Of a DNA stretch of 64,000 nucleotides, positions 1 through 64,000 are shown one piece after another. The notes below the pieces were generated by a model, which made no database searches, was not told the DNA's origin, and worked only from the letters and a program-made list of their open reading frames with translations. The translations under genes and the position numbers were made by a program. The number at the start of each line of letters is the position of its first letter. Positions within the stretch are counted from its first letter, which is position 1. The stretch comes from Candidatus Latescibacterota bacterium (GTDB taxonomy: Bacteria > Latescibacterota > UBA2968), in contig OZ242010.1 in assembly GCA_965204745.1 (NCBI GenBank), forward strand, positions 1,760,001 through 1,824,000, read 5' to 3'.

Positions 1-17
1 GAACGCGGCGCAAAGAC

Positions 18-776
18 GTGATCGTGGTCACAAAGGTCGGCATCGGCTATAAGGATTCCGGGCGGGAGAAAGACCGCGACAGCCGCCGAGAACGGATCAT
101 GGCGTCTGTGGAAAACAGCTTGCGGTTTTTGAACACGGATTACATCGACGTGTATCTGATCCATTGGCCCGACCGGCACACGCCGTTTGACGAAACCATG
201 CGCGCGATGGGCGATCTGGTTCAGCAGGGCAAAGCGCGGTTTGTGGGCGTGTCGAATTTCAGGGCGGAAGAGATCGACGCGTGCATGAACACGCGCCGCG
301 TGGATGTGGGGCAATACGGGTATCACATGTTTGATCGGCGCATGGAAAGAGATGTTTTTCCCTCTTGCGAAGCGCACGGCATCGGCATGATGGGCTACGG
401 GTCCCTCGCGCACGGCTTGTTGACCGGCGCGTTTGACGAACACACGACATTTGACGCAGGCGATTGGCGATCTCGGGGCGGGTTGTTCAACATGCCGTTG
501 TTCACAGAAGAGAATTTTCCCCGCAATTTGAAGGTGGTGGAAGCCCTCAAACAGATGGCGGCGGACCGCGGCACAGCAGTGCATCACTTGGCACTGGCGT
601 GGGTGTTGTCCAACCCGGTGATCAGCACCGCGCTGGTGGGCGTGCGTCAACCAGCCGAAGTCGCGTCAAACATGGGCGCGTTGGAATTGACCTTGTCCGC
701 AGACGACAAGGCCGCCATAGATGCGGTATTTGAACGATGCGGCGTGGATACGCGCCCGGATATTTGGGTGGAGTAA
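18..776 (+). CDS. Aldo/keto reductase (probably truncated at the 5' window edge)
   Basis: AKR motifs TKVG, SLRFLNTDYIDVYLIHWPD, GKARFVGVSNF, GSLAHGLLTG, LALAWVL. Confidence 0.9.
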   Translation: MIVVTKVGIGYKDSGREKDRDSRRERIMASVENSLRFLNTDYIDVYLIHWPDRHTPFDETMRAMGDLVQQGKARFVGVSNFRAEEIDACMNTRRVDVGQYGYHMFDRRMERDVFPSCEAHGIGMMGYGSLAHGLLTGAFDEHTTFDAGDWRSRGGLFNMPLFTEENFPRNLKVVEALKQMAADRGTAVHHLALAWVLSNPVISTALVGVRQPAEVASNMGALELTLSADDKAAIDAVFERCGVDTRPDIWVE

Positions 777-813
777 AACGACGAAAAAAGGGGCCAAAGT
801 CCAAGTTCTTTAC

Positions 814-842
814 TTGACATCATCCAAACATGTGACTAAAAT
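814..842 (+). promoter_or_regulatory. Sigma70-type promoter for the HU gene
   Basis: TTGACA(814-819)-N17-TAAAAT(837-842). Confidence 0.75.
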
Positions 843-927
843 AAAACGAGCCAAACAAACTCTAAACCCACTGCTCTTGATGCGTGGGTATGGAGATCAC
901 AAACGCCAATTTTATAGGGAGGTAATC

Positions 928-1257
928 ATGGCGCGAGCACCAACAGCAGTGCAAGAACGGTGGAACAAGGCCCAAATTATCAGCGAGATCGCAGAAAGCA
1001 CCGGCCTCAGCAAGAGAGATGTGGGCAATGTTCTCGATGAATTGGGGACAGCCATTCACCGGCATATCAAAGCGGATTCTGTGGGCGAGTTTGTGTTGCC
1101 TAGCCTGCTCAAGATCCAAAAGCTCAAAAAGCCGGCTCGCAAAGAGCGGCAGGGCGTCAATCCTTTCACGGGCGAAGCCATCACTATCGCCGCAAAGCCC
1201 GCCTCGTGGGGCGTCAAAATCTCCGCCCTCAAAAAACTGAGAGACATGGCCGAATAA
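928..1257 (+). CDS. HU/IHF-family DNA-binding protein
   Basis: GGAGG RBS then ATG at 928; NKAQIISEIAESTGLSKRDV and ARKERQGVNPFTGEAITIAAKP. Confidence 0.9.
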   Translation: MARAPTAVQERWNKAQIISEIAESTGLSKRDVGNVLDELGTAIHRHIKADSVGEFVLPSLLKIQKLKKPARKERQGVNPFTGEAITIAAKPASWGVKISALKKLRDMAE

Positions 1258-1283
1258 TCGCCACATGGATGGGACAGACGCAC

Positions 1284-1320
1284 AAAAGCCCGGCCTTTTA
1301 AGGTTGGGCTTTTTTCTTTT
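1284..1320 (+). terminator. Intrinsic terminator
   Basis: AAAAGCCCGGCCT-TTTA-AGGTTGGGCTTTT hairpin followed by a T-run. Confidence 0.8.
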
Positions 1321-1395
1321 CAAAACGTGTAACGAATTGTATATTTTAGCGCAAGTGCGCGAACGGAATGACAACCCCATCGCCAAGGATGCGAA

Positions 1396-2328
1396 ATGCA
1401 ACTAAAGAGAATAGTCGCGATTGTCTTGGTGGTCTTGACAGGTGCGATCACCACAGCCGAAGCCGTTGAGGTCGTTCTCAAATCCGGTCGCGTCGTGCGC
1501 GGCGAGTTGATTCGAGAAACCGCGACCTCGATTACGCTCCAACTGGCTTCCAGCCGAATCGAGATTTCCAAGTTGAGCATCAAAACCATTGACGGACGCT
1601 CCCCATTTGAACCGCGCAGAGCAACGTCCGCAACATCTGCGGACCTGTTCAACAAAGCCGAGGTGCGAATTTCCGCAGGCGAGTTTCTGATGGGCGATAC
1701 CCGTGACAAAAACGCGCCCGTCCACACAGTGCATCTCGACGCGTATTGGATCGACACGCACGAAGTGACCAACGTGCAGTACCGCGAATTTGTGGCGGAT
1801 AGCAAACGCGCGGAGCCCCGCTATTGGCAGGACGAAAAATACAACAAACCCGATCAGCCCGTCGTTGGGATCTCGTGGGAAGACGCGGATGCGTATTGTG
1901 CGTGGAAGGGCAAACGCCTGCCCACCGAAGCCGAATGGGAGCGCGCGGCCCGAGGCACGCACAGCCAGCTCTATCCATGGGGCGACCGGTTTGACGCCAC
2001 GCGCACCAACACCCGCGAAGCCCGAACCCGCCGCCCCCTTCCCGTGGGCGCGTTTCCGGAAGGCGCGACCAGCGAGGGCCTGCTCGATATGTCGGGCAAT
2101 GTGTGGGAATGGTGCTGGGATTGGTATGACGAATCCTATTATCGCATGTCCCCGCTTCGCAATCCCACCGGGCCGGAAACCGGAAAAAAGCGCGTCATCC
2201 GTGGCGGAGGCTGGAGCGCGCCGCAGATTCACATGGCGAAACGCAGGGGGGAAAAGCCGGATAAGACCTATCCCTCGCTGGGCTTTCGGTGTGCGCGATC
2301 AGATGGCAAAGGCGAGGGTAAAAGGTGA
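1396..2328 (+). CDS. Secreted formylglycine-generating-enzyme (SUMF1/FGE-sulfatase) domain protein
   Basis: Signal peptide; FLMG, HEVTNVQY, RLPTEAEWERAARG, DMSGNVWEW, RVIRGGGW, LGFRCA. Confidence 0.9.
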   Translation: MQLKRIVAIVLVVLTGAITTAEAVEVVLKSGRVVRGELIRETATSITLQLASSRIEISKLSIKTIDGRSPFEPRRATSATSADLFNKAEVRISAGEFLMGDTRDKNAPVHTVHLDAYWIDTHEVTNVQYREFVADSKRAEPRYWQDEKYNKPDQPVVGISWEDADAYCAWKGKRLPTEAEWERAARGTHSQLYPWGDRFDATRTNTREARTRRPLPVGAFPEGATSEGLLDMSGNVWEWCWDWYDESYYRMSPLRNPTGPETGKKRVIRGGGWSAPQIHMAKRRGEKPDKTYPSLGFRCARSDGKGEGKR

Positions 2329-2545
2329 GAGGTGAGACGGGATTTTAGCCACAAAAGGCACAAAAGGCACAAAAGGTGAGACGGGAGAGGTAAGAGGCGA
2401 GAGGTAAGAGGCAAGAGGTAAGAGGCGAGAGGCGAGAGGCGAGAGGCGAGAGGCGAGAGGCGAGAGGTAAGAGGTAAGAGGCGAGAGGCGAGAGGCGAGA
2501 GGCGAGAGGCGAGAGGCGAGAGGCGAGAGGCGAGAGGCGAGAAGG
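2322..2545. repeat. Compound tandem repeat: 9-mers (CACAAAAGG) then about 23 heptamers (GCGAGAG/GTAAGAG/GCAAGAG)
   Basis: Directly visible periodic sequence. Confidence 0.95.
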
Positions 2546-2638
2546 CCACCCAACCCCAAAAGCGGATCGCGGATGAAATGCGAAATGTAGGGATAGGCTC
2601 CTGTGCTTGGTAAAAAGAGACGCGAAAGGAAGATAAAT

Positions 2639-3067
2639 ATGCGGATAGAGACCCACGAGCGGCTGGTCCGTGATGACCCGATTGAGCGGAGTTCCAATCG
2701 CGCCTTTGGCGTTGTGTTCACCGTTTTGTTCGTTGTTATTGGGCTGTTTCCGTTGCTCAATGGCACGTCGCCCCGCTATTGGTCGCTCGGCGTCGCCGGT
2801 GCCATCCTCATCGTGGCACTCGTCAAAGCGGACTGGTTGGCGCCGTTTAACAAGGTCTGGTTCAAGTTCGGCTTGCTCCTCCACCGCATTGTCAGCCCGA
2901 TAGTTTTGGCCCTGTTGTTCTACGCCGTGGTTGTGCCCACGGGGCTGATCATGCGCGCTTTGGGCAAAGACCTGTTGTGTTTGCAGTACGACCGCGAGGC
3001 CGAGAGTTACTGGATCCATCGCCATCCCCCCGGCCCGAATCCCGAATCCCTGAAAAACCAGTTTTGA
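2639..3067 (+). CDS. SxtJ-family membrane protein
   Basis: SSNRAFGVVF, W..FGLLLHRIVSP, PTGLIMRALGKD, SYWI...LKNQF; next to a carbamoyltransferase. Confidence 0.85.
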   Translation: MRIETHERLVRDDPIERSSNRAFGVVFTVLFVVIGLFPLLNGTSPRYWSLGVAGAILIVALVKADWLAPFNKVWFKFGLLLHRIVSPIVLALLFYAVVVPTGLIMRALGKDLLCLQYDREAESYWIHRHPPGPNPESLKNQF

Positions 3068-3075
3068 GGTTTGTC

Positions 3076-3225
3076 ATGTCCTTTCTCCGCGAACTTTGGC
3101 AATTTATGCGCGTCCGCAAAAAGTATTGGCTGTTTCCCATCATCGTCATGATGCTCGTGCTTGGCGGGCTTATCGTGCTGAGTCAAAGCAGCGCAGTCGC
3201 GCCGATGATCTACACGATTTTTTGA
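3076..3225 (+). CDS. DUF5989 (SxtK-like) small membrane protein
   Basis: MSFLRELWQFMRVRKKYWLFP...AVAPMIYTIF. Confidence 0.85.
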   Translation: MSFLRELWQFMRVRKKYWLFPIIVMMLVLGGLIVLSQSSAVAPMIYTIF

Positions 3226-3228
3226 GCT

Positions 3229-5055
3229 ATGAAAATTCTCGGTATCTCCGCGTTCTACCACGACAGCGCCGCGGCCCTCGTAGATGACGGGCGAATTGTC
3301 GCCGCCGCGCAAGAAGAGCGGTTCACGCGCGAGAAGCACGACTCGGGCTATCCGACCAACGCTGTCGCTTACTGTCTCGATCAAGCCGGCATCGCGCTCG
3401 GTGAGATCGACCAGATCGCGTTCTACGACAAGCCCTTCCTCAAATTCGAGCGGTTGCTCGAAACCTACATCGCGTTCGCGCCGCGCGGGTTCCGCTCCTT
3501 CTACATGGCAGTTCCCGTGTGGATCAGGGAAAAGTTGTTTCAAAAAGACCTGTTGCGCCGGGAACTAAAAAAACGCGCCCCAGACGTGGATTGGAACGCC
3601 AAGTTGCTGTTCGCCGAACACCACCAATCGCACGCTGCGAGCGCGTTTTATCCGTCTCCCTTCCGAGACGCGGTCGTTTTAACCATGGACGGGGTCGGCG
3701 AGTGGGCCACCACCTCTGTGGGCATTGGTTGCGGCAACGAGTTGGAGATGACGCGAGAGATTCACTTCCCCCATTCCCTGGGGTTGCTCTACTCGGCGTT
3801 CACGTTTTACACGGGCTTCAAGGTCAATTCCGGCGAATACAAGGTGATGGGCCTCGCGCCTTATGGCGATCCGAAATACGCCTCGACCATTCTCGACCAT
3901 CTGATCGACTTGAAGCAGGACGGCACGTTCCGCCTGGACCTCTCCTATTTTGACTACTGCACCGGGCTAAAGATGACGAATGGCAAGTTCGACTCGCTAT
4001 TTGGCGGCCCGCCGCGCAAGCTAGATGAGCCGCTGACGCAACAGCACATGGATTTGGCGGCCTCCGTACAAGCCGTAGTCGAAAAAGCGGTATTGCGCTT
4101 GACCCGCTCATTGCGGGATGAGACCGGCATCCCCTATCTGTGTCTCGCGGGGGGTGTCGCGCTCAACTGCGTCGCCAATGGCAAGGTGCTGCGGGATGGG
4201 CGGTTTGAGGATATCTGGATTCAGCCGGCAGCCGGCGACGCAGGCGGTGCGTTGGGCGCCGCGTTGGCGGCGAGTCATCGCCTATTCGATGCGCCGCGTT
4301 ATTGTGAAGTTGGCGATGCTATGCGCGGCGCCTTGCTCGGTCCCGCATTTGATCAAGCCGCGATTCGCCACGCCCTCGACTCGGCCGGCGCGCACTACGA
4401 GGTGCTATCGGATAAGGCGTTGATCGACGCCACCGTGTCCGCGTTGGCGGATGGCAAGGCCGTGGGCTGGTTTCAGGGCCGGATGGAATTTGGCCCGCGC
4501 GCCCTCGGCAACCGGTCAATTTTGGCAGATGCGCGTTTGCCCACCATGCAAAAGACGCTCAACCTCAAGGTCAAGCACCGCGAATCCTTTCGCCCGTTCG
4601 CACCGAGCGTGCTGCGAGAGGATGTGTCGGATTGGTTCGATCTCGCGTGCGACAGCCCCTATATGTTGCTCGTGGCAGATGTGACGTCCAAACGGCGCAA
4701 GCGCGTGGCTGAAACGCTTTTCGGCATCGACCGCCTAAACGCACCGCACTCGGACATTCCCGCAGTGACGCATGTGGATTACTCGGCCCGCATCCAGACG
4801 GTCCATCGCGAGACCAACCCCCGCTACCACGCGCTACTCAAAGCGTTCAAGGCGAAAACCGATTGCCCGGTCATCGTGAACACCAGCTTTAACGTGCGCG
4901 GCGAACCCATTGTTTGCACGCCCGCTGACGCCTTCCGCTGTTTCATGGGCACGGACATCGACTGCCTCGCTATCGGCAATTGCTTCTTGGAAAAGGAAGA
5001 TCAGGATCCCTCGCTCAAAATTGAAAATTACGAGGACTCGTTCGAGTTGGATTGA
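3229..5055 (+). CDS. O-carbamoyltransferase (NodU/CmcH/SxtI family)
   Basis: ILGISAFYHDSAAAL, QEERF, EHHQSHAASAF, DGVGE, GEYKVMGLAPYG, EFGPRALGNRS, RESFRPFAP, NTSFN. Confidence 0.95.
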   Translation: MKILGISAFYHDSAAALVDDGRIVAAAQEERFTREKHDSGYPTNAVAYCLDQAGIALGEIDQIAFYDKPFLKFERLLETYIAFAPRGFRSFYMAVPVWIREKLFQKDLLRRELKKRAPDVDWNAKLLFAEHHQSHAASAFYPSPFRDAVVLTMDGVGEWATTSVGIGCGNELEMTREIHFPHSLGLLYSAFTFYTGFKVNSGEYKVMGLAPYGDPKYASTILDHLIDLKQDGTFRLDLSYFDYCTGLKMTNGKFDSLFGGPPRKLDEPLTQQHMDLAASVQAVVEKAVLRLTRSLRDETGIPYLCLAGGVALNCVANGKVLRDGRFEDIWIQPAAGDAGGALGAALAASHRLFDAPRYCEVGDAMRGALLGPAFDQAAIRHALDSAGAHYEVLSDKALIDATVSALADGKAVGWFQGRMEFGPRALGNRSILADARLPTMQKTLNLKVKHRESFRPFAPSVLREDVSDWFDLACDSPYMLLVADVTSKRRKRVAETLFGIDRLNAPHSDIPAVTHVDYSARIQTVHRETNPRYHALLKAFKAKTDCPVIVNTSFNVRGEPIVCTPADAFRCFMGTDIDCLAIGNCFLEKEDQDPSLKIENYEDSFELD

Positions 5056-5128
5056 GGCATAAAGACAGAACGCGCAGGCGGGAATGATCGGGAGCAAAAC
5101 ATGACTGCCAGAAAGGAAGAGATACATC

Positions 5129-6427
5129 ATGGCAGACTCCGAAACGCACGGCTTAAAAACGCCTCTGAGAAAAACCCGTCGTGTACTCCGATTGATCGGC
5201 TGGAACCTGTTACTTACGCTCGCGGGCTTGGCTTTGATCGCGCTGACTGGGGAAGTCTATCTCCGGCTGAAAAGGTCGATGATGCCGTTCACCACATGGA
5301 GATATCCCTTACACTTTGTCCCAAAGGTAGGTTTGATACCGAAACCCAACGCCGAGGTGCGCTGGACAAACCATCGTGATTTCTGGACCATCTCTCGAAC
5401 CAACAGCCTCGGGTTTCTCGACCGTGAACCCATCCGTTCTGAACGCGCCGCCGAAAGTTGTCACATCGCGATGATCGGAGATTCGTTCGTCCAAGCCAAA
5501 GAGGTGTCCATCGCCGATAAGTTTCATGTCCGCCTCGAAGAACTCGCCACCCAAGAGTTGCCCCACTTGGACATCACCACGTCGGCATTTGGGATAGGGG
5601 GCATCGGACAGATCAACCAACTGCCGTATTACGATGAATTTGCGCGGCATCTGTCTCCCAAACTCGTCGTGCTCGTTTTTGTTGACAACGACTTCAGGAA
5701 CAACACCCCTATCCTGGCCGCGTTGGATTGGAAAGTCCATCCGGACCGGCAACCATTCGTCACGGCAACAAGAGATGAGAACGGTACTATAAAACTGCGG
5801 CCACCCCACCCGGATTGGCAGAGGTTCCCGAGGTTCCCGAGGTTCATATTGCCCCAAGCCCTTGATAGGCATATCGTTAGGTACCAGCAACATTGGTCCT
5901 ACTTCGTGCAAGAGTTACGCCACAATATATCCGCCTTGTTTCCATCCCAATCTCCTTACCTGACTGCCTGGTTGAAATTATTGAGCGGAGACCCCGCCTA
6001 CGAATCGCTGTTTAATGGAGGGCAACCGAAGACTCTGGCGGATATCCCGCATCAGTTTGAGAAAAAGACTCTGTTGCCCGCCTTTAAGAAAGAGTTGGCG
6101 TTCACGGCTTTTGCCTTGGATCAATTTAAGGAACGCACCGAGCGCGACGGTGCCTCATTGGTCATCTTGGCGAGCTACACCATGGGCACTCGAGGTCATG
6201 CTCCCTTTGGTCACATGAGCGCCTTGACCGAGGTCCGCAACATTCCCGTTATTGACCAGTACGACTATATCCACCGTCAAGGTGCCGATCCTGAAAGAGA
6301 CCCGAGATGGGCAAACGATGGGCACTGGAATGTCGCCGGACATCAATGGGCTGCCGAAGCCCTGCTCGAATATCTCAAGGAAAACCCGGAAATTTGCACT
6401 CGGCCGGCAGACACAAGAGCACCCTGA
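5129..6427 (+). CDS. Membrane-anchored SGNH/GDSL hydrolase-like protein, copy 1 of 6
   Basis: N-terminal TM helix, TNSLGFLD, GDSF, ND, DGHWN...GH. Confidence 0.85.
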   Translation: MADSETHGLKTPLRKTRRVLRLIGWNLLLTLAGLALIALTGEVYLRLKRSMMPFTTWRYPLHFVPKVGLIPKPNAEVRWTNHRDFWTISRTNSLGFLDREPIRSERAAESCHIAMIGDSFVQAKEVSIADKFHVRLEELATQELPHLDITTSAFGIGGIGQINQLPYYDEFARHLSPKLVVLVFVDNDFRNNTPILAALDWKVHPDRQPFVTATRDENGTIKLRPPHPDWQRFPRFPRFILPQALDRHIVRYQQHWSYFVQELRHNISALFPSQSPYLTAWLKLLSGDPAYESLFNGGQPKTLADIPHQFEKKTLLPAFKKELAFTAFALDQFKERTERDGASLVILASYTMGTRGHAPFGHMSALTEVRNIPVIDQYDYIHRQGADPERDPRWANDGHWNVAGHQWAAEALLEYLKENPEICTRPADTRAP

Positions 6428-6482
6428 CACGCCTAAGATAGGGCACGAGACATTGGATGGAAAGAAAAAGGAAAGAAGTATC

Positions 6483-7760
6483 ATGGCAGACTCCGAAACG
6501 CACGGCTTAAAAACGCCTCCAGGAAAAATTCGCCATGTCCTGCGGGTGATCGCCTATAATGTTTTGTTCACGGTTATCGGTCTGGGTTTTATCGCGCTGA
6601 CTGGGGAAGTTTATCTTCGGCTGAAAAGGTCAATGCTTCCGTTCGCTACAGATAGATATCCCTTACACTTTGTCCCAAAGGTAGGTTTGGTGCTGAAACC
6701 CAACACCGAGGTGCGCGCGACAAACCATCGTGATTTCTGGACCATCTCTCGAACCAACAGCCTCGGGTTTCTCGACCGCGAACCCATCGGTTCTGACTGC
6801 GCCGCCGAAAGTTGTCACATCACCATGATCGGCGATTCCTTTGTTTTAGCCGGAGAGGTGCCCATCGCCGATAAGTTTCACGTTCGCCTTGAAGAACTCG
6901 CCGCCCGGCACCTGCCCCACTTGGACATCACCACGTCGGCATTTGGGATAAGGAACACCGGACAGATCAATCAACTGCCGTATTACGATGAATTTGCGCG
7001 GCATCTGTCTCCCAAACTCGTCGTGCTCGTTTTTGTTGACAACGACTTCAGAAACAACTCACCATTCCTGGCCGCGTTGTCGTGGAAAGTCCATCCGGAC
7101 CGGCAACCATTCGTCACGGCAACAAGAGATGAGAACGGTACCATAAAACTGCGACCACCCCACCCGGATTGGCAGAGGTTCCAGAGGTTCATATTGCCCC
7201 AACCCCTTGATAGGCATATCGTTAGGGACCAGCAACATTGGTCCTACTTCGTGCAAGAGTTGCGCCACGATATATCCGCCTTGTTTCCATCCCAATCTCC
7301 TTACCTGACTGCCTGGTTGAAATTATTGAGCGACCACCCCGCCTACGAATCGCTGTTTAATGGAGGGCAACCGAAGACTCTGGCGGATATCCCGCATCAG
7401 TTTGAGAAAAAGACGCTGTTGCCCGCCTTTGAGAAAGAGTTGGCGTTCACGGCCTTTGCCTTGGATCAATTTAAGGAACGCACCGAGCGCGACAAAGCCT
7501 CATTGGTCATCTTGGCGAGCTACACCATGGGCACTCGAGGTCACGGCTACTTTGATCACCTGAGTGCCTTGGCCGAGGTCCGCGGCATTCCCGTTATTGA
7601 CCAGTACGATTATATCCACCGTCAAGGTGCCGATCCTGAAAAAGACCCGAGATGGGCAAACGATTACCACTGGAACATCCAAGGTCATCAATGGGCCGCC
7701 GAAGCCCTGCTTGAATATCTCAAGGAAAACCCGGAAATTTGCAGAAAAAAAACGCCCTGA
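6483..7760 (+). CDS. SGNH hydrolase-like protein, copy 2
   Basis: Same motifs; start set by homology (MADSETHG). Confidence 0.85.
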   Translation: MADSETHGLKTPPGKIRHVLRVIAYNVLFTVIGLGFIALTGEVYLRLKRSMLPFATDRYPLHFVPKVGLVLKPNTEVRATNHRDFWTISRTNSLGFLDREPIGSDCAAESCHITMIGDSFVLAGEVPIADKFHVRLEELAARHLPHLDITTSAFGIRNTGQINQLPYYDEFARHLSPKLVVLVFVDNDFRNNSPFLAALSWKVHPDRQPFVTATRDENGTIKLRPPHPDWQRFQRFILPQPLDRHIVRDQQHWSYFVQELRHDISALFPSQSPYLTAWLKLLSDHPAYESLFNGGQPKTLADIPHQFEKKTLLPAFEKELAFTAFALDQFKERTERDKASLVILASYTMGTRGHGYFDHLSALAEVRGIPVIDQYDYIHRQGADPEKDPRWANDYHWNIQGHQWAAEALLEYLKENPEICRKKTP

Positions 7761-7869
7761 CGCATTTTAAGACAGAGCACGGGATGACGGGCAATAGGCA
7801 TAAAGACGGAACGCGCAGGCGGGAATGATCAGGAGCAAAACATGACTGCTAGAAAGGGAGAGATACATC

Positions 7870-9180
7870 ATGGCGGACACGGAGCCAAAAATCACAAATT
7901 CAATAAAAACGATAATTTATCCCCCCAGAAAAATTCGCCGTGTGTTGCGAGTGATCGTCTGTAATGTGTTATTCACGTTTATCGGTCTAGGTCTCATCGC
8001 GCTGACTGGGGAAGTCTATCTCCGGCTGAAAAGGCCAATGATGCCGTTCTCTACATATAGCTATCCCTTACATAGATATCCCTTACACTTTAGCCCAAAG
8101 GTAGGTTTGGTGCTGAAACCCAACGCCGAGTTGCACGCGATAAACCATAGTGATTTCTGGACCATCTCTCGAACCAACAGCCTCGGGTTTCTCGACCGTG
8201 AACCCATCCGTTCTGAACGCGCCGCCGAAAGTTGTCACATCACGATGATCGGCGATTCCTTTGTCCACGCCCAAGAGGTGCCCATCGCCGATAAGTTTCA
8301 CGTCCGCCTCGAAGAACGCGCCGCCCGGCACCTGCCCCACTTGGACATCACCACGTCGGCATTTGGGATAGCGAACACCGGACAGATCAACCAACTGCCG
8401 CTTTACGATGAATTTGCGCGGCATCTGTCTCCCAAACTCGTCGTGCTCGTTTTTGTTAACAACGACTTCAGGAACAACTCACCATTCCTTGCCGCGTTGT
8501 CGTGGGAAGTCCATCCGGACCGGCAACCATTCGTCACGGCAACAAGAGATGAGAACGGTACCATGAAACTGCGACCACCCCACCCGGATTGGCTGAGGTT
8601 CAGATTGTCCCAAGCCCGTGATAGGCATGTCGCTAAGGACCAGTACGTTAGGTCCTACTTCGTGCAAGGGTTACGCCACAATATATCCGCCTTGTTTCCA
8701 TCCCAACAGCCTTTGCCTAACTGGGTGAAACTTTTGAGCGACCACCCCGGCTACGAATCGCTGTTTAATGGATGGCAACCGAAGATTCGGGCGGAGATCC
8801 AGCAGCAGTTTGAGAAAAAGACGCTGTTGCCCGCCTTTGAGAAAGAGTTGGCGTTCACGGCCTTTGCCTTGGATCAATTTAAGGAACGCACCGAGCGCGA
8901 CGGCGCCTCATTGGTCATCTTGGCGAGCTACACCATGGGCACTCGAGGTCATGCTCCCTTTGATCACATGAGTGCTTTAGCCGAGGCCCGCGGCATTCCC
9001 GTTATTGACCAGTACGATTATATCCACCGTCAAGGTGCCGATCCTGAAAGAGACCCGAGATGGACAAACGATTGGCACTGGAATGGCGCCGGACATCAAT
9101 GGGCCGCCGAAGCCCTGCTCGAATATCTCAAGAAAAACCCGGAAATTTGCACTCGGCCGGCGGACAAAGGAACGCCCTGA
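7870..9180 (+). CDS. SGNH hydrolase-like protein, copy 3
   Basis: Same motifs. Confidence 0.85.
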   Translation: MADTEPKITNSIKTIIYPPRKIRRVLRVIVCNVLFTFIGLGLIALTGEVYLRLKRPMMPFSTYSYPLHRYPLHFSPKVGLVLKPNAELHAINHSDFWTISRTNSLGFLDREPIRSERAAESCHITMIGDSFVHAQEVPIADKFHVRLEERAARHLPHLDITTSAFGIANTGQINQLPLYDEFARHLSPKLVVLVFVNNDFRNNSPFLAALSWEVHPDRQPFVTATRDENGTMKLRPPHPDWLRFRLSQARDRHVAKDQYVRSYFVQGLRHNISALFPSQQPLPNWVKLLSDHPGYESLFNGWQPKIRAEIQQQFEKKTLLPAFEKELAFTAFALDQFKERTERDGASLVILASYTMGTRGHAPFDHMSALAEARGIPVIDQYDYIHRQGADPERDPRWTNDWHWNGAGHQWAAEALLEYLKKNPEICTRPADKGTP

Positions 9181-9331
9181 CACGCCTAAGACAGGGCATG
9201 GGATTGACGGGCAATAGGCATAAGCAGGCGGGAAGAAACGCGCACAATCGGCTTCACAAGAAGACAAAGACGCCTTATCGGGCAACGCCGCCCTGGCAAG
9301 CCCTATCAGGCAAACAGAACGAGATTCAGCC

Positions 9332-10882
9332 ATGCACGCACGGCGCAAATTGCCCATCGGCATTCAGACCTTTCGCGAGATTCGCACACAGAACCACTAC
9401 TACGTCGACAAGACCGCCTACATTCGGCGGCTGGTGGACGAAGGCAAGCATTACTTTCTTTCCCGGCCACGGCGGTTTGGCAAAAGCCTGCTGATCGATA
9501 CCCTCAAGGAACTGTTTGAGGGCAACGAGCCGCTGTTTGAGGGGTTGGACATTCATGCGTGCTGGGACTGGTCGGTTCGCTACCCTGTGGTGCGGCTGAG
9601 CTTTGGCGGAGGCGACTTCAAGGTGCCGGGTTACTTACACACGAACCTGATGGCGCAGTTGGACGCCGTCGAACGACAGATGCAAGTGGTTTCCAAATAC
9701 GCCACGGCACCGGAGCGTTTCGGCCATCTCATCGAGATGTTGCACATCCGCGCTGGGCAACCCGTCGCGGTGCTGGTGGACGAATACGACAAGCCGATCT
9801 TAGATGCGCTGGAGCAACCGGCGGTCGCCCGGGACAACCGCGACTTTCTGCGCGGCCTCTATGGCGTCATCAAGGACTGCGACGCGCATGTCAAGTTCAC
9901 CCTGTTGACTGGCGTGAGCAAGTTCTCCAAGGTCAGCCTGTTCTCCGGTCTCAACAATCTCAGGGACATCACCCTCGCTTCGCGCTACTCCGCCTTGTGC
10001 GGCTACACCGATGCGGACCTAGACACGGTATTTGCGCCGGAACTCCCCGGCTTAGACCGAGACGAGATCCGCCGCTGGTACAATGGCTACAACTGGCTGG
10101 GCGAGGAGAAAGTCTATAACCCCTTTGACATCCTCCTGCTCTTCGCCGAGCGCAAATTCGGTGCCTACTGGTTCGAGACCGGCACGCCGGCTTTTCTGCT
10201 CGACATGCTGGTGGCGCGTGGAGTCGGTGCCCTAACACTCGACAACCTGCTCGGCAGTGACGAGTTGCTGTCCGCCTTCGATGTCGATCACATCGCCACC
10301 GAGGCCCTGTTGTTCCAGACCGGCTATCTGACCATCCAAAAGGCAGAAGACCGCGGCGGGCAAATGTTCTACCGGTTGGGCTATCCGAACCGGGAGGTGC
10401 GGCAGAGCCTGAACAGAAGCCTGCTGAACCGCTTGACGGAAAACCCCTCGCGCCAGACCCAGCACAGTGCCCGGTTGTTCGACCTGTTGCTGGTCAACGA
10501 CTTCGCCGGCTTGGAGGCACTGTTCAAGGCTTTCTTCGCCGGCATTCCCTACCAGTGGCACGCGAAGAACAACATCGCCGATTACGAGGGCTATTACGCC
10601 AGCGTGTTCTATTCCTGCTTCGCGTCGCTAGGGTTGGACATCACCGTAGAAGACAGCAGCAGTCATGGTCGTCTGGATATGGCGGTGGTCTTCAACGACA
10701 ACGTGTATTTGTTCGAGTTCAAGGTGGTGGAGAATGCCTCTGTAGGCGCGGGACTGGCGCAGTTGCGGGCGCGAGGTTACGCGGATAAGTATCGGCCTCT
10801 GGGGCATCCGATTCACCTGGTCGGGGTGGCGTTCAGCAAGGCGACCCGCAACGTGGCGGCCTTTGAGGTGGCGCAGGCGTGA
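9332..10882 (+). CDS. AAA-family ATPase with C-terminal PD-(D/E)XK nuclease domain
   Basis: KLPIGIQTF, YYVDKT, SRPRRFGKS (Walker A), VDEYDKP (Walker B), GRLDM...FEFK. Confidence 0.9.
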   Translation: MHARRKLPIGIQTFREIRTQNHYYVDKTAYIRRLVDEGKHYFLSRPRRFGKSLLIDTLKELFEGNEPLFEGLDIHACWDWSVRYPVVRLSFGGGDFKVPGYLHTNLMAQLDAVERQMQVVSKYATAPERFGHLIEMLHIRAGQPVAVLVDEYDKPILDALEQPAVARDNRDFLRGLYGVIKDCDAHVKFTLLTGVSKFSKVSLFSGLNNLRDITLASRYSALCGYTDADLDTVFAPELPGLDRDEIRRWYNGYNWLGEEKVYNPFDILLLFAERKFGAYWFETGTPAFLLDMLVARGVGALTLDNLLGSDELLSAFDVDHIATEALLFQTGYLTIQKAEDRGGQMFYRLGYPNREVRQSLNRSLLNRLTENPSRQTQHSARLFDLLLVNDFAGLEALFKAFFAGIPYQWHAKNNIADYEGYYASVFYSCFASLGLDITVEDSSSHGRLDMAVVFNDNVYLFEFKVVENASVGAGLAQLRARGYADKYRPLGHPIHLVGVAFSKATRNVAAFEVAQA

Positions 10883-10888
10883 TCGACC

Positions 10889-10967
10889 ATTGCTTGTTGC
10901 AAAAAGAAGATCAGGATCCCTCGCTCAAAATTGAAAATTACGGGGACTCGTTCGAGTTGGATTGAGG
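10889..10967 (+). repeat. Duplicated 3' tail of the carbamoyltransferase gene (copy of 4979-5057)
   Basis: GAAGATCAGGATCCCTCGCTCAAAATTGAAAATTACG..GACTCGTTCGAGTTGGATTGAGG shared at both sites. Confidence 0.95.
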
Positions 10968-11030
10968 AATGCAGACAGAACGCGCAGGCGGGAAGAACAC
11001 GGGCATATTGCAAAAAAGGAAAGAAGTGTC

Positions 11031-12314
11031 ATGGCAGACCCCGAAACACACGGCTTAAAAACGCCTCCAAGAAAAACCCGTCGTGTACTCCGATTGATCG
11101 GATGGAACCTGTTACTTACGCTCGCGAGCTTGGCTTTGATCGCGCTGACCGGAGAAGTCTATCTCCGGCTGAAAAGGTCAATGATGCCGTTCTATATAAA
11201 TAGATATCACTGGCACTTTGTCCCAAAGGTAGGTTTGGTGACGAAACCCAACGCCGAGATGCACATGACAAACCATCGTGATTTCTGGACCATCTCTCGA
11301 ACCAACAGCCTCGGCTTCCTCGACCGCGAACCCATCAGTCCCGAACGCGCCGCCGAAAGTTGTCACATCGCGATGATCGGCGATTCCTTTGTCGAAGCCA
11401 AAGAGGTGTCCATCGACGATAAGTTTCACGTCCGTCTCGAAGAACTCGCCACCCAAGAGTTGCCCCACTTGGACATCACCACGTCGGCATTTGGGATAGG
11501 GGGCATCGGACAGATCAACCAACTGCCGTATTACGATGAATTTGCGCGGCATCTGTCTCCCAAACTCGTCGTGCTCGTTTTTGTTCAAAACGACTTCAGG
11601 AACAACTCCCCTATCCTGACCGCGTTGTGGCGGGCTGTCCATCCGGACCGACAACCATACGTCACGGCGACAAGAGATGAGAACGGTACCATAAAACTGC
11701 GACCACCCCATCCGGATTGGCAGAGGTTCAGATTGCCCCGAGCCCGTGATAGGCATATCGGTCAGGACCAGCACGTTAGGTCCTACTTCGTGCAAGGGTT
11801 ACGCCACAATATATCCGCCTTGTTTCCATCCCAACATCCTTACCTGCTGCCTGACCGGATGAAATTATTGAGCGGACACCCCGGCTACGAATCGCTGTTT
11901 AGTGGATGGCAACCGAAGACTCTGACGGAGATCCATCAGCAGTTTGAGAAAAAGACGCTGTTGCCCGCCTTTGAGAAAGAGTTGGCGTTCACCGCCTTTG
12001 CCTTGGATCAATTTAAGGAACGCACCGAGCGCGACGAAGCCTCATTGGTCATCTTGGCGAGCCACACCATGGGCACTCGAGGTCATGCTCCCTTTGATCA
12101 CATGAGCGCCTTGGCCGAGGTCCGCAACATTCCCGTTATTGACCAGTACGACTACATCCGCCGTCAAGGTGCCGATCCTGAAAGAGACGCGACATGGGCA
12201 AACGATCCGCACTGGAATGTCGCCGGACATCAATGGGCTGCCGAAGCTCTGCTCGAATATCTCAAGGAAAATCCACAAGTTTGTACAAGACCGGCAGATA
12301 TAGGAACGCCCTGA
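11031..12314 (+). CDS. SGNH hydrolase-like protein, copy 4
   Basis: Same motifs. Confidence 0.85.
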   Translation: MADPETHGLKTPPRKTRRVLRLIGWNLLLTLASLALIALTGEVYLRLKRSMMPFYINRYHWHFVPKVGLVTKPNAEMHMTNHRDFWTISRTNSLGFLDREPISPERAAESCHIAMIGDSFVEAKEVSIDDKFHVRLEELATQELPHLDITTSAFGIGGIGQINQLPYYDEFARHLSPKLVVLVFVQNDFRNNSPILTALWRAVHPDRQPYVTATRDENGTIKLRPPHPDWQRFRLPRARDRHIGQDQHVRSYFVQGLRHNISALFPSQHPYLLPDRMKLLSGHPGYESLFSGWQPKTLTEIHQQFEKKTLLPAFEKELAFTAFALDQFKERTERDEASLVILASHTMGTRGHAPFDHMSALAEVRNIPVIDQYDYIRRQGADPERDATWANDPHWNVAGHQWAAEALLEYLKENPQVCTRPADIGTP

Positions 12315-12369
12315 CACGCCTAAGACAGGGCACGAGACATTGGGCAAAAAGAAAAAGGAAAGAAGTATC

Positions 12370-13659
12370 ATGGCAGACTCCGAAACGCACGGCTTAAAAA
12401 CGCCTCTAAAAAAAATCCGCCGTGTCCTGCGAGTGATCGCCTGTAATGTGTTATTCACGTTTATCGGTCTGGGTTTTATCGCGCTGACCGGAGAAGTCTA
12501 TCTCCGGCTGAAAAGGCCAATGATGCCGTTCTCCACAAGGATATATCCCTTGCACTTCGTCCCAAAGGTAGGTTTGATGCTGAAACCCAACGCCGAGGTG
12601 AACTGGACAGACCATAATGATTTCTGGACCATCTCTCGAACCAACAGCCTTGGGTTTCTCGACCGTGAACCCATCCGTTCTGAACGCGCCGCCGAAAGTT
12701 GTCACATCACTATGATCGGCGATTCCTTTGTCTTAGCCAAAGAGATGCCCATCGCCGATAAGTTTCACGTTCGCCTTGAAGAACGCGCCGCCCGGCACCT
12801 GTCCCACTTGGACATCACCACGTCGGCATTTGGGATAGCGAGCACCGGACAGATCAATCAACTGCCGTATTACGATGAATTTGCGCGGCACCTGTCTCCC
12901 AAACTCGTCGTGCTCGTTTTTGTTCAAAACGACTTCAGGAACAACTCCCCTATCCTGACTGGGTTATGGCAGGGAGTCCATCCGGACTGGCAACCATTCG
13001 TCACGGCAACAAGAGCCGAGAACGGTACCATAAAACTGCGACCACCCCGCCTGGATTGGGAGAGATTCAGATTGCCCAGACTACACAAATCCCTCTATGT
13101 GCGTATCGTTGAATACCTGAGTCTGAGTTCCTACTTCGCGCAAGGGTTACGCAACAATATATTCGCCTTGTTTCCATCCCAATATCCTCACCTGACTGAC
13201 CGGGTGAAATTATTGAGCGAACTCCCCGCCTATGAATCGCTGTTTAATGGATGGCAACCGAAGACTCGGGCGGAGATCCAGCAACAGTTTGAGAAAAAGA
13301 CGCTGTTGCCCGCCTTTGAGAAAGAGTTGGCGTTCACGGCCTTTGCCTTGGATCAATTTAAGGAACGCACCGAGCGCGACGGCGCCTCATTGGTCATCTT
13401 GGCGAGCCACACCATGGGCACTCGAGGTCACGGCTACTTTGATCACATGAGTACTTTGGTCGAGGCCCGCGGCATTCCCGTTATTGACCAGTACGACTAC
13501 ATCCGCCGTCAAGGTGCCGACCCTGAAAGAGACGCGACATGGGCAAACGATCAGCACTGGAATGTCCAAGGCCACCAATGGGCTACCGAAGCCCTGCTCG
13601 AATATCTCAAGGAAAATCCACAAGTTTGTACAAGACCGGCAGATATAGGAACGCCCTGA
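12370..13659 (+). CDS. SGNH hydrolase-like protein, copy 5
   Basis: Same motifs. Confidence 0.85.
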   Translation: MADSETHGLKTPLKKIRRVLRVIACNVLFTFIGLGFIALTGEVYLRLKRPMMPFSTRIYPLHFVPKVGLMLKPNAEVNWTDHNDFWTISRTNSLGFLDREPIRSERAAESCHITMIGDSFVLAKEMPIADKFHVRLEERAARHLSHLDITTSAFGIASTGQINQLPYYDEFARHLSPKLVVLVFVQNDFRNNSPILTGLWQGVHPDWQPFVTATRAENGTIKLRPPRLDWERFRLPRLHKSLYVRIVEYLSLSSYFAQGLRNNIFALFPSQYPHLTDRVKLLSELPAYESLFNGWQPKTRAEIQQQFEKKTLLPAFEKELAFTAFALDQFKERTERDGASLVILASHTMGTRGHGYFDHMSTLVEARGIPVIDQYDYIRRQGADPERDATWANDQHWNVQGHQWATEALLEYLKENPQVCTRPADIGTP

Positions 13660-13713
13660 CACGCCTAAGACAGGGCACGAGACATTGGAAGAAAGAAAAA
13701 GGAAAGAAGTATC

Positions 13714-14985
13714 ATGGCAGACTCCGAAACTCACGGCTTAAAAACGCCTCCGAGAAAAACCCGTCGTGTACTCCGATTGATCGGCTGGAACCTGTTACTT
13801 ACGCTCGCGGGCTTGGCTCTGATCGCGCTGACTGGGGAAGTCTATCTCCGGCTGAAAAGGTCAATGATGTCGTTCTATATAAATAGATATCCCTTACACT
13901 TTGTCTCAAAGGTAGGTTTGATGCTGGAACCCAACGCCGAGGTGCGCTCGATAGACCATCGTGAGTTCTGGACCATCTCTCGAACCAACAGCCTCGGCTT
14001 CCTTGACCGCGAACCCATCGGTTCTGACCGCGCCGCCGAAAGTTGTCACATCGCGATGATCGGCGATTCCTTTGTCGAAGCCACCGATGTGCCCATCGCC
14101 GATAAGTTTTACGTCCGTCTCGAAGAACTCGCCGCCCGGCACCTGCCCCACTTGGACATCACCACGTCGGCATTTGGGAAAGGGGGCACCGGACAGATCA
14201 ACCAACTGCCGCTTTACGATGAATTTGCGCGGCGTCTGTCTCCCAAACTCGTCGTACTCGTTTTTGTTGATAACGACTTCAGGAACAACTCACCATTCTT
14301 TGCCGCGTTGTCGTGGAAAGTCCATCCGGACCGGCAACCATTCGTCACGGCAACAAGAGATGAGAACGGTGCCATAAAACTGCGACCACCCCACCCGGAT
14401 TGGCAAGGGTTCAGATCCCAAGCCCCCCCTGATAGGCGTCTCGCTGAGGACCAGCACGTTAGGTCCTACTTCGTGCAAGGGTTACGCTACAATATATCCG
14501 CCTGGTTTCCATCCCAACCTTCTTACCTGCCTAACTGGGTGAAACTTTTGAGCGACCACCCCGCCTATGAATCGCAGTTTAATGGATGGCAACCGAAGAC
14601 TCGGGCGGAGATCCATCAGCAGTTTGAGAAAAAGACACTGTTGCCCGCCTTTGAGAAAGAGTTGGCGTTCACGGCCTTTGCCTTGGATCAATTTAAGGAA
14701 CGCACCGAGCGCGACGAAGCCTCATTGGTCATCTTGGCGAGCTACACCATGGGCACTCGAGGTCACGGCCCCTTTGATCACATGAGTGCTTTGTCCGAGG
14801 TCCGCGGCATTCCCGTTATTGACCAGTACGACTACATCCTCCGTCAAGGTGCCGACCCTGAAAGAGACGCGACATGGGCAAACGATTGGCACTGGAATGT
14901 CGCCGGACATCAATGGGCTGCCGAAGCTCTGCTCGAATATCTCAAGGAAAACCCGGAAATTTGCACACAAGAAAAAACGCCCTGA
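13714..14985 (+). CDS. SGNH hydrolase-like protein, copy 6
   Basis: Same motifs. Confidence 0.85.
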   Translation: MADSETHGLKTPPRKTRRVLRLIGWNLLLTLAGLALIALTGEVYLRLKRSMMSFYINRYPLHFVSKVGLMLEPNAEVRSIDHREFWTISRTNSLGFLDREPIGSDRAAESCHIAMIGDSFVEATDVPIADKFYVRLEELAARHLPHLDITTSAFGKGGTGQINQLPLYDEFARRLSPKLVVLVFVDNDFRNNSPFFAALSWKVHPDRQPFVTATRDENGAIKLRPPHPDWQGFRSQAPPDRRLAEDQHVRSYFVQGLRYNISAWFPSQPSYLPNWVKLLSDHPAYESQFNGWQPKTRAEIHQQFEKKTLLPAFEKELAFTAFALDQFKERTERDEASLVILASYTMGTRGHGPFDHMSALSEVRGIPVIDQYDYILRQGADPERDATWANDWHWNVAGHQWAAEALLEYLKENPEICTQEKTP

Positions 14986-15013
14986 TACCCCGGATGGCGG
15001 AGTGTGGGCGTTT

Positions 15014-15778
15014 TTAGCGGTCATTTGATTTGGCGTCAATCTGATAATGCCCGGTGAGCCAGTGATAGCGAATCAGCAACAGGTCGCGCACCATTCGATA
15101 GGTGTCCCGAAGAAAGTTCACCTTGCTTTCGGCGCGCCAATGCCATTCAATGCCCACTTCTGCGATTGAGAATCCCAAGCGGCGTGCCAGAAACAGCAAT
15201 TCGACATCGAAACAAAAGCCGTCAATCGTCTGCAATGGGAACAACGCTTGCGCCGCACGCGCCGAGAACACCTTGAATCCGCATTGCGTATCGGCGATGC
15301 CCGGCACGGCCAGCAGGCGCACGATAGCGTTGAAAACCCGCCCCCTCAGATGGCGCCTAAGTGGCTCGCCAACGCGCTGCGAGCCGGCGGCTTCTCTGGA
15401 GCCGACGGCGATGTCTGCACCGTCAAACTCGTCCGCAGGCAACAGTCGCGTGAGATGCGCGATGGGCATCGACAGGTCCGCGTCGCATAAGCAGCGGTAT
15501 TGGCCTCGCGCCGAGAGCATCCCATTTCGCACGGCCCAGCCCTTGCCCCGATGCGGCAGGTCGAGCACGCGGAGATTGGCACCGCTTTGATCGGCGATGT
15601 CCTGCGCGACAGCAGCCGTGGCGTCAGCACTGCCATCGTCAGCCACGATGATCTCCCATTCGTAACATTGTCGTTCGAGATAATCGAGAATGGTCGCCAG
15701 CGTATCCGGCAGACGGCTTTCTTCGTTGTAAGCGGGAATGACTATGGAGAGGAATGGATCAGGCGGCGAATGCGACAT
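15014..15778 (-). CDS. GT2 glycosyltransferase (polyprenol/dolichyl-phosphate glucosyltransferase-like)
   Basis: SIVIPAYNEE, DDGSAD, RGKG, DADLS, DTQCGFK, FDVELL. Confidence 0.9.
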   Translation of the reverse strand: MSHSPPDPFLSIVIPAYNEESRLPDTLATILDYLERQCYEWEIIVADDGSADATAAVAQDIADQSGANLRVLDLPHRGKGWAVRNGMLSARGQYRCLCDADLSMPIAHLTRLLPADEFDGADIAVGSREAAGSQRVGEPLRRHLRGRVFNAIVRLLAVPGIADTQCGFKVFSARAAQALFPLQTIDGFCFDVELLFLARRLGFSIAEVGIEWHWRAESKVNFLRDTYRMVRDLLLIRYHWLTGHYQIDAKSNDR

Positions 15779-15853
15779 TGAAAATCTCTGCTGTGCAGGT
15801 GAAAGGTGGGGTTGCAAAGGGTGGGATGATCGTCGTGCAGAACGCCCGCGGGA

Positions 15854-16273
15854 TTAGATGCCGAGGTCATCCAAATCCTCCAGTTCATCCAATCCCTCGT
15901 CTTCGTCCATCAAGGGGTCTATATCTCGAATCACAACGAGAATAGATGCCTGCGGGACGATGACATATTTCTCGCCTTCAAAAGAAATCTCCATCGCGGC
16001 CTTTTGCAAAAACAGGGCAAAATCGCCTTCTTCAACTTGCAGGGGCAAATACCGCGGCTCGCTGGGCGCGTCTTGCCAGGGTTCGTCATCTTCGGGCGTT
16101 TCCGGCAAGGGCAAGCCAGGCCCAGTCGCCAAAATGCGCCCGCCCTGCACATCCTCTTTTTCCATCACGGTCTGCGGCAAATAAAGCCCGACTTTGGTGC
16201 GGTCTTCCAAATCTTCCCGCTGGATCAAAACCCGATCCCCAATCACGATCAACTCTCTGTTGCCCATTCGCAT
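15854..16273 (-). CDS. GroES/Cpn10-family co-chaperone with acidic tail
   Basis: IGDRVLI, TKVGLYLP, GRILATGPG, PLQVEEGD. Confidence 0.8.
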   Translation of the reverse strand: MRMGNRELIVIGDRVLIQREDLEDRTKVGLYLPQTVMEKEDVQGGRILATGPGLPLPETPEDDEPWQDAPSEPRYLPLQVEEGDFALFLQKAAMEISFEGEKYVIVPQASILVVIRDIDPLMDEDEGLDELEDLDDLGI

Positions 16274-16381
16274 TGTGATTTCCCATTTTGTGTGAACGCG
16301 GTCAAACTCATGCGTCAAACGTAAAAAATTATCTCCGAAGTGTCAACAGTCGCGTAAGAGGTAAGATACTCTCTTAAAAGG

Positions 16382-17389
16382 TCAAGGGGTTTTCGGGGTG
16401 ATTCGATAGAATTTTTCGCCCTCAAAATCTTGGTCATGGCGCAACATGCCCCAGATCGAATGGAGCAACTTTCGCATCACCGCAACGATAGCCTGCAAAG
16501 GTTTCTTGCCGCGGGCGATGAGTTGGTCATAGAAGGCTTTGACATGGCCTTCGTGTCTGATGGCCACCCAGGCAGGCATATAGAGGGCATGGCGGAGGTA
16601 CTTATTCCCGGTTTTCGAGATGCGTCTTTGTGGATTGGCGGTTCCGGATTGTTTGGGTTTGGGATCCAGGCCTGCATGTGCGACCCACTGGGGCGGTTGC
16701 ATCTCCTCTGGCAAAAGGGTCAACTCGGCCAAGAGCCGCAAGGCACTCGTTTGCGCGATGCCAGGCGTCGAGCAGAGGCGTTGGTAGGCACGCTTGAGGG
16801 GCTCATCGTGCAAAACGAGATCGAGGGCTTGGCTTTCCAAGTATGCAATCCGGCGTTTGAAGTGTCGAATATTCACCTGAATATCGCGTGCGATGAGACG
16901 TGTGCTGCGGATGTGGTAGCTCTGCGCGTGGTTGCGGCTCTGTTCGCGGATGATCTCCTGCTTGAGTTGGTCAATGCGTCTGGTGAGGGCTTGCAGTTGA
17001 AGCCGTTGCTCGCTCGGCGCTTGCCAAGGCACAAAAGGCATGCGCTCGGCATAGTCGAGGATCAACAACGCATCCTTCGCATCCGTCTTCGCCCGTTGCA
17101 TGCAGGCTTGGGCGTACTTGCTCATCGCTTTGGGATTGACGACCATGACCTTTGTGTGGCGATGCCGATGCAAGGCCAAGGCCACCCCCAAACTGTAAAG
17201 CCCGGTCGCTTCGAGGCACACAGAGACCATGTGCCCGCCCTTCGTGAGCCACTTCAGCAACCGCTTATGCGCTTGGGGATCATTGGCAAAGGTCGCTTGC
17301 ATGACAGCTTGTCCGGGTCTGGACAGGGCAACGGACAACGTGCGGGCACTGACATCAATGCCGGCAAAAGCGGGGTGAGATTTCGACAT
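16382..17389 (-). CDS. IS110 recombinase/transposase
   Basis: DEDD residues (GIDVS, LEATG, KTDAKDA); PGI, AGLDP...QSG catalytic Ser, ISKTGN, AVMRKL. Confidence 0.95.
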   Translation of the reverse strand: MSKSHPAFAGIDVSARTLSVALSRPGQAVMQATFANDPQAHKRLLKWLTKGGHMVSVCLEATGLYSLGVALALHRHRHTKVMVVNPKAMSKYAQACMQRAKTDAKDALLILDYAERMPFVPWQAPSEQRLQLQALTRRIDQLKQEIIREQSRNHAQSYHIRSTRLIARDIQVNIRHFKRRIAYLESQALDLVLHDEPLKRAYQRLCSTPGIAQTSALRLLAELTLLPEEMQPPQWVAHAGLDPKPKQSGTANPQRRISKTGNKYLRHALYMPAWVAIRHEGHVKAFYDQLIARGKKPLQAIVAVMRKLLHSIWGMLRHDQDFEGEKFYRITPKTP

Positions 17390-17454
17390 GGGGGCCTCCT
17401 GTGATGAGGGGGTTGTAAGGGATCTGGTGCGCGCTCGGGGTCGCGTCCCGACCA

Positions 17455-17640
17455 TTGACGCCAAGTCTACCGGTCTTGTATATGCAGCCTCAAGGGGCTT
17501 AGATACTCTTCGGCATAGACCCGGCGGTCGGGGGGCCTATCTTACCTACAAGGTCATCGCCTTCAAGAGGGGCCGGCCTTCCCCGAGCCGGGCATCAAGA
17601 TGGCTTATCTCGATACGAGGGCGCAACTCCTAATTAACCC
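17455..17640 (-). ncRNA. Predicted bridge RNA in the IS110 left end (boundaries approximate)
   Basis: Four guide segments match donor and target halves (17566-17574, 17541-17547, 17501-17509, 17475-17481). Confidence 0.85.
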
Positions 17641-17771
17641 TTACTTCCAAGATACAAGAGGGGAGAGGCGAGAGGCGAGAGGCAAGCGGTAAGAGGCAAG
17701 AGGGAGAAGGCCACATTGATATTACCGCTTGGTTTGCTGAACGCCGTTCGCCCATTTGGCAGAATAAAATC

Positions 17772-17800
17772 TTGACAAATGACCCAATAAGGCATATTAT
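17772..17800 (+). promoter_or_regulatory. Sigma70-type promoter
   Basis: TTGACA-N17-TATTAT. Confidence 0.7.
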
Positions 17801-17835
17801 TTTGCCCGCGTTGTTTTGGCTTGAGGAGTCGTTCC

Positions 17836-17931
17836 ATGTTGTCTCTCTTTCCCATCCCGCAAATGGCAATGCCCGTCGTTGTACGGGCGATGCCCGTCGT
17901 ACATTTCCCTCGTGGGCGGGAGCATGGATAG
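17836..17931 (+). CDS. Candidate 31-aa small protein or leader peptide
   Basis: GAGGAG RBS; MLSLFPIPQMAMPVVVRAMPVVHFPRGREHG; lies between a promoter and a terminator. Confidence 0.45.
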   Translation: MLSLFPIPQMAMPVVVRAMPVVHFPRGREHG

Positions 17932-17958
17932 CGGATCATTTTGGTCGTTTGACACGTA

Positions 17959-17993
17959 AAAAGCCGTTGGAATGTTCCGTTCCAGCGGCTTTT
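17959..17993 (+). terminator. Intrinsic terminator or attenuator hairpin upstream of holB
   Basis: AAAAGCCGTTGGAA-N7-TTCCAGCGGCTTTT. Confidence 0.7.
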
Positions 17994-18011
17994 CATCATG
18001 GAGATGTTGCG

Positions 18012-19049
18012 TTGAACCGGGTGATTGGACAAGCGCGAGCGGTTCGGGTTTTGACCGACTGGGTCGAAAAAGACCGCATCCCACACGCGCTGTTGTTTTT
18101 GGGCACGTCGGGCACGGGCGCGGTGGCCGCGGCCTTGGATTTTGTGCAGGCATTGCACTGCCGATCCGACGGCGCGGTCGCCTGCGGGCATTGCCCGGCC
18201 TGTCACAAGGTCGAAACGCGCAATCACCCGGACAGCAACATGCTCTTTCCCTTTGCCCGTAGCGTGGAAGAGGACGACATGCAGGCGGCACTCCTCGAAG
18301 TGTGGCAATCGCCATATCACTATTCCCCGCCCGGCGACAACGAGACCATCGCTATCGACTACGTGCGGCAAATGCAGCGGCAGTTCGCCCACAGCGCGTT
18401 TGCAGGCGGCTGGCGCACGGCCCTCGTATTGCACGCGGAGCAGATGCGCGTCGAAGCGGCCAATGCCATGCTAAAAATACTGGAGGAACCGCCGGATCGC
18501 TCCCTGATGATTTTGGTCGCCTCTCCCAAAGACGCGCTGTTGCCCACCATTTTGTCCCGGTGCCAGTTCGTCAAATTTCCCGCGCTGTTGCCCGCCGACA
18601 TCAGCACGGGGTTGGCGGCACAGGGCGTTGACCCAACCACAGCGGATTTTATTGCGCGCACCTGTGGGGGCGATTTTCGGCGCGCAATGGCCATGACAGA
18701 CGGCCATGTTGCAGACCGGCAGGATCGCGCATTTCGGTTTTTGGACGCCTTGCTGTGGGGGCAGGACGAGCGCACGTTTGAAGCCCTGGCAAAACTCGAC
18801 CGGGAAGAGGCGTTGGAGATTTTGGCAGGCGTAGAGGTCTGGCTGCGAGACGCGCTGTTGTTGCAATGCGGCCGCGCAGACGAGATCGCCAATCAGGCGG
18901 ACCGCGTCGAGCGACTGGCAGAGGTTTTCGATCTCGACCACCTCATGGCAGCCGTAAAAAAGATCGAATCCCTGCGCGAAATGAACCACCGCAATGTGAA
19001 TATGAACCTGGGCCTGATCTCGTTTTGGCAACGGATTCGGTCCTTTTGA
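18012..19049 (+). CDS. holB: DNA polymerase III delta' subunit
   Basis: RIPHALLFLG, CGHCPAC, NHPD, AANAMLKILEEPP, LLPTILSRCQ; start approximate. Confidence 0.9.
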   Translation: MNRVIGQARAVRVLTDWVEKDRIPHALLFLGTSGTGAVAAALDFVQALHCRSDGAVACGHCPACHKVETRNHPDSNMLFPFARSVEEDDMQAALLEVWQSPYHYSPPGDNETIAIDYVRQMQRQFAHSAFAGGWRTALVLHAEQMRVEAANAMLKILEEPPDRSLMILVASPKDALLPTILSRCQFVKFPALLPADISTGLAAQGVDPTTADFIARTCGGDFRRAMAMTDGHVADRQDRAFRFLDALLWGQDERTFEALAKLDREEALEILAGVEVWLRDALLLQCGRADEIANQADRVERLAEVFDLDHLMAAVKKIESLREMNHRNVNMNLGLISFWQRIRSF

Positions 19050-20948
19050 ATGGATGCGAAAATGGGCACATTTTACATTACGACCCCGATTTACTACGTC
19101 AATGACGAACCCCACATCGGGCATGCGTACACGACGATTATGGCCGACGTGCTGGCGCGTTTTCACCGCTTGGCCGGCGACGAGGTGCTGTTTGTCACCG
19201 GCACGGATGAGCACGGGCAAAAAGTGGATGAGGCCGCCAAAAAACGCGCGTCGTCCCCACAGGCGCATGCCGACGAGATGGTGGTGAGGTTTCGGGATTT
19301 GTGGCAGGTGTTGAACATCTCCAACGACGATTTTATCCGCACGACCGAGGATCGACACAAGCGCGTCGTCAGCGATATTTTGCAGCGCATTTACGACGCG
19401 GGCGAGATTTACGCCGCTGATTACGAGGGTTGGTATTGCATTCCAGACGAGCGGTTTTGGACCGAGCGGGACCTGATAGCCGGCAATTGCCCGGACTGCG
19501 GGCGGCCCACGGTGAAAATATCCGAGAAGAATTACTTTTTCAGAATGAGCGCGTATCAGAGCTGGCTCATCGAGCACATCGAAACGCATCCGGAGTTTAT
19601 CCGCCCGGAAAAGCGGCGCAACGAGATTCTCGGGTTCTTGCGCCAACCCTTGGGCGATTTGTGCATTTCCCGGCCCAAGTCGCGCCTGGGATGGGGCATC
19701 CCGCTGCCATTTGACGCTGAGTACGTGTGCTACGTGTGGTTCGACGCGTTGATCAATTACATCACGGCGCCGGGCTATCTCGCGGATGGTGCGCGGTTTG
19801 AGCACTGGTGGCCCGCGTCTTGCCACTTGATCGGCAAAGACATTTTGACGACCCATTGCGTGTATTGGCCCACCATGCTCAAGGCGATGGGCGCGCCCTT
19901 GCCCGAAACCGTGATGGCGCACGGCTTTTGGCTCGTCGATGAGACCAAGATGGGAAAGTCGTTGGGCAATGCGGTGCGGCCCCTCGATCTGGCGGACAAA
20001 TACGGCGTAGATGCGTTTCGGTACTTTTTGGTGCGCGACATGACGCTGGGGCAAGACAGCGATTTTAGCGAGGTGGCTTTTGTGCAGCGGTACAATACCG
20101 AATTAGCCAATGAGTTGGGCAATTTGCTCAATCGGTCCGTGGTGATGGCTGCGCGCTATTTGGATGGGGTCATCCCGGGCATCGACCGCAACCACGCCGC
20201 GCTCGCCGCATTGAAAGCGCGAACCGCTGAGACCCTCGCCGCGGTGGCCGACGCCATCGACGCGCTGAATCCCAATGCCGCTTTGGACGCGATTTGGCGA
20301 TTGGTGCGCGAGGCCAACCGATTTGTCGAGGTGCAAGCGCCGTGGCATTTGGCGAAGGACGCGAGCAAACGGGCCGAGCTCGAGGTGACCATTTACGCGC
20401 TGCTGGAAACCATGCGGCAATTGTCGGTCTTGTTGTTCCCGGTGATCCCGTCAAAAGCGCGCGAGATTTGGCAACAACTCGGCGCGTCAGGTTCGCCCGA
20501 GGAGATCCATTTAGACGATTTGAAATCATGGGGAGGGCTGGATCCCGATGGCGAGGTCGCGCCCGGAAGTCCGGTTTTCCCGCGGATCGAGGAGGTCGAT
20601 GTGGCAACGGAAAAAGCAACAGAGGACTTGATTTCTTTTTCTGAATTTCAAAAGCTCGATTTGCGCGTGGCAAAAGTCGAAGCCGCGGATCGCGTGGCAG
20701 GCGCGGATCGCTTGTTGCGTTTGCAAATCCGCCTGGGCGATGAGCAACGCCAAATCGTCGCCGGCATCGCCGAACACTACGCGCCAGACGCACTCATCGG
20801 GCGGCAGATCGTGGTGGTCGCCAATTTGCAACCCGCGACCATCCGCGGCGTGGAATCCCAAGGCATGTTGCTGGCCGCCTCCGATGATCGCAACCTCGCA
20901 CTCATCGCACCCGACGGCGAGATCCGCGATGGCACGCAGGTTCGGTAG
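19050..20948 (+). CDS. metG: Methionine--tRNA ligase with C-terminal tRNA-binding domain
   Basis: FYITTPIYYVN..PHIGH, GTDEHGQK, KMGKS, OB-fold tail. Confidence 0.97.
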   Translation: MDAKMGTFYITTPIYYVNDEPHIGHAYTTIMADVLARFHRLAGDEVLFVTGTDEHGQKVDEAAKKRASSPQAHADEMVVRFRDLWQVLNISNDDFIRTTEDRHKRVVSDILQRIYDAGEIYAADYEGWYCIPDERFWTERDLIAGNCPDCGRPTVKISEKNYFFRMSAYQSWLIEHIETHPEFIRPEKRRNEILGFLRQPLGDLCISRPKSRLGWGIPLPFDAEYVCYVWFDALINYITAPGYLADGARFEHWWPASCHLIGKDILTTHCVYWPTMLKAMGAPLPETVMAHGFWLVDETKMGKSLGNAVRPLDLADKYGVDAFRYFLVRDMTLGQDSDFSEVAFVQRYNTELANELGNLLNRSVVMAARYLDGVIPGIDRNHAALAALKARTAETLAAVADAIDALNPNAALDAIWRLVREANRFVEVQAPWHLAKDASKRAELEVTIYALLETMRQLSVLLFPVIPSKAREIWQQLGASGSPEEIHLDDLKSWGGLDPDGEVAPGSPVFPRIEEVDVATEKATEDLISFSEFQKLDLRVAKVEAADRVAGADRLLRLQIRLGDEQRQIVAGIAEHYAPDALIGRQIVVVANLQPATIRGVESQGMLLAASDDRNLALIAPDGEIRDGTQVR

Positions 20949-21137
20949 CAACGATGAGAGGAGCCACAAGAAACACAAAAAGCACAAAAAAGGGCGAGAG
21001 GGGAGGGAGAGAAACACAACGGTGAAGAAGGAATGGGAAGCAATCTACGGGAACAAATACGGTAAATTCGCACGCCCTGCTTGGAATCGCTAGGCAAGCG
21101 GCCGTAAGTATCTCTCCTCAAAAAAAGAGGGAATGAT

Positions 21138-21341
21138 ATGAAACTCAAAGTCGTTATTCACAAAGCAGAAGAAGGCGGGTACTGGGCAGAAGTGCCATCC
21201 CTTGAAGGCTGTGCGACCCAAGGCGAGACATTTGACGAACTCCTCGAAAATATTTACGAAGCGGTTGAGGGATGTTTGTCCGTCGATCTCGAAGATTTCA
21301 AAATCACGCCTCAAGATAAAGTGATGGAGATAGCGGTTTGA
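21138..21341 (+). CDS. hicB: HicB-family antitoxin
   Basis: [29 protein letters not shown]. Confidence 0.85.
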
Positions 21342-21393
21342 AATCTGTGACTGGGAGAGCGTTTTGCCGCTTATTGGAAAATCGGGACTGGCA

Positions 21394-21724
21394 ATGCGAA
21401 TAAAGCGTTGCATCCATTTATTGGGACCTACCCCCCTGGCCCCCCTTCCTGTGAGGAAGGGGGGAATGGCGAGAGGTTGTGCGAGGGGTTTGGGTTTCCA
21501 GAGCGTGATCTATTCGCTCAAAGCCATCAGAACAGCTAGGGAGACAAACCTTCAAAAAGCCATGCGCTCCCCCTTTCCTTGTAGGAAAGGGGGCCGGGGG
21601 GATAGGTCCTACGAGGAAGGGGAAGAACCTCTCTCGTTGCGGAGAGGAGCCGGATGACTCGTCCATGTCTTTGGGCGATTGGTCTCGGCTTGCTTCCTAC
21701 TCGCTTTCTACTCTTAATTCGCAT
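21394..21724 (+). mobile_element. Non-autonomous IS982-derived element with palindromic repeat A in place of the transposase
   Basis: Ends ATGCGAATAAAGCGT / ACTCTTAATTCGCAT match the IS982 at 24494-25477; TGGCA duplication. Confidence 0.85.
21423..21609. repeat. Palindromic repeat family A, copy 1 (others at 34205-34427 and 50807-50996)
   Basis: GGGACCTACCCCCC...GGGGGATAGGTCC ends with two internal CCCC(T)TTCC..GGAA(A)GGGG hairpins. Confidence 0.9.
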
Positions 21725-21968
21725 TGGCAATTGAAGCGTATCAAAGGCAGTCATCACATTTATGCTAGATCCGGAAATCCCGCTCGAATCTCAGTGCCCG
21801 TTCACAGCAATAAGACACTTAAGAAAGGCTTGCAAATACACTTTATGAAGATTGCTGGCATCGAGGAAAGTGAATTGTGAGGCTATCCCGAAATGAAGCG
21901 ACAACCGTCATCTTGCAATCTCGCCTTTCTTCCGCGTAATCCGCGTAATCCGCGATCAGGTTTTCCAC

Positions 21969-22730
21969 ATGCTTATCGACTCACACGCGCATTTGATGTT
22001 TTCGCAATTTAGCGGGGATTTGGACGAGGTGTTCGCTCGGGCACGCGCCGCGGGGGTGGGGCAGATCGTGAATGTGGGCACCAATTTGGAGACGAGCCGC
22101 GCTGCCGTCGCGCTTGCAAATGACCAGGTGTTTGCCACAGCGGGATTTCACCCGGCGGATTCGGCGAAAGCGGATGCGTCATCCCTCGAGAAATTGCCCG
22201 ATCTTTTGGCGCGTCAACAGGTCGTTGCAGTCGGGGAAACCGGGTTGGATTTCTATCGCGATTACGCGCCGCGCGATGTGCAGGAACGGGCGTTTCGGGC
22301 GCATATTCGGCTGGCGTGCGAAATGGGCCTGCCGCTGATCATCCACAGCCGCGCTGCCGAGACCCGCGTGTTGGACATCTTGGCAGAAGAAGGCGCGTCC
22401 CAAGTGGGCGGCGCAATGCACTGTTTTGGCGGGAACGCGGCAGAAGCCCGTCGCGCGGTTGATCTCGATTTTCATCTGGGCTTTGGCGGCATTGTCACGT
22501 TCAAAAACGCGCACGCATTGAAGGTCGCCTTGGGCGTGCCCGTCGATCGGTTGCTGTTGGAAACCGATTGTCCATTTCTGGCACCAGTGCCAAAACGCGG
22601 CAAGCGCAACGAGCCGGCATATGTGCGCTATGTCGCCGAGTGTTTGGCGCGTGCCGGACGCGGGGATTTTGACGCGGTCTGCCGGCAAACGACGCACAAT
22701 GCCCAGACCTTGTTTGGGTTGCCATCGTGA
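21969..22730 (+). CDS. tatD: TatD-family DNase
   Basis: LIDSHAH, GFHP, VGETGLD, IIHSR, HCF, LLETDCP. Confidence 0.93.
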   Translation: MLIDSHAHLMFSQFSGDLDEVFARARAAGVGQIVNVGTNLETSRAAVALANDQVFATAGFHPADSAKADASSLEKLPDLLARQQVVAVGETGLDFYRDYAPRDVQERAFRAHIRLACEMGLPLIIHSRAAETRVLDILAEEGASQVGGAMHCFGGNAAEARRAVDLDFHLGFGGIVTFKNAHALKVALGVPVDRLLLETDCPFLAPVPKRGKRNEPAYVRYVAECLARAGRGDFDAVCRQTTHNAQTLFGLPS

Positions 22731-23491
22731 AATCAAAAAAAAAATTGAGCCAGCATTTTCTCGTCAATGCCGCGTCTGCTACACAGATCGTGGAAGCCGC
22801 GCAAATTGGCAACGAGGACTCGGTCGTAGAAATCGGCCCTGGCCGCGGCGCATTGACAAACCTCTTAGTCGCCCAAGCGAACCGGGTCATCGCCATTGAA
22901 ATCGACGAAAAACTGTGCGACCTGCTCGCCGCGCGATTCGGGTCGCAACTACAACTCGTCCGCAAAGACGTGCGCCAAGTCAATTTGCCCGCGCTCGTGG
23001 AATCCAAAGCAATTCTGGTGGGCAACTTGCCCTATCACCTCACGGGCGCGCTCATCAGGCAGATTACGGATGCGCGCAGGGTTTGGAAACGCGCTGTGAT
23101 CACAGTACAACGCGAAGTCGCACAGCGCATGATCGCACAGCCGGGTAGCAAAACCTACGGCGTGTTGTCTATCGTCACGCAGGTGCGATGCGCGGCAACC
23201 CGGTTATTTGACCTGCCGCCCACGCATTTTTTTCCCGCGCCCAAGGTGCATTCGTCCGTGTTAATGCTGGATTTTCAAGCCCCTTCTGCTTATGATATTG
23301 CAAACGAAAGGCGTTTGTTCGGCATCGTGCGCGCCGCATTTCAGCAACGGCGAAAAATGGTGCGAAATGCACTCGCCCATGTGGTAGATGCCGAGACGCT
23401 GATGGCGGCAGAGGTCGATGGTCGCGCCCGTCCGGAAACCATCTCTATCGCCGGCTATGAACGGATTTGCCGCGCAATGGCAATGCGATAA
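22727..23491 (+). CDS. rsmA: 16S rRNA m6,2A dimethyltransferase
   Basis: KKKLSQHFL, EIGPGRGALT, GNLPY, QREVA, F.PAPKV.S, QRRK. Confidence 0.95.
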   Translation: MKSKKKLSQHFLVNAASATQIVEAAQIGNEDSVVEIGPGRGALTNLLVAQANRVIAIEIDEKLCDLLAARFGSQLQLVRKDVRQVNLPALVESKAILVGNLPYHLTGALIRQITDARRVWKRAVITVQREVAQRMIAQPGSKTYGVLSIVTQVRCAATRLFDLPPTHFFPAPKVHSSVLMLDFQAPSAYDIANERRLFGIVRAAFQQRRKMVRNALAHVVDAETLMAAEVDGRARPETISIAGYERICRAMAMR

Positions 23492-24493
23492 CTTTTAGAG
23501 AAAAGAGAAAACCCTTGTTGAATATTCGCCTCTACTTGTTCGCAAATGTGATGATGCTGGCCTTGACCGCATGCGGGGGTGAGAAGTACACCTCAGCTTC
23601 GTTCCCCAAGCCTATTCCGGCAACTGAAGGAGCCATTACAGTGACCATCGCCGAGTTCGCGTCTTTGCCCGATATCAGCGACGGTCGAGTAGCGCCGATG
23701 ATGTTGCTCGTCGATGAACCGGGCACGGGCCGCTTGTTTGTGAACGACCAGTCTGGCGTATTGTACAGTGTCAGTTACGACGGGCGCACTGTTGTGCCCT
23801 TTCTCGATCACACTGACGCGCTATGGGGAATCAAGGTACGAAGAAAAAACTCGCATCCACAAGACATACGCGAGTTACGCGGATTTCATAGTTTCGCTTT
23901 CCACCCGCAGTTCGCCGAGGCGAGCACACCGGGGTTCGGTAGGTTCTACACCTTTTTAGAATCGCGCAACGAAACCGATGATCTACTCCTGCTGGAGTGG
24001 ACAGCGGCGGATCCCTACGCCGCGTTCTACGATGGCGGCCCGCCGAGGGAACTCATGCGGAAGCCATGTAAGGATCATTGCTCCGGTATGCTCGGCTTCA
24101 ATCCAAGTGCAACCCCCGGGGATACCGACTTTGGGCTACTTTACATGTCGATAGGTGATGGATTAAACTCAGGTGAAGTTAAACGCAGCCTTGTCTCTCA
24201 AGATCTGAGCGAGATATTCGGCAAGATACTCCGCATTGACCCGCTTGGGTCAAACAGCACCAATGGGCAGTACGGCATTCCCGCGGACAACCCATTTGTC
24301 TCAACGCGCAATGCGCTCGCCGAAATCTACGCCTACGGCATGCGCCACCCGCAACGCTTTGGCTGGGATGTACGAAACGGCAATCTGTTCGTCGCAGACA
24401 TCGGTGAGTACCAGGTTGAGGAGATCAGCCTCGTCCCTGCTGGAGCCAACCTCGGCTGGCCTAATTGGGAGGGGAGTTTTATGCCTGTTGACG

Positions 24494-25477
24494 ATGCGAA
24501 TTAAGAGTTGAATCCATCGCGTACTTGTCTTTTCTTGAGGGCTCAGTCATTTCACCCTTAAAGGAAGGAGCACGCGATGGATTGGCAAGATAAACTCATT
24601 CACTTGTATGTCTATATTTGTCAGCAGTATGACCAAAAGCATCTGTGGTTTTATACACAACGCATGAGCAATAACGATACGCCGACCTTCACAGATGAAG
24701 AAGTGCTGACGATCTATTTGTTTGGGATCATGCAACAGCACACGCAGATCAAGGCGATTTATACCTATACCAAGGATCATCTTTCCGACTGGTTTCCCCA
24801 TCTGCCCACTTATGCAGGCTATATCCAGCGGTTGAACCGCTTGTGTGTGGTCTTCGCGCCATTGATTGAACAAATCCAAAAGGACAGTCCCGCAACCGAT
24901 CTCTCTGAACACACCTACTTGGTGGATTCCATGCCGATTGTCATGGCACAATCGGCACGCAGCGGTCAGGCGTGTGTGGCCGAAGAACAACTGGCCAACA
25001 AAGGCCGCTGCGCTTCCAAAAAGATGTGGTATTACGGCACCAAACTGCACATTGTCGCACAAGACCGTGAGAACGGCCTCCCGAAAGCAGAGTACATCGG
25101 CTTGACAGGTGCAGCAGAGCATGACCTGACCGCTTTGCGACAAGTCTTACCCGTTTTGCGTGATGGACACCTCTACGGCGATAAAATCTACGCCGATCAG
25201 CCCTTAAAAGACACGCTTAGCAAACAGCAGAACCTGATCTTCGAGACGCCGGTGAAGCGCAAGAAGGGACAAGAAAGCCTGACCGAAGCCGAAAAAGACT
25301 ATTCTCGGGCGGTTTCGAGCATACGACAGCCGATTGAGGCCTTGTTCAGTTGGATTGAACGAAAGACGAACATCTCGATGGCGTCTCGGGTACGATCCTA
25401 TGAGGGCTTACTCGTTCATGTCTTTGGGCGATTGACCGCGGCTTGCTTCTTACTCGCTTTCTACTCTTAATTCGCAT
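24494..25477 (+). mobile_element. IS982-family insertion sequence
   Basis: 15-bp perfect TIR ATGCGAATTAAGAGT/ACTCTTAATTCGCAT; TGACG duplication. Confidence 0.9.
24577..25470 (+). CDS. IS982-family DDE transposase
   Basis: FTDEEV, VDSMPI, YYGTKLH, HD, GDKIY, RQPIEALFS. Confidence 0.92.
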   Translation: MDWQDKLIHLYVYICQQYDQKHLWFYTQRMSNNDTPTFTDEEVLTIYLFGIMQQHTQIKAIYTYTKDHLSDWFPHLPTYAGYIQRLNRLCVVFAPLIEQIQKDSPATDLSEHTYLVDSMPIVMAQSARSGQACVAEEQLANKGRCASKKMWYYGTKLHIVAQDRENGLPKAEYIGLTGAAEHDLTALRQVLPVLRDGHLYGDKIYADQPLKDTLSKQQNLIFETPVKRKKGQESLTEAEKDYSRAVSSIRQPIEALFSWIERKTNISMASRVRSYEGLLVHVFGRLTAACFLLAFYS

Positions 25478-26075
25478 TGACGATTGGCGCGACGACTGGC
25501 GCATCATCTTCAGACTGGGCGAGAATGTGGTTCGGGCGATCCGGGAAGGGCACTTTCGGATCCAGCGTCCTTATGATCACCATGTCTTCAGTTACCGTAG
25601 CGACCCCAGCATCACCTATCCCGTTGTCGAGTTTGACCACTATGACCCATTATTAGGAGGAGACAGAGTCGCCATAACCGGTGTCGTCGTTTACCGTCAC
25701 GCTGCGATTCCCCAACTCGAGAACACGGTGCTCTTTGGCGACTTGGTCAGCGGCGAGGTGTTCTATTTTTCTGCGGACGACCTGCCCGAAGGCGGTCAAG
25801 CCGCCATTCGCCGGGTGCGGTTTGAGCATCGGGGCGAAACAAAGACCCTGTTGCAGATGATCCAAGAGAAGAATATCGCGCAGGGACGCGAGCCTGCTCA
25901 CCGTGCGGATATGCGATTCGGCACAGGGCCGAATGGGCAGATATTCTTGCTCAACAAGCAAGACGGGATCATTCGCCGCCTCATGCCGTAGTACCTGGAC
26001 AAAAAAATGGCAGTGATTGCCTACATTTTTGCCGCGTAATGGCGACGCAATAACTTTTAACGAAAGGGAGTTTCG

Positions 26076-26996
26076 ATGCCCATTCCGCAATCGGATAAAA
26101 TTTGGTTCAATGGGAATTTCGTGAATTGGGACGATGCCAAAATTCATGTGCTATCCCATGTGATACACTACGGTTCGAGCGTTTTCGAGGGGATCCGCTG
26201 TTATCAAACGGCGCGAGGGCCGGCGTGTTTCAGGCTTGGGGATCACGTCAACAGGCTTTGCGATTCCGCCAAAATCTACCGCTTGGACATTCCCTACACG
26301 CACGCCCAGCTCGAAGACGCCATTTTGGAGACGATCCGCGTGAACCGGTTGCAAGCGTGTTACGTCCGCCCCGTGGCGTTTCGGGGGTTTGGCGAACTGG
26401 CCGTCAACCCGATGCCCTGCCCTGTGGAAGTGGTGATCGCGGTGTGGGAATGGGGCAAGTACCTCGGCCCCGAGGCATTGGAAAAAGGCGTCTCAGCGCG
26501 CTTCGCGTCGTGGAATCGCTTTGCCCCCAACACCATGCCGTCACTCGCCAAAGTGGCTGCGAATTACATGAACGCCCAGTTAATCAAAATGGAAGCCATG
26601 GCCGATGGGTACGCCGAAGGCATTGCCTTAGACACGCAGGGCTATGTGAGCGAAGGCAGCGGCGAGAACATCTTCATGGTGAAAAACGGGCGGATTTACA
26701 CGCCTTCCACCGAGTCGTCCATCCTGCCCGGCATCACGCGCCACACAGTGATCACACTCGCCCGCGCCTTGGGCTACTCCGTGACGACCCGCCCCATTCC
26801 CCGCGAATCCCTGTACATCGCAGACGAGGTATTTTTCACGGGTAGCGCGGCGGAAATCACCCCGGTCACGGCCATCGACCACATTCCAGTCGGCGGCGGT
26901 GCCCGCGGCGAAATCACGCACCAACTCCAAGAAGCCTTTTTCGAGGTCGTAGAAGGCAGAACAGAAGACAAACACGCCTGGCTGACGTATGTGTAA
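26076..26996 (+). CDS. ilvE: Branched-chain amino acid aminotransferase
   Basis: HYGSSVFEGIR, AKVAANY, EGSGENIF, ILPGITR, ADEVFFTGSAAEI. Confidence 0.96.
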   Translation: MPIPQSDKIWFNGNFVNWDDAKIHVLSHVIHYGSSVFEGIRCYQTARGPACFRLGDHVNRLCDSAKIYRLDIPYTHAQLEDAILETIRVNRLQACYVRPVAFRGFGELAVNPMPCPVEVVIAVWEWGKYLGPEALEKGVSARFASWNRFAPNTMPSLAKVAANYMNAQLIKMEAMADGYAEGIALDTQGYVSEGSGENIFMVKNGRIYTPSTESSILPGITRHTVITLARALGYSVTTRPIPRESLYIADEVFFTGSAAEITPVTAIDHIPVGGGARGEITHQLQEAFFEVVEGRTEDKHAWLTYV

Positions 26997-27072
26997 CCTG
27001 AAAATCGGCGATCACCGGCGAACTTTACCGCGCAATGACAATGCGATAACTTTTAGCGAAAGGAGAAAACCC

Positions 27073-28560
27073 ATGTCGCATACTCGCCTCTACCTGTTCG
27101 CAAATGTGATGATGCTGGCTTTGACCGCATGCGGGAGTGAGAAGTACTCTCGATATCCGTTCCCTGAGCCTATTCCGGCAACCGAAGGGGCCATTACAGT
27201 GACCACCGCCGAGTTCGCATCCCTGCCCGATATTGACGGTCAGGCGGCGTTGATGATGTTGCTCGTCGATGAGCCGGGCACGGGCCGCTTGTTTGTGAAC
27301 GACCTGTCCGGTGTATTGTACAGCGTCAGTTACGACGGGCGCACTGTTGTGCCCTATCTCGATCACACTGACGCGCTATGGGGACTCGGAGTCAGAAAAC
27401 CTATATTGGAAGCAACTGCTTACCAACCAAGGAGACGAAGAGGATTTCAGAGTTTCGCTTTCCACCCGCAGTTCGCCGAGGTTGGCGCACCGAGGTTCGG
27501 TAAGTTCTACACTTTAGTCGAATTACACAACGAAACCAAGTATCTATCCCTGCTGGAGTGGACAGCGGAGGATCCCTACGCTGCGTTCTACGATGGCGGC
27601 CCGCCGAGGGAAGTCATGCGGAGCGAGCGATTGCCGGGTGATCGTTACTCCGGTATGCTCGGCTTCAATCCAAGTGCAACCCCCGAGGATCCCGACTTTG
27701 GGCTACTTTACTGGTCGATAGGCGGTGGATTAAACGAAGTCTGGTCTCAAGATCTGAGCAATATGTTCGGCAAGATACTCCGCATTGACCCGCTTGGCTC
27801 AAATAGCACCAACGGGCAGTACGGCATTCCCGCGGATAACCCATTTGTCTCAACGCGCAATGCGCTCGCCGAAATCTACGCCTACGGCATGCGCCACCCG
27901 CAACGCTTTGGCTGGGACGTACGAAACGGCAACCTGTTCGTCGCAGACATCGGTGGGGAGTTTGTCGAGGAAATCAGCCTTGTCACTGCTGGAGCCAACC
28001 TCGGCTGGCCTATATGGAGGGGGAGTTTTCTACGTGGTGACGATTGGCGCGACGACTGGCGCATCGTCGTCAGACTGGGCGAGAATGTGGTTCGGGCGAT
28101 CCGGGAAGGGCACTTCCGGATCCACCGTCCTTATGATTACCATGTCATCGATTTGGACAATCCCCGTAGCGACGCCAGCTTCACCTATCCCGTTGTCGAG
28201 TTTGACCACAGGGACCCGCTGTGGGAAACTCAAAGCACTGCCATAACCGGTGTCGTCGTTTACCGTCACGCTGCGATTCCCCAACTCGAGAACACGGTGC
28301 TCTTTGGCGAATTGGTCAGCGGCGAGGTGTTCTATTTTTTTGCGGACGATCTGCCCGAAGGCGGTCAAGCCGCCATTCGCCGGGTGCGGTTTGAGCATCG
28401 GGGCGAAACAAAGACCCTGTTGCAGATGATCCAAGAGAAGAATATCGCGCAGGGACGCGAGCCTACTGACCGTGCGGATCTGCGATTCGGCACAGGGCCG
28501 AATGGGCAGATATTCTTGCTCAACAAGCAAGACGGGATCATTCGCCGCCTCATGCCGTAG
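27073..28560 (+). CDS. PQQ/sorbosone-dehydrogenase-like beta-propeller lipoprotein, copy 2
   Basis: LTAC lipobox; AFHPQF, GKILRID, YGIPADNPF, EIYAYGMRHP, GANLGWP. Confidence 0.85.
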   Translation: MSHTRLYLFANVMMLALTACGSEKYSRYPFPEPIPATEGAITVTTAEFASLPDIDGQAALMMLLVDEPGTGRLFVNDLSGVLYSVSYDGRTVVPYLDHTDALWGLGVRKPILEATAYQPRRRRGFQSFAFHPQFAEVGAPRFGKFYTLVELHNETKYLSLLEWTAEDPYAAFYDGGPPREVMRSERLPGDRYSGMLGFNPSATPEDPDFGLLYWSIGGGLNEVWSQDLSNMFGKILRIDPLGSNSTNGQYGIPADNPFVSTRNALAEIYAYGMRHPQRFGWDVRNGNLFVADIGGEFVEEISLVTAGANLGWPIWRGSFLRGDDWRDDWRIVVRLGENVVRAIREGHFRIHRPYDYHVIDLDNPRSDASFTYPVVEFDHRDPLWETQSTAITGVVVYRHAAIPQLENTVLFGELVSGEVFYFFADDLPEGGQAAIRRVRFEHRGETKTLLQMIQEKNIAQGREPTDRADLRFGTGPNGQIFLLNKQDGIIRRLMP

Positions 28561-28688
28561 CACCTAAAAAAACAAACCGTTTAATACGACCAACTCTTGA
28601 AGGTGACTGGCGAAAAAATGGCAATGATTGCCTACATTTTTGCCGCGCAATGGCAATGCGATAACTTTTAGCAAAAGAAAGAAAACCC

Positions 28689-30260
28689 TTGTTGAATATT
28701 CGTCTCTACTTGTTAGCAAATATGATGATGGCGTGGTCGGCCTTGACCGTGTGCCTTTTGGAGCATCATATCTACATCCCCAAAGATCCGTCTGATGGTT
28801 ATAGGTTTGTCATCTCTCTTGTTAGATATTTATGCCCCCCCCCTCGCCAAGATCCGTTCCCTAAGGCTATTCCGGCAACCGAAGGGGCCATTACAGTGAA
28901 CATCGTCGAGTTCGCATCCCTGCCCGATATCAGCGACGGTCGGGTAGCGCCGATGATGTTGCTCGTCGATGAACCGGGCACGGGCCGCTTGTTTGTGAAC
29001 GACCAGTCCGGCGTATTGTACAGCATCAGTTACGACGGGCGCACTGTTGTGCCCTATCTCGATCACACTGACGCGCTATGGGGAATCGAGGTGCGAAGAA
29101 AAAACCTTTGGCCCAGAGACAAACGCGAGTTACGCGGGTTTCATAGTTTCGCCTTCCATCCGCAGTTCGCCGAGGCGGGCACACCGGGGTTCGGTAGGTT
29201 CTACACCTTTGTCGAATCGCGCAACGAAACCGATGATCTACTCCTGCTGGAGTGGACAGCGGCGGATCCCTACGCCGCGTTCTACGATGGCGGCCCGCCG
29301 AGGGAACTCATGCGGAAGCCATGTGTTAAGGATCATTGCTCTGGTATGCTCGGCTTCAATCCAAGTGCAACCCCCGGGGATACTGACTTTGGGCTACTTT
29401 ACATGTCGATAGGCGATGGATTAAACGCAGCCTGGTCTCAAGATCTGAGCAATCTATTTGGCAAGATACTCCGCATTGACCCGCTTGGGTCAAACAGCAC
29501 CAATGGGCAGTACGGCATTCCCGCGGACAACCCATTTGTCTCAGCGCGCAATGCGCTCGGCGAAATCTACGCCTACGGCATGCGCCACCCGCAACGCTTT
29601 GGCTGGGATGTACGAAACGGCAACCTGTTCGTCGCAGACATCGGTGAGTACCAGGTTGAGGAGATTAGCCTCGTCCCTGCTGGGGCCAACCTCGGCTGGC
29701 CTAATTGGGAGGGGAGTTTTCTGCTTTTTGACGACTGGCGCGACGACTGGCGCATCATCTTCAGACTGGTCAGAAATGTGGATTGGGCAATCCGGGGGGA
29801 ATGGCCCTGGGCCTTCGGAGATATCTCGCCTGAGGACCACCCTGTCTTGAGTTTGGACAATCTCCGTAGCGACGCCAGCATCACCTATCCCGTTGTCGAG
29901 TTTGACCACAAGGATCCGCTGTTGGGGAGAAGAAGAGTTGCTATAACCGGTGTCGTGGTTTACCGTCACGCTGCGATTCCCCAACTCGAGAACACGGTGC
30001 TCTTTGGCGACTTGGTCAGCGGCGAGGTGTTCTATTTTTCTGCGGACGACCTGCCCGAAGGTGGTCAAGCCGCCATTCGCCGGGTGCGGTTTGAGCATCG
30101 GGGCGAAACAAAGACCCTGTTGCAGATGATCCAAGAGATGAATATCGCGCAGGGACGCGAGCCTGCTCACCGTGCGGATATGCGATTCGGCACCGGGCCG
30201 AATGGGCAGATATTCTTGCTCAACAAGCAAGACGGGATCATTCGCCGCCTCATGCCGTAG
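28689..30260 (+). CDS. PQQ/sorbosone-dehydrogenase-like protein, copy 3 (altered N-terminus)
   Basis: Same motifs. Confidence 0.85.
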   Translation: MLNIRLYLLANMMMAWSALTVCLLEHHIYIPKDPSDGYRFVISLVRYLCPPPRQDPFPKAIPATEGAITVNIVEFASLPDISDGRVAPMMLLVDEPGTGRLFVNDQSGVLYSISYDGRTVVPYLDHTDALWGIEVRRKNLWPRDKRELRGFHSFAFHPQFAEAGTPGFGRFYTFVESRNETDDLLLLEWTAADPYAAFYDGGPPRELMRKPCVKDHCSGMLGFNPSATPGDTDFGLLYMSIGDGLNAAWSQDLSNLFGKILRIDPLGSNSTNGQYGIPADNPFVSARNALGEIYAYGMRHPQRFGWDVRNGNLFVADIGEYQVEEISLVPAGANLGWPNWEGSFLLFDDWRDDWRIIFRLVRNVDWAIRGEWPWAFGDISPEDHPVLSLDNLRSDASITYPVVEFDHKDPLLGRRRVAITGVVVYRHAAIPQLENTVLFGDLVSGEVFYFSADDLPEGGQAAIRRVRFEHRGETKTLLQMIQEMNIAQGREPAHRADMRFGTGPNGQIFLLNKQDGIIRRLMP

Positions 30261-30384
30261 TACCTGAAAAAAAATCGCTCAATGCGGCCTCCTCCTGAAG
30301 GCGAACAAAAAAAATGGCAGTGATTGCCTACATTTTTGCCGCACAATAGCAATGCGATAACTTTTAGCGAAAGGAAGAAAACCC

Positions 30385-31839
30385 TTGTTGAATATTCGCC
30401 TCTACCTGTTCGCAAATGTGATGATGCTGGCTTTGACCGCATGCGGTGGTGGGAGTGGGCGAGAAGATCTGTTCCCTGAGCCTATTCCAGCAACCGAAGG
30501 GGCCATTACAGTGAACATCGCCGAGTTCGCATCCCTGCCCGATATTGACGGTCAGGCGGCGTTGATGATGTTGCTCGTCGATGAACCGGGTACGGGTCGC
30601 TTGTTTGTGAACGACCAGTCTGGCGTATTGTACAGCGTCAGTTATGACGGGCGCACTGTTGTGCCCTATCTCGATCTTGACGCCTTGGGTAGCGCTGTTC
30701 CGACCATATTGCATAGTTTCGCTTTCCACCCGCAGTTCGCCGAGGCTGGCACTCCGGGGTTCGGCAAGTTCTACACCTTGGTCATATTCGAGACCCCCGT
30801 CGAAAAGCCCAACCGAACCATAATCTTGCATCAGTTGTCCATTCTGGAGTGGACAGCGGAGGATCCCTACGCCGCGTTCTACGATGGCGGCCCGCCGAGG
30901 GAAGTCATGCGGAAACCACCGGATATGTGGTCCGGTATGCTCGGTTTCAATCCAAGTGCAACCCCCGGGGATACCGACTTTGGGCTACTTTACATGTCGA
31001 TAGGCGTTGTATACAACAAAGACCGGGCACAAGACCTGAGCAATATACTCGGCAAGATACTCCGCATTGACCCCCTTGGGTCAAACAGCACCAACGGGCA
31101 GTACGGCATTCCCGCGGACAACCCATTTGTCTCAACGCGCAATGCGCTCGCCGAAATCTACGCCTACGGCATGCGCAACCCGCAACGCTTTGGCTGGGAT
31201 GTACGAAACGGCAACCTGTTCGTCGCAGACATCGGTAAACATCATGTTGAGGAGATCAACCTCGTCTCTGCTGGGGCCAACCTCGGCTGGCCTAATTGGG
31301 AGGGGAGTTTTCCTTGGGTTGACGACTGGCGCGACGACTGGCGCATCGTCGTCGGACTGGGCGAGAATGTGGTTCGGGCAATCCGGGAAGGGCACTTTCG
31401 GATCCAGCGTCCTTATGATCACCATGTTTTCAGTTTAGACAACCCCCGTAGCGACTCCAGCATCACCTATCCCGTTGTCGAGTTTGACCACCATGACCCA
31501 TTATTAGGAGAGAGAGTCGCCATAACCGGTGTCGTCGTTTACCGTCACGCTGCGATTCCCCAACTCGAGAACACGGTGCTCTTTGGCGACTTGGTCAGCG
31601 GCGAGGTGTTCTATTTTTCTGCGGACGACCTGCCCGAAGGCGGTCAAGCAGGCATTCGCCGGGTGCGGTTTGAGCATCGGGGCGAAACAAAGACCCTGTT
31701 GCAGATGATTCAAGAGAAGAATATCGCGCAGGGACGCGAGCCTGCTCACCGTGCGGATATGCGATTCGGCACCGGGCCGAATGGGCAGATATTCTTGCTC
31801 AACAAGCGAGATGGGATCATTCGCCGCCTCATGCCGTAG
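30385..31839 (+). CDS. PQQ/sorbosone-dehydrogenase-like lipoprotein, copy 4
   Basis: Same motifs; GMRNP. Confidence 0.85.
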   Translation: MLNIRLYLFANVMMLALTACGGGSGREDLFPEPIPATEGAITVNIAEFASLPDIDGQAALMMLLVDEPGTGRLFVNDQSGVLYSVSYDGRTVVPYLDLDALGSAVPTILHSFAFHPQFAEAGTPGFGKFYTLVIFETPVEKPNRTIILHQLSILEWTAEDPYAAFYDGGPPREVMRKPPDMWSGMLGFNPSATPGDTDFGLLYMSIGVVYNKDRAQDLSNILGKILRIDPLGSNSTNGQYGIPADNPFVSTRNALAEIYAYGMRNPQRFGWDVRNGNLFVADIGKHHVEEINLVSAGANLGWPNWEGSFPWVDDWRDDWRIVVGLGENVVRAIREGHFRIQRPYDHHVFSLDNPRSDSSITYPVVEFDHHDPLLGERVAITGVVVYRHAAIPQLENTVLFGDLVSGEVFYFSADDLPEGGQAGIRRVRFEHRGETKTLLQMIQEKNIAQGREPAHRADMRFGTGPNGQIFLLNKRDGIIRRLMP

Positions 31840-31865
31840 CAGGTTCAACGACAAATAGAAAGCGA

Positions 31866-32678
31866 ATGGCGATGAAAAACAAAAAAATCGCTGTAATTGG
31901 CGCGGGCAACATGGGCGGCGCGTTGATGGCCGGATGGATTCGGTCCAAACAAATCGCCCCCGAAAACATCACCGCAGTCGATCTCATCGCCGACGTGTTG
32001 GTGCAGAGAAAGCGCGAACTCGGCGTTTGCATCGCAACAGACGCCCGCGAGGTCATCGCGCATCGAGACATCGTGGTGCTGGGCATCAAGCCGCAAGCGT
32101 GGGAACAAAGCGTCTCGGGATTTCGGGATTTGTTGCGTGCGGATCAACTGATCATCTCGTTCATGGCAGGCGTGCGGATCGCGGCATTAGAAGCGGCCCT
32201 CGGCCCCTTGCCCATCATCCGCGCAATGCCCAACTTGCTCGCGCAGATCTGCGCCGCGGGTTCCGGGCTGTGCGCGGGCACGCATGCGGGAGACGATCAC
32301 CTGCGCTTGGCACTCGCGCTGTTCAACGCGGTCGGCACGGCGGTCGTCGTCACGGAATCGCAGCTGGACGCCGTCACCGGGCTTGCGGGCAGCGGGCCTG
32401 GGTATGTGTACGCCATCATCGACGCGTTGGCAGATGGGGGCGTGCGTTCTGGGTTGTCCAAAGACATGGCACTCGCGCTTGCAACGCAAACCGCGTTGGG
32501 CGCGGCATCGATGGTCATAGAAACCGGGGAACATCCGGCGCTGTTGAAAGATCGGGTCGCGTCGCCCGGTGGCACGACGATAGCGGGGTTGCACGCCTTA
32601 GAGCGGGGCGGGATGCGCGCCGCGGTGATGGACGCTGTTTTGGCTGCGACAGAACGGTCAAAGGCACTGGGGGAATGA
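31866..32678 (+). CDS. proC: Pyrroline-5-carboxylate reductase
   Basis: IGAGNMG, KPQ, RAMPN, GSGPGY, VASPGGTT. Confidence 0.95.
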   Translation: MAMKNKKIAVIGAGNMGGALMAGWIRSKQIAPENITAVDLIADVLVQRKRELGVCIATDAREVIAHRDIVVLGIKPQAWEQSVSGFRDLLRADQLIISFMAGVRIAALEAALGPLPIIRAMPNLLAQICAAGSGLCAGTHAGDDHLRLALALFNAVGTAVVVTESQLDAVTGLAGSGPGYVYAIIDALADGGVRSGLSKDMALALATQTALGAASMVIETGEHPALLKDRVASPGGTTIAGLHALERGGMRAAVMDAVLAATERSKALGE

Positions 32679-33280
32679 TGATCGCGATAGTAGATTACGG
32701 AATGGGAAATTTGCGGAGCGTTCAAAAGGCATTTGAACACCTCGGCGCGAAAGCCGCGATTGTGCATCGGCCCGAAGAGATCGACCATGCGGATCGCGTG
32801 GTGCTGCCCGGGGTGGGCGCGTTTGGCGATGCCATGGACAACCTGAAAGCAACGGGATTGATCGCTCCCATCGTAAAAGCCATCGCTGAGGGTCGTCCGT
32901 TTTTGGGAATATGTTTGGGCTTGCAACTGATGTTTGCCGAAAGCGAAGAGATGGGGCAACATCGGGGGTTGGGCATTTTGCCGGGCAGGGTGAGGCGTTT
33001 TCCCAATGGGCAGCGCGTTCCGCAAATTGGCTGGAACGAAGTGAGGATCCGGCGCGAGACCGCCCTGTTGGACGGCGTGCCCGATGGGTCGTATTTTTAT
33101 TTTGTGCATTCTTTTTTCGTGGCCTCTGACCGCGATGCCGATGTGATCGGCACAACGGATTACGGGATCGATTACGCGTCGATAGCCGGAGGTGGTCGGG
33201 CTTTTGGCGTGCAATTTCACCCGGAGAAAAGTCAGGATGCCGGGTTGAAAATTTTGAAAAATTTTGCGGAGAAGGTGTAG
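32675..33280 (+). CDS. hisH: Imidazole glycerol phosphate synthase glutaminase subunit
   Basis: IVDYGMGNLRSV, LPGVG, GICLG, FVHS, QFHPEKS. Confidence 0.96.
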   Translation: MMIAIVDYGMGNLRSVQKAFEHLGAKAAIVHRPEEIDHADRVVLPGVGAFGDAMDNLKATGLIAPIVKAIAEGRPFLGICLGLQLMFAESEEMGQHRGLGILPGRVRRFPNGQRVPQIGWNEVRIRRETALLDGVPDGSYFYFVHSFFVASDRDADVIGTTDYGIDYASIAGGGRAFGVQFHPEKSQDAGLKILKNFAEKV

Positions 33281-33281
33281 G

Positions 33282-34079
33282 GTGTTGGCAAAGCGAATCA
33301 TTCCGTGTTTGGACGTGAAAAACGGGCGCAATGTGCGCGGGGTCAGGTTTTCGGCGGATAAAGACGCAGGCGACCCCATCGCGTTGGCGCGGCGATACGA
33401 CCGCGAAGGTGCCGACGAACTGGTGTTTTACGATATTACCGCGTCAGCGGAAAAGCGCGAGATCGTGGGCGAACTCGTGCGGCGCGTGTCCGAAGAGGTG
33501 TTCATCCCCTTTACGGTTGGCGGGGGCGTTCGCACCTATCGCGATATTCGCACCATTATCGAAGGGGGCGCGGAAAAAGCGTCGATCAATTCGGCGGCCA
33601 TCCACGCGCCCGAGATCATCACGCACGGGGCCGAAAGTTTTGGGTCGCAGGCCATCGTGGGATCCATTGACGCGATTCGGCGACCGAGTTCCGATCACGG
33701 GTCAGAACCGCGCTGGGAGGTGGTCATCGATGGCGGGCGCACTCCTACCGGCAGAGACGCCCTCGAATGGGCAGAAGAACTGGTGGATCGCGGCGCGGGC
33801 GAATTGGTGCTGAACAGCATTGACGCGGACGGGACACAAGCGGGATACGATATCGACCTGAACCGCATGGTCGCCGAGCGCGTGGATGTGCCTATCGTGG
33901 CGTCTGGCGGCGCGGGCGGCCCGGAAGATATGTATGCCGTGTTGTCCAAAGGCGAGGCGAGTGCCGCGCTGGCCGCGTCCATTTTTCACTACGAGCAATA
34001 CAGCATCGCGGAAGTCAAAACCTATCTCGCGGAACGCGGGGTGCCAGTGCGCCCGAAAATTGAAATTGATTTGACATGA
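33282..34079 (+). CDS. hisF: Imidazole glycerol phosphate synthase cyclase subunit
   Basis: LAKRIIPCLDV, GADELVFYDITAS, TVGGG, DGT..GYD, LAASIFH. Confidence 0.96.
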   Translation: MLAKRIIPCLDVKNGRNVRGVRFSADKDAGDPIALARRYDREGADELVFYDITASAEKREIVGELVRRVSEEVFIPFTVGGGVRTYRDIRTIIEGGAEKASINSAAIHAPEIITHGAESFGSQAIVGSIDAIRRPSSDHGSEPRWEVVIDGGRTPTGRDALEWAEELVDRGAGELVLNSIDADGTQAGYDIDLNRMVAERVDVPIVASGGAGGPEDMYAVLSKGEASAALAASIFHYEQYSIAEVKTYLAERGVPVRPKIEIDLT

Positions 34080-34090
34080 GATGCGGTAAA

Positions 34091-34177
34091 GGCATAAAAG
34101 CCACAAAAGGCATGAAAGCCACAAAAGGCACAAAAGGCACAAAAGGGGTACAACTGGCGATAGCCAGTTCAAAGGCA
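34091..34177. repeat. 9-mer tandem array plus hairpin module C (inverted copy at 49345-49377)
   Basis: (CACAAAAGG)n followed by GGGGTACAACTGGCGATAGCCAGTTCAAAGGCA. Confidence 0.85.
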
Positions 34178-34204
34178 TGAGCGGGGTACGAGTTCAATAA
34201 GATC

Positions 34205-34452
34205 GGGACCTACCCCCCTAACCCCCGTTACTCGCTACGCTTCGTTGTAGGCTACGCCTGTGCCTGCGAGGAAGGGGGGAACTGTGAGCGGTTTTGCGAG
34301 GGGATTGATGAGGGGTTTTAATCGCTTTATGCCCTCGGTCAACGCCATCAGAGCAACTAGAGCGAGAAGCCATCAAAGGAGCTTTACTCCCCTTTCCTTG
34401 TAGGAAAGGGGCCGGGGGATAGGTCCCCTCGCGCAACGCCATCAGAGCAACC
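34205..34452. repeat. Palindromic repeat family A, copy 2, with an insert of about 35 nt in the first hairpin
   Basis: Near-identical to the reverse complement of the 50807-50996 copy and its flank. Confidence 0.9.
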
Positions 34453-34549
34453 ATCATCCCTGCGATGAGGCAGGATACGGGCAACTTAAAAGCAAATTGG
34501 TATAAGCAGTCAGGGATCAACTCCTGTCTAACATCCATCAAAAAGTAAA

Positions 34550-35698
34550 ATGCAAAAAACAAAAACAATAAATCGCATAGCCCTATTCGACAATGTGCGG
34601 CGGGTGGTCGTGAAATTAGGCACGCGGGTCGTAACCGCGCACGGCAACGCATTGAATCTCGCCGTGATCGACCGCTTGGCCGCCGACGTGGCCTGCCTGA
34701 GAAATCGCGGTGTGGAGGTGGCTATCGTGACCTCGGGCGCGGTCGGCGCGGGCATGGGCCGCTTGGGATTGGCGCATCGGCCCAGGCGGTTGCCCGAGTT
34801 GCAGGCCACTGCCGCGGTCGGGCAAGGGCTGGTGATGGATGCGTACAAACGGGCGTTTGAAACGCATGATATGGCCGTGGGGCAGGTGTTGTTGACGTCG
34901 GATGATTTGGACAATCGCACGCGCTACGTGAACGCGCGCAACACTTTGGACCAACTGTTTCGGTATGGGGGCGTGCCCGTTGTCAATGAGAACGACAGCG
35001 TGGCTGTGGAAGAATTGCAACTGTCCGTCGGCGAAAACGACCGCCTCTCCGCGCTGGTGTCGCATCTCTTGGACGCGGACATGCTGGTGTTGTTGACCGA
35101 CGTGGATGGGTTGTTTTCGAGCGATCCGGCCAAAGACCCGCACGCGCAACTGATCCGGTTCGCACGCGGCGTGCCCCAAAAATTCCACGCACTCGTGGGC
35201 GCATCGGGCAACGCGATGGGGCGCGGGGGCATGCGGACCAAACTCCGAGCCGCCGAGGCCGTGTTGCAAGGCGGGCAAATGGCGCTGATAGCGAATGGTT
35301 GCACCACTGGCGTGCGCGACATTTTGGACGGCGCGGATCGCGGCACCCTCTTCGTACCGCATGATCGCAGCCTGAACAGCAAAGCCCTGTGGTTGGCGCA
35401 TTCCCGCAAGCGCGGGGGCGTGGTGGTGGATGATGGCGCGGTTGCCGCCTTGACCGATAGGGGCAAGAGCCTGCTGTCTTCGGGCATTGTCCGCGTGATC
35501 GGCAGTTTTGAAGTCGGCGAACTCATCGGCGTTGAAACCGAACAGCGCGTTGAAATCGCGCGCGGCTTGACCCGATTCGCCGCGGTTGACGTGCAACGCA
35601 TCCGCGGCAAAAAAACCCCAGAAATCGCCCAAATCCTCGAGATCGCCAGCGGTGCGGTGGTGATTCATAGAGATGATATGGTGGTTGTGAAAAAGTGA
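34550..35698 (+). CDS. proB: Glutamate 5-kinase
   Basis: VVKLGT, TSGAV, AAVGQ, NEND, GGMRTK, PUA domain. Confidence 0.96.
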   Translation: MQKTKTINRIALFDNVRRVVVKLGTRVVTAHGNALNLAVIDRLAADVACLRNRGVEVAIVTSGAVGAGMGRLGLAHRPRRLPELQATAAVGQGLVMDAYKRAFETHDMAVGQVLLTSDDLDNRTRYVNARNTLDQLFRYGGVPVVNENDSVAVEELQLSVGENDRLSALVSHLLDADMLVLLTDVDGLFSSDPAKDPHAQLIRFARGVPQKFHALVGASGNAMGRGGMRTKLRAAEAVLQGGQMALIANGCTTGVRDILDGADRGTLFVPHDRSLNSKALWLAHSRKRGGVVVDDGAVAALTDRGKSLLSSGIVRVIGSFEVGELIGVETEQRVEIARGLTRFAAVDVQRIRGKKTPEIAQILEIASGAVVIHRDDMVVVKK

Positions 35699-35723
35699 GA
35701 TACTCTCTCACGGAGGTTCTACC

Positions 35724-36071
35724 ATGCGTGCATTTTATCGTGGACACAGCACGGTGTTGCCGGGAAGTGCCCGTCAACGCCTGAACAAATTTTTGATCTT
35801 CGCGCCAATCTTATGCTCGTTGTATCTGTGCGTTGCAGGCGACAGCGGTTTTTTTCAACTCGTGATGCGCGAACAACAGATCGCCGCGTTGGAACAGGAG
35901 ATCGCCAGCATCCGCCAGCAAAATGCGGACTTGGAGCGCGAGGCCGCCTTGGTGGAAAACAATTTGGGCGAAATTGAACGCATCGCCCGAGAACGCTATG
36001 GCATGGTGTATCCGAATGAATCGGTTTATATGATCTATCCCAAGCCCCCCACAGAATTGGAGAAGCCGTGA
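35724..36071 (+). CDS. Septum formation initiator (FtsB/DivIC family)
   Basis: TM helix, GDSG, coiled coil, IERIARERYGMV.PNE. Confidence 0.85.
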   Translation: MRAFYRGHSTVLPGSARQRLNKFLIFAPILCSLYLCVAGDSGFFQLVMREQQIAALEQEIASIRQQNADLEREAALVENNLGEIERIARERYGMVYPNESVYMIYPKPPTELEKP

Positions 36072-36865
36072 TTTGCCAGACCGATGGCTTGGTGTTGCGC
36101 GGGTTTCGCATGAGCGAAAGTAGCAAGGTCGCGGTGATCTTTTCCCGCGAGTACGGCAAGGTGCGATTGGCGGCCCGAGGCGTGCGACGGCCCAAGAGCA
36201 AATTTGGCGCGAGCCTCGAATCCATGACCTGGGGTCGCTATGTGTTTTACCGGCGGGAGAATCGCGCATTGCAAACCCTGAGCGAAGGCGATATCGTCCA
36301 CTCCTTCGAGGCGGTCAAGCAACACTACGACCGCGTGGCCGCAGGCAGCGCGATATGCGAATTTCTCGATCATATCACAGAAGACGAGGACCGCAACCCG
36401 CTCTTGTTCAGCATCGCGCTAGAAGCCATGCAATGGGTGGGCAGCGTTCCGGAAATCGCATTGGATGTGCCGGTGTGGTATTTTCAAATTCGCGCGGCGG
36501 GCGCGGTGGGGTATCGGCCCCATGTGAGCGGTTGCGTTCAATGTGGTGCGCGACTTTCCGGGCCGCGCTTGGGATTTAGCCCCGTCATGGGCGGCACCCT
36601 GTGTGGCAATCACGCGAACATGGGCATGCGCGTGCGGGTCGAGACCGCGAATTTGATGGCGCAGTTGCAAGTGCGACGACCCGACCGCATCGATCTCGCG
36701 CTGTTGCGCGGCGTGGATCGCGCAGAGATAACGCGGTTGTTGCGCGCATTTTTCGACCAGCACATCGCAACGCGCTATCGCCCGAGAGCACTGGATTTTT
36801 TCAATCGCTTGCGCGCCGCCGAACAACCCGAGGCATATCGCATCAACGCAGAGAAAACCGGATGA
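36068..36865 (+). CDS. recO: DNA repair protein RecO
   Basis: TDGLVLR, GKVRLAARGVRRPKSKF, CVQC...C zinc motif. Confidence 0.92.
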   Translation: MICQTDGLVLRGFRMSESSKVAVIFSREYGKVRLAARGVRRPKSKFGASLESMTWGRYVFYRRENRALQTLSEGDIVHSFEAVKQHYDRVAAGSAICEFLDHITEDEDRNPLLFSIALEAMQWVGSVPEIALDVPVWYFQIRAAGAVGYRPHVSGCVQCGARLSGPRLGFSPVMGGTLCGNHANMGMRVRVETANLMAQLQVRRPDRIDLALLRGVDRAEITRLLRAFFDQHIATRYRPRALDFFNRLRAAEQPEAYRINAEKTG

Positions 36866-36942
36866 GTAGGCATGTCATGCTGAGGCGGGCGAAGCGTCTT
36901 TGCTCAGCATGACGGGACATCACAAAGCGGAGCGCGTCGTTC

Positions 36943-37533
36943 ATGCATCGATTCTTACAGCGGTGGCTAGACCGCAAAAAACTCCAGTTCGTCCAACTGC
37001 GCGAGGTGTCGCTCTTTCAGAACTTGAATCGCCGCGAGTTGCAAGAGGTGGAGCAACACCTGACAGAACACACGTATTCAAAAGGCGGCGTCATTTTTGA
37101 ACAGGGCGCGGCGGGCGATGGCGTTTACGTGGTGTTGCAAGGGCGCGTGGCGGTGCTTCAGAAAGACGGGGAAGATGGCGCGCCCGCGTTGCTTTCCCAA
37201 TCCGAATCCGGATCTTTTTTTGGCGAAACCGCGCTGTTAGACGACGCGCCCCGAACCGCTGCGGCAGTGGCACGAGAAGACGTGCGATTGGCCTTTTTTT
37301 CTCGAGACGCGCTGCGGAAGTTGGCGGAACGACGCCCGCGCCTAGGCGTAAAACTCGCCAGTCAACTTTCGCAGATCATCGCCGAGCGATTGCGCCACAC
37401 CCATCGCGGTTTGCAAGTTGCCCAAGACGAATTGGCAAAACGACAGAAGCGCGCACAGGCGTCGCCTAACAACGCAACGCAGCGCGTCATAGACGAGAAA
37501 ATCAACCGACAAACAGGAGCAAAAAATGAATGA
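36943..37533 (+). CDS. Cyclic nucleotide-binding domain protein
   Basis: IFEQG..GDGVYVVLQG, FFGETALLD..PRTA. Confidence 0.9.
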   Translation: MHRFLQRWLDRKKLQFVQLREVSLFQNLNRRELQEVEQHLTEHTYSKGGVIFEQGAAGDGVYVVLQGRVAVLQKDGEDGAPALLSQSESGSFFGETALLDDAPRTAAAVAREDVRLAFFSRDALRKLAERRPRLGVKLASQLSQIIAERLRHTHRGLQVAQDELAKRQKRAQASPNNATQRVIDEKINRQTGAKNE

Positions 37534-38959
37534 ATCTCCTGCGAGCGGCATGCGGGCTGTGCAGATCTTGCGTATCGTGATCTTTTTCCTTTTGATCGCA
37601 GCAACGGCTTGGTTGCTCTATACCATCCGGGGCACGCTAGCCCCTTTTTTGATCGCGTTTGTGCTGTCGTATTTGTTGATGCCCTTGGTCGATTTCCTCG
37701 AGTCCTACCGCGTAAATCGCCGGATCGCCGTGGCCGGCGTTTTGCTAGCTGTTTTTGCCATCGTGATCATTCCCCTCGTCGTGGTCGCGCCCAGGATCGC
37801 ACGCGGCACAGAGGATTTGGTGCAACACATCATTGGGGATCAGGAAACATGGCTCTGTGTGGTGGAAAATCCCGGCACTATCATCGTCGCGATGGAGCGT
37901 TTTGAAAGCACCCTCGACGATTTTAAGGCAGAGGGTTTGCCCATCAAATTGATGCCCGGGGAGCGGGATACCCTGCACATGGTCTTTTCCCCACAAGAGA
38001 CGGAAACGCGGCGTGCTCTTTTGAACGTGTACGGTTCATCGGGCGGGCGAGATGGCATTATCGCGATGACACTCGTGGGGAACGACACGGCATCGGTTTC
38101 GGGCGCGGTCATTTCCGAACCCACCCAAAAGGTTCGCTTTGGCCGGTCCGAAATTTTGCTGTCGGCAACCCAACACGTTTTTGGCAGTTACAAGCCCGGC
38201 TATTTCGCATTGGTAAAATCCTATACGAAAACCCTTCGGACGAGGGTCGAAGAATGGATCCCCCTGCTCAAAGGCAATGAGGCCCTAGAAGAAATCACTG
38301 CGCGGTTTCAGATCGTGGTCACCAATTTTTTCAAGCAAATCCCCAGGTTGATCGGGCAAGTGTTGTCCGGGCTGACATTTGTCATCATCGTGCCCCTGGT
38401 TTTGTTTTTCTTTTTAGGCGAGGGGCGAGCGATCAAGCGCGCGCTCATCGAGCTGGTGCCGAATCGCTACTTTGAATTGGTCTTAAATCTCTTGTACCGC
38501 ATCGAAAAGCAACTGGGCGGCTATATCCGCGGGATGGTGTTGTCGGTGGCGATTGTCTCGTTGCTGTCCAGTTTCCTGCTCTGGCTCATCGGCCTGGAGC
38601 ATTTCTTGGTGATTGGCCTGTTCGCGGGGCTGGCCAATGTGATTCCGTATTTGGGCCCTGTGGTCGGCATTGTCGCCGGGGTGATCGCCGCCGTCTTGCA
38701 ATATTCCGCCCTGAGCGCGGGGATCATCGTTCCGGTGGTGGTCGTTTTTCTGATCGTGCAGGCCATCGACAATGTCTTCGTCGCCCCGGTGGTGGTTGCG
38801 CGCAGCGTGAATTTGCATCCCCTGCTCGTGATTTTTGCCGTGCTCGTCGGCAGCCAGTTGTTCGGCGCGGTGGGCATGTTGCTCGCCATTCCCGCAACCG
38901 CAGTGCTAAAAGTATCCGCGCAGACGATTTACGAGGGATTGCGGCGTTATTCCGCGTAA
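37526..38959 (+). CDS. AI-2E family transporter with a soluble insertion
   Basis: PFLIAFVLSYLLMP, LGGYIRG, IPYLGP, LHPLLVI, GMLLAIP. Confidence 0.88.
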   Translation: MNESPASGMRAVQILRIVIFFLLIAATAWLLYTIRGTLAPFLIAFVLSYLLMPLVDFLESYRVNRRIAVAGVLLAVFAIVIIPLVVVAPRIARGTEDLVQHIIGDQETWLCVVENPGTIIVAMERFESTLDDFKAEGLPIKLMPGERDTLHMVFSPQETETRRALLNVYGSSGGRDGIIAMTLVGNDTASVSGAVISEPTQKVRFGRSEILLSATQHVFGSYKPGYFALVKSYTKTLRTRVEEWIPLLKGNEALEEITARFQIVVTNFFKQIPRLIGQVLSGLTFVIIVPLVLFFFLGEGRAIKRALIELVPNRYFELVLNLLYRIEKQLGGYIRGMVLSVAIVSLLSSFLLWLIGLEHFLVIGLFAGLANVIPYLGPVVGIVAGVIAAVLQYSALSAGIIVPVVVVFLIVQAIDNVFVAPVVVARSVNLHPLLVIFAVLVGSQLFGAVGMLLAIPATAVLKVSAQTIYEGLRRYSA

Positions 38960-38975
38960 AAAGGAGTTGCACAAA

Positions 38976-41669
38976 ATGAAGAACACGGCTTTGGCGCGTG
39001 CGTACGACCCAAAAGACATCGAAAAGACATGGTATGGCTTTTGGCGGGAAAAGGGCTATTTTCGCCCCGAATTTCGGGCCGATGGGCAAGCCTTTACGGT
39101 GGCGATTCCGCCGCCCAATGTGACGGGCGAGTTGCACATGGGCCACGCGTTGCAACACGCGATCCACGACGCGATGATTCGCTACAAGCGCATGCAGGGG
39201 TTTCGCACCCTGTGTTTGCCCGGCACGGATCACGCGGGCATCGGCACGCAGATGAAGGTGGAACAAGCTATTTGGGAAACCGAAAAAAAGACCCGCCGCG
39301 AGTTGGGCCGCGAAGCCTTGCTCGAGCGGATCTGGGCGTGGCGAGAAAAATACGGCAGCACCATTTTGCGGCAGTTGCGCGACTTGGGATGCAGCTACGA
39401 CTGGTCGCGCGAGCGATTTACCATGGACGATGGCTATGTGCGCGCCGTGTTGGAAACCTTTGTGCGGTTTTACGAGCGGGGCTGGATCTATCGCGGCAAG
39501 CGCGTGGTGAACTGGTGCCCGCAGTGCGGCACGGTGATCTCAGACCTCGAAGTGGAAGAAAAAGAGATCCACAGCCACTTGTGGCACATTCGGTACCCAG
39601 GCATAGATGACGCGCCCGACGTGGTTGTGGCGACAACGCGGCCCGAGACCATGCTCGGCGATACCGGCGTGGCCGTGCATCCGTCCGACGTGCGCTGGCA
39701 ACACGCCGTGGGCCAACAAGTGATGTTGCCGCTGATGGATCGGCCCATTCCCATCGTGGCAGACGAGTACGCGGACCCGGAAATGGGCAGTGGCGCGGTG
39801 AAAGTGACGCCCGCGCACGATCCCAATGATTACGAGATCGGACAGCGTCACGGCTTGCCCGAAGTGGTGGTGATCGGCCTGGATGGCAAAATGACGGACG
39901 ACGCGGGCGCGTACGCCGGGCAGGACCGGTACGCATGCCGCAAAGCCGTGGTCCACGCGCTCGAACAGTTGGGAGCGATAGAGAAAATTGAGGATTATAC
40001 CCACGCCGTGCCGCATCACGACCGCTGCGGCACGGTGATCGAACCCATGTGCATGGAGCAGTGGTTTGTCGCCATGCGCGAGTTGGCGGACCTGATTTTG
40101 CCCCTGATGCGCGCATCCGAGATCGCGTACGTGCCGGACCGATTCCGCGCGTATTCTATCGAATGGCTGGAGAACATCCGCGATTGGTGCATTTCGCGGC
40201 AATTGTGGTGGGGGCACCGCATCCCGGTGTGGACGTGCCAAACGTGCGGCGAGGTGATGGTGCGCGTGGATCCCCCCGAAGTGTGTACCGCCTGCGGCAG
40301 CGCGGCGTTGGCGCAAGACCCGGACGTGCTCGATACGTGGTTTTCCTCGGCGCTGTGGCCCTTTGCGACCCTGGGATGGCCCGACGAAGACGCCGCGGAT
40401 TTGAAGGCGTTTCACCCCACGGATCTGATGATTACGGGCCGGGATATTTTGTACTTGTGGGTGATTCGGATGGTCATGACCGCGGTTGAGTTTGTGGGCG
40501 AGATTCCGTTTAAGACCGTGCTGGTTCACCCCACCGTGCAAACGCGAGACGGCAAGCGCATGAGCAAGTCCTTGGGCACGGGCATCGATCCGCGCGAATT
40601 GATCGACCGCTACGGCGCGGACGCCACGCGATTGTCGCTCTTGTACCAATGCGGCAGTTCGCAGGATATTCGGTTTGACGCGGACGTGAAAGACAACAAA
40701 TTGCAAAATTCGCCTATCGCGGAAATGTGCCGCAATTTTTGTAACAAAATCTGGAATGCCGCGCGCTTCGTGCATCTCAATCTGGCGGACCGCGATAGCC
40801 GCGATCCCGCGTTGCAGGCTCTGCCCGATTCCGTTGTCAATCTGGCCGACCGGTGGATTTTGAGCGCGTACCATCGCACGGTGTTGCAGGTCACACAGGC
40901 ATTGGAGGCGTATCGCTTTGACGAAGCCGCGCGCACCCTGTACGATTTTGTGTGGAGTACCTTTTGCGATTGGTACGTGGAAATGGCAAAAACGCGCCTC
41001 AATGCCGCCGATCAAAGCGCGCGCCAAACCGCGCAGTCGATTTTGTGCGTGGTGTTCGAGGGCACGCTGCGCTTGTTGCACCCCATCGCGCCCTTTATTT
41101 CCGAAGCGTTGTGGCAAACATTCCCCCGCGATGGCGAGGCGTTGATCGTCGCGCCCTGGCCCAAGTGCGACGAGGCGCGATTCGATACCGAGGCCGAGCG
41201 CGACATGGCACTCATGCAGGATGTGGTGGGCACTGTGCGTCAAATCCGAGGGGCGATGCGCGTTCCCCCCGGCAAGCGCGTGGCGGTGGCACTCAAGACC
41301 GATTCCGAGTCCGCACAGGCGATTTTGATGTCCGTTACCGGCTACGTGAAGGCATTGGCCCGGGTTGAAACCCCGACCATTGGCGCGGATATCGAACGCC
41401 CCTCCGCGTCTGCGAGTGCTGTGGTCCGCGACATAGAAATTTTCGTGCCCTTGGCCGGGGTGATCGACCTTCAGGTGGAACGCCAGCGGTTGCAAAAGGA
41501 GATCACCGGCTTGGAAAACGCGCTGATCGGCTTGGAAAGAAAATTGGGCAACCCGGGCTTTTTGAACAATGCCCCGACCCATGTGGTGGCAAAAGAGCGC
41601 GAGCGCGAGCGCGAGTACCGCGAGACCCTGTCGAAGTTGCGGGAAAACCTGTCCGCGCTCGCGGAGTGA
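38976..41669 (+). CDS. valS: Valine--tRNA ligase
   Basis: PPPNVTGELHMGH, TDHAGI, ATTRPETMLGD, DWCISRQLWWGHRIP, RMSKS. Confidence 0.98.
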   Translation: MKNTALARAYDPKDIEKTWYGFWREKGYFRPEFRADGQAFTVAIPPPNVTGELHMGHALQHAIHDAMIRYKRMQGFRTLCLPGTDHAGIGTQMKVEQAIWETEKKTRRELGREALLERIWAWREKYGSTILRQLRDLGCSYDWSRERFTMDDGYVRAVLETFVRFYERGWIYRGKRVVNWCPQCGTVISDLEVEEKEIHSHLWHIRYPGIDDAPDVVVATTRPETMLGDTGVAVHPSDVRWQHAVGQQVMLPLMDRPIPIVADEYADPEMGSGAVKVTPAHDPNDYEIGQRHGLPEVVVIGLDGKMTDDAGAYAGQDRYACRKAVVHALEQLGAIEKIEDYTHAVPHHDRCGTVIEPMCMEQWFVAMRELADLILPLMRASEIAYVPDRFRAYSIEWLENIRDWCISRQLWWGHRIPVWTCQTCGEVMVRVDPPEVCTACGSAALAQDPDVLDTWFSSALWPFATLGWPDEDAADLKAFHPTDLMITGRDILYLWVIRMVMTAVEFVGEIPFKTVLVHPTVQTRDGKRMSKSLGTGIDPRELIDRYGADATRLSLLYQCGSSQDIRFDADVKDNKLQNSPIAEMCRNFCNKIWNAARFVHLNLADRDSRDPALQALPDSVVNLADRWILSAYHRTVLQVTQALEAYRFDEAARTLYDFVWSTFCDWYVEMAKTRLNAADQSARQTAQSILCVVFEGTLRLLHPIAPFISEALWQTFPRDGEALIVAPWPKCDEARFDTEAERDMALMQDVVGTVRQIRGAMRVPPGKRVAVALKTDSESAQAILMSVTGYVKALARVETPTIGADIERPSASASAVVRDIEIFVPLAGVIDLQVERQRLQKEITGLENALIGLERKLGNPGFLNNAPTHVVAKEREREREYRETLSKLRENLSALAE

Positions 41670-41747
41670 AGAAGCGAGGGCGTAAGGGCGTAAGGGCATA
41701 AAATTTTACGCCCTTACATTTGTAGGTCTAAAGGATCGGAGATTGTT

Positions 41748-42743
41748 ATGGCTGACGTCAGATTTGGTATCATCGGGCTTGGGCGTGGGCGCACGGCTGC
41801 CAAGCAGGCCGCAGAAGCAGAGGGGGCCGCGTTGGCCTGCGTGTGCGATTTGCAAGCGGACAAGGCCGAGGATGTGGCCCATGCATTGGGATGCGACTGG
41901 ACAACGGATTACAAAGCGATGATCGCACGCGACGATGTCGATGCGGTCGGCATCTATACCTCCAGCGGCACGCATTGCGATTACGCCATCGAAGCCATTG
42001 CAGCGGGCAAACACGCATTTGTCACCAAGCCGATGGACATTCTCGTGGAGAAATGCGACGCGGCGATTCGCGCTGCAAAAGACGCGGGCAAGGTGCTCGC
42101 AGTGGATTTCGGAAATCGCTATTCCAAAGCCAATCAGCAGTTGAAAGCCGCCCTGGATCAGGGCATCATCGGGCAGATTTTTTTGGGCGACGTGAAGATG
42201 AAGTGGTGGCGCGAGCAGAGTTATTACAACGGGGGATTTCCCGCCGGATGGCGTAGCCGCAAAGAAACCGAGGGCGGGTCAATCGCCAATCAAGGCGTGC
42301 ATTTTGTCGATCTGATCTGCTGGCTACTCGGCCCGGTCAAAGAGGTCTATGGACGCAGCGCGACCATGACCCACGACATTGAGACCGAAGACATCACCAT
42401 CGCGCAGTTGACGTTTCAAAGCGGCGCGTGGGGTCTGATTACGACTACGACATCGAGTTATCCGAATTTGGGCACCCAAGTGGAGATCAGCGGCACAGAA
42501 GGCACAGTGAGATGGGATCAACGCGGCGGCGTAGAAGTCATCACCAAAGACGAGGAAGCCGTGGATTTGAGTCAGTTCGACATACCCGCCGCACCCGCCA
42601 ATATCGCAGAGGATATGGTGGCGGCAATCACAAAAGGTACGCCCCCTCTGGTGCCGGGCGAGGAAGGCAAGAAATCCGTAGAGGTCTTCTGCGCGGCTTA
42701 TGCGTCCTCAAAATCGGGCACGCCCGTGGTTGTCGATCAATAG
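41748..42743 (+). CDS. Gfo/Idh/MocA-family oxidoreductase
   Basis: GIIGLG, GKHAFVTKP, GGSIANQGVHFVD. Confidence 0.9.
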   Translation: MADVRFGIIGLGRGRTAAKQAAEAEGAALACVCDLQADKAEDVAHALGCDWTTDYKAMIARDDVDAVGIYTSSGTHCDYAIEAIAAGKHAFVTKPMDILVEKCDAAIRAAKDAGKVLAVDFGNRYSKANQQLKAALDQGIIGQIFLGDVKMKWWREQSYYNGGFPAGWRSRKETEGGSIANQGVHFVDLICWLLGPVKEVYGRSATMTHDIETEDITIAQLTFQSGAWGLITTTTSSYPNLGTQVEISGTEGTVRWDQRGGVEVITKDEEAVDLSQFDIPAAPANIAEDMVAAITKGTPPLVPGEEGKKSVEVFCAAYASSKSGTPVVVDQ

Positions 42744-42782
42744 GGGTAAAAAAAAATACTCCCCTCCCCGAATCGGGAAGGG

Positions 42783-44152
42783 GGTAAGTAACAGTTCGCT
42801 ATAATCGTATCGTATCGTATAAAATCGTATATTATCGAGCGAAAGCAGTTGGTGTTGAAGATTGGATAGGTCAATGGTTAAGACGCACAAAAATGCACTG
42901 AAGCCGAATAAAGCCCAGGCGACGCGGTTGTCAAAGCACTGTGGCTATGCTCGTGTTGCGTATAATCACGCCCTCAATGCGTTCAAACACGCCCTGGATA
43001 TGGGCGTGTTTAAGTCGGTCTATACGCTCAAGCGGGAGTTCAATGCGGTCAAGTATGCCGAGTATGAATGGTCTGTCGAGTTGTCGCAGAACGCATCAAA
43101 GAACGCCATTCACGATTTGGACTTTGCCATCAAGAGGTGGCAAGACAAGAAATCGCCAGCGAGGTTTCCAAAACACCGCAAGCGGTCTGGTAAGCGTGCG
43201 TACCAAGCCGATAATGGGCCCGGTACGGTCAAGGTGGACGGCAAAAAGGTCTATCTCCCCAAAATTGGTTGGGTCAAGATGGCTGAGCGTCTGCGCTTTC
43301 CCGGCGAGATTGTCAAAGCCACGGTGACAAAGACGCATGGCCGCTGGTTTGTTTGTCTATCTGTCGATACTGGCGAGGCTGTGCCCGATAAGCGGTCTGG
43401 TGAACCCATCGGCATTGACATGGGCATCAAGACGCTGGCAACCTATTCGGACGGCACAACGATAGACAATCCAAAAGGATCAATTGATACGCAGTATCGG
43501 AAGTTGCGCCGAGTAGATAAAGCCATCGCACGCTCAAAGCATGTGCATGGCAAGAACCAACGCAGTAATCGCAGGCAACGCTTGTATGACCAACGCCAGC
43601 GCATCTACGGACGCATCACAACCATTCGCAACGATGTTCATCACAAAGCCACTTCCGCTTTGGTCAAAGTGACGACCGTTGGCAAGGTGATTGTCGAAAC
43701 GCTGAATGTCGCCGGTATGCGCCGCAACAAAAGCCTGTCGCGTGCGTTCCACCGCGCCGGCATCGCAGGCTTCTTGCGTATGTTGGCGTATAAGTGCGAA
43801 TGGTCTGGCGTGGCCTTTGAGAAAGCCGACAGGTGGTTTGCCAGCACGAAGACATGCTCTGGCTGTGGACAGCGCAAGGTTGCGATGGATTTGTCAGAGC
43901 GTGAGTATGTCTGCTTGTCCTGCGGACTAGTTCTTGACCGCGATTTGAACGCGGCAAGAAATCTTGCACAATACGACGCGGCAAGCCCTGCCGAGTCGAT
44001 AAACGGATGTGGAGGAACGATAAGACGGACACGAGGTTGTAAGCGCGTGGACGCACGCCCAAAGAAGCGTCAATCGAATCAACTGTCATTGGCTTTTGTG
44101 TAGCATGCGATAGTATGCGATAAAGTCGATTTCATACAATTTGAAGGAGCGG
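42783..44152 (+). mobile_element. Non-autonomous IS607-like (IS200/IS605 superfamily) TnpB element
   Basis: GG at both inferred ends, short direct repeats (TCGTA)n at the left end, no tnpA. Confidence 0.65.
42874..44103 (+). CDS. tnpB: RNA-guided endonuclease TnpB
   Basis: N-terminal HTH, GIDMG, IVETLNV, CSGC..CLSC zinc finger, DRDLNAA. Confidence 0.95.
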   Translation: MVKTHKNALKPNKAQATRLSKHCGYARVAYNHALNAFKHALDMGVFKSVYTLKREFNAVKYAEYEWSVELSQNASKNAIHDLDFAIKRWQDKKSPARFPKHRKRSGKRAYQADNGPGTVKVDGKKVYLPKIGWVKMAERLRFPGEIVKATVTKTHGRWFVCLSVDTGEAVPDKRSGEPIGIDMGIKTLATYSDGTTIDNPKGSIDTQYRKLRRVDKAIARSKHVHGKNQRSNRRQRLYDQRQRIYGRITTIRNDVHHKATSALVKVTTVGKVIVETLNVAGMRRNKSLSRAFHRAGIAGFLRMLAYKCEWSGVAFEKADRWFASTKTCSGCGQRKVAMDLSEREYVCLSCGLVLDRDLNAARNLAQYDAASPAESINGCGGTIRRTRGCKRVDARPKKRQSNQLSLAFV

Positions 44153-44171
44153 CATATTTCGTTACTCTGCC

Positions 44172-44666
44172 ATGGCTGAATCATTGGAAATCGCACTCGG
44201 CAAGGTGCTCCGAGAACGCGGTTGGACCATCGCGGTTGCGGAAACCACGACCGGGGGCCTGATCAGTGCCCGCATCGTCGCAGTGCCGGGCAGTTCGACC
44301 TATTTCGAGCGCGGGGTCGTTGCGTATAGCAAGGCGTCCAAATGCGAGATGCTCGGCATAGACGAGCAGGCACTCAACACTTATGGCGCGGTGAGCGCGG
44401 AAGCGGCCCGCGCCATGGCCATAGGCATACAAAAAGCGAGCGGTGCGAATTTGGGCTTGGCCGAAACCGGCATCGCAGGCCCGATTCGCGGTCGATCCCC
44501 AAAACCCATCGGCACAGCGTACATCGCCCTTGCCAGCGCGACGGGTGTGACGTGCAAACGAGTTCAATTCCCCGGCGACCGCGATGCCATTCGCAACGCC
44601 ATCACAACAGCGGCCCTGCAACTGGCGATTAAAGCGGTGAAAGCAACCCCCGATAATCACGGATGA
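44172..44666 (+). CDS. CinA/PncC-family NMN deamidase
   Basis: AVAETTTGG, PGSS, YS...K, GAVS, TGIAGP. Confidence 0.88.
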   Translation: MAESLEIALGKVLRERGWTIAVAETTTGGLISARIVAVPGSSTYFERGVVAYSKASKCEMLGIDEQALNTYGAVSAEAARAMAIGIQKASGANLGLAETGIAGPIRGRSPKPIGTAYIALASATGVTCKRVQFPGDRDAIRNAITTAALQLAIKAVKATPDNHG

Positions 44667-44979
44667 ACACCGATAAGAAGCGCGTAGTGGCGAGGCCACT
44701 GGATTAAGGCGTTCCAGTGCAGGCCCTTCGAGCAACGCGAAAATCGCGCATACCGGCGTGACGAATGACGGCAGGGCTTTGTCTTCAGACGGGCACGGGG
44801 CAAGTCTCGGTTTTGGGCGGCAGGGCGGGGCGGCCTTCTCACCTCTCCCATCTCACGCCTTTCGGCCGGGCCGGGCGGCAGGGCGGGGACTGACCACTGA
44901 CCGCTTGATTACCATTGATTTTTTGCTCTTCCAAATGTATTTTTTTGCACATTGTTCAACCATGACTCTGGAGGCTCGT

Positions 44980-45327
44980 ATGAAAATTTCGGAAAAAATT
45001 CGCGACGATGTCGCGGTCTTGACCCTGTCGGGCGAATTGATGAGCGGCCCCGAAGTCGCCCCATTTCAAGACCACATCAAGAAACTCGTCAGCGAGGGCA
45101 TGAAAAAAGTGGTGGTCGATTTTTCCAAGGTGCGATGGTTTGGCAGTGCTATGCTGGGCGTGCTAACCGCGAGTTTGACCACATTGCGCGGCGAAGGCGG
45201 CGATTTGCGGCTGACCGGTGTCACCCGAAAGATCGAGAGCATTTTGATGGTGACGCAGTTGGCGAATATCTTTCAAACCCTCGACACCATAGATAGGGCT
45301 GTGGAGAGTTTTGCAGACGACGCCTAG
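44980..45327 (+). CDS. STAS-domain anti-sigma factor antagonist
   Basis: GGAGG RBS; VLTLSGEL, VVVDFSKVRWFGSAMLG. Confidence 0.88.
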   Translation: MKISEKIRDDVAVLTLSGELMSGPEVAPFQDHIKKLVSEGMKKVVVDFSKVRWFGSAMLGVLTASLTTLRGEGGDLRLTGVTRKIESILMVTQLANIFQTLDTIDRAVESFADDA

Positions 45328-45391
45328 CGTTTCTCGTTGTCGAAAATCCCGCGTTGCGTTTTGCAACTCCTATTAAACGTTTGCCAAACCC

Positions 45392-45482
45392 ATGAAAGTG
45401 AAACAGCCATGCGCGGCGATGGCGCGGTTTTGACGGTATCGAGCACGCTGATGAGTGGGCCTACGCTCGTGCCTTTTCACAC
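45392..45482 (+). pseudogene. Truncated second STAS paralog
   Basis: MRGDGAVLTVSSTLMSGPTLVPFH aligns with IRDDVAVLTLSGELMSGPEVAPFQ. Confidence 0.7.
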
Positions 45483-45902
45483 CTATTCCGTATTCTGTCC
45501 CTGGGGGATTGCGGTCAAGGTGAACGGATTTGCGATTGTGGTCTCGCCGAAACGCTTGAGGAGTTGGGCCTCGTTGCGCGCGTCGATATTCTCATCGCGG
45601 AGAATACGCTGAATGGCCGGTTGCTTCAAGCCGGGGATGCGAATGGCGAAAAACGGCCACAACGCTTCGGATTCGTAGTGCTTGTCCAGACGCGGAAAGT
45701 TGGTGATCGGATAAATATCCTTCTTGCGCCGGAAGGCATCGGTGTACTCGAAATGCCACTTGCCGTCGTGGAGCCATAGACGGCCCACCTCCAAGTCGCG
45801 GTCTTGCAACAGGAAGTCGGCTTCCTCGTGTTTCGGGGGACGGAGGCCCTCCCGGCCATCTTGGCGGGATAGCATCTTTTTTAGAGTCGAGATCGAGATC
45901 AT
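45483..45902 (-). CDS. HipA N-terminal-domain (HipS-like) protein
   Basis: VGRL...WHFEY, Y.SEALWPFFA.RIP, LL..FG; ATGA overlap with the kinase stop. Confidence 0.8.
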   Translation of the reverse strand: MISISTLKKMLSRQDGREGLRPPKHEEADFLLQDRDLEVGRLWLHDGKWHFEYTDAFRRKKDIYPITNFPRLDKHYESEALWPFFAIRIPGLKQPAIQRILRDENIDARNEAQLLKRFGETTIANPFTLTAIPQGQNTE

Positions 45903-46951
45903 GGGGATTCCTCTGTTGAGGTGTCGGAAACGGTCATCAATTCCAAACGCTGTTTTAAGCAGGTCAGGATCATCTCCCGTCGCAAGGGACTCATGAGTAG
46001 GCTGAACTCGGTGGCGAGCATCTCTTGAACCCGTTGTAAGAGTTGGGGACGACAAAGGGCCTCCAATGCTGGACGAAGCGCGGGATAAGCGCGGTGGATT
46101 TTCTGGATCAGGGCGAAATGATTGAGGTTTTTCTCACCATCCCACCCTGTCTTTGGACGCGAGTTCTCGATGTACCGCTTGAGGAAAGTCGGCAGTCGAT
46201 TCGGATCGGGAGTTTGTTTAATGGCTTGCAGTTTCAACTCCGAGTCGTTCCAGAAAAGTGCCCGTGCGCTGTCGTAAATAGGCGAAAAATAAGGATCGTG
46301 CTCGCATCTTTTGTGAACGACCACCCCCCAATTGTAATGGTGTCGGTCATTATTGCCCACGATAGCGTCAAAAGCGAGCATCCGAGTGTACTCCTTTAGA
46401 ATGGAACGTGCTTGGTCAGGGAACTGCCCTCGAATTGCCTCCGCAACAAACTGGAATGTGAACAAGTCTCGGGTCTCGCCAGCCTGCTCAACCTCCTCTA
46501 CAAACGCCTCATCTTCCAAGTAACCTCCGAAAATCTCGGCTCCGTGAACGAGTTTTTGATTGCGCCCGAGAAAATACCGGCTTAGAAAGCGAACCTGCCC
46601 ATGCGCTGAAACGAGGGAAGATTCGGCCATTTGCAGGCCGAGTAATTGTCCGATTCGCGTAAGCAGGTGCTCTGTGACAGATTCATTGGGATACCATTTA
46701 TGTCCAACCTTGGCAATATACGCAGGCCACTTGCGAGGATTGGATCGCTTGCCCATTCCGTAGGTGTAGGCGCGTATGAAGTTCTTTGGCGCGTCACCGG
46801 CAATGGCTTGGTCCACGACGTAATAATATCCCTTGCGAAGCGGCGGCAACGCGCTTTGGCTGTTTATCTCGAAGCCAGACCGATTGATCACGTTCTCACG
46901 AGATAGCCGTTGCTTCAATAGACCAGAGCGATAGAGGGGGCGAATTGGCAC
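45899..46951 (-). CDS. HipA-like Ser/Thr kinase
   Basis: GDAPK, YIAK, E.L, DAIVGNNDRHHYNWG, FSPIYDSA. Confidence 0.85.
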   Translation of the reverse strand: MPIRPLYRSGLLKQRLSRENVINRSGFEINSQSALPPLRKGYYYVVDQAIAGDAPKNFIRAYTYGMGKRSNPRKWPAYIAKVGHKWYPNESVTEHLLTRIGQLLGLQMAESSLVSAHGQVRFLSRYFLGRNQKLVHGAEIFGGYLEDEAFVEEVEQAGETRDLFTFQFVAEAIRGQFPDQARSILKEYTRMLAFDAIVGNNDRHHYNWGVVVHKRCEHDPYFSPIYDSARALFWNDSELKLQAIKQTPDPNRLPTFLKRYIENSRPKTGWDGEKNLNHFALIQKIHRAYPALRPALEALCRPQLLQRVQEMLATEFSLLMSPLRREMILTCLKQRLELMTVSDTSTEESP

Positions 46952-47194
46952 AGTAGTTTATTTGACGACCACATTATTCATTCGGAGCGTTACAAAACAC
47001 TTTTGACCACCCAAACACGTCACTTTTTTTGCTTGAGCAGGTTGTCGGAATCTCCTGCCTATGTCAAGTTGTAAATTTCATTGATTTCGCGTAGCAGTTC
47101 TGCCGCGCTGTTATTTTGCTTTACACGCAAACCCTTTTTGCATATCATTTTGACGCTTTTGGACGATGTGTTCACACCCATAGGAGATCGCGTG

Positions 47195-47479
47195 ATGGCC
47201 GCCAAAATTTCGACGATATTTACGGACTATGAAGAAGCCAACAAGGGTTTGGATCAGACGAGCAGCAAGTTCGATACGGAGCAGGAAACCCCGGTTGAAG
47301 AGTATTGCTGCATCACGGGCGAGCCGGTGAAAGCGAGTTTTTGCCGGTACCCGGACGAGAAAGAAGGCACGATGATGGTCATGTCAAAAGAGCAGATGCT
47401 TTGCCACTCCCGCAATGGGGGCAGTATTTCAGAGGTTTTCAAACAGGTTTTGACGCTTCGCCGAAAGCGGGAAAAATAA
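47195..47479 (+). CDS. Hypothetical protein
   Basis: AGGAG RBS; open frame; no motif recognised. Confidence 0.55.
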   Translation: MAAKISTIFTDYEEANKGLDQTSSKFDTEQETPVEEYCCITGEPVKASFCRYPDEKEGTMMVMSKEQMLCHSRNGGSISEVFKQVLTLRRKREK

Positions 47480-47536
47480 GCGGTATCCCGCATTCGGCGA
47501 GCATTTCCCCCGCTATCCCCTCCACTTTTTTGAGAC

Positions 47537-48421
47537 ATGCGCGTGAAAGACGGCGTTTTGAAATACGGTTTTGTAGGCCCCGCGCTGATCTTTCTCATCG
47601 CTTTCAACGTCTTTCCCCTCCTCTACAATATTTACCTCAGCTTTACGGATGCCGAACTCAGCGGCGGATTGGCGCGGGCTGTCGGCGGGCGCAACTACGG
47701 CGTCATTTTCGACGACACGCGCTACGGCGCGGCCCTTCGCACAACCGGGCTCTTCGTGGTTCTATCAGTCGGGGTCGAACTCATTTTGGGCTTTGCCCTG
47801 GCCCTGGCCCTTCGCAAACCCTTTTGGGGCAAGCCCGTGGTGACGACCGTCCTCCTCGTGCCCATGATGCTCTCTCCGGCGGTGATGGGCCTGTACTGGA
47901 ATTTTATCCTGAATGGTCATTACGGCGTCGTGAACCAAGCCCTAGCTGTTGTTGGCCTTTTTCAACCGCAATGGCTGACGGACCCGGATTTGAAACTCCT
48001 GTCCATTTTGATGATCGACATCTGGATGTGGACGCCGTTTATGATGCTCATTGCCCTTGCAGGTCTCAACGCCATTCCCCCGCATTTGTACGAGGCCGCG
48101 GCCATTGATCGCGCGTCCAACTGGACGGTTTTTCGGCGCATTACCCTGCCCTTGTGCTCGCCCCTCCTCTTTCTCGCGGTCTTGTTGCGTACCACCGATG
48201 CCCTCAAGCAATTCGATTTGGTAATGGCGGTGACCGGGCCGAATGATCGCGCGACGCAAACCCTGAGTGCCTTGCTCTATCAGGTGATGTTTCGCGGGTA
48301 TAAAATCGGGTTGGGCAGCGCGTATAGCCTCGTCATTCTCGGGATCGTCATCGCGCTCGCCAGTGTTTTTATCCGCTACATCGCGGGCATTCACGCGAAA
48401 CAGGGGAGGGATGTGGCATGA
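47537..48421 (+). CDS. Carbohydrate ABC transporter permease
   Basis: WMWTPF, LYEAAAIDRA, ITLP, FD. Confidence 0.92.
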   Translation: MRVKDGVLKYGFVGPALIFLIAFNVFPLLYNIYLSFTDAELSGGLARAVGGRNYGVIFDDTRYGAALRTTGLFVVLSVGVELILGFALALALRKPFWGKPVVTTVLLVPMMLSPAVMGLYWNFILNGHYGVVNQALAVVGLFQPQWLTDPDLKLLSILMIDIWMWTPFMMLIALAGLNAIPPHLYEAAAIDRASNWTVFRRITLPLCSPLLFLAVLLRTTDALKQFDLVMAVTGPNDRATQTLSALLYQVMFRGYKIGLGSAYSLVILGIVIALASVFIRYIAGIHAKQGRDVA

Positions 48422-49281
48422 GGTTTTGGCGATGGCTCGTTATCGCGCCCTATTTTTTGTTGGCAACCCTGCCGTTGTGCTGGCTTTTTTTGACGTCGTT
48501 GAAAACGCAGGAGGCCGCAATCAGTTCTACGGCGTCTCTCATTCCGACTGCTGATGAGCATGTCGCGCCCGGCGGACTCAAATTTTCCGCTACGGGGGAC
48601 GCGTACCGCAAGTTGGCAACGCCGCACACGGGCAAGGCGCACGCCTTTTTTCACTACTTGTTCAACAGCGTCATCATCGGCCTGCTCAGCACGTTGGCGT
48701 CGGTCGTTCTCGGAACGGGTTGTGCGTATGGCTTTAGCCGATTCCGCATTGCAGGTGCGCGAGATTGGCTTTTTTTTATTTTGTCCACCCGGTTTCTGCC
48801 GCCGCTCGCGGTCGTGGTTCCGGTGTTGATGATGTACCGCTTGTTCGACCTGCCCAATACACACTTGGGCCTCATCCTGCTCTACACGGCGTTCAACCTG
48901 TCGCTCGCGGTCTGGCTGATGAAGGGGTTTATCGACGACATTCCCCGCGCGTATGAGGAAGCCGCGCTCGTGGATGGATACAGCCCGTTTCAGGCGTTTT
49001 ACAAAATCATCTTGCCCCACTCGGCGACCGGCATGGCGGTGACAGCGGTTTTCTGTTTGATTTCCGCGTGGAATGAATACGGGTTCGCGCTCGCGCTCAA
49101 CAATGCAGAAGCCGTAACTGTGCCGGTGTATTTTGCCGGGCTTCAAGGCAATATCCAAGGCATCCCCTGGCCGCAAATCGCCGCGGGCGTGCTCATTTTC
49201 GTCGCGCCCATCGCGATTTTCACCGTGCTCGTCCGCAAGCACCTGCTGCGCGGGGTGACGTTTGGGACGATTAAGCAGTGA
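48418..49281 (+). CDS. Carbohydrate ABC transporter permease
   Basis: NS, EEAALVDG, AWNEY. Confidence 0.92.
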   Translation: MRFWRWLVIAPYFLLATLPLCWLFLTSLKTQEAAISSTASLIPTADEHVAPGGLKFSATGDAYRKLATPHTGKAHAFFHYLFNSVIIGLLSTLASVVLGTGCAYGFSRFRIAGARDWLFFILSTRFLPPLAVVVPVLMMYRLFDLPNTHLGLILLYTAFNLSLAVWLMKGFIDDIPRAYEEAALVDGYSPFQAFYKIILPHSATGMAVTAVFCLISAWNEYGFALALNNAEAVTVPVYFAGLQGNIQGIPWPQIAAGVLIFVAPIAIFTVLVRKHLLRGVTFGTIKQ

Positions 49282-49535
49282 AGCAAGACGGAAGACGGAA
49301 GACGGGAGAAGACCTACACTCACTGCTCGCCTTTTGTGTTTTTGTGCCTTTGAACTGGCTGTCGCCAGTTGTACCCCGCTCGTGGCTAACCCCCATCTCG
49401 CTTGGGCGCGGTGCGGTGCGGAGACTGACTACTTCCCTCAATCCGCAACATGTGGAAGGAAATCCCCTCGCTATCCCTCTATATGGAGAATATCGGTTGC
49501 GGGGGTTCAAAGTACAGTTCCAAGGCACCTAAGCT

Positions 49536-50570
49536 TTATGGTACGAGGTGAACCTTGACCGAGCCGGAGTGTTTGTCGGCGGCGGTGTGGAAGGCGGCGG
49601 CGATGTCGGCAAAGGGATAGTGGTGGGTAACGAGTTTGGTCGCTTGCACGCGCCCCGACGCGATGAGGTCGATGGCGATGTCGAAATCGGTTCGCATGCC
49701 GCTAAAGCCGTAGCAATTGGAGCCGGTGATGTTGACCTCTGACCAGACGATAGAACGCAGATCGACTTCGAGGGGCTTGAAGTAGCCGGCGACGAGGACA
49801 ATCATGGCATGGCGGCGCGCTATGGCGATGGAATCGTCAAAATTCTGCGCGGTGCCCACGGTCTCGATGACCGCGTCATATCCCAGGCCATCGGTGAGGT
49901 CTTTGACCACATCCTTCACATCGGTCACTGTAATATCCACAACGCGATCCGCGCCCAAGTCCTTGGCCAGGGCCGCTTGTTGGGGGTATTTGGTGGTGAT
50001 GAGGGTTTCGCGCACGCCAATGGCTTTGGCAACCGCGAGGCAGAGTTGACCAATGGTTCCGCCGCCGATGATGGCGACCCGGTCTTGATAAGATGCCTTT
50101 GCCTGCGCCAATGCGCGATGTGCTACTGCGAGGGGTTCGACCAACGCGCCTTGTTCAAAGGTCAGGTCGGGTAATTTGAAAACGCTGTTTGCGTGCGCGG
50201 TCGTGTATTCGGCAAACCCGCCGTGCGACCCGCCCGAAAACCACTTGCGGTTGCGGCAGTGGTTGTATGCCCCAATGCGGCAGTAGTGGCAGGTGCGACA
50301 ATGCGAAAAGCACTCGGCGGTGACGAGGTCCCCGGGTTGGATGCCGGTCACGCCCTCGCCGACTTCGGTCACTGTGCCGCACAATTCGTGCCCGGTGGCG
50401 CGTTCATGCGTGGGCGGCCATTCGCCAAAGTAGTTGTGCAAATCGCTCCCGCAAATGCCGGAGCTTTTTGTTTTCAGGGTGATATACCCCGGCGCAGGGG
50501 GTTGGTATTCCACCTCTTGCCATTCAATTTCGCGGATGCCTTTGTAAAGCGCGGCTTTCATGGTGGTCAT
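49536..50570 (-). CDS. Zn-dependent alcohol dehydrogenase-family protein
   Basis: GICGSD, GHE, C..C..C...C, GGFAEY, GGGTIG. Confidence 0.92.
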   Translation of the reverse strand: MTTMKAALYKGIREIEWQEVEYQPPAPGYITLKTKSSGICGSDLHNYFGEWPPTHERATGHELCGTVTEVGEGVTGIQPGDLVTAECFSHCRTCHYCRIGAYNHCRNRKWFSGGSHGGFAEYTTAHANSVFKLPDLTFEQGALVEPLAVAHRALAQAKASYQDRVAIIGGGTIGQLCLAVAKAIGVRETLITTKYPQQAALAKDLGADRVVDITVTDVKDVVKDLTDGLGYDAVIETVGTAQNFDDSIAIARRHAMIVLVAGYFKPLEVDLRSIVWSEVNITGSNCYGFSGMRTDFDIAIDLIASGRVQATKLVTHHYPFADIAAAFHTAADKHSGSVKVHLVP

Positions 50571-50682
50571 GGGAATCTCCTGTGGGAATGGACGGAACGG
50601 GGGACAACTGCAATAGCAGTTCATTGAAGCGTGTAATGGTTGGGGGATTGGGCGGGGACTGACCACTGACTACTGACTACTA

Positions 50683-51063
50683 GGTTGTGTTGACATTTCA
50701 TTTTTTTGACGTTACGCCCAGAGTAGCAACTGTGTTGCTTCTTGCTCATTTAAGGCGTTTCCTTTGATGGCTTCTCGGTCTGATTGCTCTGATGGCGTTG
50801 ACCGAGGGGACCTATCCCCCGGCCCCTTTCCTACGAGGAAAGGGGAGTAAAGTGCCTTTGATGGCTTCTCGCTCTGGTTGCTCTGATGGCGTTGCGCGAG
50901 GGTATAAAGCGATTAAATATCCCTCATCAATCCCCTCGCAAAACCGCTCACAGTTCCCCCCTTCCTCGCAGGAAGGGGGGTTAGGGGGGTAGGTCCGATA
51001 GAACTTGATTTTTTCGATAAACCGCTCAAGCCAGTTGCTTTGCTCGTAAATGTCAACAGAACC
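50683..51063 (-). mobile_element. IS5-derived MITE carrying repeat family A
   Basis: TIRs GGTTGTGTTGACATTT / AAATGTCAACAGAACC; TA/TG flanks; both arms shared with 62127-62618. Confidence 0.8.
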
Positions 51064-51081
51064 TGACCACTAACCACTCAT

Positions 51082-52047
51082 CTATGGTCGCAGTTCGCCC
51101 AGTGATCGTTCGCCGGGGTGGACAAATTCCACGGTTGGGCTTTCAACGCGGCCATACGCATGCCACACCTTGAAGCCGAGTAGCGCGAGCAAGTCGACCG
51201 AGGCATGGGCGAGGACTTCGGGCGACGTGCCCAAAGTGAAGTTTTCTTGCGGCCGGAACTGGGGGCCGCAAAAGGTGGTGAGAATGGCCCAGCGCAGTTG
51301 ATCGCCCACATTGGCGCCCGTGCCGTGCCAGATCCGGCCGTCGAGAAACCCAACTGTGCCGGGCGGGCCTTCCAAAGCCACGGTCTCAACCGCGTTGTCA
51401 TCTGAATGATCCGGGCGGCGTCCCCAAAGGTGGCTGCGCGGAACGACGCGGGTGCCGCCGTTTTCGGATGTGAACGCGCCGATCATCCACACCACATTGA
51501 CGACCACGCGCGGCGAGATGAACGAGGCGTTGGGTTCGTCTGTTTGTTCGCGGGTGATGGAACCCACGGGCAAATGCGCTCTGTGTGGGCGCGTGGGCGC
51601 GGGCATCCACCACTGATCCGTGTGCAGGCGCATGGCAACGCCGCCGGGCTTGGCGATATTGGCCGAATGGCTCGACAGCAAATAATCATGGCCCAAGGCG
51701 TGATCCGCGATGTTGCGGACGCCGGCGTGTGAGAGCAGGTCTCGAAAGACGCGGCCTTTGTTGATCAGCATCCACACGCGCTGGTTGATCCCTCCTGCGG
51801 ACTGCGTAAATGCCCGAGCGCGCACCTGCCCATCCGAGTCCCGAAAGTCGCCCCAATTCTGCTTCGCGCCCCCGTCTTCAAATGCGAGGCCGCGTTGCTT
51901 TTCCGCGATGGCCTGTTCTCGCAGGCGGGTTTTGATTTTTGACAGGGATTCTGCGTCGAGTGCGTTGGCGAGCAAGCCATAGCCGTACGTGTCGAGTTGC
52001 GCTTTGACCTGCGCGAGGTCTTCGGTGGGATGTGGCAGGTTAGACAT
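51082..52047 (-). CDS. Phytanoyl-CoA dioxygenase (PhyH) family protein
   Basis: LHTD, FTSENGGTRVVPRSH, IWHGTGAN...R. Confidence 0.9.
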   Translation of the reverse strand: MSNLPHPTEDLAQVKAQLDTYGYGLLANALDAESLSKIKTRLREQAIAEKQRGLAFEDGGAKQNWGDFRDSDGQVRARAFTQSAGGINQRVWMLINKGRVFRDLLSHAGVRNIADHALGHDYLLSSHSANIAKPGGVAMRLHTDQWWMPAPTRPHRAHLPVGSITREQTDEPNASFISPRVVVNVVWMIGAFTSENGGTRVVPRSHLWGRRPDHSDDNAVETVALEGPPGTVGFLDGRIWHGTGANVGDQLRWAILTTFCGPQFRPQENFTLGTSPEVLAHASVDLLALLGFKVWHAYGRVESPTVEFVHPGERSLGELRP

Positions 52048-52119
52048 GGGTATTCCTTTCATCTTCGGACGGGCACAGGGGCACCACCCCTACGATTGCC
52101 TCTCATCCGCGCCATCCGT

Positions 52120-53430
52120 TTAGTCCGCTCGCCCGTGCGGTGAAATTCCGAACTGGCGCAATGTGCTTTCCAATGTTGGGCGGTGGAGGCGAATGCGGTC
52201 GTCATTCAGCAAATAGGAGAAAACATAGCCGAGGCCGAGCATCAAAATGCCGATCAAAAAGCAATAGATGACCGCGCGGTCCGGGTATTCGTCTTTGAGA
52301 TAGCCCACGTAGAGCGGGCCGGTGATGCCCGCGGCGGCCCAGGCAGTCAAAATCGCGCCGTAGATCGTGGACATTCTCTCTGTGCCAAACACGTCGAGCA
52401 CAAAAGAGGGCATGGTGGCAAAGCCCCCGCCAAAACACAAGAGGACATAACAAACGAGCGCGGAAAAGATCCATGGATTGCGCTCCGTCATCAGGATGCC
52501 AAAGACGATCATCTGGCTGGCGAGCAAAATTCTGAAAATGCCGACCCGGCTGATGCGATCCGATAACAACCCCCAAAACAGCCGGCCCACGCCATTGCAC
52601 AGCGAACTGACCGCGATCAGCGTGGCGCCGTATTCGGCCAAGGTCGCCGGCTCTATGGACGGGTCCGCAAGCCCCCAAACCTCTTGCAGGAGTTCGGACT
52701 GAAAGCTGATGATGGAGATGCCCGCGGCAATGTTGAAGAAAAACACGATCCACATGAGGACGAACTCGGAAGATCGCAAATAGGGCGCGACCGAGTCGTC
52801 GGTTGCGCCCTGTGGCGTTCTCGCAACGGGAGAAACCGCGGTTGGGGGATCGCGCAACAACGCGCTGGCCGGCAACAAGATGCAGGCAAATACGACGCCG
52901 AGCCACAAGAAGACGAGCATCAGATCTTCCTCTGTTCGCAACACGAGAAAGGGCGCCAAGATCTTGCTCAAGAGAAACGCGCCCACGCCAAAGCCCATCA
53001 CCACGATTCCCGTCACCAGTCCCTTGCGGTCCGGAAACCACTTGGCCGCGGTTGCGACCGGCGTGACATAGCCAAGCCCAATGCCCGCGCCACCGACGAC
53101 GCCATACCCGAGATAGAAAAGCGCGAGGATGTCCAAGTGCAAGGCGAGGCTGGCGATGAGGTACCCGCCCGAAAACAGGGTGCTGCCTGCCACCGCCAAT
53201 TTGCGCGGGCCGAGCCGCGGGAGCATCGCGCCTGCCCACGTTGCGGATATGCCCAGCGAGAAGATCGCAATGCTAAACGCCCATGCGGTTTCCGTGAACG
53301 ACCAACCGAGTTGCCTGACCAAAAGCGTTTGAAAAAAACTCCACGCGTACACCGTGCCGAAGCAGATTTGCAACACCGTACAAGATAGGGCTATAATCGC
53401 ACGCGGAATCTGGATGGCTGATTTTGCCAT
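52120..53430 (-). CDS. OFA-family MFS transporter
   Basis: GTVYAWS, KWFPDRKGL.TG, GRLFWG.LSDRI. Confidence 0.9.
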   Translation of the reverse strand: MAKSAIQIPRAIIALSCTVLQICFGTVYAWSFFQTLLVRQLGWSFTETAWAFSIAIFSLGISATWAGAMLPRLGPRKLAVAGSTLFSGGYLIASLALHLDILALFYLGYGVVGGAGIGLGYVTPVATAAKWFPDRKGLVTGIVVMGFGVGAFLLSKILAPFLVLRTEEDLMLVFLWLGVVFACILLPASALLRDPPTAVSPVARTPQGATDDSVAPYLRSSEFVLMWIVFFFNIAAGISIISFQSELLQEVWGLADPSIEPATLAEYGATLIAVSSLCNGVGRLFWGLLSDRISRVGIFRILLASQMIVFGILMTERNPWIFSALVCYVLLCFGGGFATMPSFVLDVFGTERMSTIYGAILTAWAAAGITGPLYVGYLKDEYPDRAVIYCFLIGILMLGLGYVFSYLLNDDRIRLHRPTLESTLRQFGISPHGRAD

Positions 53431-53545
53431 ACTATTCTAAACTCCAATGTCCTGTTGCGATATGCTACCCGCGAGTGATGGCTTTGACGTTACACACATT
53501 CAGAGAAGCCATAGCAACCCTACCATCCCAAAAGCCCATCAGTTA

Positions 53546-53767
53546 AAGCCATCACGCACAGCGCGCAAGGCCGTCTCGCAACCAATCATCCATCTTGCAA
53601 CCCACTTTGCAGGCCAACGCATGTCGTGCTATTACAAAAGCGTTTTGCGCTGTGCAAGCCTCTCGGCGTTTGAGAGCGGCATTTTTTGCCTACTTTTTTT
53701 TGCTGTTGAAAAAAAGTAGGTCGCCGAAGGCATCGAAGGCAACAAACGATGCTTTAGGGCCAAACGC
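53546..53767. repeat. Structured repeat family B, copy 1 (copy 2 at 62329-62549)
   Basis: About 220 bp, highly similar; hairpin CCTACTTTTTTT-TGCTGTTG-AAAAAAAGTAGG. Confidence 0.92.
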
Positions 53768-53819
53768 TTGAGACAAGCAATGCATGACCCGTTTGGTATA
53801 ACATCCGGGGGAGGGGGTA

Positions 53820-54542
53820 TTATCCGCGTTCATCCGCGTTCATCTGTGGTTGCGTTTTTGAAACATGGAGAAAGAGCCTTGCCAAGTGCCCCACCTCGTC
53901 GTCGCGCGACAGCAATTTGTCGTCCGAGGCGTCGGCTTCTCCGCGGGCTAGGCGCGCGGCATAGCCGAGGAGGTCGCCCAAGGGCTTGGCCGCGAGGTTG
54001 ACGAACCAGATTGCGGCCAAAACGCCGATGACGAGGATGATGGAGATGAGATAGACCTGTTGCCCGATAGCCCGTTGGATTTTCAGCGCGATAAGCCCGG
54101 TGTCCATGCCGACGTGAACCGTGCCGGCAATGCCCGCCAAAATGGGACTGCCCACTTCCACAAAATCGCCCATGCCGGGCAGGCTGCGTTCAACGGCCGC
54201 GGTGTGAAACGGGTCGCTCATACGAATTTCTTCAGGAATGCCGGGCACGAACGTGTGGGCGAGAAATTCGCCGGATTCGTCCGTGATATAGATGTAGCGG
54301 ATGCTCTGAATTTCCACGAATTGATCGATGAGCGATTGCAGGGCCGCGAGGTCTCGGTTCAAGAGGATATCCACGCTGGAATCCGCGATGGTCTTGGCGA
54401 TGTTCTCGCTGTTGCTCTCGTATTCCTCGGACAAGTGCGTATCGACCGTATAAACGCACAAAACAGAGGTAGAAAGGCTGATGATGCCAAACAGGGCGAA
54501 AACCCCGAACTTGGTTTTTTGAAACAATTTTTGAATTTTCAT
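53820..54542 (-). CDS. Membrane protein with extracytoplasmic sensor domain and HAMP, no output domain
   Basis: Two TM helices; KPL..L...A..LARG...RDDEVGHLAR.F. Confidence 0.75.
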   Translation of the reverse strand: MKIQKLFQKTKFGVFALFGIISLSTSVLCVYTVDTHLSEEYESNSENIAKTIADSSVDILLNRDLAALQSLIDQFVEIQSIRYIYITDESGEFLAHTFVPGIPEEIRMSDPFHTAAVERSLPGMGDFVEVGSPILAGIAGTVHVGMDTGLIALKIQRAIGQQVYLISIILVIGVLAAIWFVNLAAKPLGDLLGYAARLARGEADASDDKLLSRDDEVGHLARLFLHVSKTQPQMNADERG

Positions 54543-54543
54543 G

Positions 54544-55827
54544 TTAGGCAAACCTCGTTTTCCAGTTGTCCAGTGTGACAAAGCGGCCGTTTTCGACCAC
54601 CGTGTAGTACACGCGCTGGAGCCCCTGCCGACGGGCGGGGCCAAAAGAGACCTGTTCGCCGATGCCCAGATCAAAATCCCGCACCGTGAAGACCGCGTGC
54701 TCGAGGTGGTCACGCCGCGGATCGTCGCCCAAGCGGCGGAGGATTTCGACCATCAATTTGGCGTTGAAAAATCCCTCGAGGCTGACAAAGCTGTGCGCGA
54801 AGGGCGCGTACGGTTCTTTCATCAGGTCTTGCGGCGGTTGCGGATCGTGGCGTTGCATCAAGTCGCGGTACTCCCCGATGCCTGGCGTGGACACTTCTTC
54901 GTAACTCGGCACCACTTGGGAATTGACGAGCAAGCGCGTGTAGCGGTCACCATAGCCTTCGGTGAGAAGTTTCAAGAGGTTTTCACTGCCCACAAAGGAC
55001 AAGTTGGCGATGGGCACGCGCAGGCCGAGATCCACCGAATCGCGCACAAAGGCCGCGCAGGCCGCGTACGAGCCGATGCAGATCACGGCTTCGGGATTTG
55101 ACGCTTTTAGGATTTCGACTTGTTTTCGCATGCTGCCGGTGAATTTTTCCCCGCGCCGGTACGTGGCCTCGCCAACGACGCGTTCCCCGTGCCGCTTCAG
55201 CGCACGCCGCACCCCGGCCCATCCGCTACGCCCGTACGCGTCGGCTTGGTAAAACACGGCAACTCGCCTGCGGTTGATGCGGACGAAATTATCCACTAGG
55301 CCCGCGGTTTCTTGGCGGTAGGACGCGCGCAGGTTAAACGCAAAGTCCCCATACGGCGGCTCTCGTTGCGGTTGCGCGCCCGTGAATGGGAAGAACAAGA
55401 AGATGTTTTCTTTCTGAAATTTTTTGAGCATGGGCAAGACGCGCGTGACCGTGGGCGTGCCCACGTACCCGAACAGCAAAAAGACGTGGTCTTGCCGGAT
55501 CAACTTCAGGGTGTTTTTGATGGATGGATCGGGCTGGTACCCGTCGTCATAAGTTTTGAGAACGATCTCGCGCCCCGCGATCCCGCCCTGCTGATTGACC
55601 TGCGTGAAGTACGCGCTCGCCCCGCGATAGAGTTCGATGCCCAACCCCCGCGACGGGCCGGAAAACGCCGCGGACATGCCGAGCGCGATCTCGGTGTCCG
55701 TCACGCCCGCTGCGGTCTGCGGCACAACACTGGCAACCGCCCTGAGTGCCGGTGCTATCGCGCAACACGCAAGCCCAGAGCGGATCCAGGCGCGTCTCGT
55801 CATGGTTTTCACATCGGATACTTTCAT
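54544..55827 (-). CDS. Periplasmic substrate-binding protein (LivJ-like)
   Basis: RR signal; GMSAAFSG, N..GGIAGR, DDGYQP, GTPT, RASY. Confidence 0.88.
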   Translation of the reverse strand: MKVSDVKTMTRRAWIRSGLACCAIAPALRAVASVVPQTAAGVTDTEIALGMSAAFSGPSRGLGIELYRGASAYFTQVNQQGGIAGREIVLKTYDDGYQPDPSIKNTLKLIRQDHVFLLFGYVGTPTVTRVLPMLKKFQKENIFLFFPFTGAQPQREPPYGDFAFNLRASYRQETAGLVDNFVRINRRRVAVFYQADAYGRSGWAGVRRALKRHGERVVGEATYRRGEKFTGSMRKQVEILKASNPEAVICIGSYAACAAFVRDSVDLGLRVPIANLSFVGSENLLKLLTEGYGDRYTRLLVNSQVVPSYEEVSTPGIGEYRDLMQRHDPQPPQDLMKEPYAPFAHSFVSLEGFFNAKLMVEILRRLGDDPRRDHLEHAVFTVRDFDLGIGEQVSFGPARRQGLQRVYYTVVENGRFVTLDNWKTRFA

Positions 55828-55992
55828 CGCTGCTCTGTTTCCTTGTCCAACTCGTCGATGATTTTTTGCGCGAGAGATCGAAAATCCTCAAAGCAATTCA
55901 CGACAGCCCGCTGTTGTGCGGCGGTTATTTGGTGAGGTCTCATGATATGGCTTCAAGCGCAATATAGCCTTGGATTGGCTTCGGTGCAAGAT

Positions 55993-56099
55993 GTAAGAGG
56001 CAAAAGGCAGTAGTCAGCGGTCAGTTGTCAGTTGTCAGTCCGCACCGCCCTGCCGCAAGCCCTAGCCCCAAGTAAGAGGCAAGAAGTAAGAGGCGAGAG
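55993..56099. repeat. Mixed heptamer arrays (GTAAGAG/GCAAGAA and GTCAGTT types)
   Basis: Directly visible. Confidence 0.75.
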
Positions 56100-56273
56100 C
56101 CACCCACCGCCCAACCGCCGCTTCGTCCTTCCCCTCCACTCAACCACCCATGCGTGCCTAAAAATACAAGAGGTGGTGATTTAGTGATTGACAAGTGGGG
56201 CTATTCAGATATTTTAGGCACGCATTGAGTTGACAGATGCGATTGCAACCACTTCCATACAAAGAGGGAAACC

Positions 56274-58313
56274 ATGAGTACACAGCTCCAAAGAAGAATC
56301 ATAAAAGTGCCAGACGGTAAAATTTGTGATTACATCGATGGCAAATTCCGAAAGAATACGAAGGAAGAGTATGTGCGTCAGATCATTGAAAAGAGATTGG
56401 TCAATGAGCATCAATACAAGCCGGAACAAATCAAAATTGAATTTGGTTTGAAAATGGGATCTCGCCGTCCGCGTGCGGATATCGTCGTCTTCCCAAAAGA
56501 CAGCCCTGAACTCACGCAAGACCACGTTTGGCTGATTGTGGAGTGCAAGGAGGAAACCGTTGAACCCAAAAACAACAAAGACGGTGTCGAGCAACTCAAG
56601 TCCTACATGAGTGCTTGTCCCAACTGTGAATGGGGGATGTGGACGAATGGCAAGTACCGGGAAGTGTTGCAAAAAAGAAAAGTGGCGGGAAAATATGAAT
56701 TTCGGGAATACAACGACATTCCCCCTGCAGATGGGTCTTTGGAAGATGTGGATCGGCCAAAGCGCAACAAATTGAAGAAAGCCTACGAGGACAATCTTTT
56801 GATGGTCTTCAAGACCTGCCACAACCACATTTATGCGACGGATGGCATGCAAAAACAGCCCGCATTTTTTGAGTTGTTAAAGCTGATCTTCTGCAAAACA
56901 CTGGATGAGCAAAATATCGGCAAGTCCCTTGAGTTTTACGCCACGTCAAAGGAACGCTCGAATCCGGATGGGCAATTGACGGTCAGGAACCGAATTTCCC
57001 AAATTTTCTACAAAGTCAAAGAGCGGTTTCCACAGATATTTGAAGCAAATGACGAGATCAAATTGCAACCCCGTTCGCTTGCCTGGACCGTTTCAGAGCT
57101 CCAATCGTATAGCCTGTTGGAAACCCATGTCGATATCAAGGGAAAAGCGTATGAGGAACTGGTCGGCGCGAATTTGCGAGGAGACCGAGGCGAGTTCTTC
57201 ACCCCGAGAAATATCATGCACATGACCGTTAAAATGATTAACCCAAAATTAGACGAGAAGATCTGCGATACGTCCTGCGGCACGGGCGGCTTTTTGGTTA
57301 TGGCGATGAACCACGTCATCGAGCAATTAAAAAAAGAAGCCGAAACGGATTTTGAAAAATTAGAACGCGAATGGACAGATCACGAAAAGAGCACGGTTAG
57401 AGACCGAATAAAGCAAATTGCAGAATCGAATTTCTACGGTTTTGACATCAACCCAGACTTGGTCAAAGCCACAAAAATGAACATGGTGATGAATAACGAC
57501 GGGAGCGGCAATATCTATCGCAGTGATTCGCTTTTACCACCGCACGAATGGCCCATCGATCTCAAAAAATCGTTGGCAGATGCGTTGAATATTCAAGCCG
57601 ATAGCATCACGAGCCCGGCCGCCATTGAATTTTTCGATGTCATCGTTACCAATCCACCGTTTGGAAGCAAAATCCCCATCAAGGACAGCCACATTCTCGA
57701 ACAATTTGAGATCGGCCATATTTGGCACAACGAGCAATATGACAAAAGAGGACAAAAGGGCTGGACGATTTCTGACGACTGTCAATCTTCCGCACCGCCC
57801 GAGCAATTGTTTATCGAACGTTGCTTGCAATTCCTCAAGCCCGGAGGCCGGTTGGCAATTGTCTTGCCCGACTCCATTTTGGGGAATCCGGGACTTGGAT
57901 ATATTCGCCAGTGGTTGATTGGAACAACGAGAATCATTGCCAGTGTGGATCTGCATGTCGATACTTTTAAACCCAAAAACGGAACGCAGACTTCGGTCTT
58001 GATCGTGCAGAAAAAGACCCACGAGGAAATCGAATCAGAACGGCGTTCAAGAGAAATCAAACCGTACGATATCTTTATGGCAATGGTCGAGAAAGTCGGC
58101 CACGACAAGCGGGGAAATACGCTCTTTAAGCGGGATGAGCACGGCAATGAAATTTGGACACCAGAAGAACCCAATGTATTGGAAATAGACAAAATCGCAG
58201 AGGACGCTGTCACCGATAGAACCGAAAGCAAAACCCGTACGATTGACGACCAAAGCCGCGAAGTCCCCGTTGTCTTTGAGGAGTGGAAACGCCAGGAGGG
58301 GATCCAATGGTAG
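56274..58313 (+). CDS. Fused restriction endonuclease / N6-adenine methyltransferase
   Basis: N-terminal EEYVRQ..ADIV..IVECK nuclease; GEFFTPR, DTSCGTGGF, NPPFG. Confidence 0.9.
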   Translation: MSTQLQRRIIKVPDGKICDYIDGKFRKNTKEEYVRQIIEKRLVNEHQYKPEQIKIEFGLKMGSRRPRADIVVFPKDSPELTQDHVWLIVECKEETVEPKNNKDGVEQLKSYMSACPNCEWGMWTNGKYREVLQKRKVAGKYEFREYNDIPPADGSLEDVDRPKRNKLKKAYEDNLLMVFKTCHNHIYATDGMQKQPAFFELLKLIFCKTLDEQNIGKSLEFYATSKERSNPDGQLTVRNRISQIFYKVKERFPQIFEANDEIKLQPRSLAWTVSELQSYSLLETHVDIKGKAYEELVGANLRGDRGEFFTPRNIMHMTVKMINPKLDEKICDTSCGTGGFLVMAMNHVIEQLKKEAETDFEKLEREWTDHEKSTVRDRIKQIAESNFYGFDINPDLVKATKMNMVMNNDGSGNIYRSDSLLPPHEWPIDLKKSLADALNIQADSITSPAAIEFFDVIVTNPPFGSKIPIKDSHILEQFEIGHIWHNEQYDKRGQKGWTISDDCQSSAPPEQLFIERCLQFLKPGGRLAIVLPDSILGNPGLGYIRQWLIGTTRIIASVDLHVDTFKPKNGTQTSVLIVQKKTHEEIESERRSREIKPYDIFMAMVEKVGHDKRGNTLFKRDEHGNEIWTPEEPNVLEIDKIAEDAVTDRTESKTRTIDDQSREVPVVFEEWKRQEGIQW

Positions 58314-59764
58314 CGCGTCACCCATCTACGCACACGGGGTTCAATCGGGAAATCCAAAGCTCCGATCTGAAATGGACAACGGTTGATATTCGAGAAGTCG
58401 CTGAAAATGACTACCGCTTAGAGGCGAGCGTTTACAGTAGCGCGGGCAGACAGGCAAGAGAGGATTTAGAACAGTGCAGGTGGGATATTGTGCATTTGGG
58501 CGATAAATTTATCGAGAATGCCTTTTATCTCGGGAGATTCAAAAGAATTTATGTTGAAGCAAAGGATGGTGTTCCCTTCATTCTGCCCTCACAAATCACA
58601 GAAGTCTATCCAAAAGCCAGTAAGTTTATTTCTCCTACGACAAATATTGATATTGAAAGTACGCGGGGCAAAAGAGGCCAGGTGTTGCTCACTCGTTCTG
58701 GGACTATCGGCATCGTTTCTTATGTATCCAAAACGCTCGAAAATCAAGCCTTATCGGATGATGTGATCCGCATAGAAGCGAAAGCGTATTCTGGATATAT
58801 TTATGCCTTTCTGAAATCAAAAACTGGCTTTGCGATCATAAATACCAACCCCTACGGGGCAGTGATTAAACACATCGAACCCAAACATCTAAATCACATT
58901 CCGATACCCAATCCGCCGCCCATCCTCAAACAAGCCATTCACGACTTGATCGAGGAATCCTTCAAATTGAGGGATGAATCCAATGACCTGATGGATGAGG
59001 CGCAGGCATTGTTAATAGACGCTTTGCAACTTCCCGACATCGAAGAATTACAAGCCGAGCAAATCGGTCAAAAAGCTGACCTACTCAACTATTCCGTTCC
59101 ACTAAATGCCTTGGACAATCGTCTGGACGCTTCTTATTATGTTCCCATTGTTCAGGCAATTGAACGGCATTTAGAGAAAACGGCAAAAAAGGTCGTCAAG
59201 GTTGGTGACAGTCGAATAAGCCAAGCGATTATCTTGCCCGGCCGATTCAAAAGGGTCTATGTTGAAGAAGACAATGGCGTTGTGTTCTTTGGTGGAAAAC
59301 AGATTTACGAGCTAGACCCAAGCAACAAAAAGTATCTGTCATTGGTGCATCATGGGGATAGAATTAGAAATCAATTAGCCTTGCATGAGAACATGACTAT
59401 GATTACATCTAGTGGAACAATCGGCAAAGTAACAATTGCTCCTAAACACTGGGAAGGCTGGACTGCGAATCAACATATCATTCGAGTCGTTCCTACAAAC
59501 GATGAAATTGCTGGCTACCTCTACGCTTGGCTTTCGACCGATTACGCCTATCACCTAATAACTCGATACACCTATGGGGCTGTGGTTAACGAGATCGATG
59601 ATAAGCAAGTTGCGGACATAGCGATTCCCCTGTTGCATAATGAAACCACTCAGCAGGCGATCAATGACAAAGTTTTGAACGCAAACCAAAAGCGGGCGGA
59701 AGCCTACGAGTTGGAGCAAGAGGCATTGACCATGCTCGATAAGCAGGTTATTTATGCACAGTGA
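58307..59764 (+). CDS. Restriction-modification specificity (S) subunit
   Basis: Two repeated TRDs (RLEAS.Y/RLDASYY, GRFKR.YVE, SGTIG, YGAV, IPIP). Confidence 0.88.
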   Translation: MVARHPSTHTGFNREIQSSDLKWTTVDIREVAENDYRLEASVYSSAGRQAREDLEQCRWDIVHLGDKFIENAFYLGRFKRIYVEAKDGVPFILPSQITEVYPKASKFISPTTNIDIESTRGKRGQVLLTRSGTIGIVSYVSKTLENQALSDDVIRIEAKAYSGYIYAFLKSKTGFAIINTNPYGAVIKHIEPKHLNHIPIPNPPPILKQAIHDLIEESFKLRDESNDLMDEAQALLIDALQLPDIEELQAEQIGQKADLLNYSVPLNALDNRLDASYYVPIVQAIERHLEKTAKKVVKVGDSRISQAIILPGRFKRVYVEEDNGVVFFGGKQIYELDPSNKKYLSLVHHGDRIRNQLALHENMTMITSSGTIGKVTIAPKHWEGWTANQHIIRVVPTNDEIAGYLYAWLSTDYAYHLITRYTYGAVVNEIDDKQVADIAIPLLHNETTQQAINDKVLNANQKRAEAYELEQEALTMLDKQVIYAQ

Positions 59765-60116
59765 ACCCGTTCGCGTCGCGCTCAAAATTCAAAAAACGCC
59801 CGGCGTCTGCGGTGGTCGCGCATGCGTGGGCAATACGCGCATCCCGGTGTGGACGCTGATCGGCTTTTTTCGCCAAGGCGCGACCGATGCAGAGGTGATG
59901 CGGGCGTATCCCGCACTCACCGCTGATCATCTGGATCTCGCACGGAAATACTACGAGACGCACCGCACGGAAATCAACCGCGATATTCGAGAACAGGATT
60001 CGCCACCTTTAACCGATGACGCGCTTGTGCAAGTTGCTGACGCGCTTTTCGTCAAACTCGACAAAATGGAGGCGCGGGATGCCGAGTCCAAATCGCGGGG
60101 AAGTCTGATTGATTGA
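59754..60116 (+). CDS. DUF433 antitoxin-like protein with C-terminal extension
   Basis: TPGVCGGRACV.NTRIPV, YPAL. Confidence 0.8.
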   Translation: MHSEPVRVALKIQKTPGVCGGRACVGNTRIPVWTLIGFFRQGATDAEVMRAYPALTADHLDLARKYYETHRTEINRDIREQDSPPLTDDALVQVADALFVKLDKMEARDAESKSRGSLID

Positions 60117-60142
60117 CCTTGGCGTGGTAGCATAAGATCAGG
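60079..60142 (+). pseudogene. MazF/PemK toxin remnant
   Basis: MPSPNRGEV*LIDLGVVA then frameshifted KIR; truncated. Confidence 0.6.
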
Positions 60143-60150
60143 CAAAAAAT

Positions 60151-60186
60151 AAAAGCGTACGTGTGGATATCGACACGTACGCTTTT
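60151..60186. terminator. Bidirectional terminator
   Basis: AAAAGCGTACGTGT-N8-ACACGTACGCTTTT between convergent genes. Confidence 0.8.
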
Positions 60187-60290
60187 GTCTTTTGGAGATT
60201 GGGGGTCGCTTGGTTCAGGCTTCATCGGTCAATTCTAACGCTGTTAATTGATCAATTCGGAAAAAGTAAAGCAGGGGAGATGTGTCGATG

Positions 60291-60551
60291 CTACAAGTTT
60301 CTGGCATTGGAGAAATCCCTGACCAGATCTTCTGCGGACAGGTTGATGGCGGATACGCGGTAGGACTTTAGGGCATCCAAAAACAGAACGCGCTCCATGC
60401 CGGCAAAACGCGCTGCCTGACCTGACGAGAGGTGGCCGAGTTCAAACAACTTGACGGCGATGAGCATGCGTCCTGTTTCAGCGAAGTGTTCGGGCGTTTC
60501 GCTGAGGGTTTGCAGAATATCATCTGGGCATTCAAAGGTAATTTGAGGCAT
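60291..60551 (-). CDS. UPF0175-family antitoxin-like protein
   Basis: AVKLFELGHLSSGQAARFAGMERVLFL. Confidence 0.85.
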   Translation of the reverse strand: MPQITFECPDDILQTLSETPEHFAETGRMLIAVKLFELGHLSSGQAARFAGMERVLFLDALKSYRVSAINLSAEDLVRDFSNARNL

Positions 60552-60615
60552 GGCGCGCTCCGTGAAATTTTGGTTGTCCAGCCACCGCAACATGCTGCAA
60601 TTTGTCAACCGCGTA

Positions 60616-62016
60616 TCAAAACATCTCGCGTTGCGTGCCGTCGTACGCATCGTGTTGTCGGCGGCGGCGGGAGATGTGGTCTTCGACCGTGTTGCGGGAG
60701 ATGACTTCGTAGAGAATGGCGTGTTTGCCTTCGCGGCGGCGCAAAATCCGGCCCAGGCGTTGGACGTGTTCGCGGATGGTGGCCGTGCCAGAGAGCACTA
60801 CGGCGACATTGGCCTCGGGCACGTTGACCCCTTCGTTGAGCACGCGAGACGTGACGAGCGCGAGGATGGCGCCGCGGTTAAAGGCTTTGAGGATTTCCCG
60901 GCGTTCTTTTGTGCGCGTCTGGTGCGTGATGGCCGGAATGAGAAATTGTTCCGAGATCGCATAGACGGTCTCGTTGTCATTGGTGAAGATGAGCATGCGG
61001 TCTCGCGGGTGTTTTTTGAGCAGGTCTTCTAACACGCGCAATTTGGCGGCAGTGCCCAAGGCGATCTTGCGATACCGGCGATACGCGAGCATGGCGCGGC
61101 GCCCGTCGCTGGAGCGCGCCGAGAGGCGGACGAAATTTTGCCAGCCCGACGCACTGCCCAAGCGCAGGTTTTTGGATTCGAGAAACGCGCTGAATTGCGA
61201 CCGTGCGGTCTCGTATTCGGCGCGTTCTTCGGCCACCATATCGACTTCGATGCGCTGCGTGTTGTAGTCCGAGAGGTAATCGCCGGACAGGTCGCGGATG
61301 CCCTTTTCGTAAACCGTTGGCCCGATGAGATCGCGCAACATCAGGTGCCGACCATCGGGCCGTTCAAGCGTGGCCGTGAGGCCCAAGCGATAGGGCGCGA
61401 TGCAAAGCTCTGCGCCGTGGGAATAGGATTCCCCGGGCAGGTGGTGAACCTCGTCAAAAACGAGAAAGCCAAACCGGTTGCCGTAGCGATCCATGTTCAT
61501 GTACGCGCTGTCGTACGTGGTCACAGTGAGGTCTTCGAGTTCGTGATAGCCCCCGCCCAAGATACCGACCGCGCAGGAGAAGGCGTCTTTGAGCAGGTCG
61601 TACCACTGGTTCATCAGGTCGATAGTGGGCGCGACAACCATGGTGCTACGATTGACCTCGGCAATGCCCATCAGCGCGAGCAGGGATTTGCCCGAGCCCG
61701 TGGGCAACACCACGACGCCGCGCCGCTCGTTTGACCGCCACGCGTCGAGGGCTTCGGTCTGATGGGGATGGGGCGCGTGTTCGCGCTTGAGGGTGAGCTT
61801 GAGGCGGTTGTAGCGCGGGACGACGTTTTTGATGCCCACCTCTTGTGCGCGGAGTGCTTCGACAATTTGGCGATACCGATGCGCCTGCGCGCGCCAACGC
61901 CCCACGCGGCTATCCCACACAAACGGGGACGGCGGTTCGTACTCTGGCGGCGCGTCCAAGAGAACGAGCGTGCCATCGTCAAATGCGAGGCGAATGTCAG
62001 AAGATAGATCGGACAA
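60616..62016 (-). CDS. SF2 helicase, XPB/Rad25-like
   Basis: LPTGSGKS, DEVHH, GLTAT, VLNEGVNVP, QRLGRILR; start approximate. Confidence 0.9.
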   Translation of the reverse strand: MSDLSSDIRLAFDDGTLVLLDAPPEYEPPSPFVWDSRVGRWRAQAHRYRQIVEALRAQEVGIKNVVPRYNRLKLTLKREHAPHPHQTEALDAWRSNERRGVVVLPTGSGKSLLALMGIAEVNRSTMVVAPTIDLMNQWYDLLKDAFSCAVGILGGGYHELEDLTVTTYDSAYMNMDRYGNRFGFLVFDEVHHLPGESYSHGAELCIAPYRLGLTATLERPDGRHLMLRDLIGPTVYEKGIRDLSGDYLSDYNTQRIEVDMVAEERAEYETARSQFSAFLESKNLRLGSASGWQNFVRLSARSSDGRRAMLAYRRYRKIALGTAAKLRVLEDLLKKHPRDRMLIFTNDNETVYAISEQFLIPAITHQTRTKERREILKAFNRGAILALVTSRVLNEGVNVPEANVAVVLSGTATIREHVQRLGRILRRREGKHAILYEVISRNTVEDHISRRRRQHDAYDGTQREMF

Positions 62017-62126
62017 GGTAGGTGTAGTGGAAAGTGGAGAGTGGAGATGCCATCCCCGAAAGAATCGATCTGGGGTTGTATCGCATAACTTGCACTGGTT
62101 GGACACTTCTTGCACTTGGGTTGTTA

Positions 62127-62618
62127 GGTTGTGTTGACATTCACGAGCCATGCAACTGGCTGAGCGGTTTATCGAGAAAATCAAGTTCTATCGCAGAATA
62201 TGCTCTCGGTTTGAGAAACTCGGACAGTCGCTCCTTCAGCTTTCTCGCTTTTGTTGCATCGCATTCACTGCCGTTCCGCAGTTCAAAGAAGGCATCACAA
62301 CAAGTGCCCTCGCAAAACCCCTCCGATCAAGCCATCACGCACAGCGCGCAAGGCCGTCTCGCAACCAACGTCCATCTTGCAACCCACTTTGCAGGCTGGC
62401 ACATGTCGTGCGATTACAAAAGCGCGTTGCGCTGTGCAAGCCCCTCGGCGTTTGAGAGCGGCATTTTTTGCCTACTTTTTTTTGCTGTTGAAAAAAAGTA
62501 GGTCGCCGAAGGCATCGGAGGCAACCAACGAGGCTATAGGACCAAACGCCTTAAATGAGTAAGCAACACATTTGCTAATCTGTGCGTAACGTCAAAAAAA
62601 TAAAATGTCAACACGACC
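62127..62618 (+). mobile_element. IS5-derived MITE carrying a transposase 3' remnant and repeat family B
   Basis: TA-flanked TIRs GGTTGTGTTGACATT / AATGTCAACACGACC; remnant ERFIEKIKFYRRICSRFEKL. Confidence 0.85.
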
Positions 62619-62634
62619 TAATCCCCGTTTTATA

Positions 62635-63264
62635 CTACCGGACGGTCATGCGAATGGCGTGGTCCGCGGCACTGAGATAGGGGTACGACATGCGGAGAAA
62701 GTCGTTGAGCAGGGAGTATATCGTCAGGGTCGAAGTGTCGATCTGGAATTTTTGTTTGAAGAAGGATTTGCGAAACTCTTCGCGGAATGCCGCTTGCACT
62801 TCTTCGATGTCGGATTCGGGCACGATGGGAAAATCGTGCGGGTCGTCTTTCATGCGCTGTTTGATGGCCTCTGGGCTGGCCGTGAGCAGGACCAAAATCA
62901 TGTCCGAGGGCATGTCGCGTTCCCACGCTTGGGGGGTTTCCACCGGGTGCGCGAGGTCCGGATAGTAGTAGCGTTGCCCATAGACCATTTCTTCGATGTG
63001 AAAGCCGGTGAGCAAGACGTGCTGGTATTTGTGGACCAGGCGGACGTGATAGGCGATTTGAAAACGCTGAAAACGCTCTTTGATGGCCGAGGGCAATTCG
63101 GTCATGGCCTTTTGATCCGCGGGATTTTCCAGGGTTTGCTGGTCCGGAATGGAAAAGTGATCGTCCATGTGATGGCGAATCCCGCGATCCATGCCCCATT
63201 GTTGGATGGCCTGAACCAGCGTGGTTTTGCCCGTGTATTCCGTGCCGATAACGATGACGCGCAT
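62635..63264 (-). CDS. P-loop NTPase/kinase-like hypothetical protein
   Basis: VIVIGTEYTGKTT, LLTASPEAIKQR. Confidence 0.7.
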   Translation of the reverse strand: MRVIVIGTEYTGKTTLVQAIQQWGMDRGIRHHMDDHFSIPDQQTLENPADQKAMTELPSAIKERFQRFQIAYHVRLVHKYQHVLLTGFHIEEMVYGQRYYYPDLAHPVETPQAWERDMPSDMILVLLTASPEAIKQRMKDDPHDFPIVPESDIEEVQAAFREEFRKSFFKQKFQIDTSTLTIYSLLNDFLRMSYPYLSAADHAIRMTVR

Positions 63265-63311
63265 GGGAAACTCCTCGTTGAAAAGTGGATGTGGATACGC
63301 TATATTGGCGT

Positions 63312-63509
63312 ATGGCAAACAAAAAAATACAGAAGGTCGTAACGAAGTGCAAGGTCGATGATCAGAAGGGCGATTTTGCCTTCTGGCAAACGCAATCCCA
63401 TCAGGCTCGCATAGATGCTTTGGAAGCCATCCGGCGAGAATACAACAGTTGGAAATATGGCACTGACCCAGGATTTCAAAAAATTTGTCGCGTTGTTAGA
63501 CGAAAATGA
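63312..63509 (+). CDS. Small hypothetical protein (partner of the nucleotidyltransferase)
   Basis: DFAFW......RIDALE.IR. Confidence 0.55.
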   Translation: MANKKIQKVVTKCKVDDQKGDFAFWQTQSHQARIDALEAIRREYNSWKYGTDPGFQKICRVVRRK

Positions 63510-63609
63510 TGAAATTACAGCCCATGTTATTGATTTGTACAACTTAAAGCAAAACAAAAAGGCGACTGGCCGGCCCCAAGATGTGGCAGACCTGTTGAAG
63601 TTGACGTAA
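63457..63609 (+). pseudogene. Internally deleted nucleotidyltransferase-like gene
   Basis: N-terminal QDFKKFVALL joined directly to C-terminal LKQNKKATGRPQDVADL. Confidence 0.6.
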
Positions 63610-63687
63610 AGCGGTCAGCCCGATCCATCCGCGAGAAACCGCCCTGAGTATTGTAGGCATAAGACGAGTACACACAGAGAGGATGCC

Positions 63688-64000
63688 ATGACCCTTTCAG
63701 AACACTATCGAAAAGACGGGTTTTGCGCGGTCTTGGCGCCGGTCATTCCATCCGATGTCGTCGATGCTGCGATTGCGGGCATGGACGCCGTGCGGGCGGG
63801 CGAGTACGATACGGGACGCCCGCCGGAAAACTCGCGTTGGAACCCGGGCGACGATCCCCAAACCCTGTGCAAAATTGAAATGCCCCAACTGGCGAGCCGC
63901 GCGATTATGGATTTGGTCGCGCATCCCGCGCTGGGCAACCTCGCGGCCGAGGTCACGGGGGCGAAAATGGTGCAGGTTTGGTGGGTGCAACTGCTCTACA
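63688..64000 (+). CDS. Phytanoyl-CoA dioxygenase-family protein (runs off the window)
   Basis: GAGAGG RBS; HYRKDGF..., LVAHPAL...AAEVTG, QLLY. Confidence 0.7.
   Translation, partial: MTLSEHYRKDGFCAVLAPVIPSDVVDAAIAGMDAVRAGEYDTGRPPENSRWNPGDDPQTLCKIEMPQLASRAIMDLVAHPALGNLAAEVTGAKMVQVWWVQLLY

Follow-up and report, generated by a model that had tools for sequence, protein, structure and literature searches.

We describe an IS110-family insertion sequence in the genome of a Candidatus Latescibacterota bacterium that is very probably active, or was so until recently, and that works like IS621. Its predicted target is the junction of a CCCCTCT unit and a T(A/G)CCTCT unit in tandem NNCCTCT arrays, so that its guides would read which two unit variants adjoin. 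The mechanism is the known bridge-RNA one and is left unchanged by this element; what is new is the natural target class, i.e. unit-variant junctions in a tandem heptamer repeat, and the series of guide alleles present within one genome. Throughout the text, the window is the whole stretch of 64,000 nucleotides that was analysed (64 kb), and in flank pairs a hyphen marks the point at which the element is inserted.

The element of the window lies on the minus strand, and the features that define it and its insertion site are the following:

16364..17656, minus strand: whole IS110-family insertion sequence, 1293 bp counting one CT core copy
16382..17389, minus strand: recombinase gene, 335 aa, the sole long frame of the element
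17400-17395, minus strand: Shine-Dalgarno sequence AGGAGG of the recombinase gene
17657..17707, minus strand: left half of the target, in a heptamer array, with CTCCCCT at 17665-17659 and the core CT at 17658-17657
16354..16363, minus strand: right half of the target, with TACCT at 16363-16359 and then CT-TAC, which belongs to the adjoining unit

On the minus strand, the element begins with TGTATCTTGG at 17656 and ends with AGAGTATCT at 16364, and these exact ends are common to the 52 full-length copies of the host genome. The bases CT terminate all of the copies (52/52) and are also found upstream of the element in all but 1 of 52, both figures having been read by eye and not taken from a computed count. 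In the exception, an extra base near the 5' end shifts the extracted flank by one base; its junction, read by eye as well, is CCCCTCT-TGCCT. Terminal inverted repeats are absent: the two ends showed 11/40 identities end to end, no better than shuffles, and their local alignment scored 8, where shuffled ends scored 6.5 on average. By joining the ends of the element we rebuilt the circle-junction donor AGAGTAT-CT-TGTAT, and from the flanks of the window copy the empty target CTCCCCT-CT-TACCT, both of them identical to those that the earlier note had read from the sequence.

The recombinase matched the Pfam families PF01548 (DEDD_Tnp_IS110; 1.2e-24, 87.3 bits against a cutoff of 29) and PF02371 (4.8e-20), as well as the NCBIfam model NF033542, named 'IS110 family RNA-guided transposase', where it scored 213.8 bits (cutoff, 140). 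Among solved structures (phmmer), the best match was the ISCro4 bridge recombinase (PDB 9t56; E 7.6e-40, residues 7-326), in a comparison of the proteins alone, followed by IS621 (8wt6; 5.8e-36), with end-to-end alignment. Residues D12, E60, D103 and D106 align with D11, E60, D102 and D105 of IS621, and S258, in the motif RISKTG, aligns with the serine of the IS621 motif RMSKAG. The catalytic residues, which are those listed for IS621 in PMC11208158, are thus intact, as had been claimed.

Upstream of the recombinase gene, the left end of the element contains a predicted bridge RNA with the following parts, where stems and hairpins are given in element positions:

17459..17641, minus strand: predicted bridge RNA (5' hairpin region and two stem-loops), from folds and alignment pair counts
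17528..17586, minus strand: target-binding stem-loop, with outer stems 71-76/124-129 and 79-82/120-123 and inner hairpin 94-97/104-107
17565..17574, minus strand: left target guide GGCCCCUCU plus U, of which CCCCUCU equals target positions 3-9
17541..17547, minus strand: right target guide AGGUAAG, complementary to CT-TACCT, 7/7
17538..17540, minus strand: target-loop handshake guide AUA, complementary to donor positions 7-5 (TAT)
17459..17526, minus strand: donor-binding stem-loop, with outer stems 131-140/189-198 and 143-146/185-188 and inner hairpin 158-161/168-171
17501..17509, minus strand: left donor guide AGAGUAUCU, the same as the last 9 bases of the element
17475..17481, minus strand: right donor guide AUACAAG, which complements CT-TGTAT of the element start, 7/7
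17474-17473, minus strand: donor-loop handshake guide AC, directly after the right donor guide

All four guide strings that the earlier note had proposed were found exactly where it had placed them. In DNA letters, the left target guide GGCCCCTCT at 17574-17566 matches the target at 7/9 positions, the two 5' bases being mismatched, while the left donor guide AGAGTATCT at 17509-17501 matches the donor at 9/9; the two right guides lie at 17547-17541 and 17481-17475. The U that follows the left target guide agrees with the base that opens the right target; in the subfamily whose right target starts with C, it is a C. Compared with most of its relatives, the window element has its left guide offset by one base, with an extra matched base past the core. 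The ATA that had been described after the right target guide, as a complement of the left arm of the donor, is also present. According to PMC11208158, the handshake bases lie immediately 3' of the right guides, and the positions seen here follow this rule. Pairing between donor position 7 and the first handshake base of the target-binding loop is seen in 18/18 aligned elements, including the relative in G097, in which both of these bases have changed and pairing is kept. For the first base after the right donor guide and target position 7, we counted 13 Watson-Crick pairs, 3 wobbles and 1 mismatch in 17 elements.

The 267-nt left end that precedes the recombinase folds into a 5' hairpin region and two stem-loops with internal loops, and its fold is more stable than those of shuffled sequences (z = -3.25, 273 nt). 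When element positions 70-200 were folded, two stem-loops were obtained with the guides inside the internal loops. In the minimum-free-energy fold the guides are in part paired to one another, which is expected from a CT-rich target and a near-palindromic donor. A search of the Rfam covariance models over 15800-18300 of the window yielded no match up to E = 1, and the basis of the RNA assignment is thus the structure proposed here, with the following covariation counts. The bridge-type structure was written onto 18 aligned left ends from 10 genomes (the host, G000, 8 other genomes and a Gemmatimonadota contig). Its 42 pairs were formed in 87.5% of cells, against 33-47% with the partners slid, a comparison that favours the counted structure since it was derived from the window element itself; 16 pairs were changed on both sides. 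Shuffles reached the observed values in 0/500 cases on four of five measures and in 3/500 for further pair types, figures that, like the permutations reported below, overstate independence because the aligned sequences are kin. Helix 2 and helix 3 of the target-binding stem-loop were paired in 92.2% and 100% of cells, respectively, and helix 4 of the donor-binding stem-loop contained 9 pairs with both sides changed. The expectation that the guides fall in paired internal loops is therefore borne out by stems that pair across the 18 sequences.

Based on these elements, transposition would proceed as follows. A copy would leave as a circle, and the joining of its right and left ends would create both the donor AGAGTAT-CT-TGTAT and a sigma-70-type promoter. 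This junction promoter would transcribe a bridge RNA of ~190 nt from the left end, to which the DEDD/Ser recombinase would bind. As complementarity and covariation show, the donor-binding loop pairs with the donor and the target-binding loop with the 12-nt CCCCTCT-T(A/G)CCT centred on the CT core: on the left CCCCUCU(U) is paired to the bottom strand, and on the right AGGUAAG to the top strand. Strand exchange at CT would then insert the element without any other duplication. The data show the protein family, the architecture of the RNA, the complementarity with its covariation and the distribution of sites; transcription, the circle, catalysis and the choice between copying out and cutting out are steps that we infer. 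The two boxes of the putative promoter are:

16380..16385, minus strand: -35-like TTGACC in the right end, which contains the recombinase stop codon TGA
17654-17649, minus strand: -10-like TATCTT, which faces TTGACC only in the circular form, with an 18-nt spacer

In 9 relatives, the tetramer TTGA occupies the corresponding position of the right end, and the function of this junction as a promoter would be analogous to that of the IS621 junction promoter, described in PMC11208160. A -35 box supplied to integrated copies by TTGCCTC-type array units was also considered and rejected, as just 5/52 flanks start with TTG at that place. A 2026 preprint argues for copy-and-paste transposition of IS621, and such a mode would fit the 31 identical copies described next.

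The host genome (5.48 Mb, one contig) was compared with the element by BLAST, which gave 66 rows, 52 of them full length. Identity was at least 99% in 37 of these copies (100% in 31), 96.1% in 8, 95.7% and 94.8% in one copy each, and 88.5-89.1% in the remaining 5. Tandem Repeats Finder placed a period-7 array of 7.4 copies at 17657-17707, next to the window copy, and a 24-unit period-7 array at 2374-2542, which agrees with the proposal that the empty site is an in-phase heptamer array like the one at 2375-2541. The placement of the copies in arrays is far beyond chance: in 51/52, TCT stood at 3 or more of the 9 in-phase positions that surround the junction, which was the case at 223/5000 random TCT sites (4.5%). 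Within the arrays, the junction used is a defined one. Among the 45 copies that share the guides of the window copy, the flank pair was CCCCTCT-TACCT in 20 and its G-U wobble variant CCCCTCT-TGCCT in 16, so that other copies do sit in the target that had been predicted; TACCTCT-TACCT was found in 4, CCCCTCT-CCCGT in 2 and other pairs in 3 single cases. The right flank was TACCT in 24/45 of these copies. Those flanked by CCCGT and those preceded by TACCTCT are poor matches to the guides.

Occupancy falls with guide mismatch, wobble included. For the same 45 copies, perfect sites were filled in 20/25 cases (80%), sites where a guide U faces G in 16/81 (20%) and sites with two mismatches on the left side in 4/87 (5%). 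The perfect 12-mer, CCCCTCTTACCT, would be expected 0.77 times from base composition. In the 64-kb window no free target site was found; the array at 2374-2542 is made of the units CGCCTCT, TACCTCT and TGCCTCT and has neither a CCCCTCT-T(A/G)CCT junction nor a copy. These figures bear on a different explanation, in which the recombinase protein or some local DNA property of CT-rich repeats picks the arrays, and the complementary strings of the left end are a by-product of a repeat-like element sequence. The host has 511 NNCCTCT stretches of at least 4 units, where a CT-preferring enzyme would often land; in addition, the two target guides resemble array units and can pair in part with one another, as the minimum-free-energy fold already indicated. 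However, a preference of that kind does not account for the use of one unit junction among many, with 112 free C(A/G)CCTCT-CCCGT junctions in the host genome that are used by 0/52 of its copies, nor for a gradient of occupancy that tracks pairing strength down to the wobble. Together with the guide changes and the relatives considered below, these observations make it very unlikely.

The diverged subfamilies of the same genome carry other guides, and their guide changes match the changes in their own flanks. Subfamily v5 has the guides UCCCUCU(C) and AGGUGAG and sits at TCCCTCT-CACCT; in relation to the window copy, its left guide has changed from C to U, the next base from U to C and the right guide from A to G. 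The subfamily of 89% identity has CGCCUCU or UGCCUCU with AAGUAAG, and the left flanks of its 5 copies are CGCCTCT in 3, CACCTCT in 1 and TACCTCT in 1, while the right flanks are TACTT in 4 and TACCT in 1; the two left-side exceptions would be G-T wobbles. In both subfamilies, single-base guide changes are accompanied by matching single-base flank changes, which argues against a choice made by the protein or by the DNA alone. The five copies of the 89% subfamily are located in a dispersed repeat of 20 copies, 15 members of which are empty, and filled and empty members differ by the element alone; the latter are thus paralogous empty sites. Another copy, v6, occupies a site of the v5 type that is unfit for its own guides. 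Mobilisation in trans by the v5 RNA and a conversion of its left end after insertion were both considered; the mosaic signal of this copy is weak.

A DNA search in 41 genomes of the order gave matches in three besides the host, and the protein search in 168 genomes of the phylum found a match in 11, host included. The sister elements of G016 and G018, two related Latescibacterota genomes, have 83% and 79% DNA identity to the window element, respectively, with the same ends and the same RNA architecture, and each of them has its own guides. In G018 these are CUCGCCUCU and AGGGAG, and 18/18 copies lie at NNCCTCT-CCC.. junctions, 14/18 before CCCGT; the C(A/G)CCTCT-CCCGT junction, free in the host, is used at 10 of the 18 G018 loci examined. 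The right guide of G018 pairs at only 3/5 non-core bases. In G016 the guides are GAUCC(U/C)CCU with AGAAAAG or AGGAAAG. The 7 copies of that genome are found in non-array sequence, 6/7 of them before TTTCT, and a search of it for the 4-unit array pattern gave 0 matches. Still other guides are found in seven more distant relatives and in the Gemmatimonadota contig, and each right guide matches its own right flank. Counted over the 18 aligned elements, the right guide paired through its five non-core bases with the own flank at 4.39/5 positions and with non-cognate flanks at 2.44/5, and 0/10,000 permutations reached the own-flank value, although the permuted rows are kin and independence is thereby overstated. 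Relatives whose targets are not repeats thus obey the same rule, which again speaks against a protein-based or structural choice of CT-rich DNA. In the three related genomes G000, G016 and G018, the guides are seen to be retuned to the sites that each host provides.

Heptamer arrays are abundant in the host, where Tandem Repeats Finder detected 606 period-7 arrays of two families, CAGTNGT-like and NNCCTCT-like; those of the window lie outside the listed open reading frames. Matches to four NNCCTCT units numbered 528 in the host, 219 in G018 and 0 or 1 in each of the other 39 of the 41 genomes searched. CAGTNGT stretches numbered 798 in the host and were present in 9 other genomes of the 41; G018 was searched for them and they were not found. 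Heptamer arrays therefore arise in this group without the element, and are a trait of the group. The arrays offer many near-identical landing sites, and the guides of the element fit whichever heptamer family the host carries. Arranged by guide allele, the junctions are CCCCTCT-TACCT, TCCCTCT-CACCT and CGCCTCT-TACTT in the host, and CGCCTCT-CCCGT in G018. A broader proposal, which we hold to be unlikely, is a coevolution of the element family with the heptamer arrays. On this view, the latter would be expandable and self-renewing landing pads with unit order as a code, the guide alleles of one genome would divide up the unit junctions, and the recombinase, acting on near-cognate units, would reshuffle or expand the arrays. 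If this were true, an IS110 element would be a driver of microsatellite evolution, beyond being a mere user of the repeats.

It could also be argued that the element makes or spreads the arrays itself, for example within a longer mobile unit or through faulty recombination that recurs, and does not target them. Two observations would agree with this: NNCCTCT arrays are abundant only in the two genomes with array-matching guides (G000, 528; G018, 219; 41 genomes), and some copies have similar longer stretches on both sides, such as those at 5032836 and 3879991 of G000. Identical copies, however, differ in flank length and in unit order, some of them having a single unit on one side; most arrays have no copy (511 stretches against 52 copies), and the CAGTNGT arrays of the host and 9 other genomes point to heptamer arrays that arise without the element. 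We therefore consider this origin highly improbable. Multiplication of the copies by segmental duplication or by homologous recombination of repeat-flanked DNA, instead of transposition, is hardly credible, since the ~40 nt of right flank shared by the five copies of the 89% subfamily belong to the 20-copy dispersed repeat that is empty 15 times, the 37 near-identical copies have unrelated sequence past the arrays and every copy ends at the same two bases, the mosaic appearance of v6 being the other point in its favour.

At the level of sequence, the window element appears to carry every feature of IS621-type systems. The IS621 donor string given in the earlier note differs by one base from the donor of the window element, which would make the donor arms nearly the same. 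This string did not occur in the text of the two papers searched for it (0 occurrences); the bases stated in PMC11208158 (dA3, dA6 and dT7) agree with it. According to PMC11208160 and PMC11208158, IS621 of Escherichia coli shares with the window element a two-domain DEDD/Ser recombinase; a CT core and the absence of terminal inverted repeats; an RNA of the left end in which a 5' stem-loop is followed by two internal loops, whose target and donor guides include the core; handshake bases immediately 3' of these right guides; and a multi-copy repeat as natural target. In IS621 a -35 box in the right end faces a -10 box only after circularisation, and the -35-like and -10-like motifs of the window element would do likewise. 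The differences are that the protein of the window is a distant relative (phmmer E 5.8e-36), that its element targets a unit-variant junction in a tandem heptamer array whereas IS621 targets a REP palindrome, and that it is present at 52 copies with perfect sites near saturation. Other members of the IS110 superfamily, namely IS4321/IS5075 of the IS1111 group and IS1383, also insert at one position in another repeated sequence, which in these cases is the terminal repeat of other transposons. In these elements, the guide RNA (seekRNA) is located at the opposite end.

As for the novelty of the target, the earlier note had considered a tandem repeat unusual, and this part of the claim fits the literature searched, in which no report of tandem-heptamer targets of IS110 elements was found; however, the supplementary target tables of PMC11208160 could include such sites. 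In two papers on IS110 elements and bridge RNAs, the term 'tandem repeat' refers to duplicated cargo or to units of at least 50 bp. With the present element, tandem simple-sequence repeats are added to the natural target classes of bridge RNAs, and a guide of 12-14 nt can evidently pick one unit-variant junction inside a nearly uniform repeat. Furthermore, one genome provides a natural dose-response of occupancy against pairing (80%, 20% and 5%), with several guide alleles and countable sites. It is useful for testing models of specificity, and it supplies a natural recombinase that is apparently very active.

Finally, the circle junction was sought in the assembled contigs of 4 sequencing runs (X1, X2, X4 and X5), which showed neither joints nor this junction. 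One contig of X5 parts from the window at 16361, and its next 20 letters are array and not element, which hints only weakly at a site left unfilled in a different population.

The host genome (G000) contains, over its whole length, 606 period-7 tandem arrays that fall into two families, a CAGTNGT-like family with about 320 arrays and an NNCCTCT-like family with about 270, together with 286 period-9 arrays. The distribution of the CAGTNGT-like arrays among related genomes differs from that of the NNCCTCT-like arrays. Within the window, tandem arrays were located at the following places:

2374-2542, tandem array
50658-50681, tandem array
56008-56039, tandem array

Many of the NNCCTCT arrays are directly preceded by a recurring leader, for example GGTGGCCTTCT, which was observed in the window at 2543-2560 (minus strand) and at array starts elsewhere in the host genome. 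The opening units GCCTTCT, GCCCTCT or GTCTTCT were present in 190 of 511 NNCCTCT stretches of this genome, and just upstream of some arrays there are CAGTNGT arrays or CCTTTTGTG 9-mers. The NNCCTCT arrays may be portions of larger composite repeats. In addition, the host contig carries 20 copies of a dispersed repeat roughly 80 nt long (e.g. at G000:C1 157621 and 3459725), in which G-rich heptamers are combined with three or four CT-rich units and GGGGATAGGGCTTGCGG. Five of these 20 copies contain an element of the 89% subfamily, inserted at one identical position in each.

Another aspect to mention is the behavior of individual copies of the element. The interval G000:C1:1121591-1124180 holds a head-to-tail pair of elements from different subfamilies (100% and 96%), with a single TACCTCT unit between them; this pair represents two insertions in neighbouring units of one array and not a duplication. 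Copy v6 (L118, G000:C1:602782-604074) occupies TCCCTCT|CACCT, a site that suits the guides of subfamily v5 and not its own guides UGCCUCU and AAGUAAG. Its sequence is a weak mosaic of subfamilies. Mobilisation of v6 in trans is one possibility; another is that its left end was converted after insertion. The BLAST search of the host genome also returned 14 partial matches, of which eight begin at element position 1 and stop between positions 61 and 878, while the right end was reached by only one. Left-end fragments outnumber right-end fragments, and some of the left-end fragments keep the whole target loop.

In the related genome G036, CAT instead of CT precedes two of the three element copies (L102, L106 and L093). 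In the G036 elements CAU closes the left guide loop, while CT remains the last dinucleotide of the right end; the target-side core in this genome may not be CT.

In each of the four sequencing runs X1, X2, X4 and X5, contig depth over the element was many times that of the flanks (window 16100-17950), and variant letters in the element region were common to several runs. These two observations indicate that the element family is multi-copy in several samples; some of the runs concerned are labelled as sponge metagenome. As to the element itself, the TTGACC at window 16380-16385, a -35-like box for the presumed junction promoter, contains the recombinase stop codon TGA.

Elsewhere in the window, the frame at 56274-58313 matches the MADS2 methyltransferase (NF047738) of a methylation-associated defence system with 636 bits, below the cutoff of 720. 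Within 25479-31344 there are four places where the 12-mer GACGACTGGCGC occurs doubled, spaced about 1.3-2.6 kb from one to the next. Three neighbouring frames of similar size hold the doubled 12-mer and are probably a tandem gene family:

26989-28560, frame with doubled GACGACTGGCGC
28689-30260, frame with doubled GACGACTGGCGC
30385-31839, frame with doubled GACGACTGGCGC

Follow-up and report, generated by a model that had tools for sequence, protein, structure and literature searches.

Probable mosaic MITEs with ends of several IS families and shared interior modules in a Latescibacterota genome

Miniature elements with IS982- and IS5-type ends

The window, i.e., the whole stretch of 64,000 nucleotides that was analyzed, is part of a closed 5.48-Mb genome (97.65% complete) from the uncultured phylum Latescibacterota. 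It harbors three elements, E1 (21394-21724), E2 (50683-51063) and E3 (62127-62618), each of which combines IS ends with a non-IS interior and belongs to a multi-copy family (Table 1). With sizes of 331, 381 and 492 bp, respectively, and devoid of a transposase gene, they can be classified as MITEs. A preliminary description of this DNA had presented the interval 21394-62618 as one system of hollowed-out and refilled IS elements. Its observation largely stands, but E1, E2 and E3 are independent insertions and not one locus, and corrections are also required for the duplication of E2, the identity of repeat A, and the repeat copies thought to lie outside any shell.

Table 1. Positions of the elements, modules and related IS sequences within the window.
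Positions	Strand	Feature	Remark
21389..21393	.	Left TGGCA copy of the 5-bp target duplication of E1	Right copy 21725-21729
21394..21417	+	E1 left arm, IS982[1-24]	92% identity
21418..21609	+	E1 repeat A, subfamily A1; 192-nt palindromic module with ~40-nt terminal hairpins (GGACCTACCCCCC...)	E1 25-216
21610..21651	+	E1 42-nt module; half hairpin and diverged IS982-like 3' region	Also in A-less IS982-type MITEs
21652..21724	+	E1 right arm with inverted repeat; last ~70 nt of the IS982 element	IS982[917-984], 93% identity
24494..25477	+	Full-length 984-bp IS982-family element, flanks TGACG	Transposase gene 24577-25470
34206..34452	+	Repeat A, subfamily A2; nested ~36-nt mini-insert in left hairpin	C motif at 34427-34452
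34453..34503	+	Right arm and inverted-repeat tip (..AGCAAATTGGTAT) of an IS630-type MITE, joined to the A copy 34206..34452	Consensus comparison
50683..50707	-	E2 IS5-type right end; inverted repeat and A-rich tract	E2 inverted relative to E3
50708..50759	-	E2 repeat B tail between shell end and A cargo	Matches E3 412-468
50760..50996	-	E2 C motif and repeat A, subfamily A2	75% identity to A of E1
50997..51063	-	E2 IS5-type left arm 1-67; inverted repeat and transposase C-terminal remnant	Junction with A at shared TATCG
53430..53799	+	Decayed IS630-type B-MITE; B core between a degenerate left inverted repeat and a right arm with internal deletion, ending ..TTTGGTAT	
62127..62267	+	E3 IS5-type left arm; 15-nt inverted repeat and transposase C-terminal remnant (..ERFIEKIKFYRRICSRFEKL..)	Equivalent to empty shells in G000 and G018
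62268..62594	+	E3 repeat B, long form (~327 nt); conserved stems, 13-bp A/T hairpin	E3 ~142-468
62595..62618	+	E3 IS5-type right end, 24 nt	TA at both E3 flanks

The termini of E1, ATGCGAAT...ATTCGCAT, are bordered by TGGCA at either flank, and the element corresponds at 92-93% identity to the first 24 nt and the last 68 nt of the 984-bp IS982-family element present in the same window. Members of the IS982 family, as described in ISfinder, are about 1 kb in size, with one ORF and a short duplication. The 984-bp element possesses a single ORF of 297 aa and a 5-bp duplication, and its transposase matches the NF033520 model with 147.8 bits (cut-off 130), as well as PF01609 and PF13612 (the latter at 1.8e-10). 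IS982-type right ends like that of E1 occur 91 times in the genome. Among the 41 paired elements with IS982 ends, 13 are full-length, 19 are of the E1 type, four contain the hairpin or A in another arrangement, four are plain deletion derivatives without cargo (237, 606, 659 and 669 bp), and one is spurious. A perfect 5-bp duplication surrounds 11/13 full-length copies and 8/19 E1-type elements, with eight more of the latter being one base off, and pairwise identities have a median of 97.6% in the E1 family (329-332-bp core set) and of 97.2% among the full-length IS982 copies. The 984-bp IS982 is the active parent that supplies the transposase for the E1-type MITEs.

E2 and E3 share one shell, with the inverted repeat GGTTSTGTTGACA, in opposite orientations. 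On its left, this shell consists of a 15-nt inverted repeat joined to the 3'-terminal ~125 nt of an IS5-family transposase gene, and on its right of a 24-nt end. The loss of the transposase noted earlier is borne out, as E1 retains no transposase coding sequence at all and E2 and E3 carry only a C-terminal remnant of ~40 codons. This remnant, ERFIEKIKFYRRICSRFEKL, is identical at 16/25 positions to the resident 819-bp IS (pairwise comparison, E = 2e-8), and the remnant by itself has no Pfam match. The inverted repeat of E2 and E3 equals that of the 819-bp IS5 at 16/16 positions, and this IS scores 111.8 and 156.6 bits against NF033580 (cut-off 110). Of the claim that all three elements keep both ends and target duplications, the parts on E1 (TGGCA) and E3 (TA) hold, but the flanks of E2 are imperfect, with TA on one side and TG on the other.

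The genome contains 65 paired IS5 shells, 45 with A, 19 with B and a single empty one; 52/65 are flanked by TA on both sides, as is the resident 819-bp IS5. By comparison with empty shells of 169 bp in G000 and 164 bp in G018, E3 consists of such a shell, its sequence fully retained, and an additional ~327 nt of B. The A-bearing IS5 shells keep a B tail and therefore derive from B-bearing shells. No direct full-length parent of the E2/E3 shell was found in G000, G018, G016, G008, G006 or G014; the search of G000 and its relatives yielded no more than empty shells and a relative of the 819-bp IS with 82% identity, and the resident 819-bp IS itself is only 78-80% identical to the shell arm. The E2/E3 family has an identity of about 92%, and E2 and E3 are older.

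Repeats A and B and their shells

Similarities among the copies of repeats A and B lie far beyond chance (BLAST E-values to 1e-60 through 1e-170). A total of 150 A units are present in the genome, and palindrome A is composed of a 45-nt hairpin unit that occurs across the order. As single-stranded DNA, the A1 copy of E1 folds with -51.3 kcal/mol (z = -5.9 relative to 100 mononucleotide-shuffled sequences). E1 and E2 had been thought to contain the same repeat A. They do share the ~40-nt terminal hairpins, but their A copies are only 75% identical, with interiors that largely differ, and they hence represent two subfamilies. The A copy at 34205 and the B copy at 53546 had been listed as lacking a shell; the former is fused to the right arm of an IS630-type MITE, and the latter is part of a decayed MITE of this type. 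An IS982 left arm is combined with a B tail or an IS5 right arm in three of the 150 A units.

The ends of the 87 B cores in the genome are IS5/IS5 in 22 cases, IS630/IS630 in nine, and mismatched in seven (five with an IS630 left and an IS5 right end, two the reverse). The resident IS630-family element of 1148 bp exists as a single copy whose gene is split into two frames, and the only sequence it has in common with the B-MITEs is 26-30 nt of inverted repeat; a 3-bp duplication is found at this element and at 7/9 B-MITEs. NF033520, NF033580 and NF033545 are the family models matched by the resident transposases. In G018, the closest relative, B sits in a fourth type of shell, and in G016 it resides in IS630-type shells, so that over three sister species B is associated with IS630-type, IS5-type and fourth-type ends. 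The proposal that one cargo occurs in two shells and one shell has two cargos is correct on both counts.

Movement, junctions and origin of the composites

A metagenome contig from another study (run X5) joins position 21388 directly to 21725 and thereby skips 336 nt, i.e., the 331 nt of E1 plus 5 nt; it is the one contig representing this empty site, and its shorter side measures 136 nt. Contigs of runs X3 and X5 skip the 984-bp IS982 copy in the same manner (989 nt), and its site is also empty in the relative L018. G016 lacks E2 and E3 at the orthologous intergenic regions, where the alignment is imprecise. The composites move as units, with mobility demonstrated for E1 only. The suggestion that the repeats hitchhike on IS ends is supported, considering the empty-site allele of E1 and the multi-copy composites with target duplications, namely the 19 E1-type elements and the IS5 shells bearing A (45) or B (19).

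Left junctions of A are located at positions 7, 30, 44, 59-67, 84 and 110 of the IS5 arm and at 22/24, 35, 36 and 40 of IS982. An inspection of the junctions for microhomology, as advised in the preliminary description, was successful in part: the 9-nt motif GAGCGGTTT is common to IS5 arm positions 36-44 and the interior of A, TATCG to arm positions 63-67 and the left flank of A, and a 13-nt motif, GCCCTCGCAAAAC, lies at an A-B junction. The IS5-arm classes 30, 84 and 7, however, share 0-1 nt.

We consider it likely that E1, E2 and E3 are mosaic MITEs, non-autonomous elements with ends from differing IS families and interiors from a few common modules. Each would have retained only the terminal inverted repeat of an IS and a short subterminal arm, and the interior would be non-IS DNA drawn from a small pool comprising palindrome A, the structured core B, motif C, and mini-inserts of ~30 nt. 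Transposases would be provided in trans by the resident relatives, the IS982 (984 bp), IS5 (819 bp) and IS630 (1148 bp) elements, with the 819-bp IS5 and the IS630 element, present as one split copy, being the putative sources for their respective shells. Since such a transposase would cut and paste the entire composite, anything between the ends would be copied along, and the cargo would hitchhike. Cargo may change shells by recombination or by template switching during break repair, within shared modules or the 5-13-nt motifs; shell swaps of this kind would yield mismatched ends without the need for a dedicated enzyme, and microhomology deletions beside the palindromes may subsequently trim the arms. 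For the repair model of MITE birth, Fattash et al. (2013) cite work by Rubin and Levy (1997). From the junctions, we infer that the founding captures followed such a recombination or repair route. The composite families with their duplications, the E1 empty-site allele, the autonomous partners, the hybrids and the junction motifs are established, and together they amount to a clear instance of module shuffling among bacterial MITEs, for which ordinary transposition together with recombination is a better explanation than a new enzyme.

Pure hitchhiking does not predict that a core is better conserved than its arms or that it carries compensatory changes; these features need either gene conversion or selection. 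Per 20-nt window, conservation is 0.93-1.00 in the B core and 0.64-0.88 in the arms, and the core surpasses the arms both within each family and across families. B was found in 18/18 genus genomes searched, with the same core in four shell types and one copy syntenic between G006 and G008. An alignment of 32 copies from 19 genomes contains 72 invariant columns and a long-range 9-bp stem, and compensatory pairs occur in the B hairpin (CG 18/UA 13; AU 26/CG 4; UA 24/GC 6). These properties would be expected if the B core, and perhaps hairpin H, were a selected structured element repeatedly acquired by unrelated transposon ends, a scenario that we judge to be unlikely; the core could then be a non-coding RNA or a transposition-boosting sequence that persists genus-wide. 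B has no match among the Rfam families, gene conversion among the about 87 copies or descent from master copies could yield the same pattern of conservation, and the compensatory changes are clustered in one A/T hairpin and thus may reflect a constraint at the DNA level. We likewise regard it as doubtful that the B core, and possibly the 45-nt hairpin of A, is the true long-lived replicator, a structured element under selection that persists throughout the genus by switching between families of transposon ends.

Nested transposition, in which A and B are themselves mobile, prefer IS remnants, and later lose their own ends by deletion, would explain the shared cargo by target preference rather than by recombination. 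E3 indeed looks as if B had been inserted cleanly into an empty shell that lost none of its sequence, B has an IS630-type MITE form of its own with a 3-bp duplication, A is seen in at least 12 unique contexts, and A adjoins B position 38 inside one IS5 shell, with B[1-37] followed by A in another element. Yet neither IS630 arm (~60 and ~65 nt) accompanies B in any of the 19 paired copies within IS5 shells, no target duplication was found around A, and neither an autonomous element with A-type ends nor a recurrent hairpin-pair spacing above 600 bp was detected. Moreover, the A copies in IS5 shells are all oriented alike and share a single right junction, as expected for one founding event followed by deletions, and nested transposition is in our view a quite improbable origin of the composites.

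A specialized enzyme, either of the host or selfish (RAYT/HUH, GIY-YIG or similar), that places the palindromes into IS genes with deletion and thereby disarms them, as had been suggested, is hardly credible: although 89/150 A units (by copy number) abut an IS5 or IS982 arm and left junctions fall at several positions of both arms, multiplication of a few composites accounts for this surplus of copies, the series of junctions has its fixed point at the left end of A and is partly microhomologous, as expected for secondary deletions, and cargo-free deletion derivatives exist, both of IS982 (see above) and as the empty 169-bp IS5 shell. A and B interrupt none of the 13 full-length IS982 copies and none of the nine 819-bp IS5 copies, and a PF01797 search for a RAYT (Y1/HUH) gene gave no match in this one genome, with control genomes being positive. 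The nine proteins encoded between wide hairpin pairs (five of nine spacings) include no repeat enzyme; six match housekeeping families and three match no family. Neither a new enzyme nor an anti-IS defence is revealed by this analysis.

This genome shows that the interiors of bacterial MITEs can form a shared and exchangeable pool and need not be leftovers of the parent IS, and that one core is able to ride the ends of several unrelated IS families. MITE classification is affected as well, as core-based and end-based schemes conflict here. The findings are of relevance for repeat-driven recombination in symbiont-like genomes and for possible selection on some MITE cores. Should the cargo prove to be the replicator, IS ends would be interchangeable vehicles and the cargo the persisting passenger.

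Comparison with known mobile and palindromic elements

The preliminary description was too narrow in presuming internal deletion to be the sole origin of ordinary MITEs; MITE cores unrelated to the parent element, or more conserved than the inverted repeats, are on record (PMC4133298; PMC3814204; PMC2872659). With bacterial IS-derived MITEs, as outlined in PMC4133298 and PMC3189936, the present elements share their small size, non-coding nature, multiple copies, intergenic insertion, inverted repeats of resident IS elements, and duplications of parental length. They differ in having interiors that go beyond deletion remnants and in modules that recur, within one genome, in MITE families with the ends of three IS families and, in a sister species, with a fourth end type. 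A core unrelated to any transposon is also a trait of the Pseudomonas TIME elements, hybrids of which are missing a portion of the core and have acquired a different module (PMC4133298). In the TIME-COMPs portrayed there, two whole TIMEs bound genes, whereas single ends bound short non-coding modules here; the composites have one inverted repeat per end and none internally, which separates them from TIME-COMPs and composite transposons.

REPIN-RAYT systems, which are named in PMC3189936, are reminiscent of repeat A, a doublet of inverted palindromic units forming a long hairpin, whose 45-nt unit is widespread and intergenic. In the present case, however, the genome has no RAYT gene, A measures about 190 nt, and many of its copies travel inside IS-ended shells.

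According to the account by Fattash et al. 2013 (PMC3814204), MITEs are born via abortive gap repair, template switching and microhomology-mediated joining. Microhomology at internal deletion breakpoints is common to both cases, as is the capture of unrelated filler, there an accepted result of interrupted repair. The subject of that account is eukaryotic Tc1/mariner elements; in the present genome, such a repair route is presumed, and the filler stems repeatedly from the same abundant modules.

A parallel in core conservation is provided by the CMITEs of the coral Acropora, as they are described in PMC2872659, whose cores vary less between families than their terminal repeats do and which form tandem arrays. 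In that description, all CMITEs keep a piggyBac-type terminal motif and belong to one superfamily, whereas the ends here are of IS982, IS5, IS630 and a fourth type; the present case is furthermore bacterial and includes elements with mismatched ends. Conserved-core MITEs are already known from corals, and their occurrence in a bacterium over several IS families is new.

IS982-ended elements and the movement of E1

The source genome of the window (G000) is closed, 5.48 Mb in size and has a G+C content of 56.5%; its nearest named relatives are Candidatus Latescibacterota MAGs, with 88-90% identity in a TatD-like protein. Short repeats are dense across this genome, and the three MITEs E1, E2 and E3 of the window, which combine insertion-sequence ends with non-IS interiors, gave 453, 660 and 274 BLAST matches, respectively. 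Each consists of a shell (IS-derived ends and arms) around a cargo, either a palindromic repeat module (A) or a structured core repeat (B). The network of mosaic MITEs in G000 is real and well documented.

Features in the window and elsewhere in G000 (window positions unless marked G000)
Feature	Position	Ends or content	Flanks
E1	21394-21724	start ATGCGAAT, end ATTCGCAT	TGGCA on both sides
Full-length IS982 element, 984 bp	24494-25477	ends as in E1	TGACG
E2	50683-51063	ends GGTTSTGTTGACA	
E3	62127-62618	ends GGTTSTGTTGACA, orientation opposite to E2	
107-aa frame before E1	21090-21413		
HicA-like small frame directly after E1	21730-21850		
A fused to right arm of IS630-type MITE	34206-34452		
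Decayed IS630-type B-MITE	about 53430-53799		
IS630-family element, 1148 bp	G000 3296975-3298122		
Tandem A sub-units in IS5 shells	G000 1835412-1836189; G000 2622226-2622847	~154-nt unit (up to x4) or 92-nt unit (repeated)	
IS5-end/IS982-arm composites	G000 244166, 275386, 423685 and about 11 more sites	about 14 copies, read by eye	
Mini-insert of ~36 nt in A (examples)	34227-34263; 21444 region in variant copies	core CGCTTCGTTGTAGGCTACGCCTGTGC	
B core with ~29-nt insert (example)	G000 915204-915500	insert GAACTGCTGGGGCAGTTGTACCCCGCTCG	
Heptamer-array site (example) with motif related to ~29-nt insert	34146-34177	GGGGTACAACTGGCGATAGCCAGTTCAAAGG	often CACAAAAGG heptamer arrays
7-nt tandem arrays	21725-21740; 25478-25500; 50655-50682; 51064-51080; also genome-wide	CTGACAA/CTGACCA/CTGACTA types	
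Long heptamer arrays	2346-2569; 17631-17728	AGGCGAG/AGGTAAG, about 30 units	
Tandem paralogous gene array	5100-14830	~1345-bp unit x6 (identity 82-97%); one ORF of ~420-500 aa per unit	
Paralogue cluster	23600-31710	~1.6-1.7-kb unit x4, 64-97% identical, ORFs of ~480-520 aa	

The NCBIfam IS982 model matches the 297-aa product of the 984-bp element at 147.8 bits (cut-off 130), and PF01609 and PF13612 match it as well; this copy of the element lies inside the paralogue cluster. Genome-wide pairing of the end motifs yielded 41 IS982-ended elements, one of them spurious. Thirteen are full-length, some of these being 100% identical, four are plain deletion derivatives (237, 606, 659 and 669 bp), 19 are of the E1 type (329-398 bp), and four are other filled forms (246, 273, 277 and 478 bp). 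E1 itself retains IS982[1-24] and IS982[917-984], with repeat A and a 42-nt module between them. Perfect 5-bp duplications flank 11 of the 13 full-length copies and eight of the 19 E1-type copies; in the latter group the duplication is otherwise one base off (8/19) or worse (3/19). Identity within the E1 family is 97.6% (10 copies) versus 97.2% for the IS982 element.

Logan contigs from four runs of four studies were compared with window positions 20500-26000 only. One contig from X5, a metagenome run of another study, joins 21388 to 21725 (shorter side 136 nt) and thereby skips 336 nt, exactly E1 plus one copy of its duplication. Hence, the E1 composite was inserted, or precisely lost, as one unit in natural populations. 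The full-length IS982 copy is likewise skipped (989 nt) in contigs from X5 and from a further such run, X3, and the closest relative carries a single TGACA at its site. Relatives offered no precise empty site for E1, the whole hicA-like/E1 segment being absent from them; the ~1-kb segment between the flanking genes of E1 is wholly missing at one relative's locus (L025) and partly at another (L019).

Seven-nucleotide tandem arrays lie within 30 nt of an end in 21 of the 41 IS982-ended elements and near 16 of the 65 IS5 shells described below; the 1148-bp IS630-family element is also embedded in such an array. The octamer GCGATCGC occurs five times in the genome versus about 84 occurrences expected from genome length.

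The IS5 shell of E2 and E3

The left arm of E2 and E3 is a 15-nt inverted repeat fused to an inward-reading remnant of a transposase C-terminus (..ERFIEKIKFYRRICSRFEKL..), which is identical at 16 of 25 positions to a resident 819-bp IS5-family element. This element, present in 8-9 near-identical copies with two overlapping frames and TA flanks, shares the inverted repeat over 16 nt; because the arm is only 78-80% identical, it is a relative and not the parent. No direct parent was found in G000 or in five relatives' genomes (G018, G016, G008, G006 and G014).

Among the 65 paired IS5 shells (169-778 bp), the cargo is A in 45 and B in 19, and one shell, 169 bp long, is empty; TA stands on both flanks of 52, E2 not being one of them. 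A second empty shell, of 164 bp, is found in G018. Measured against these empty shells, E3 is composed of shell 1-141, ~327 nt of B and shell 469-492; it has lost no further shell sequence. In the A-bearing IS5 shells, the final ~30-57 nt of B remain beside the right end; these shells therefore descend from a B-bearing shell. The arrays of A sub-units inside IS5 shells show that tandem duplication is a further way for the palindromes to expand there. In a further composite family, a 62-nt end of the 819-bp element abuts a truncated IS982 right arm, with preceding A-related modules.

The intergenic regions of G016 orthologous to those of E2 and E3 are shorter and lack the elements, but divergence of the spacers prevents an empty site from being placed to the base. 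In G018, another B-bearing element lies near the E3 site; its orthology to E3 could not be called.

The cargoes and their exchange between shells

Repeat A is a ~190-nt palindrome with ~40-nt hairpins at its ends (folding energy -51.3 kcal/mol, z = -5.9); the copies in E1 and E2 are 75% identical. The 45-nt hairpin from which A is built is found by itself in intergenic positions of congeneric species; a search of 31 genomes matched it in 24, among them all 12 from a sister family. Copies of A in unique contexts show no target duplication around the repeat. A ~36-nt mini-insert lies within the A hairpins, on their loop side, and nearly all of its 116 copies in the genome have this setting; it resembles a nested mini-module or another form of the hairpin.

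Outside the IS5 shells, B belongs to a MITE of ~450 bp that is bounded by TACCAAATTGA..TCAAATTGGTA and has a 3-bp duplication; its ends match the 1148-bp IS630-family element over 26-30 nt only. The additional A and B copies of the window, initially taken to lack a recognisable shell, in fact both belong with IS630-type MITEs (see table). Conservation is 0.93-1.00 in the B core versus 0.64-0.88 in the arms within each family. When 32 copies from 19 genomes are aligned, 72 columns do not vary, nor does a long-range stem of 9 bp, and three hairpin pairs show compensatory changes; G006 and G008 share one copy in synteny. This conservation could be explained by gene conversion among the many copies or by selection. 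Rfam models gave no match at gathering score across the window, nor any relevant one with E <= 1 for E3. Thirty B cores, E3 not among them, carry a ~29-nt insert just before the A/T hairpin, and a related motif occurs 261 times.

Both ends are of IS5 type in 22 of 87 B cores and of IS630 type in nine, while seven have mismatched ends (five IS630-left/IS5-right, two the reverse). In another 29 an end is recognisable on one side only, and in 20 on neither. The IS5 left arm adjoins 61 of the 150 A units and IS982 arms adjoin 28; three units combine an IS982 left arm with a B tail or an IS5 right arm. In G016, B is found in IS630-type shells, and in G018 in a fourth shell type (ends AATACTCTGTAAAT..) absent from G000. 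Part of the junctions fall at common motifs: GAGCGGTTT is common to the IS5 arm and A, TATCG (E2's own junction) to the IS5 arm and A's left flank, and GCCCTCGCAAAAC to A and B; other junctions overlap by 0-1 nt. The IS5-A junctions at arm positions 7, 30, 44, 59-67, 84 and 110 fit one founding event followed by deletions, because the series is anchored at A's left end and its right side is constant. The A and B copies are not independent, and founding events probably number only about 3-4.

Two routes had been proposed for this sharing of cargo. That the repeats hitchhike on IS ends is supported by the empty-site allele of E1 and by the composites forming multi-copy families with target duplications. 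Insertion of the palindromes into IS genes by a dedicated enzyme is not supported: G000 yielded neither a Y1/RAYT transposase gene nor an autonomous element with A-type ends (the spacings of hairpin pairs cluster at 160-230 nt, and none beyond 600 nt recurs), the nine ORFs from five examined regions among nine wider hairpin spacings belong to housekeeping families (six) or to no family (three), and neither A nor B interrupts any full-length IS982 (0/13) or IS5 (0/9) copy.

Relation to known mosaic MITEs

Three reports describe comparable elements: Pseudomonas TIMEs comprise MITEs whose cores are unrelated to the parent element, as well as hybrid elements (PMC4133298); mosquito MITEs captured filler through interrupted gap repair and microhomology joining (PMC3814204); and coral CMITEs have cores more conserved than their ends (PMC2872659). 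The coral elements, as described there, stay within one superfamily, whereas those studied here span several IS families. A literature search, with most subscription journals outside its range, found no published description of MITE families in bacteria that have one core in common yet belong to different IS families. The elements of G000 are mosaic MITEs of a known kind, and what is new is their spread, in a bacterium, over several IS families.
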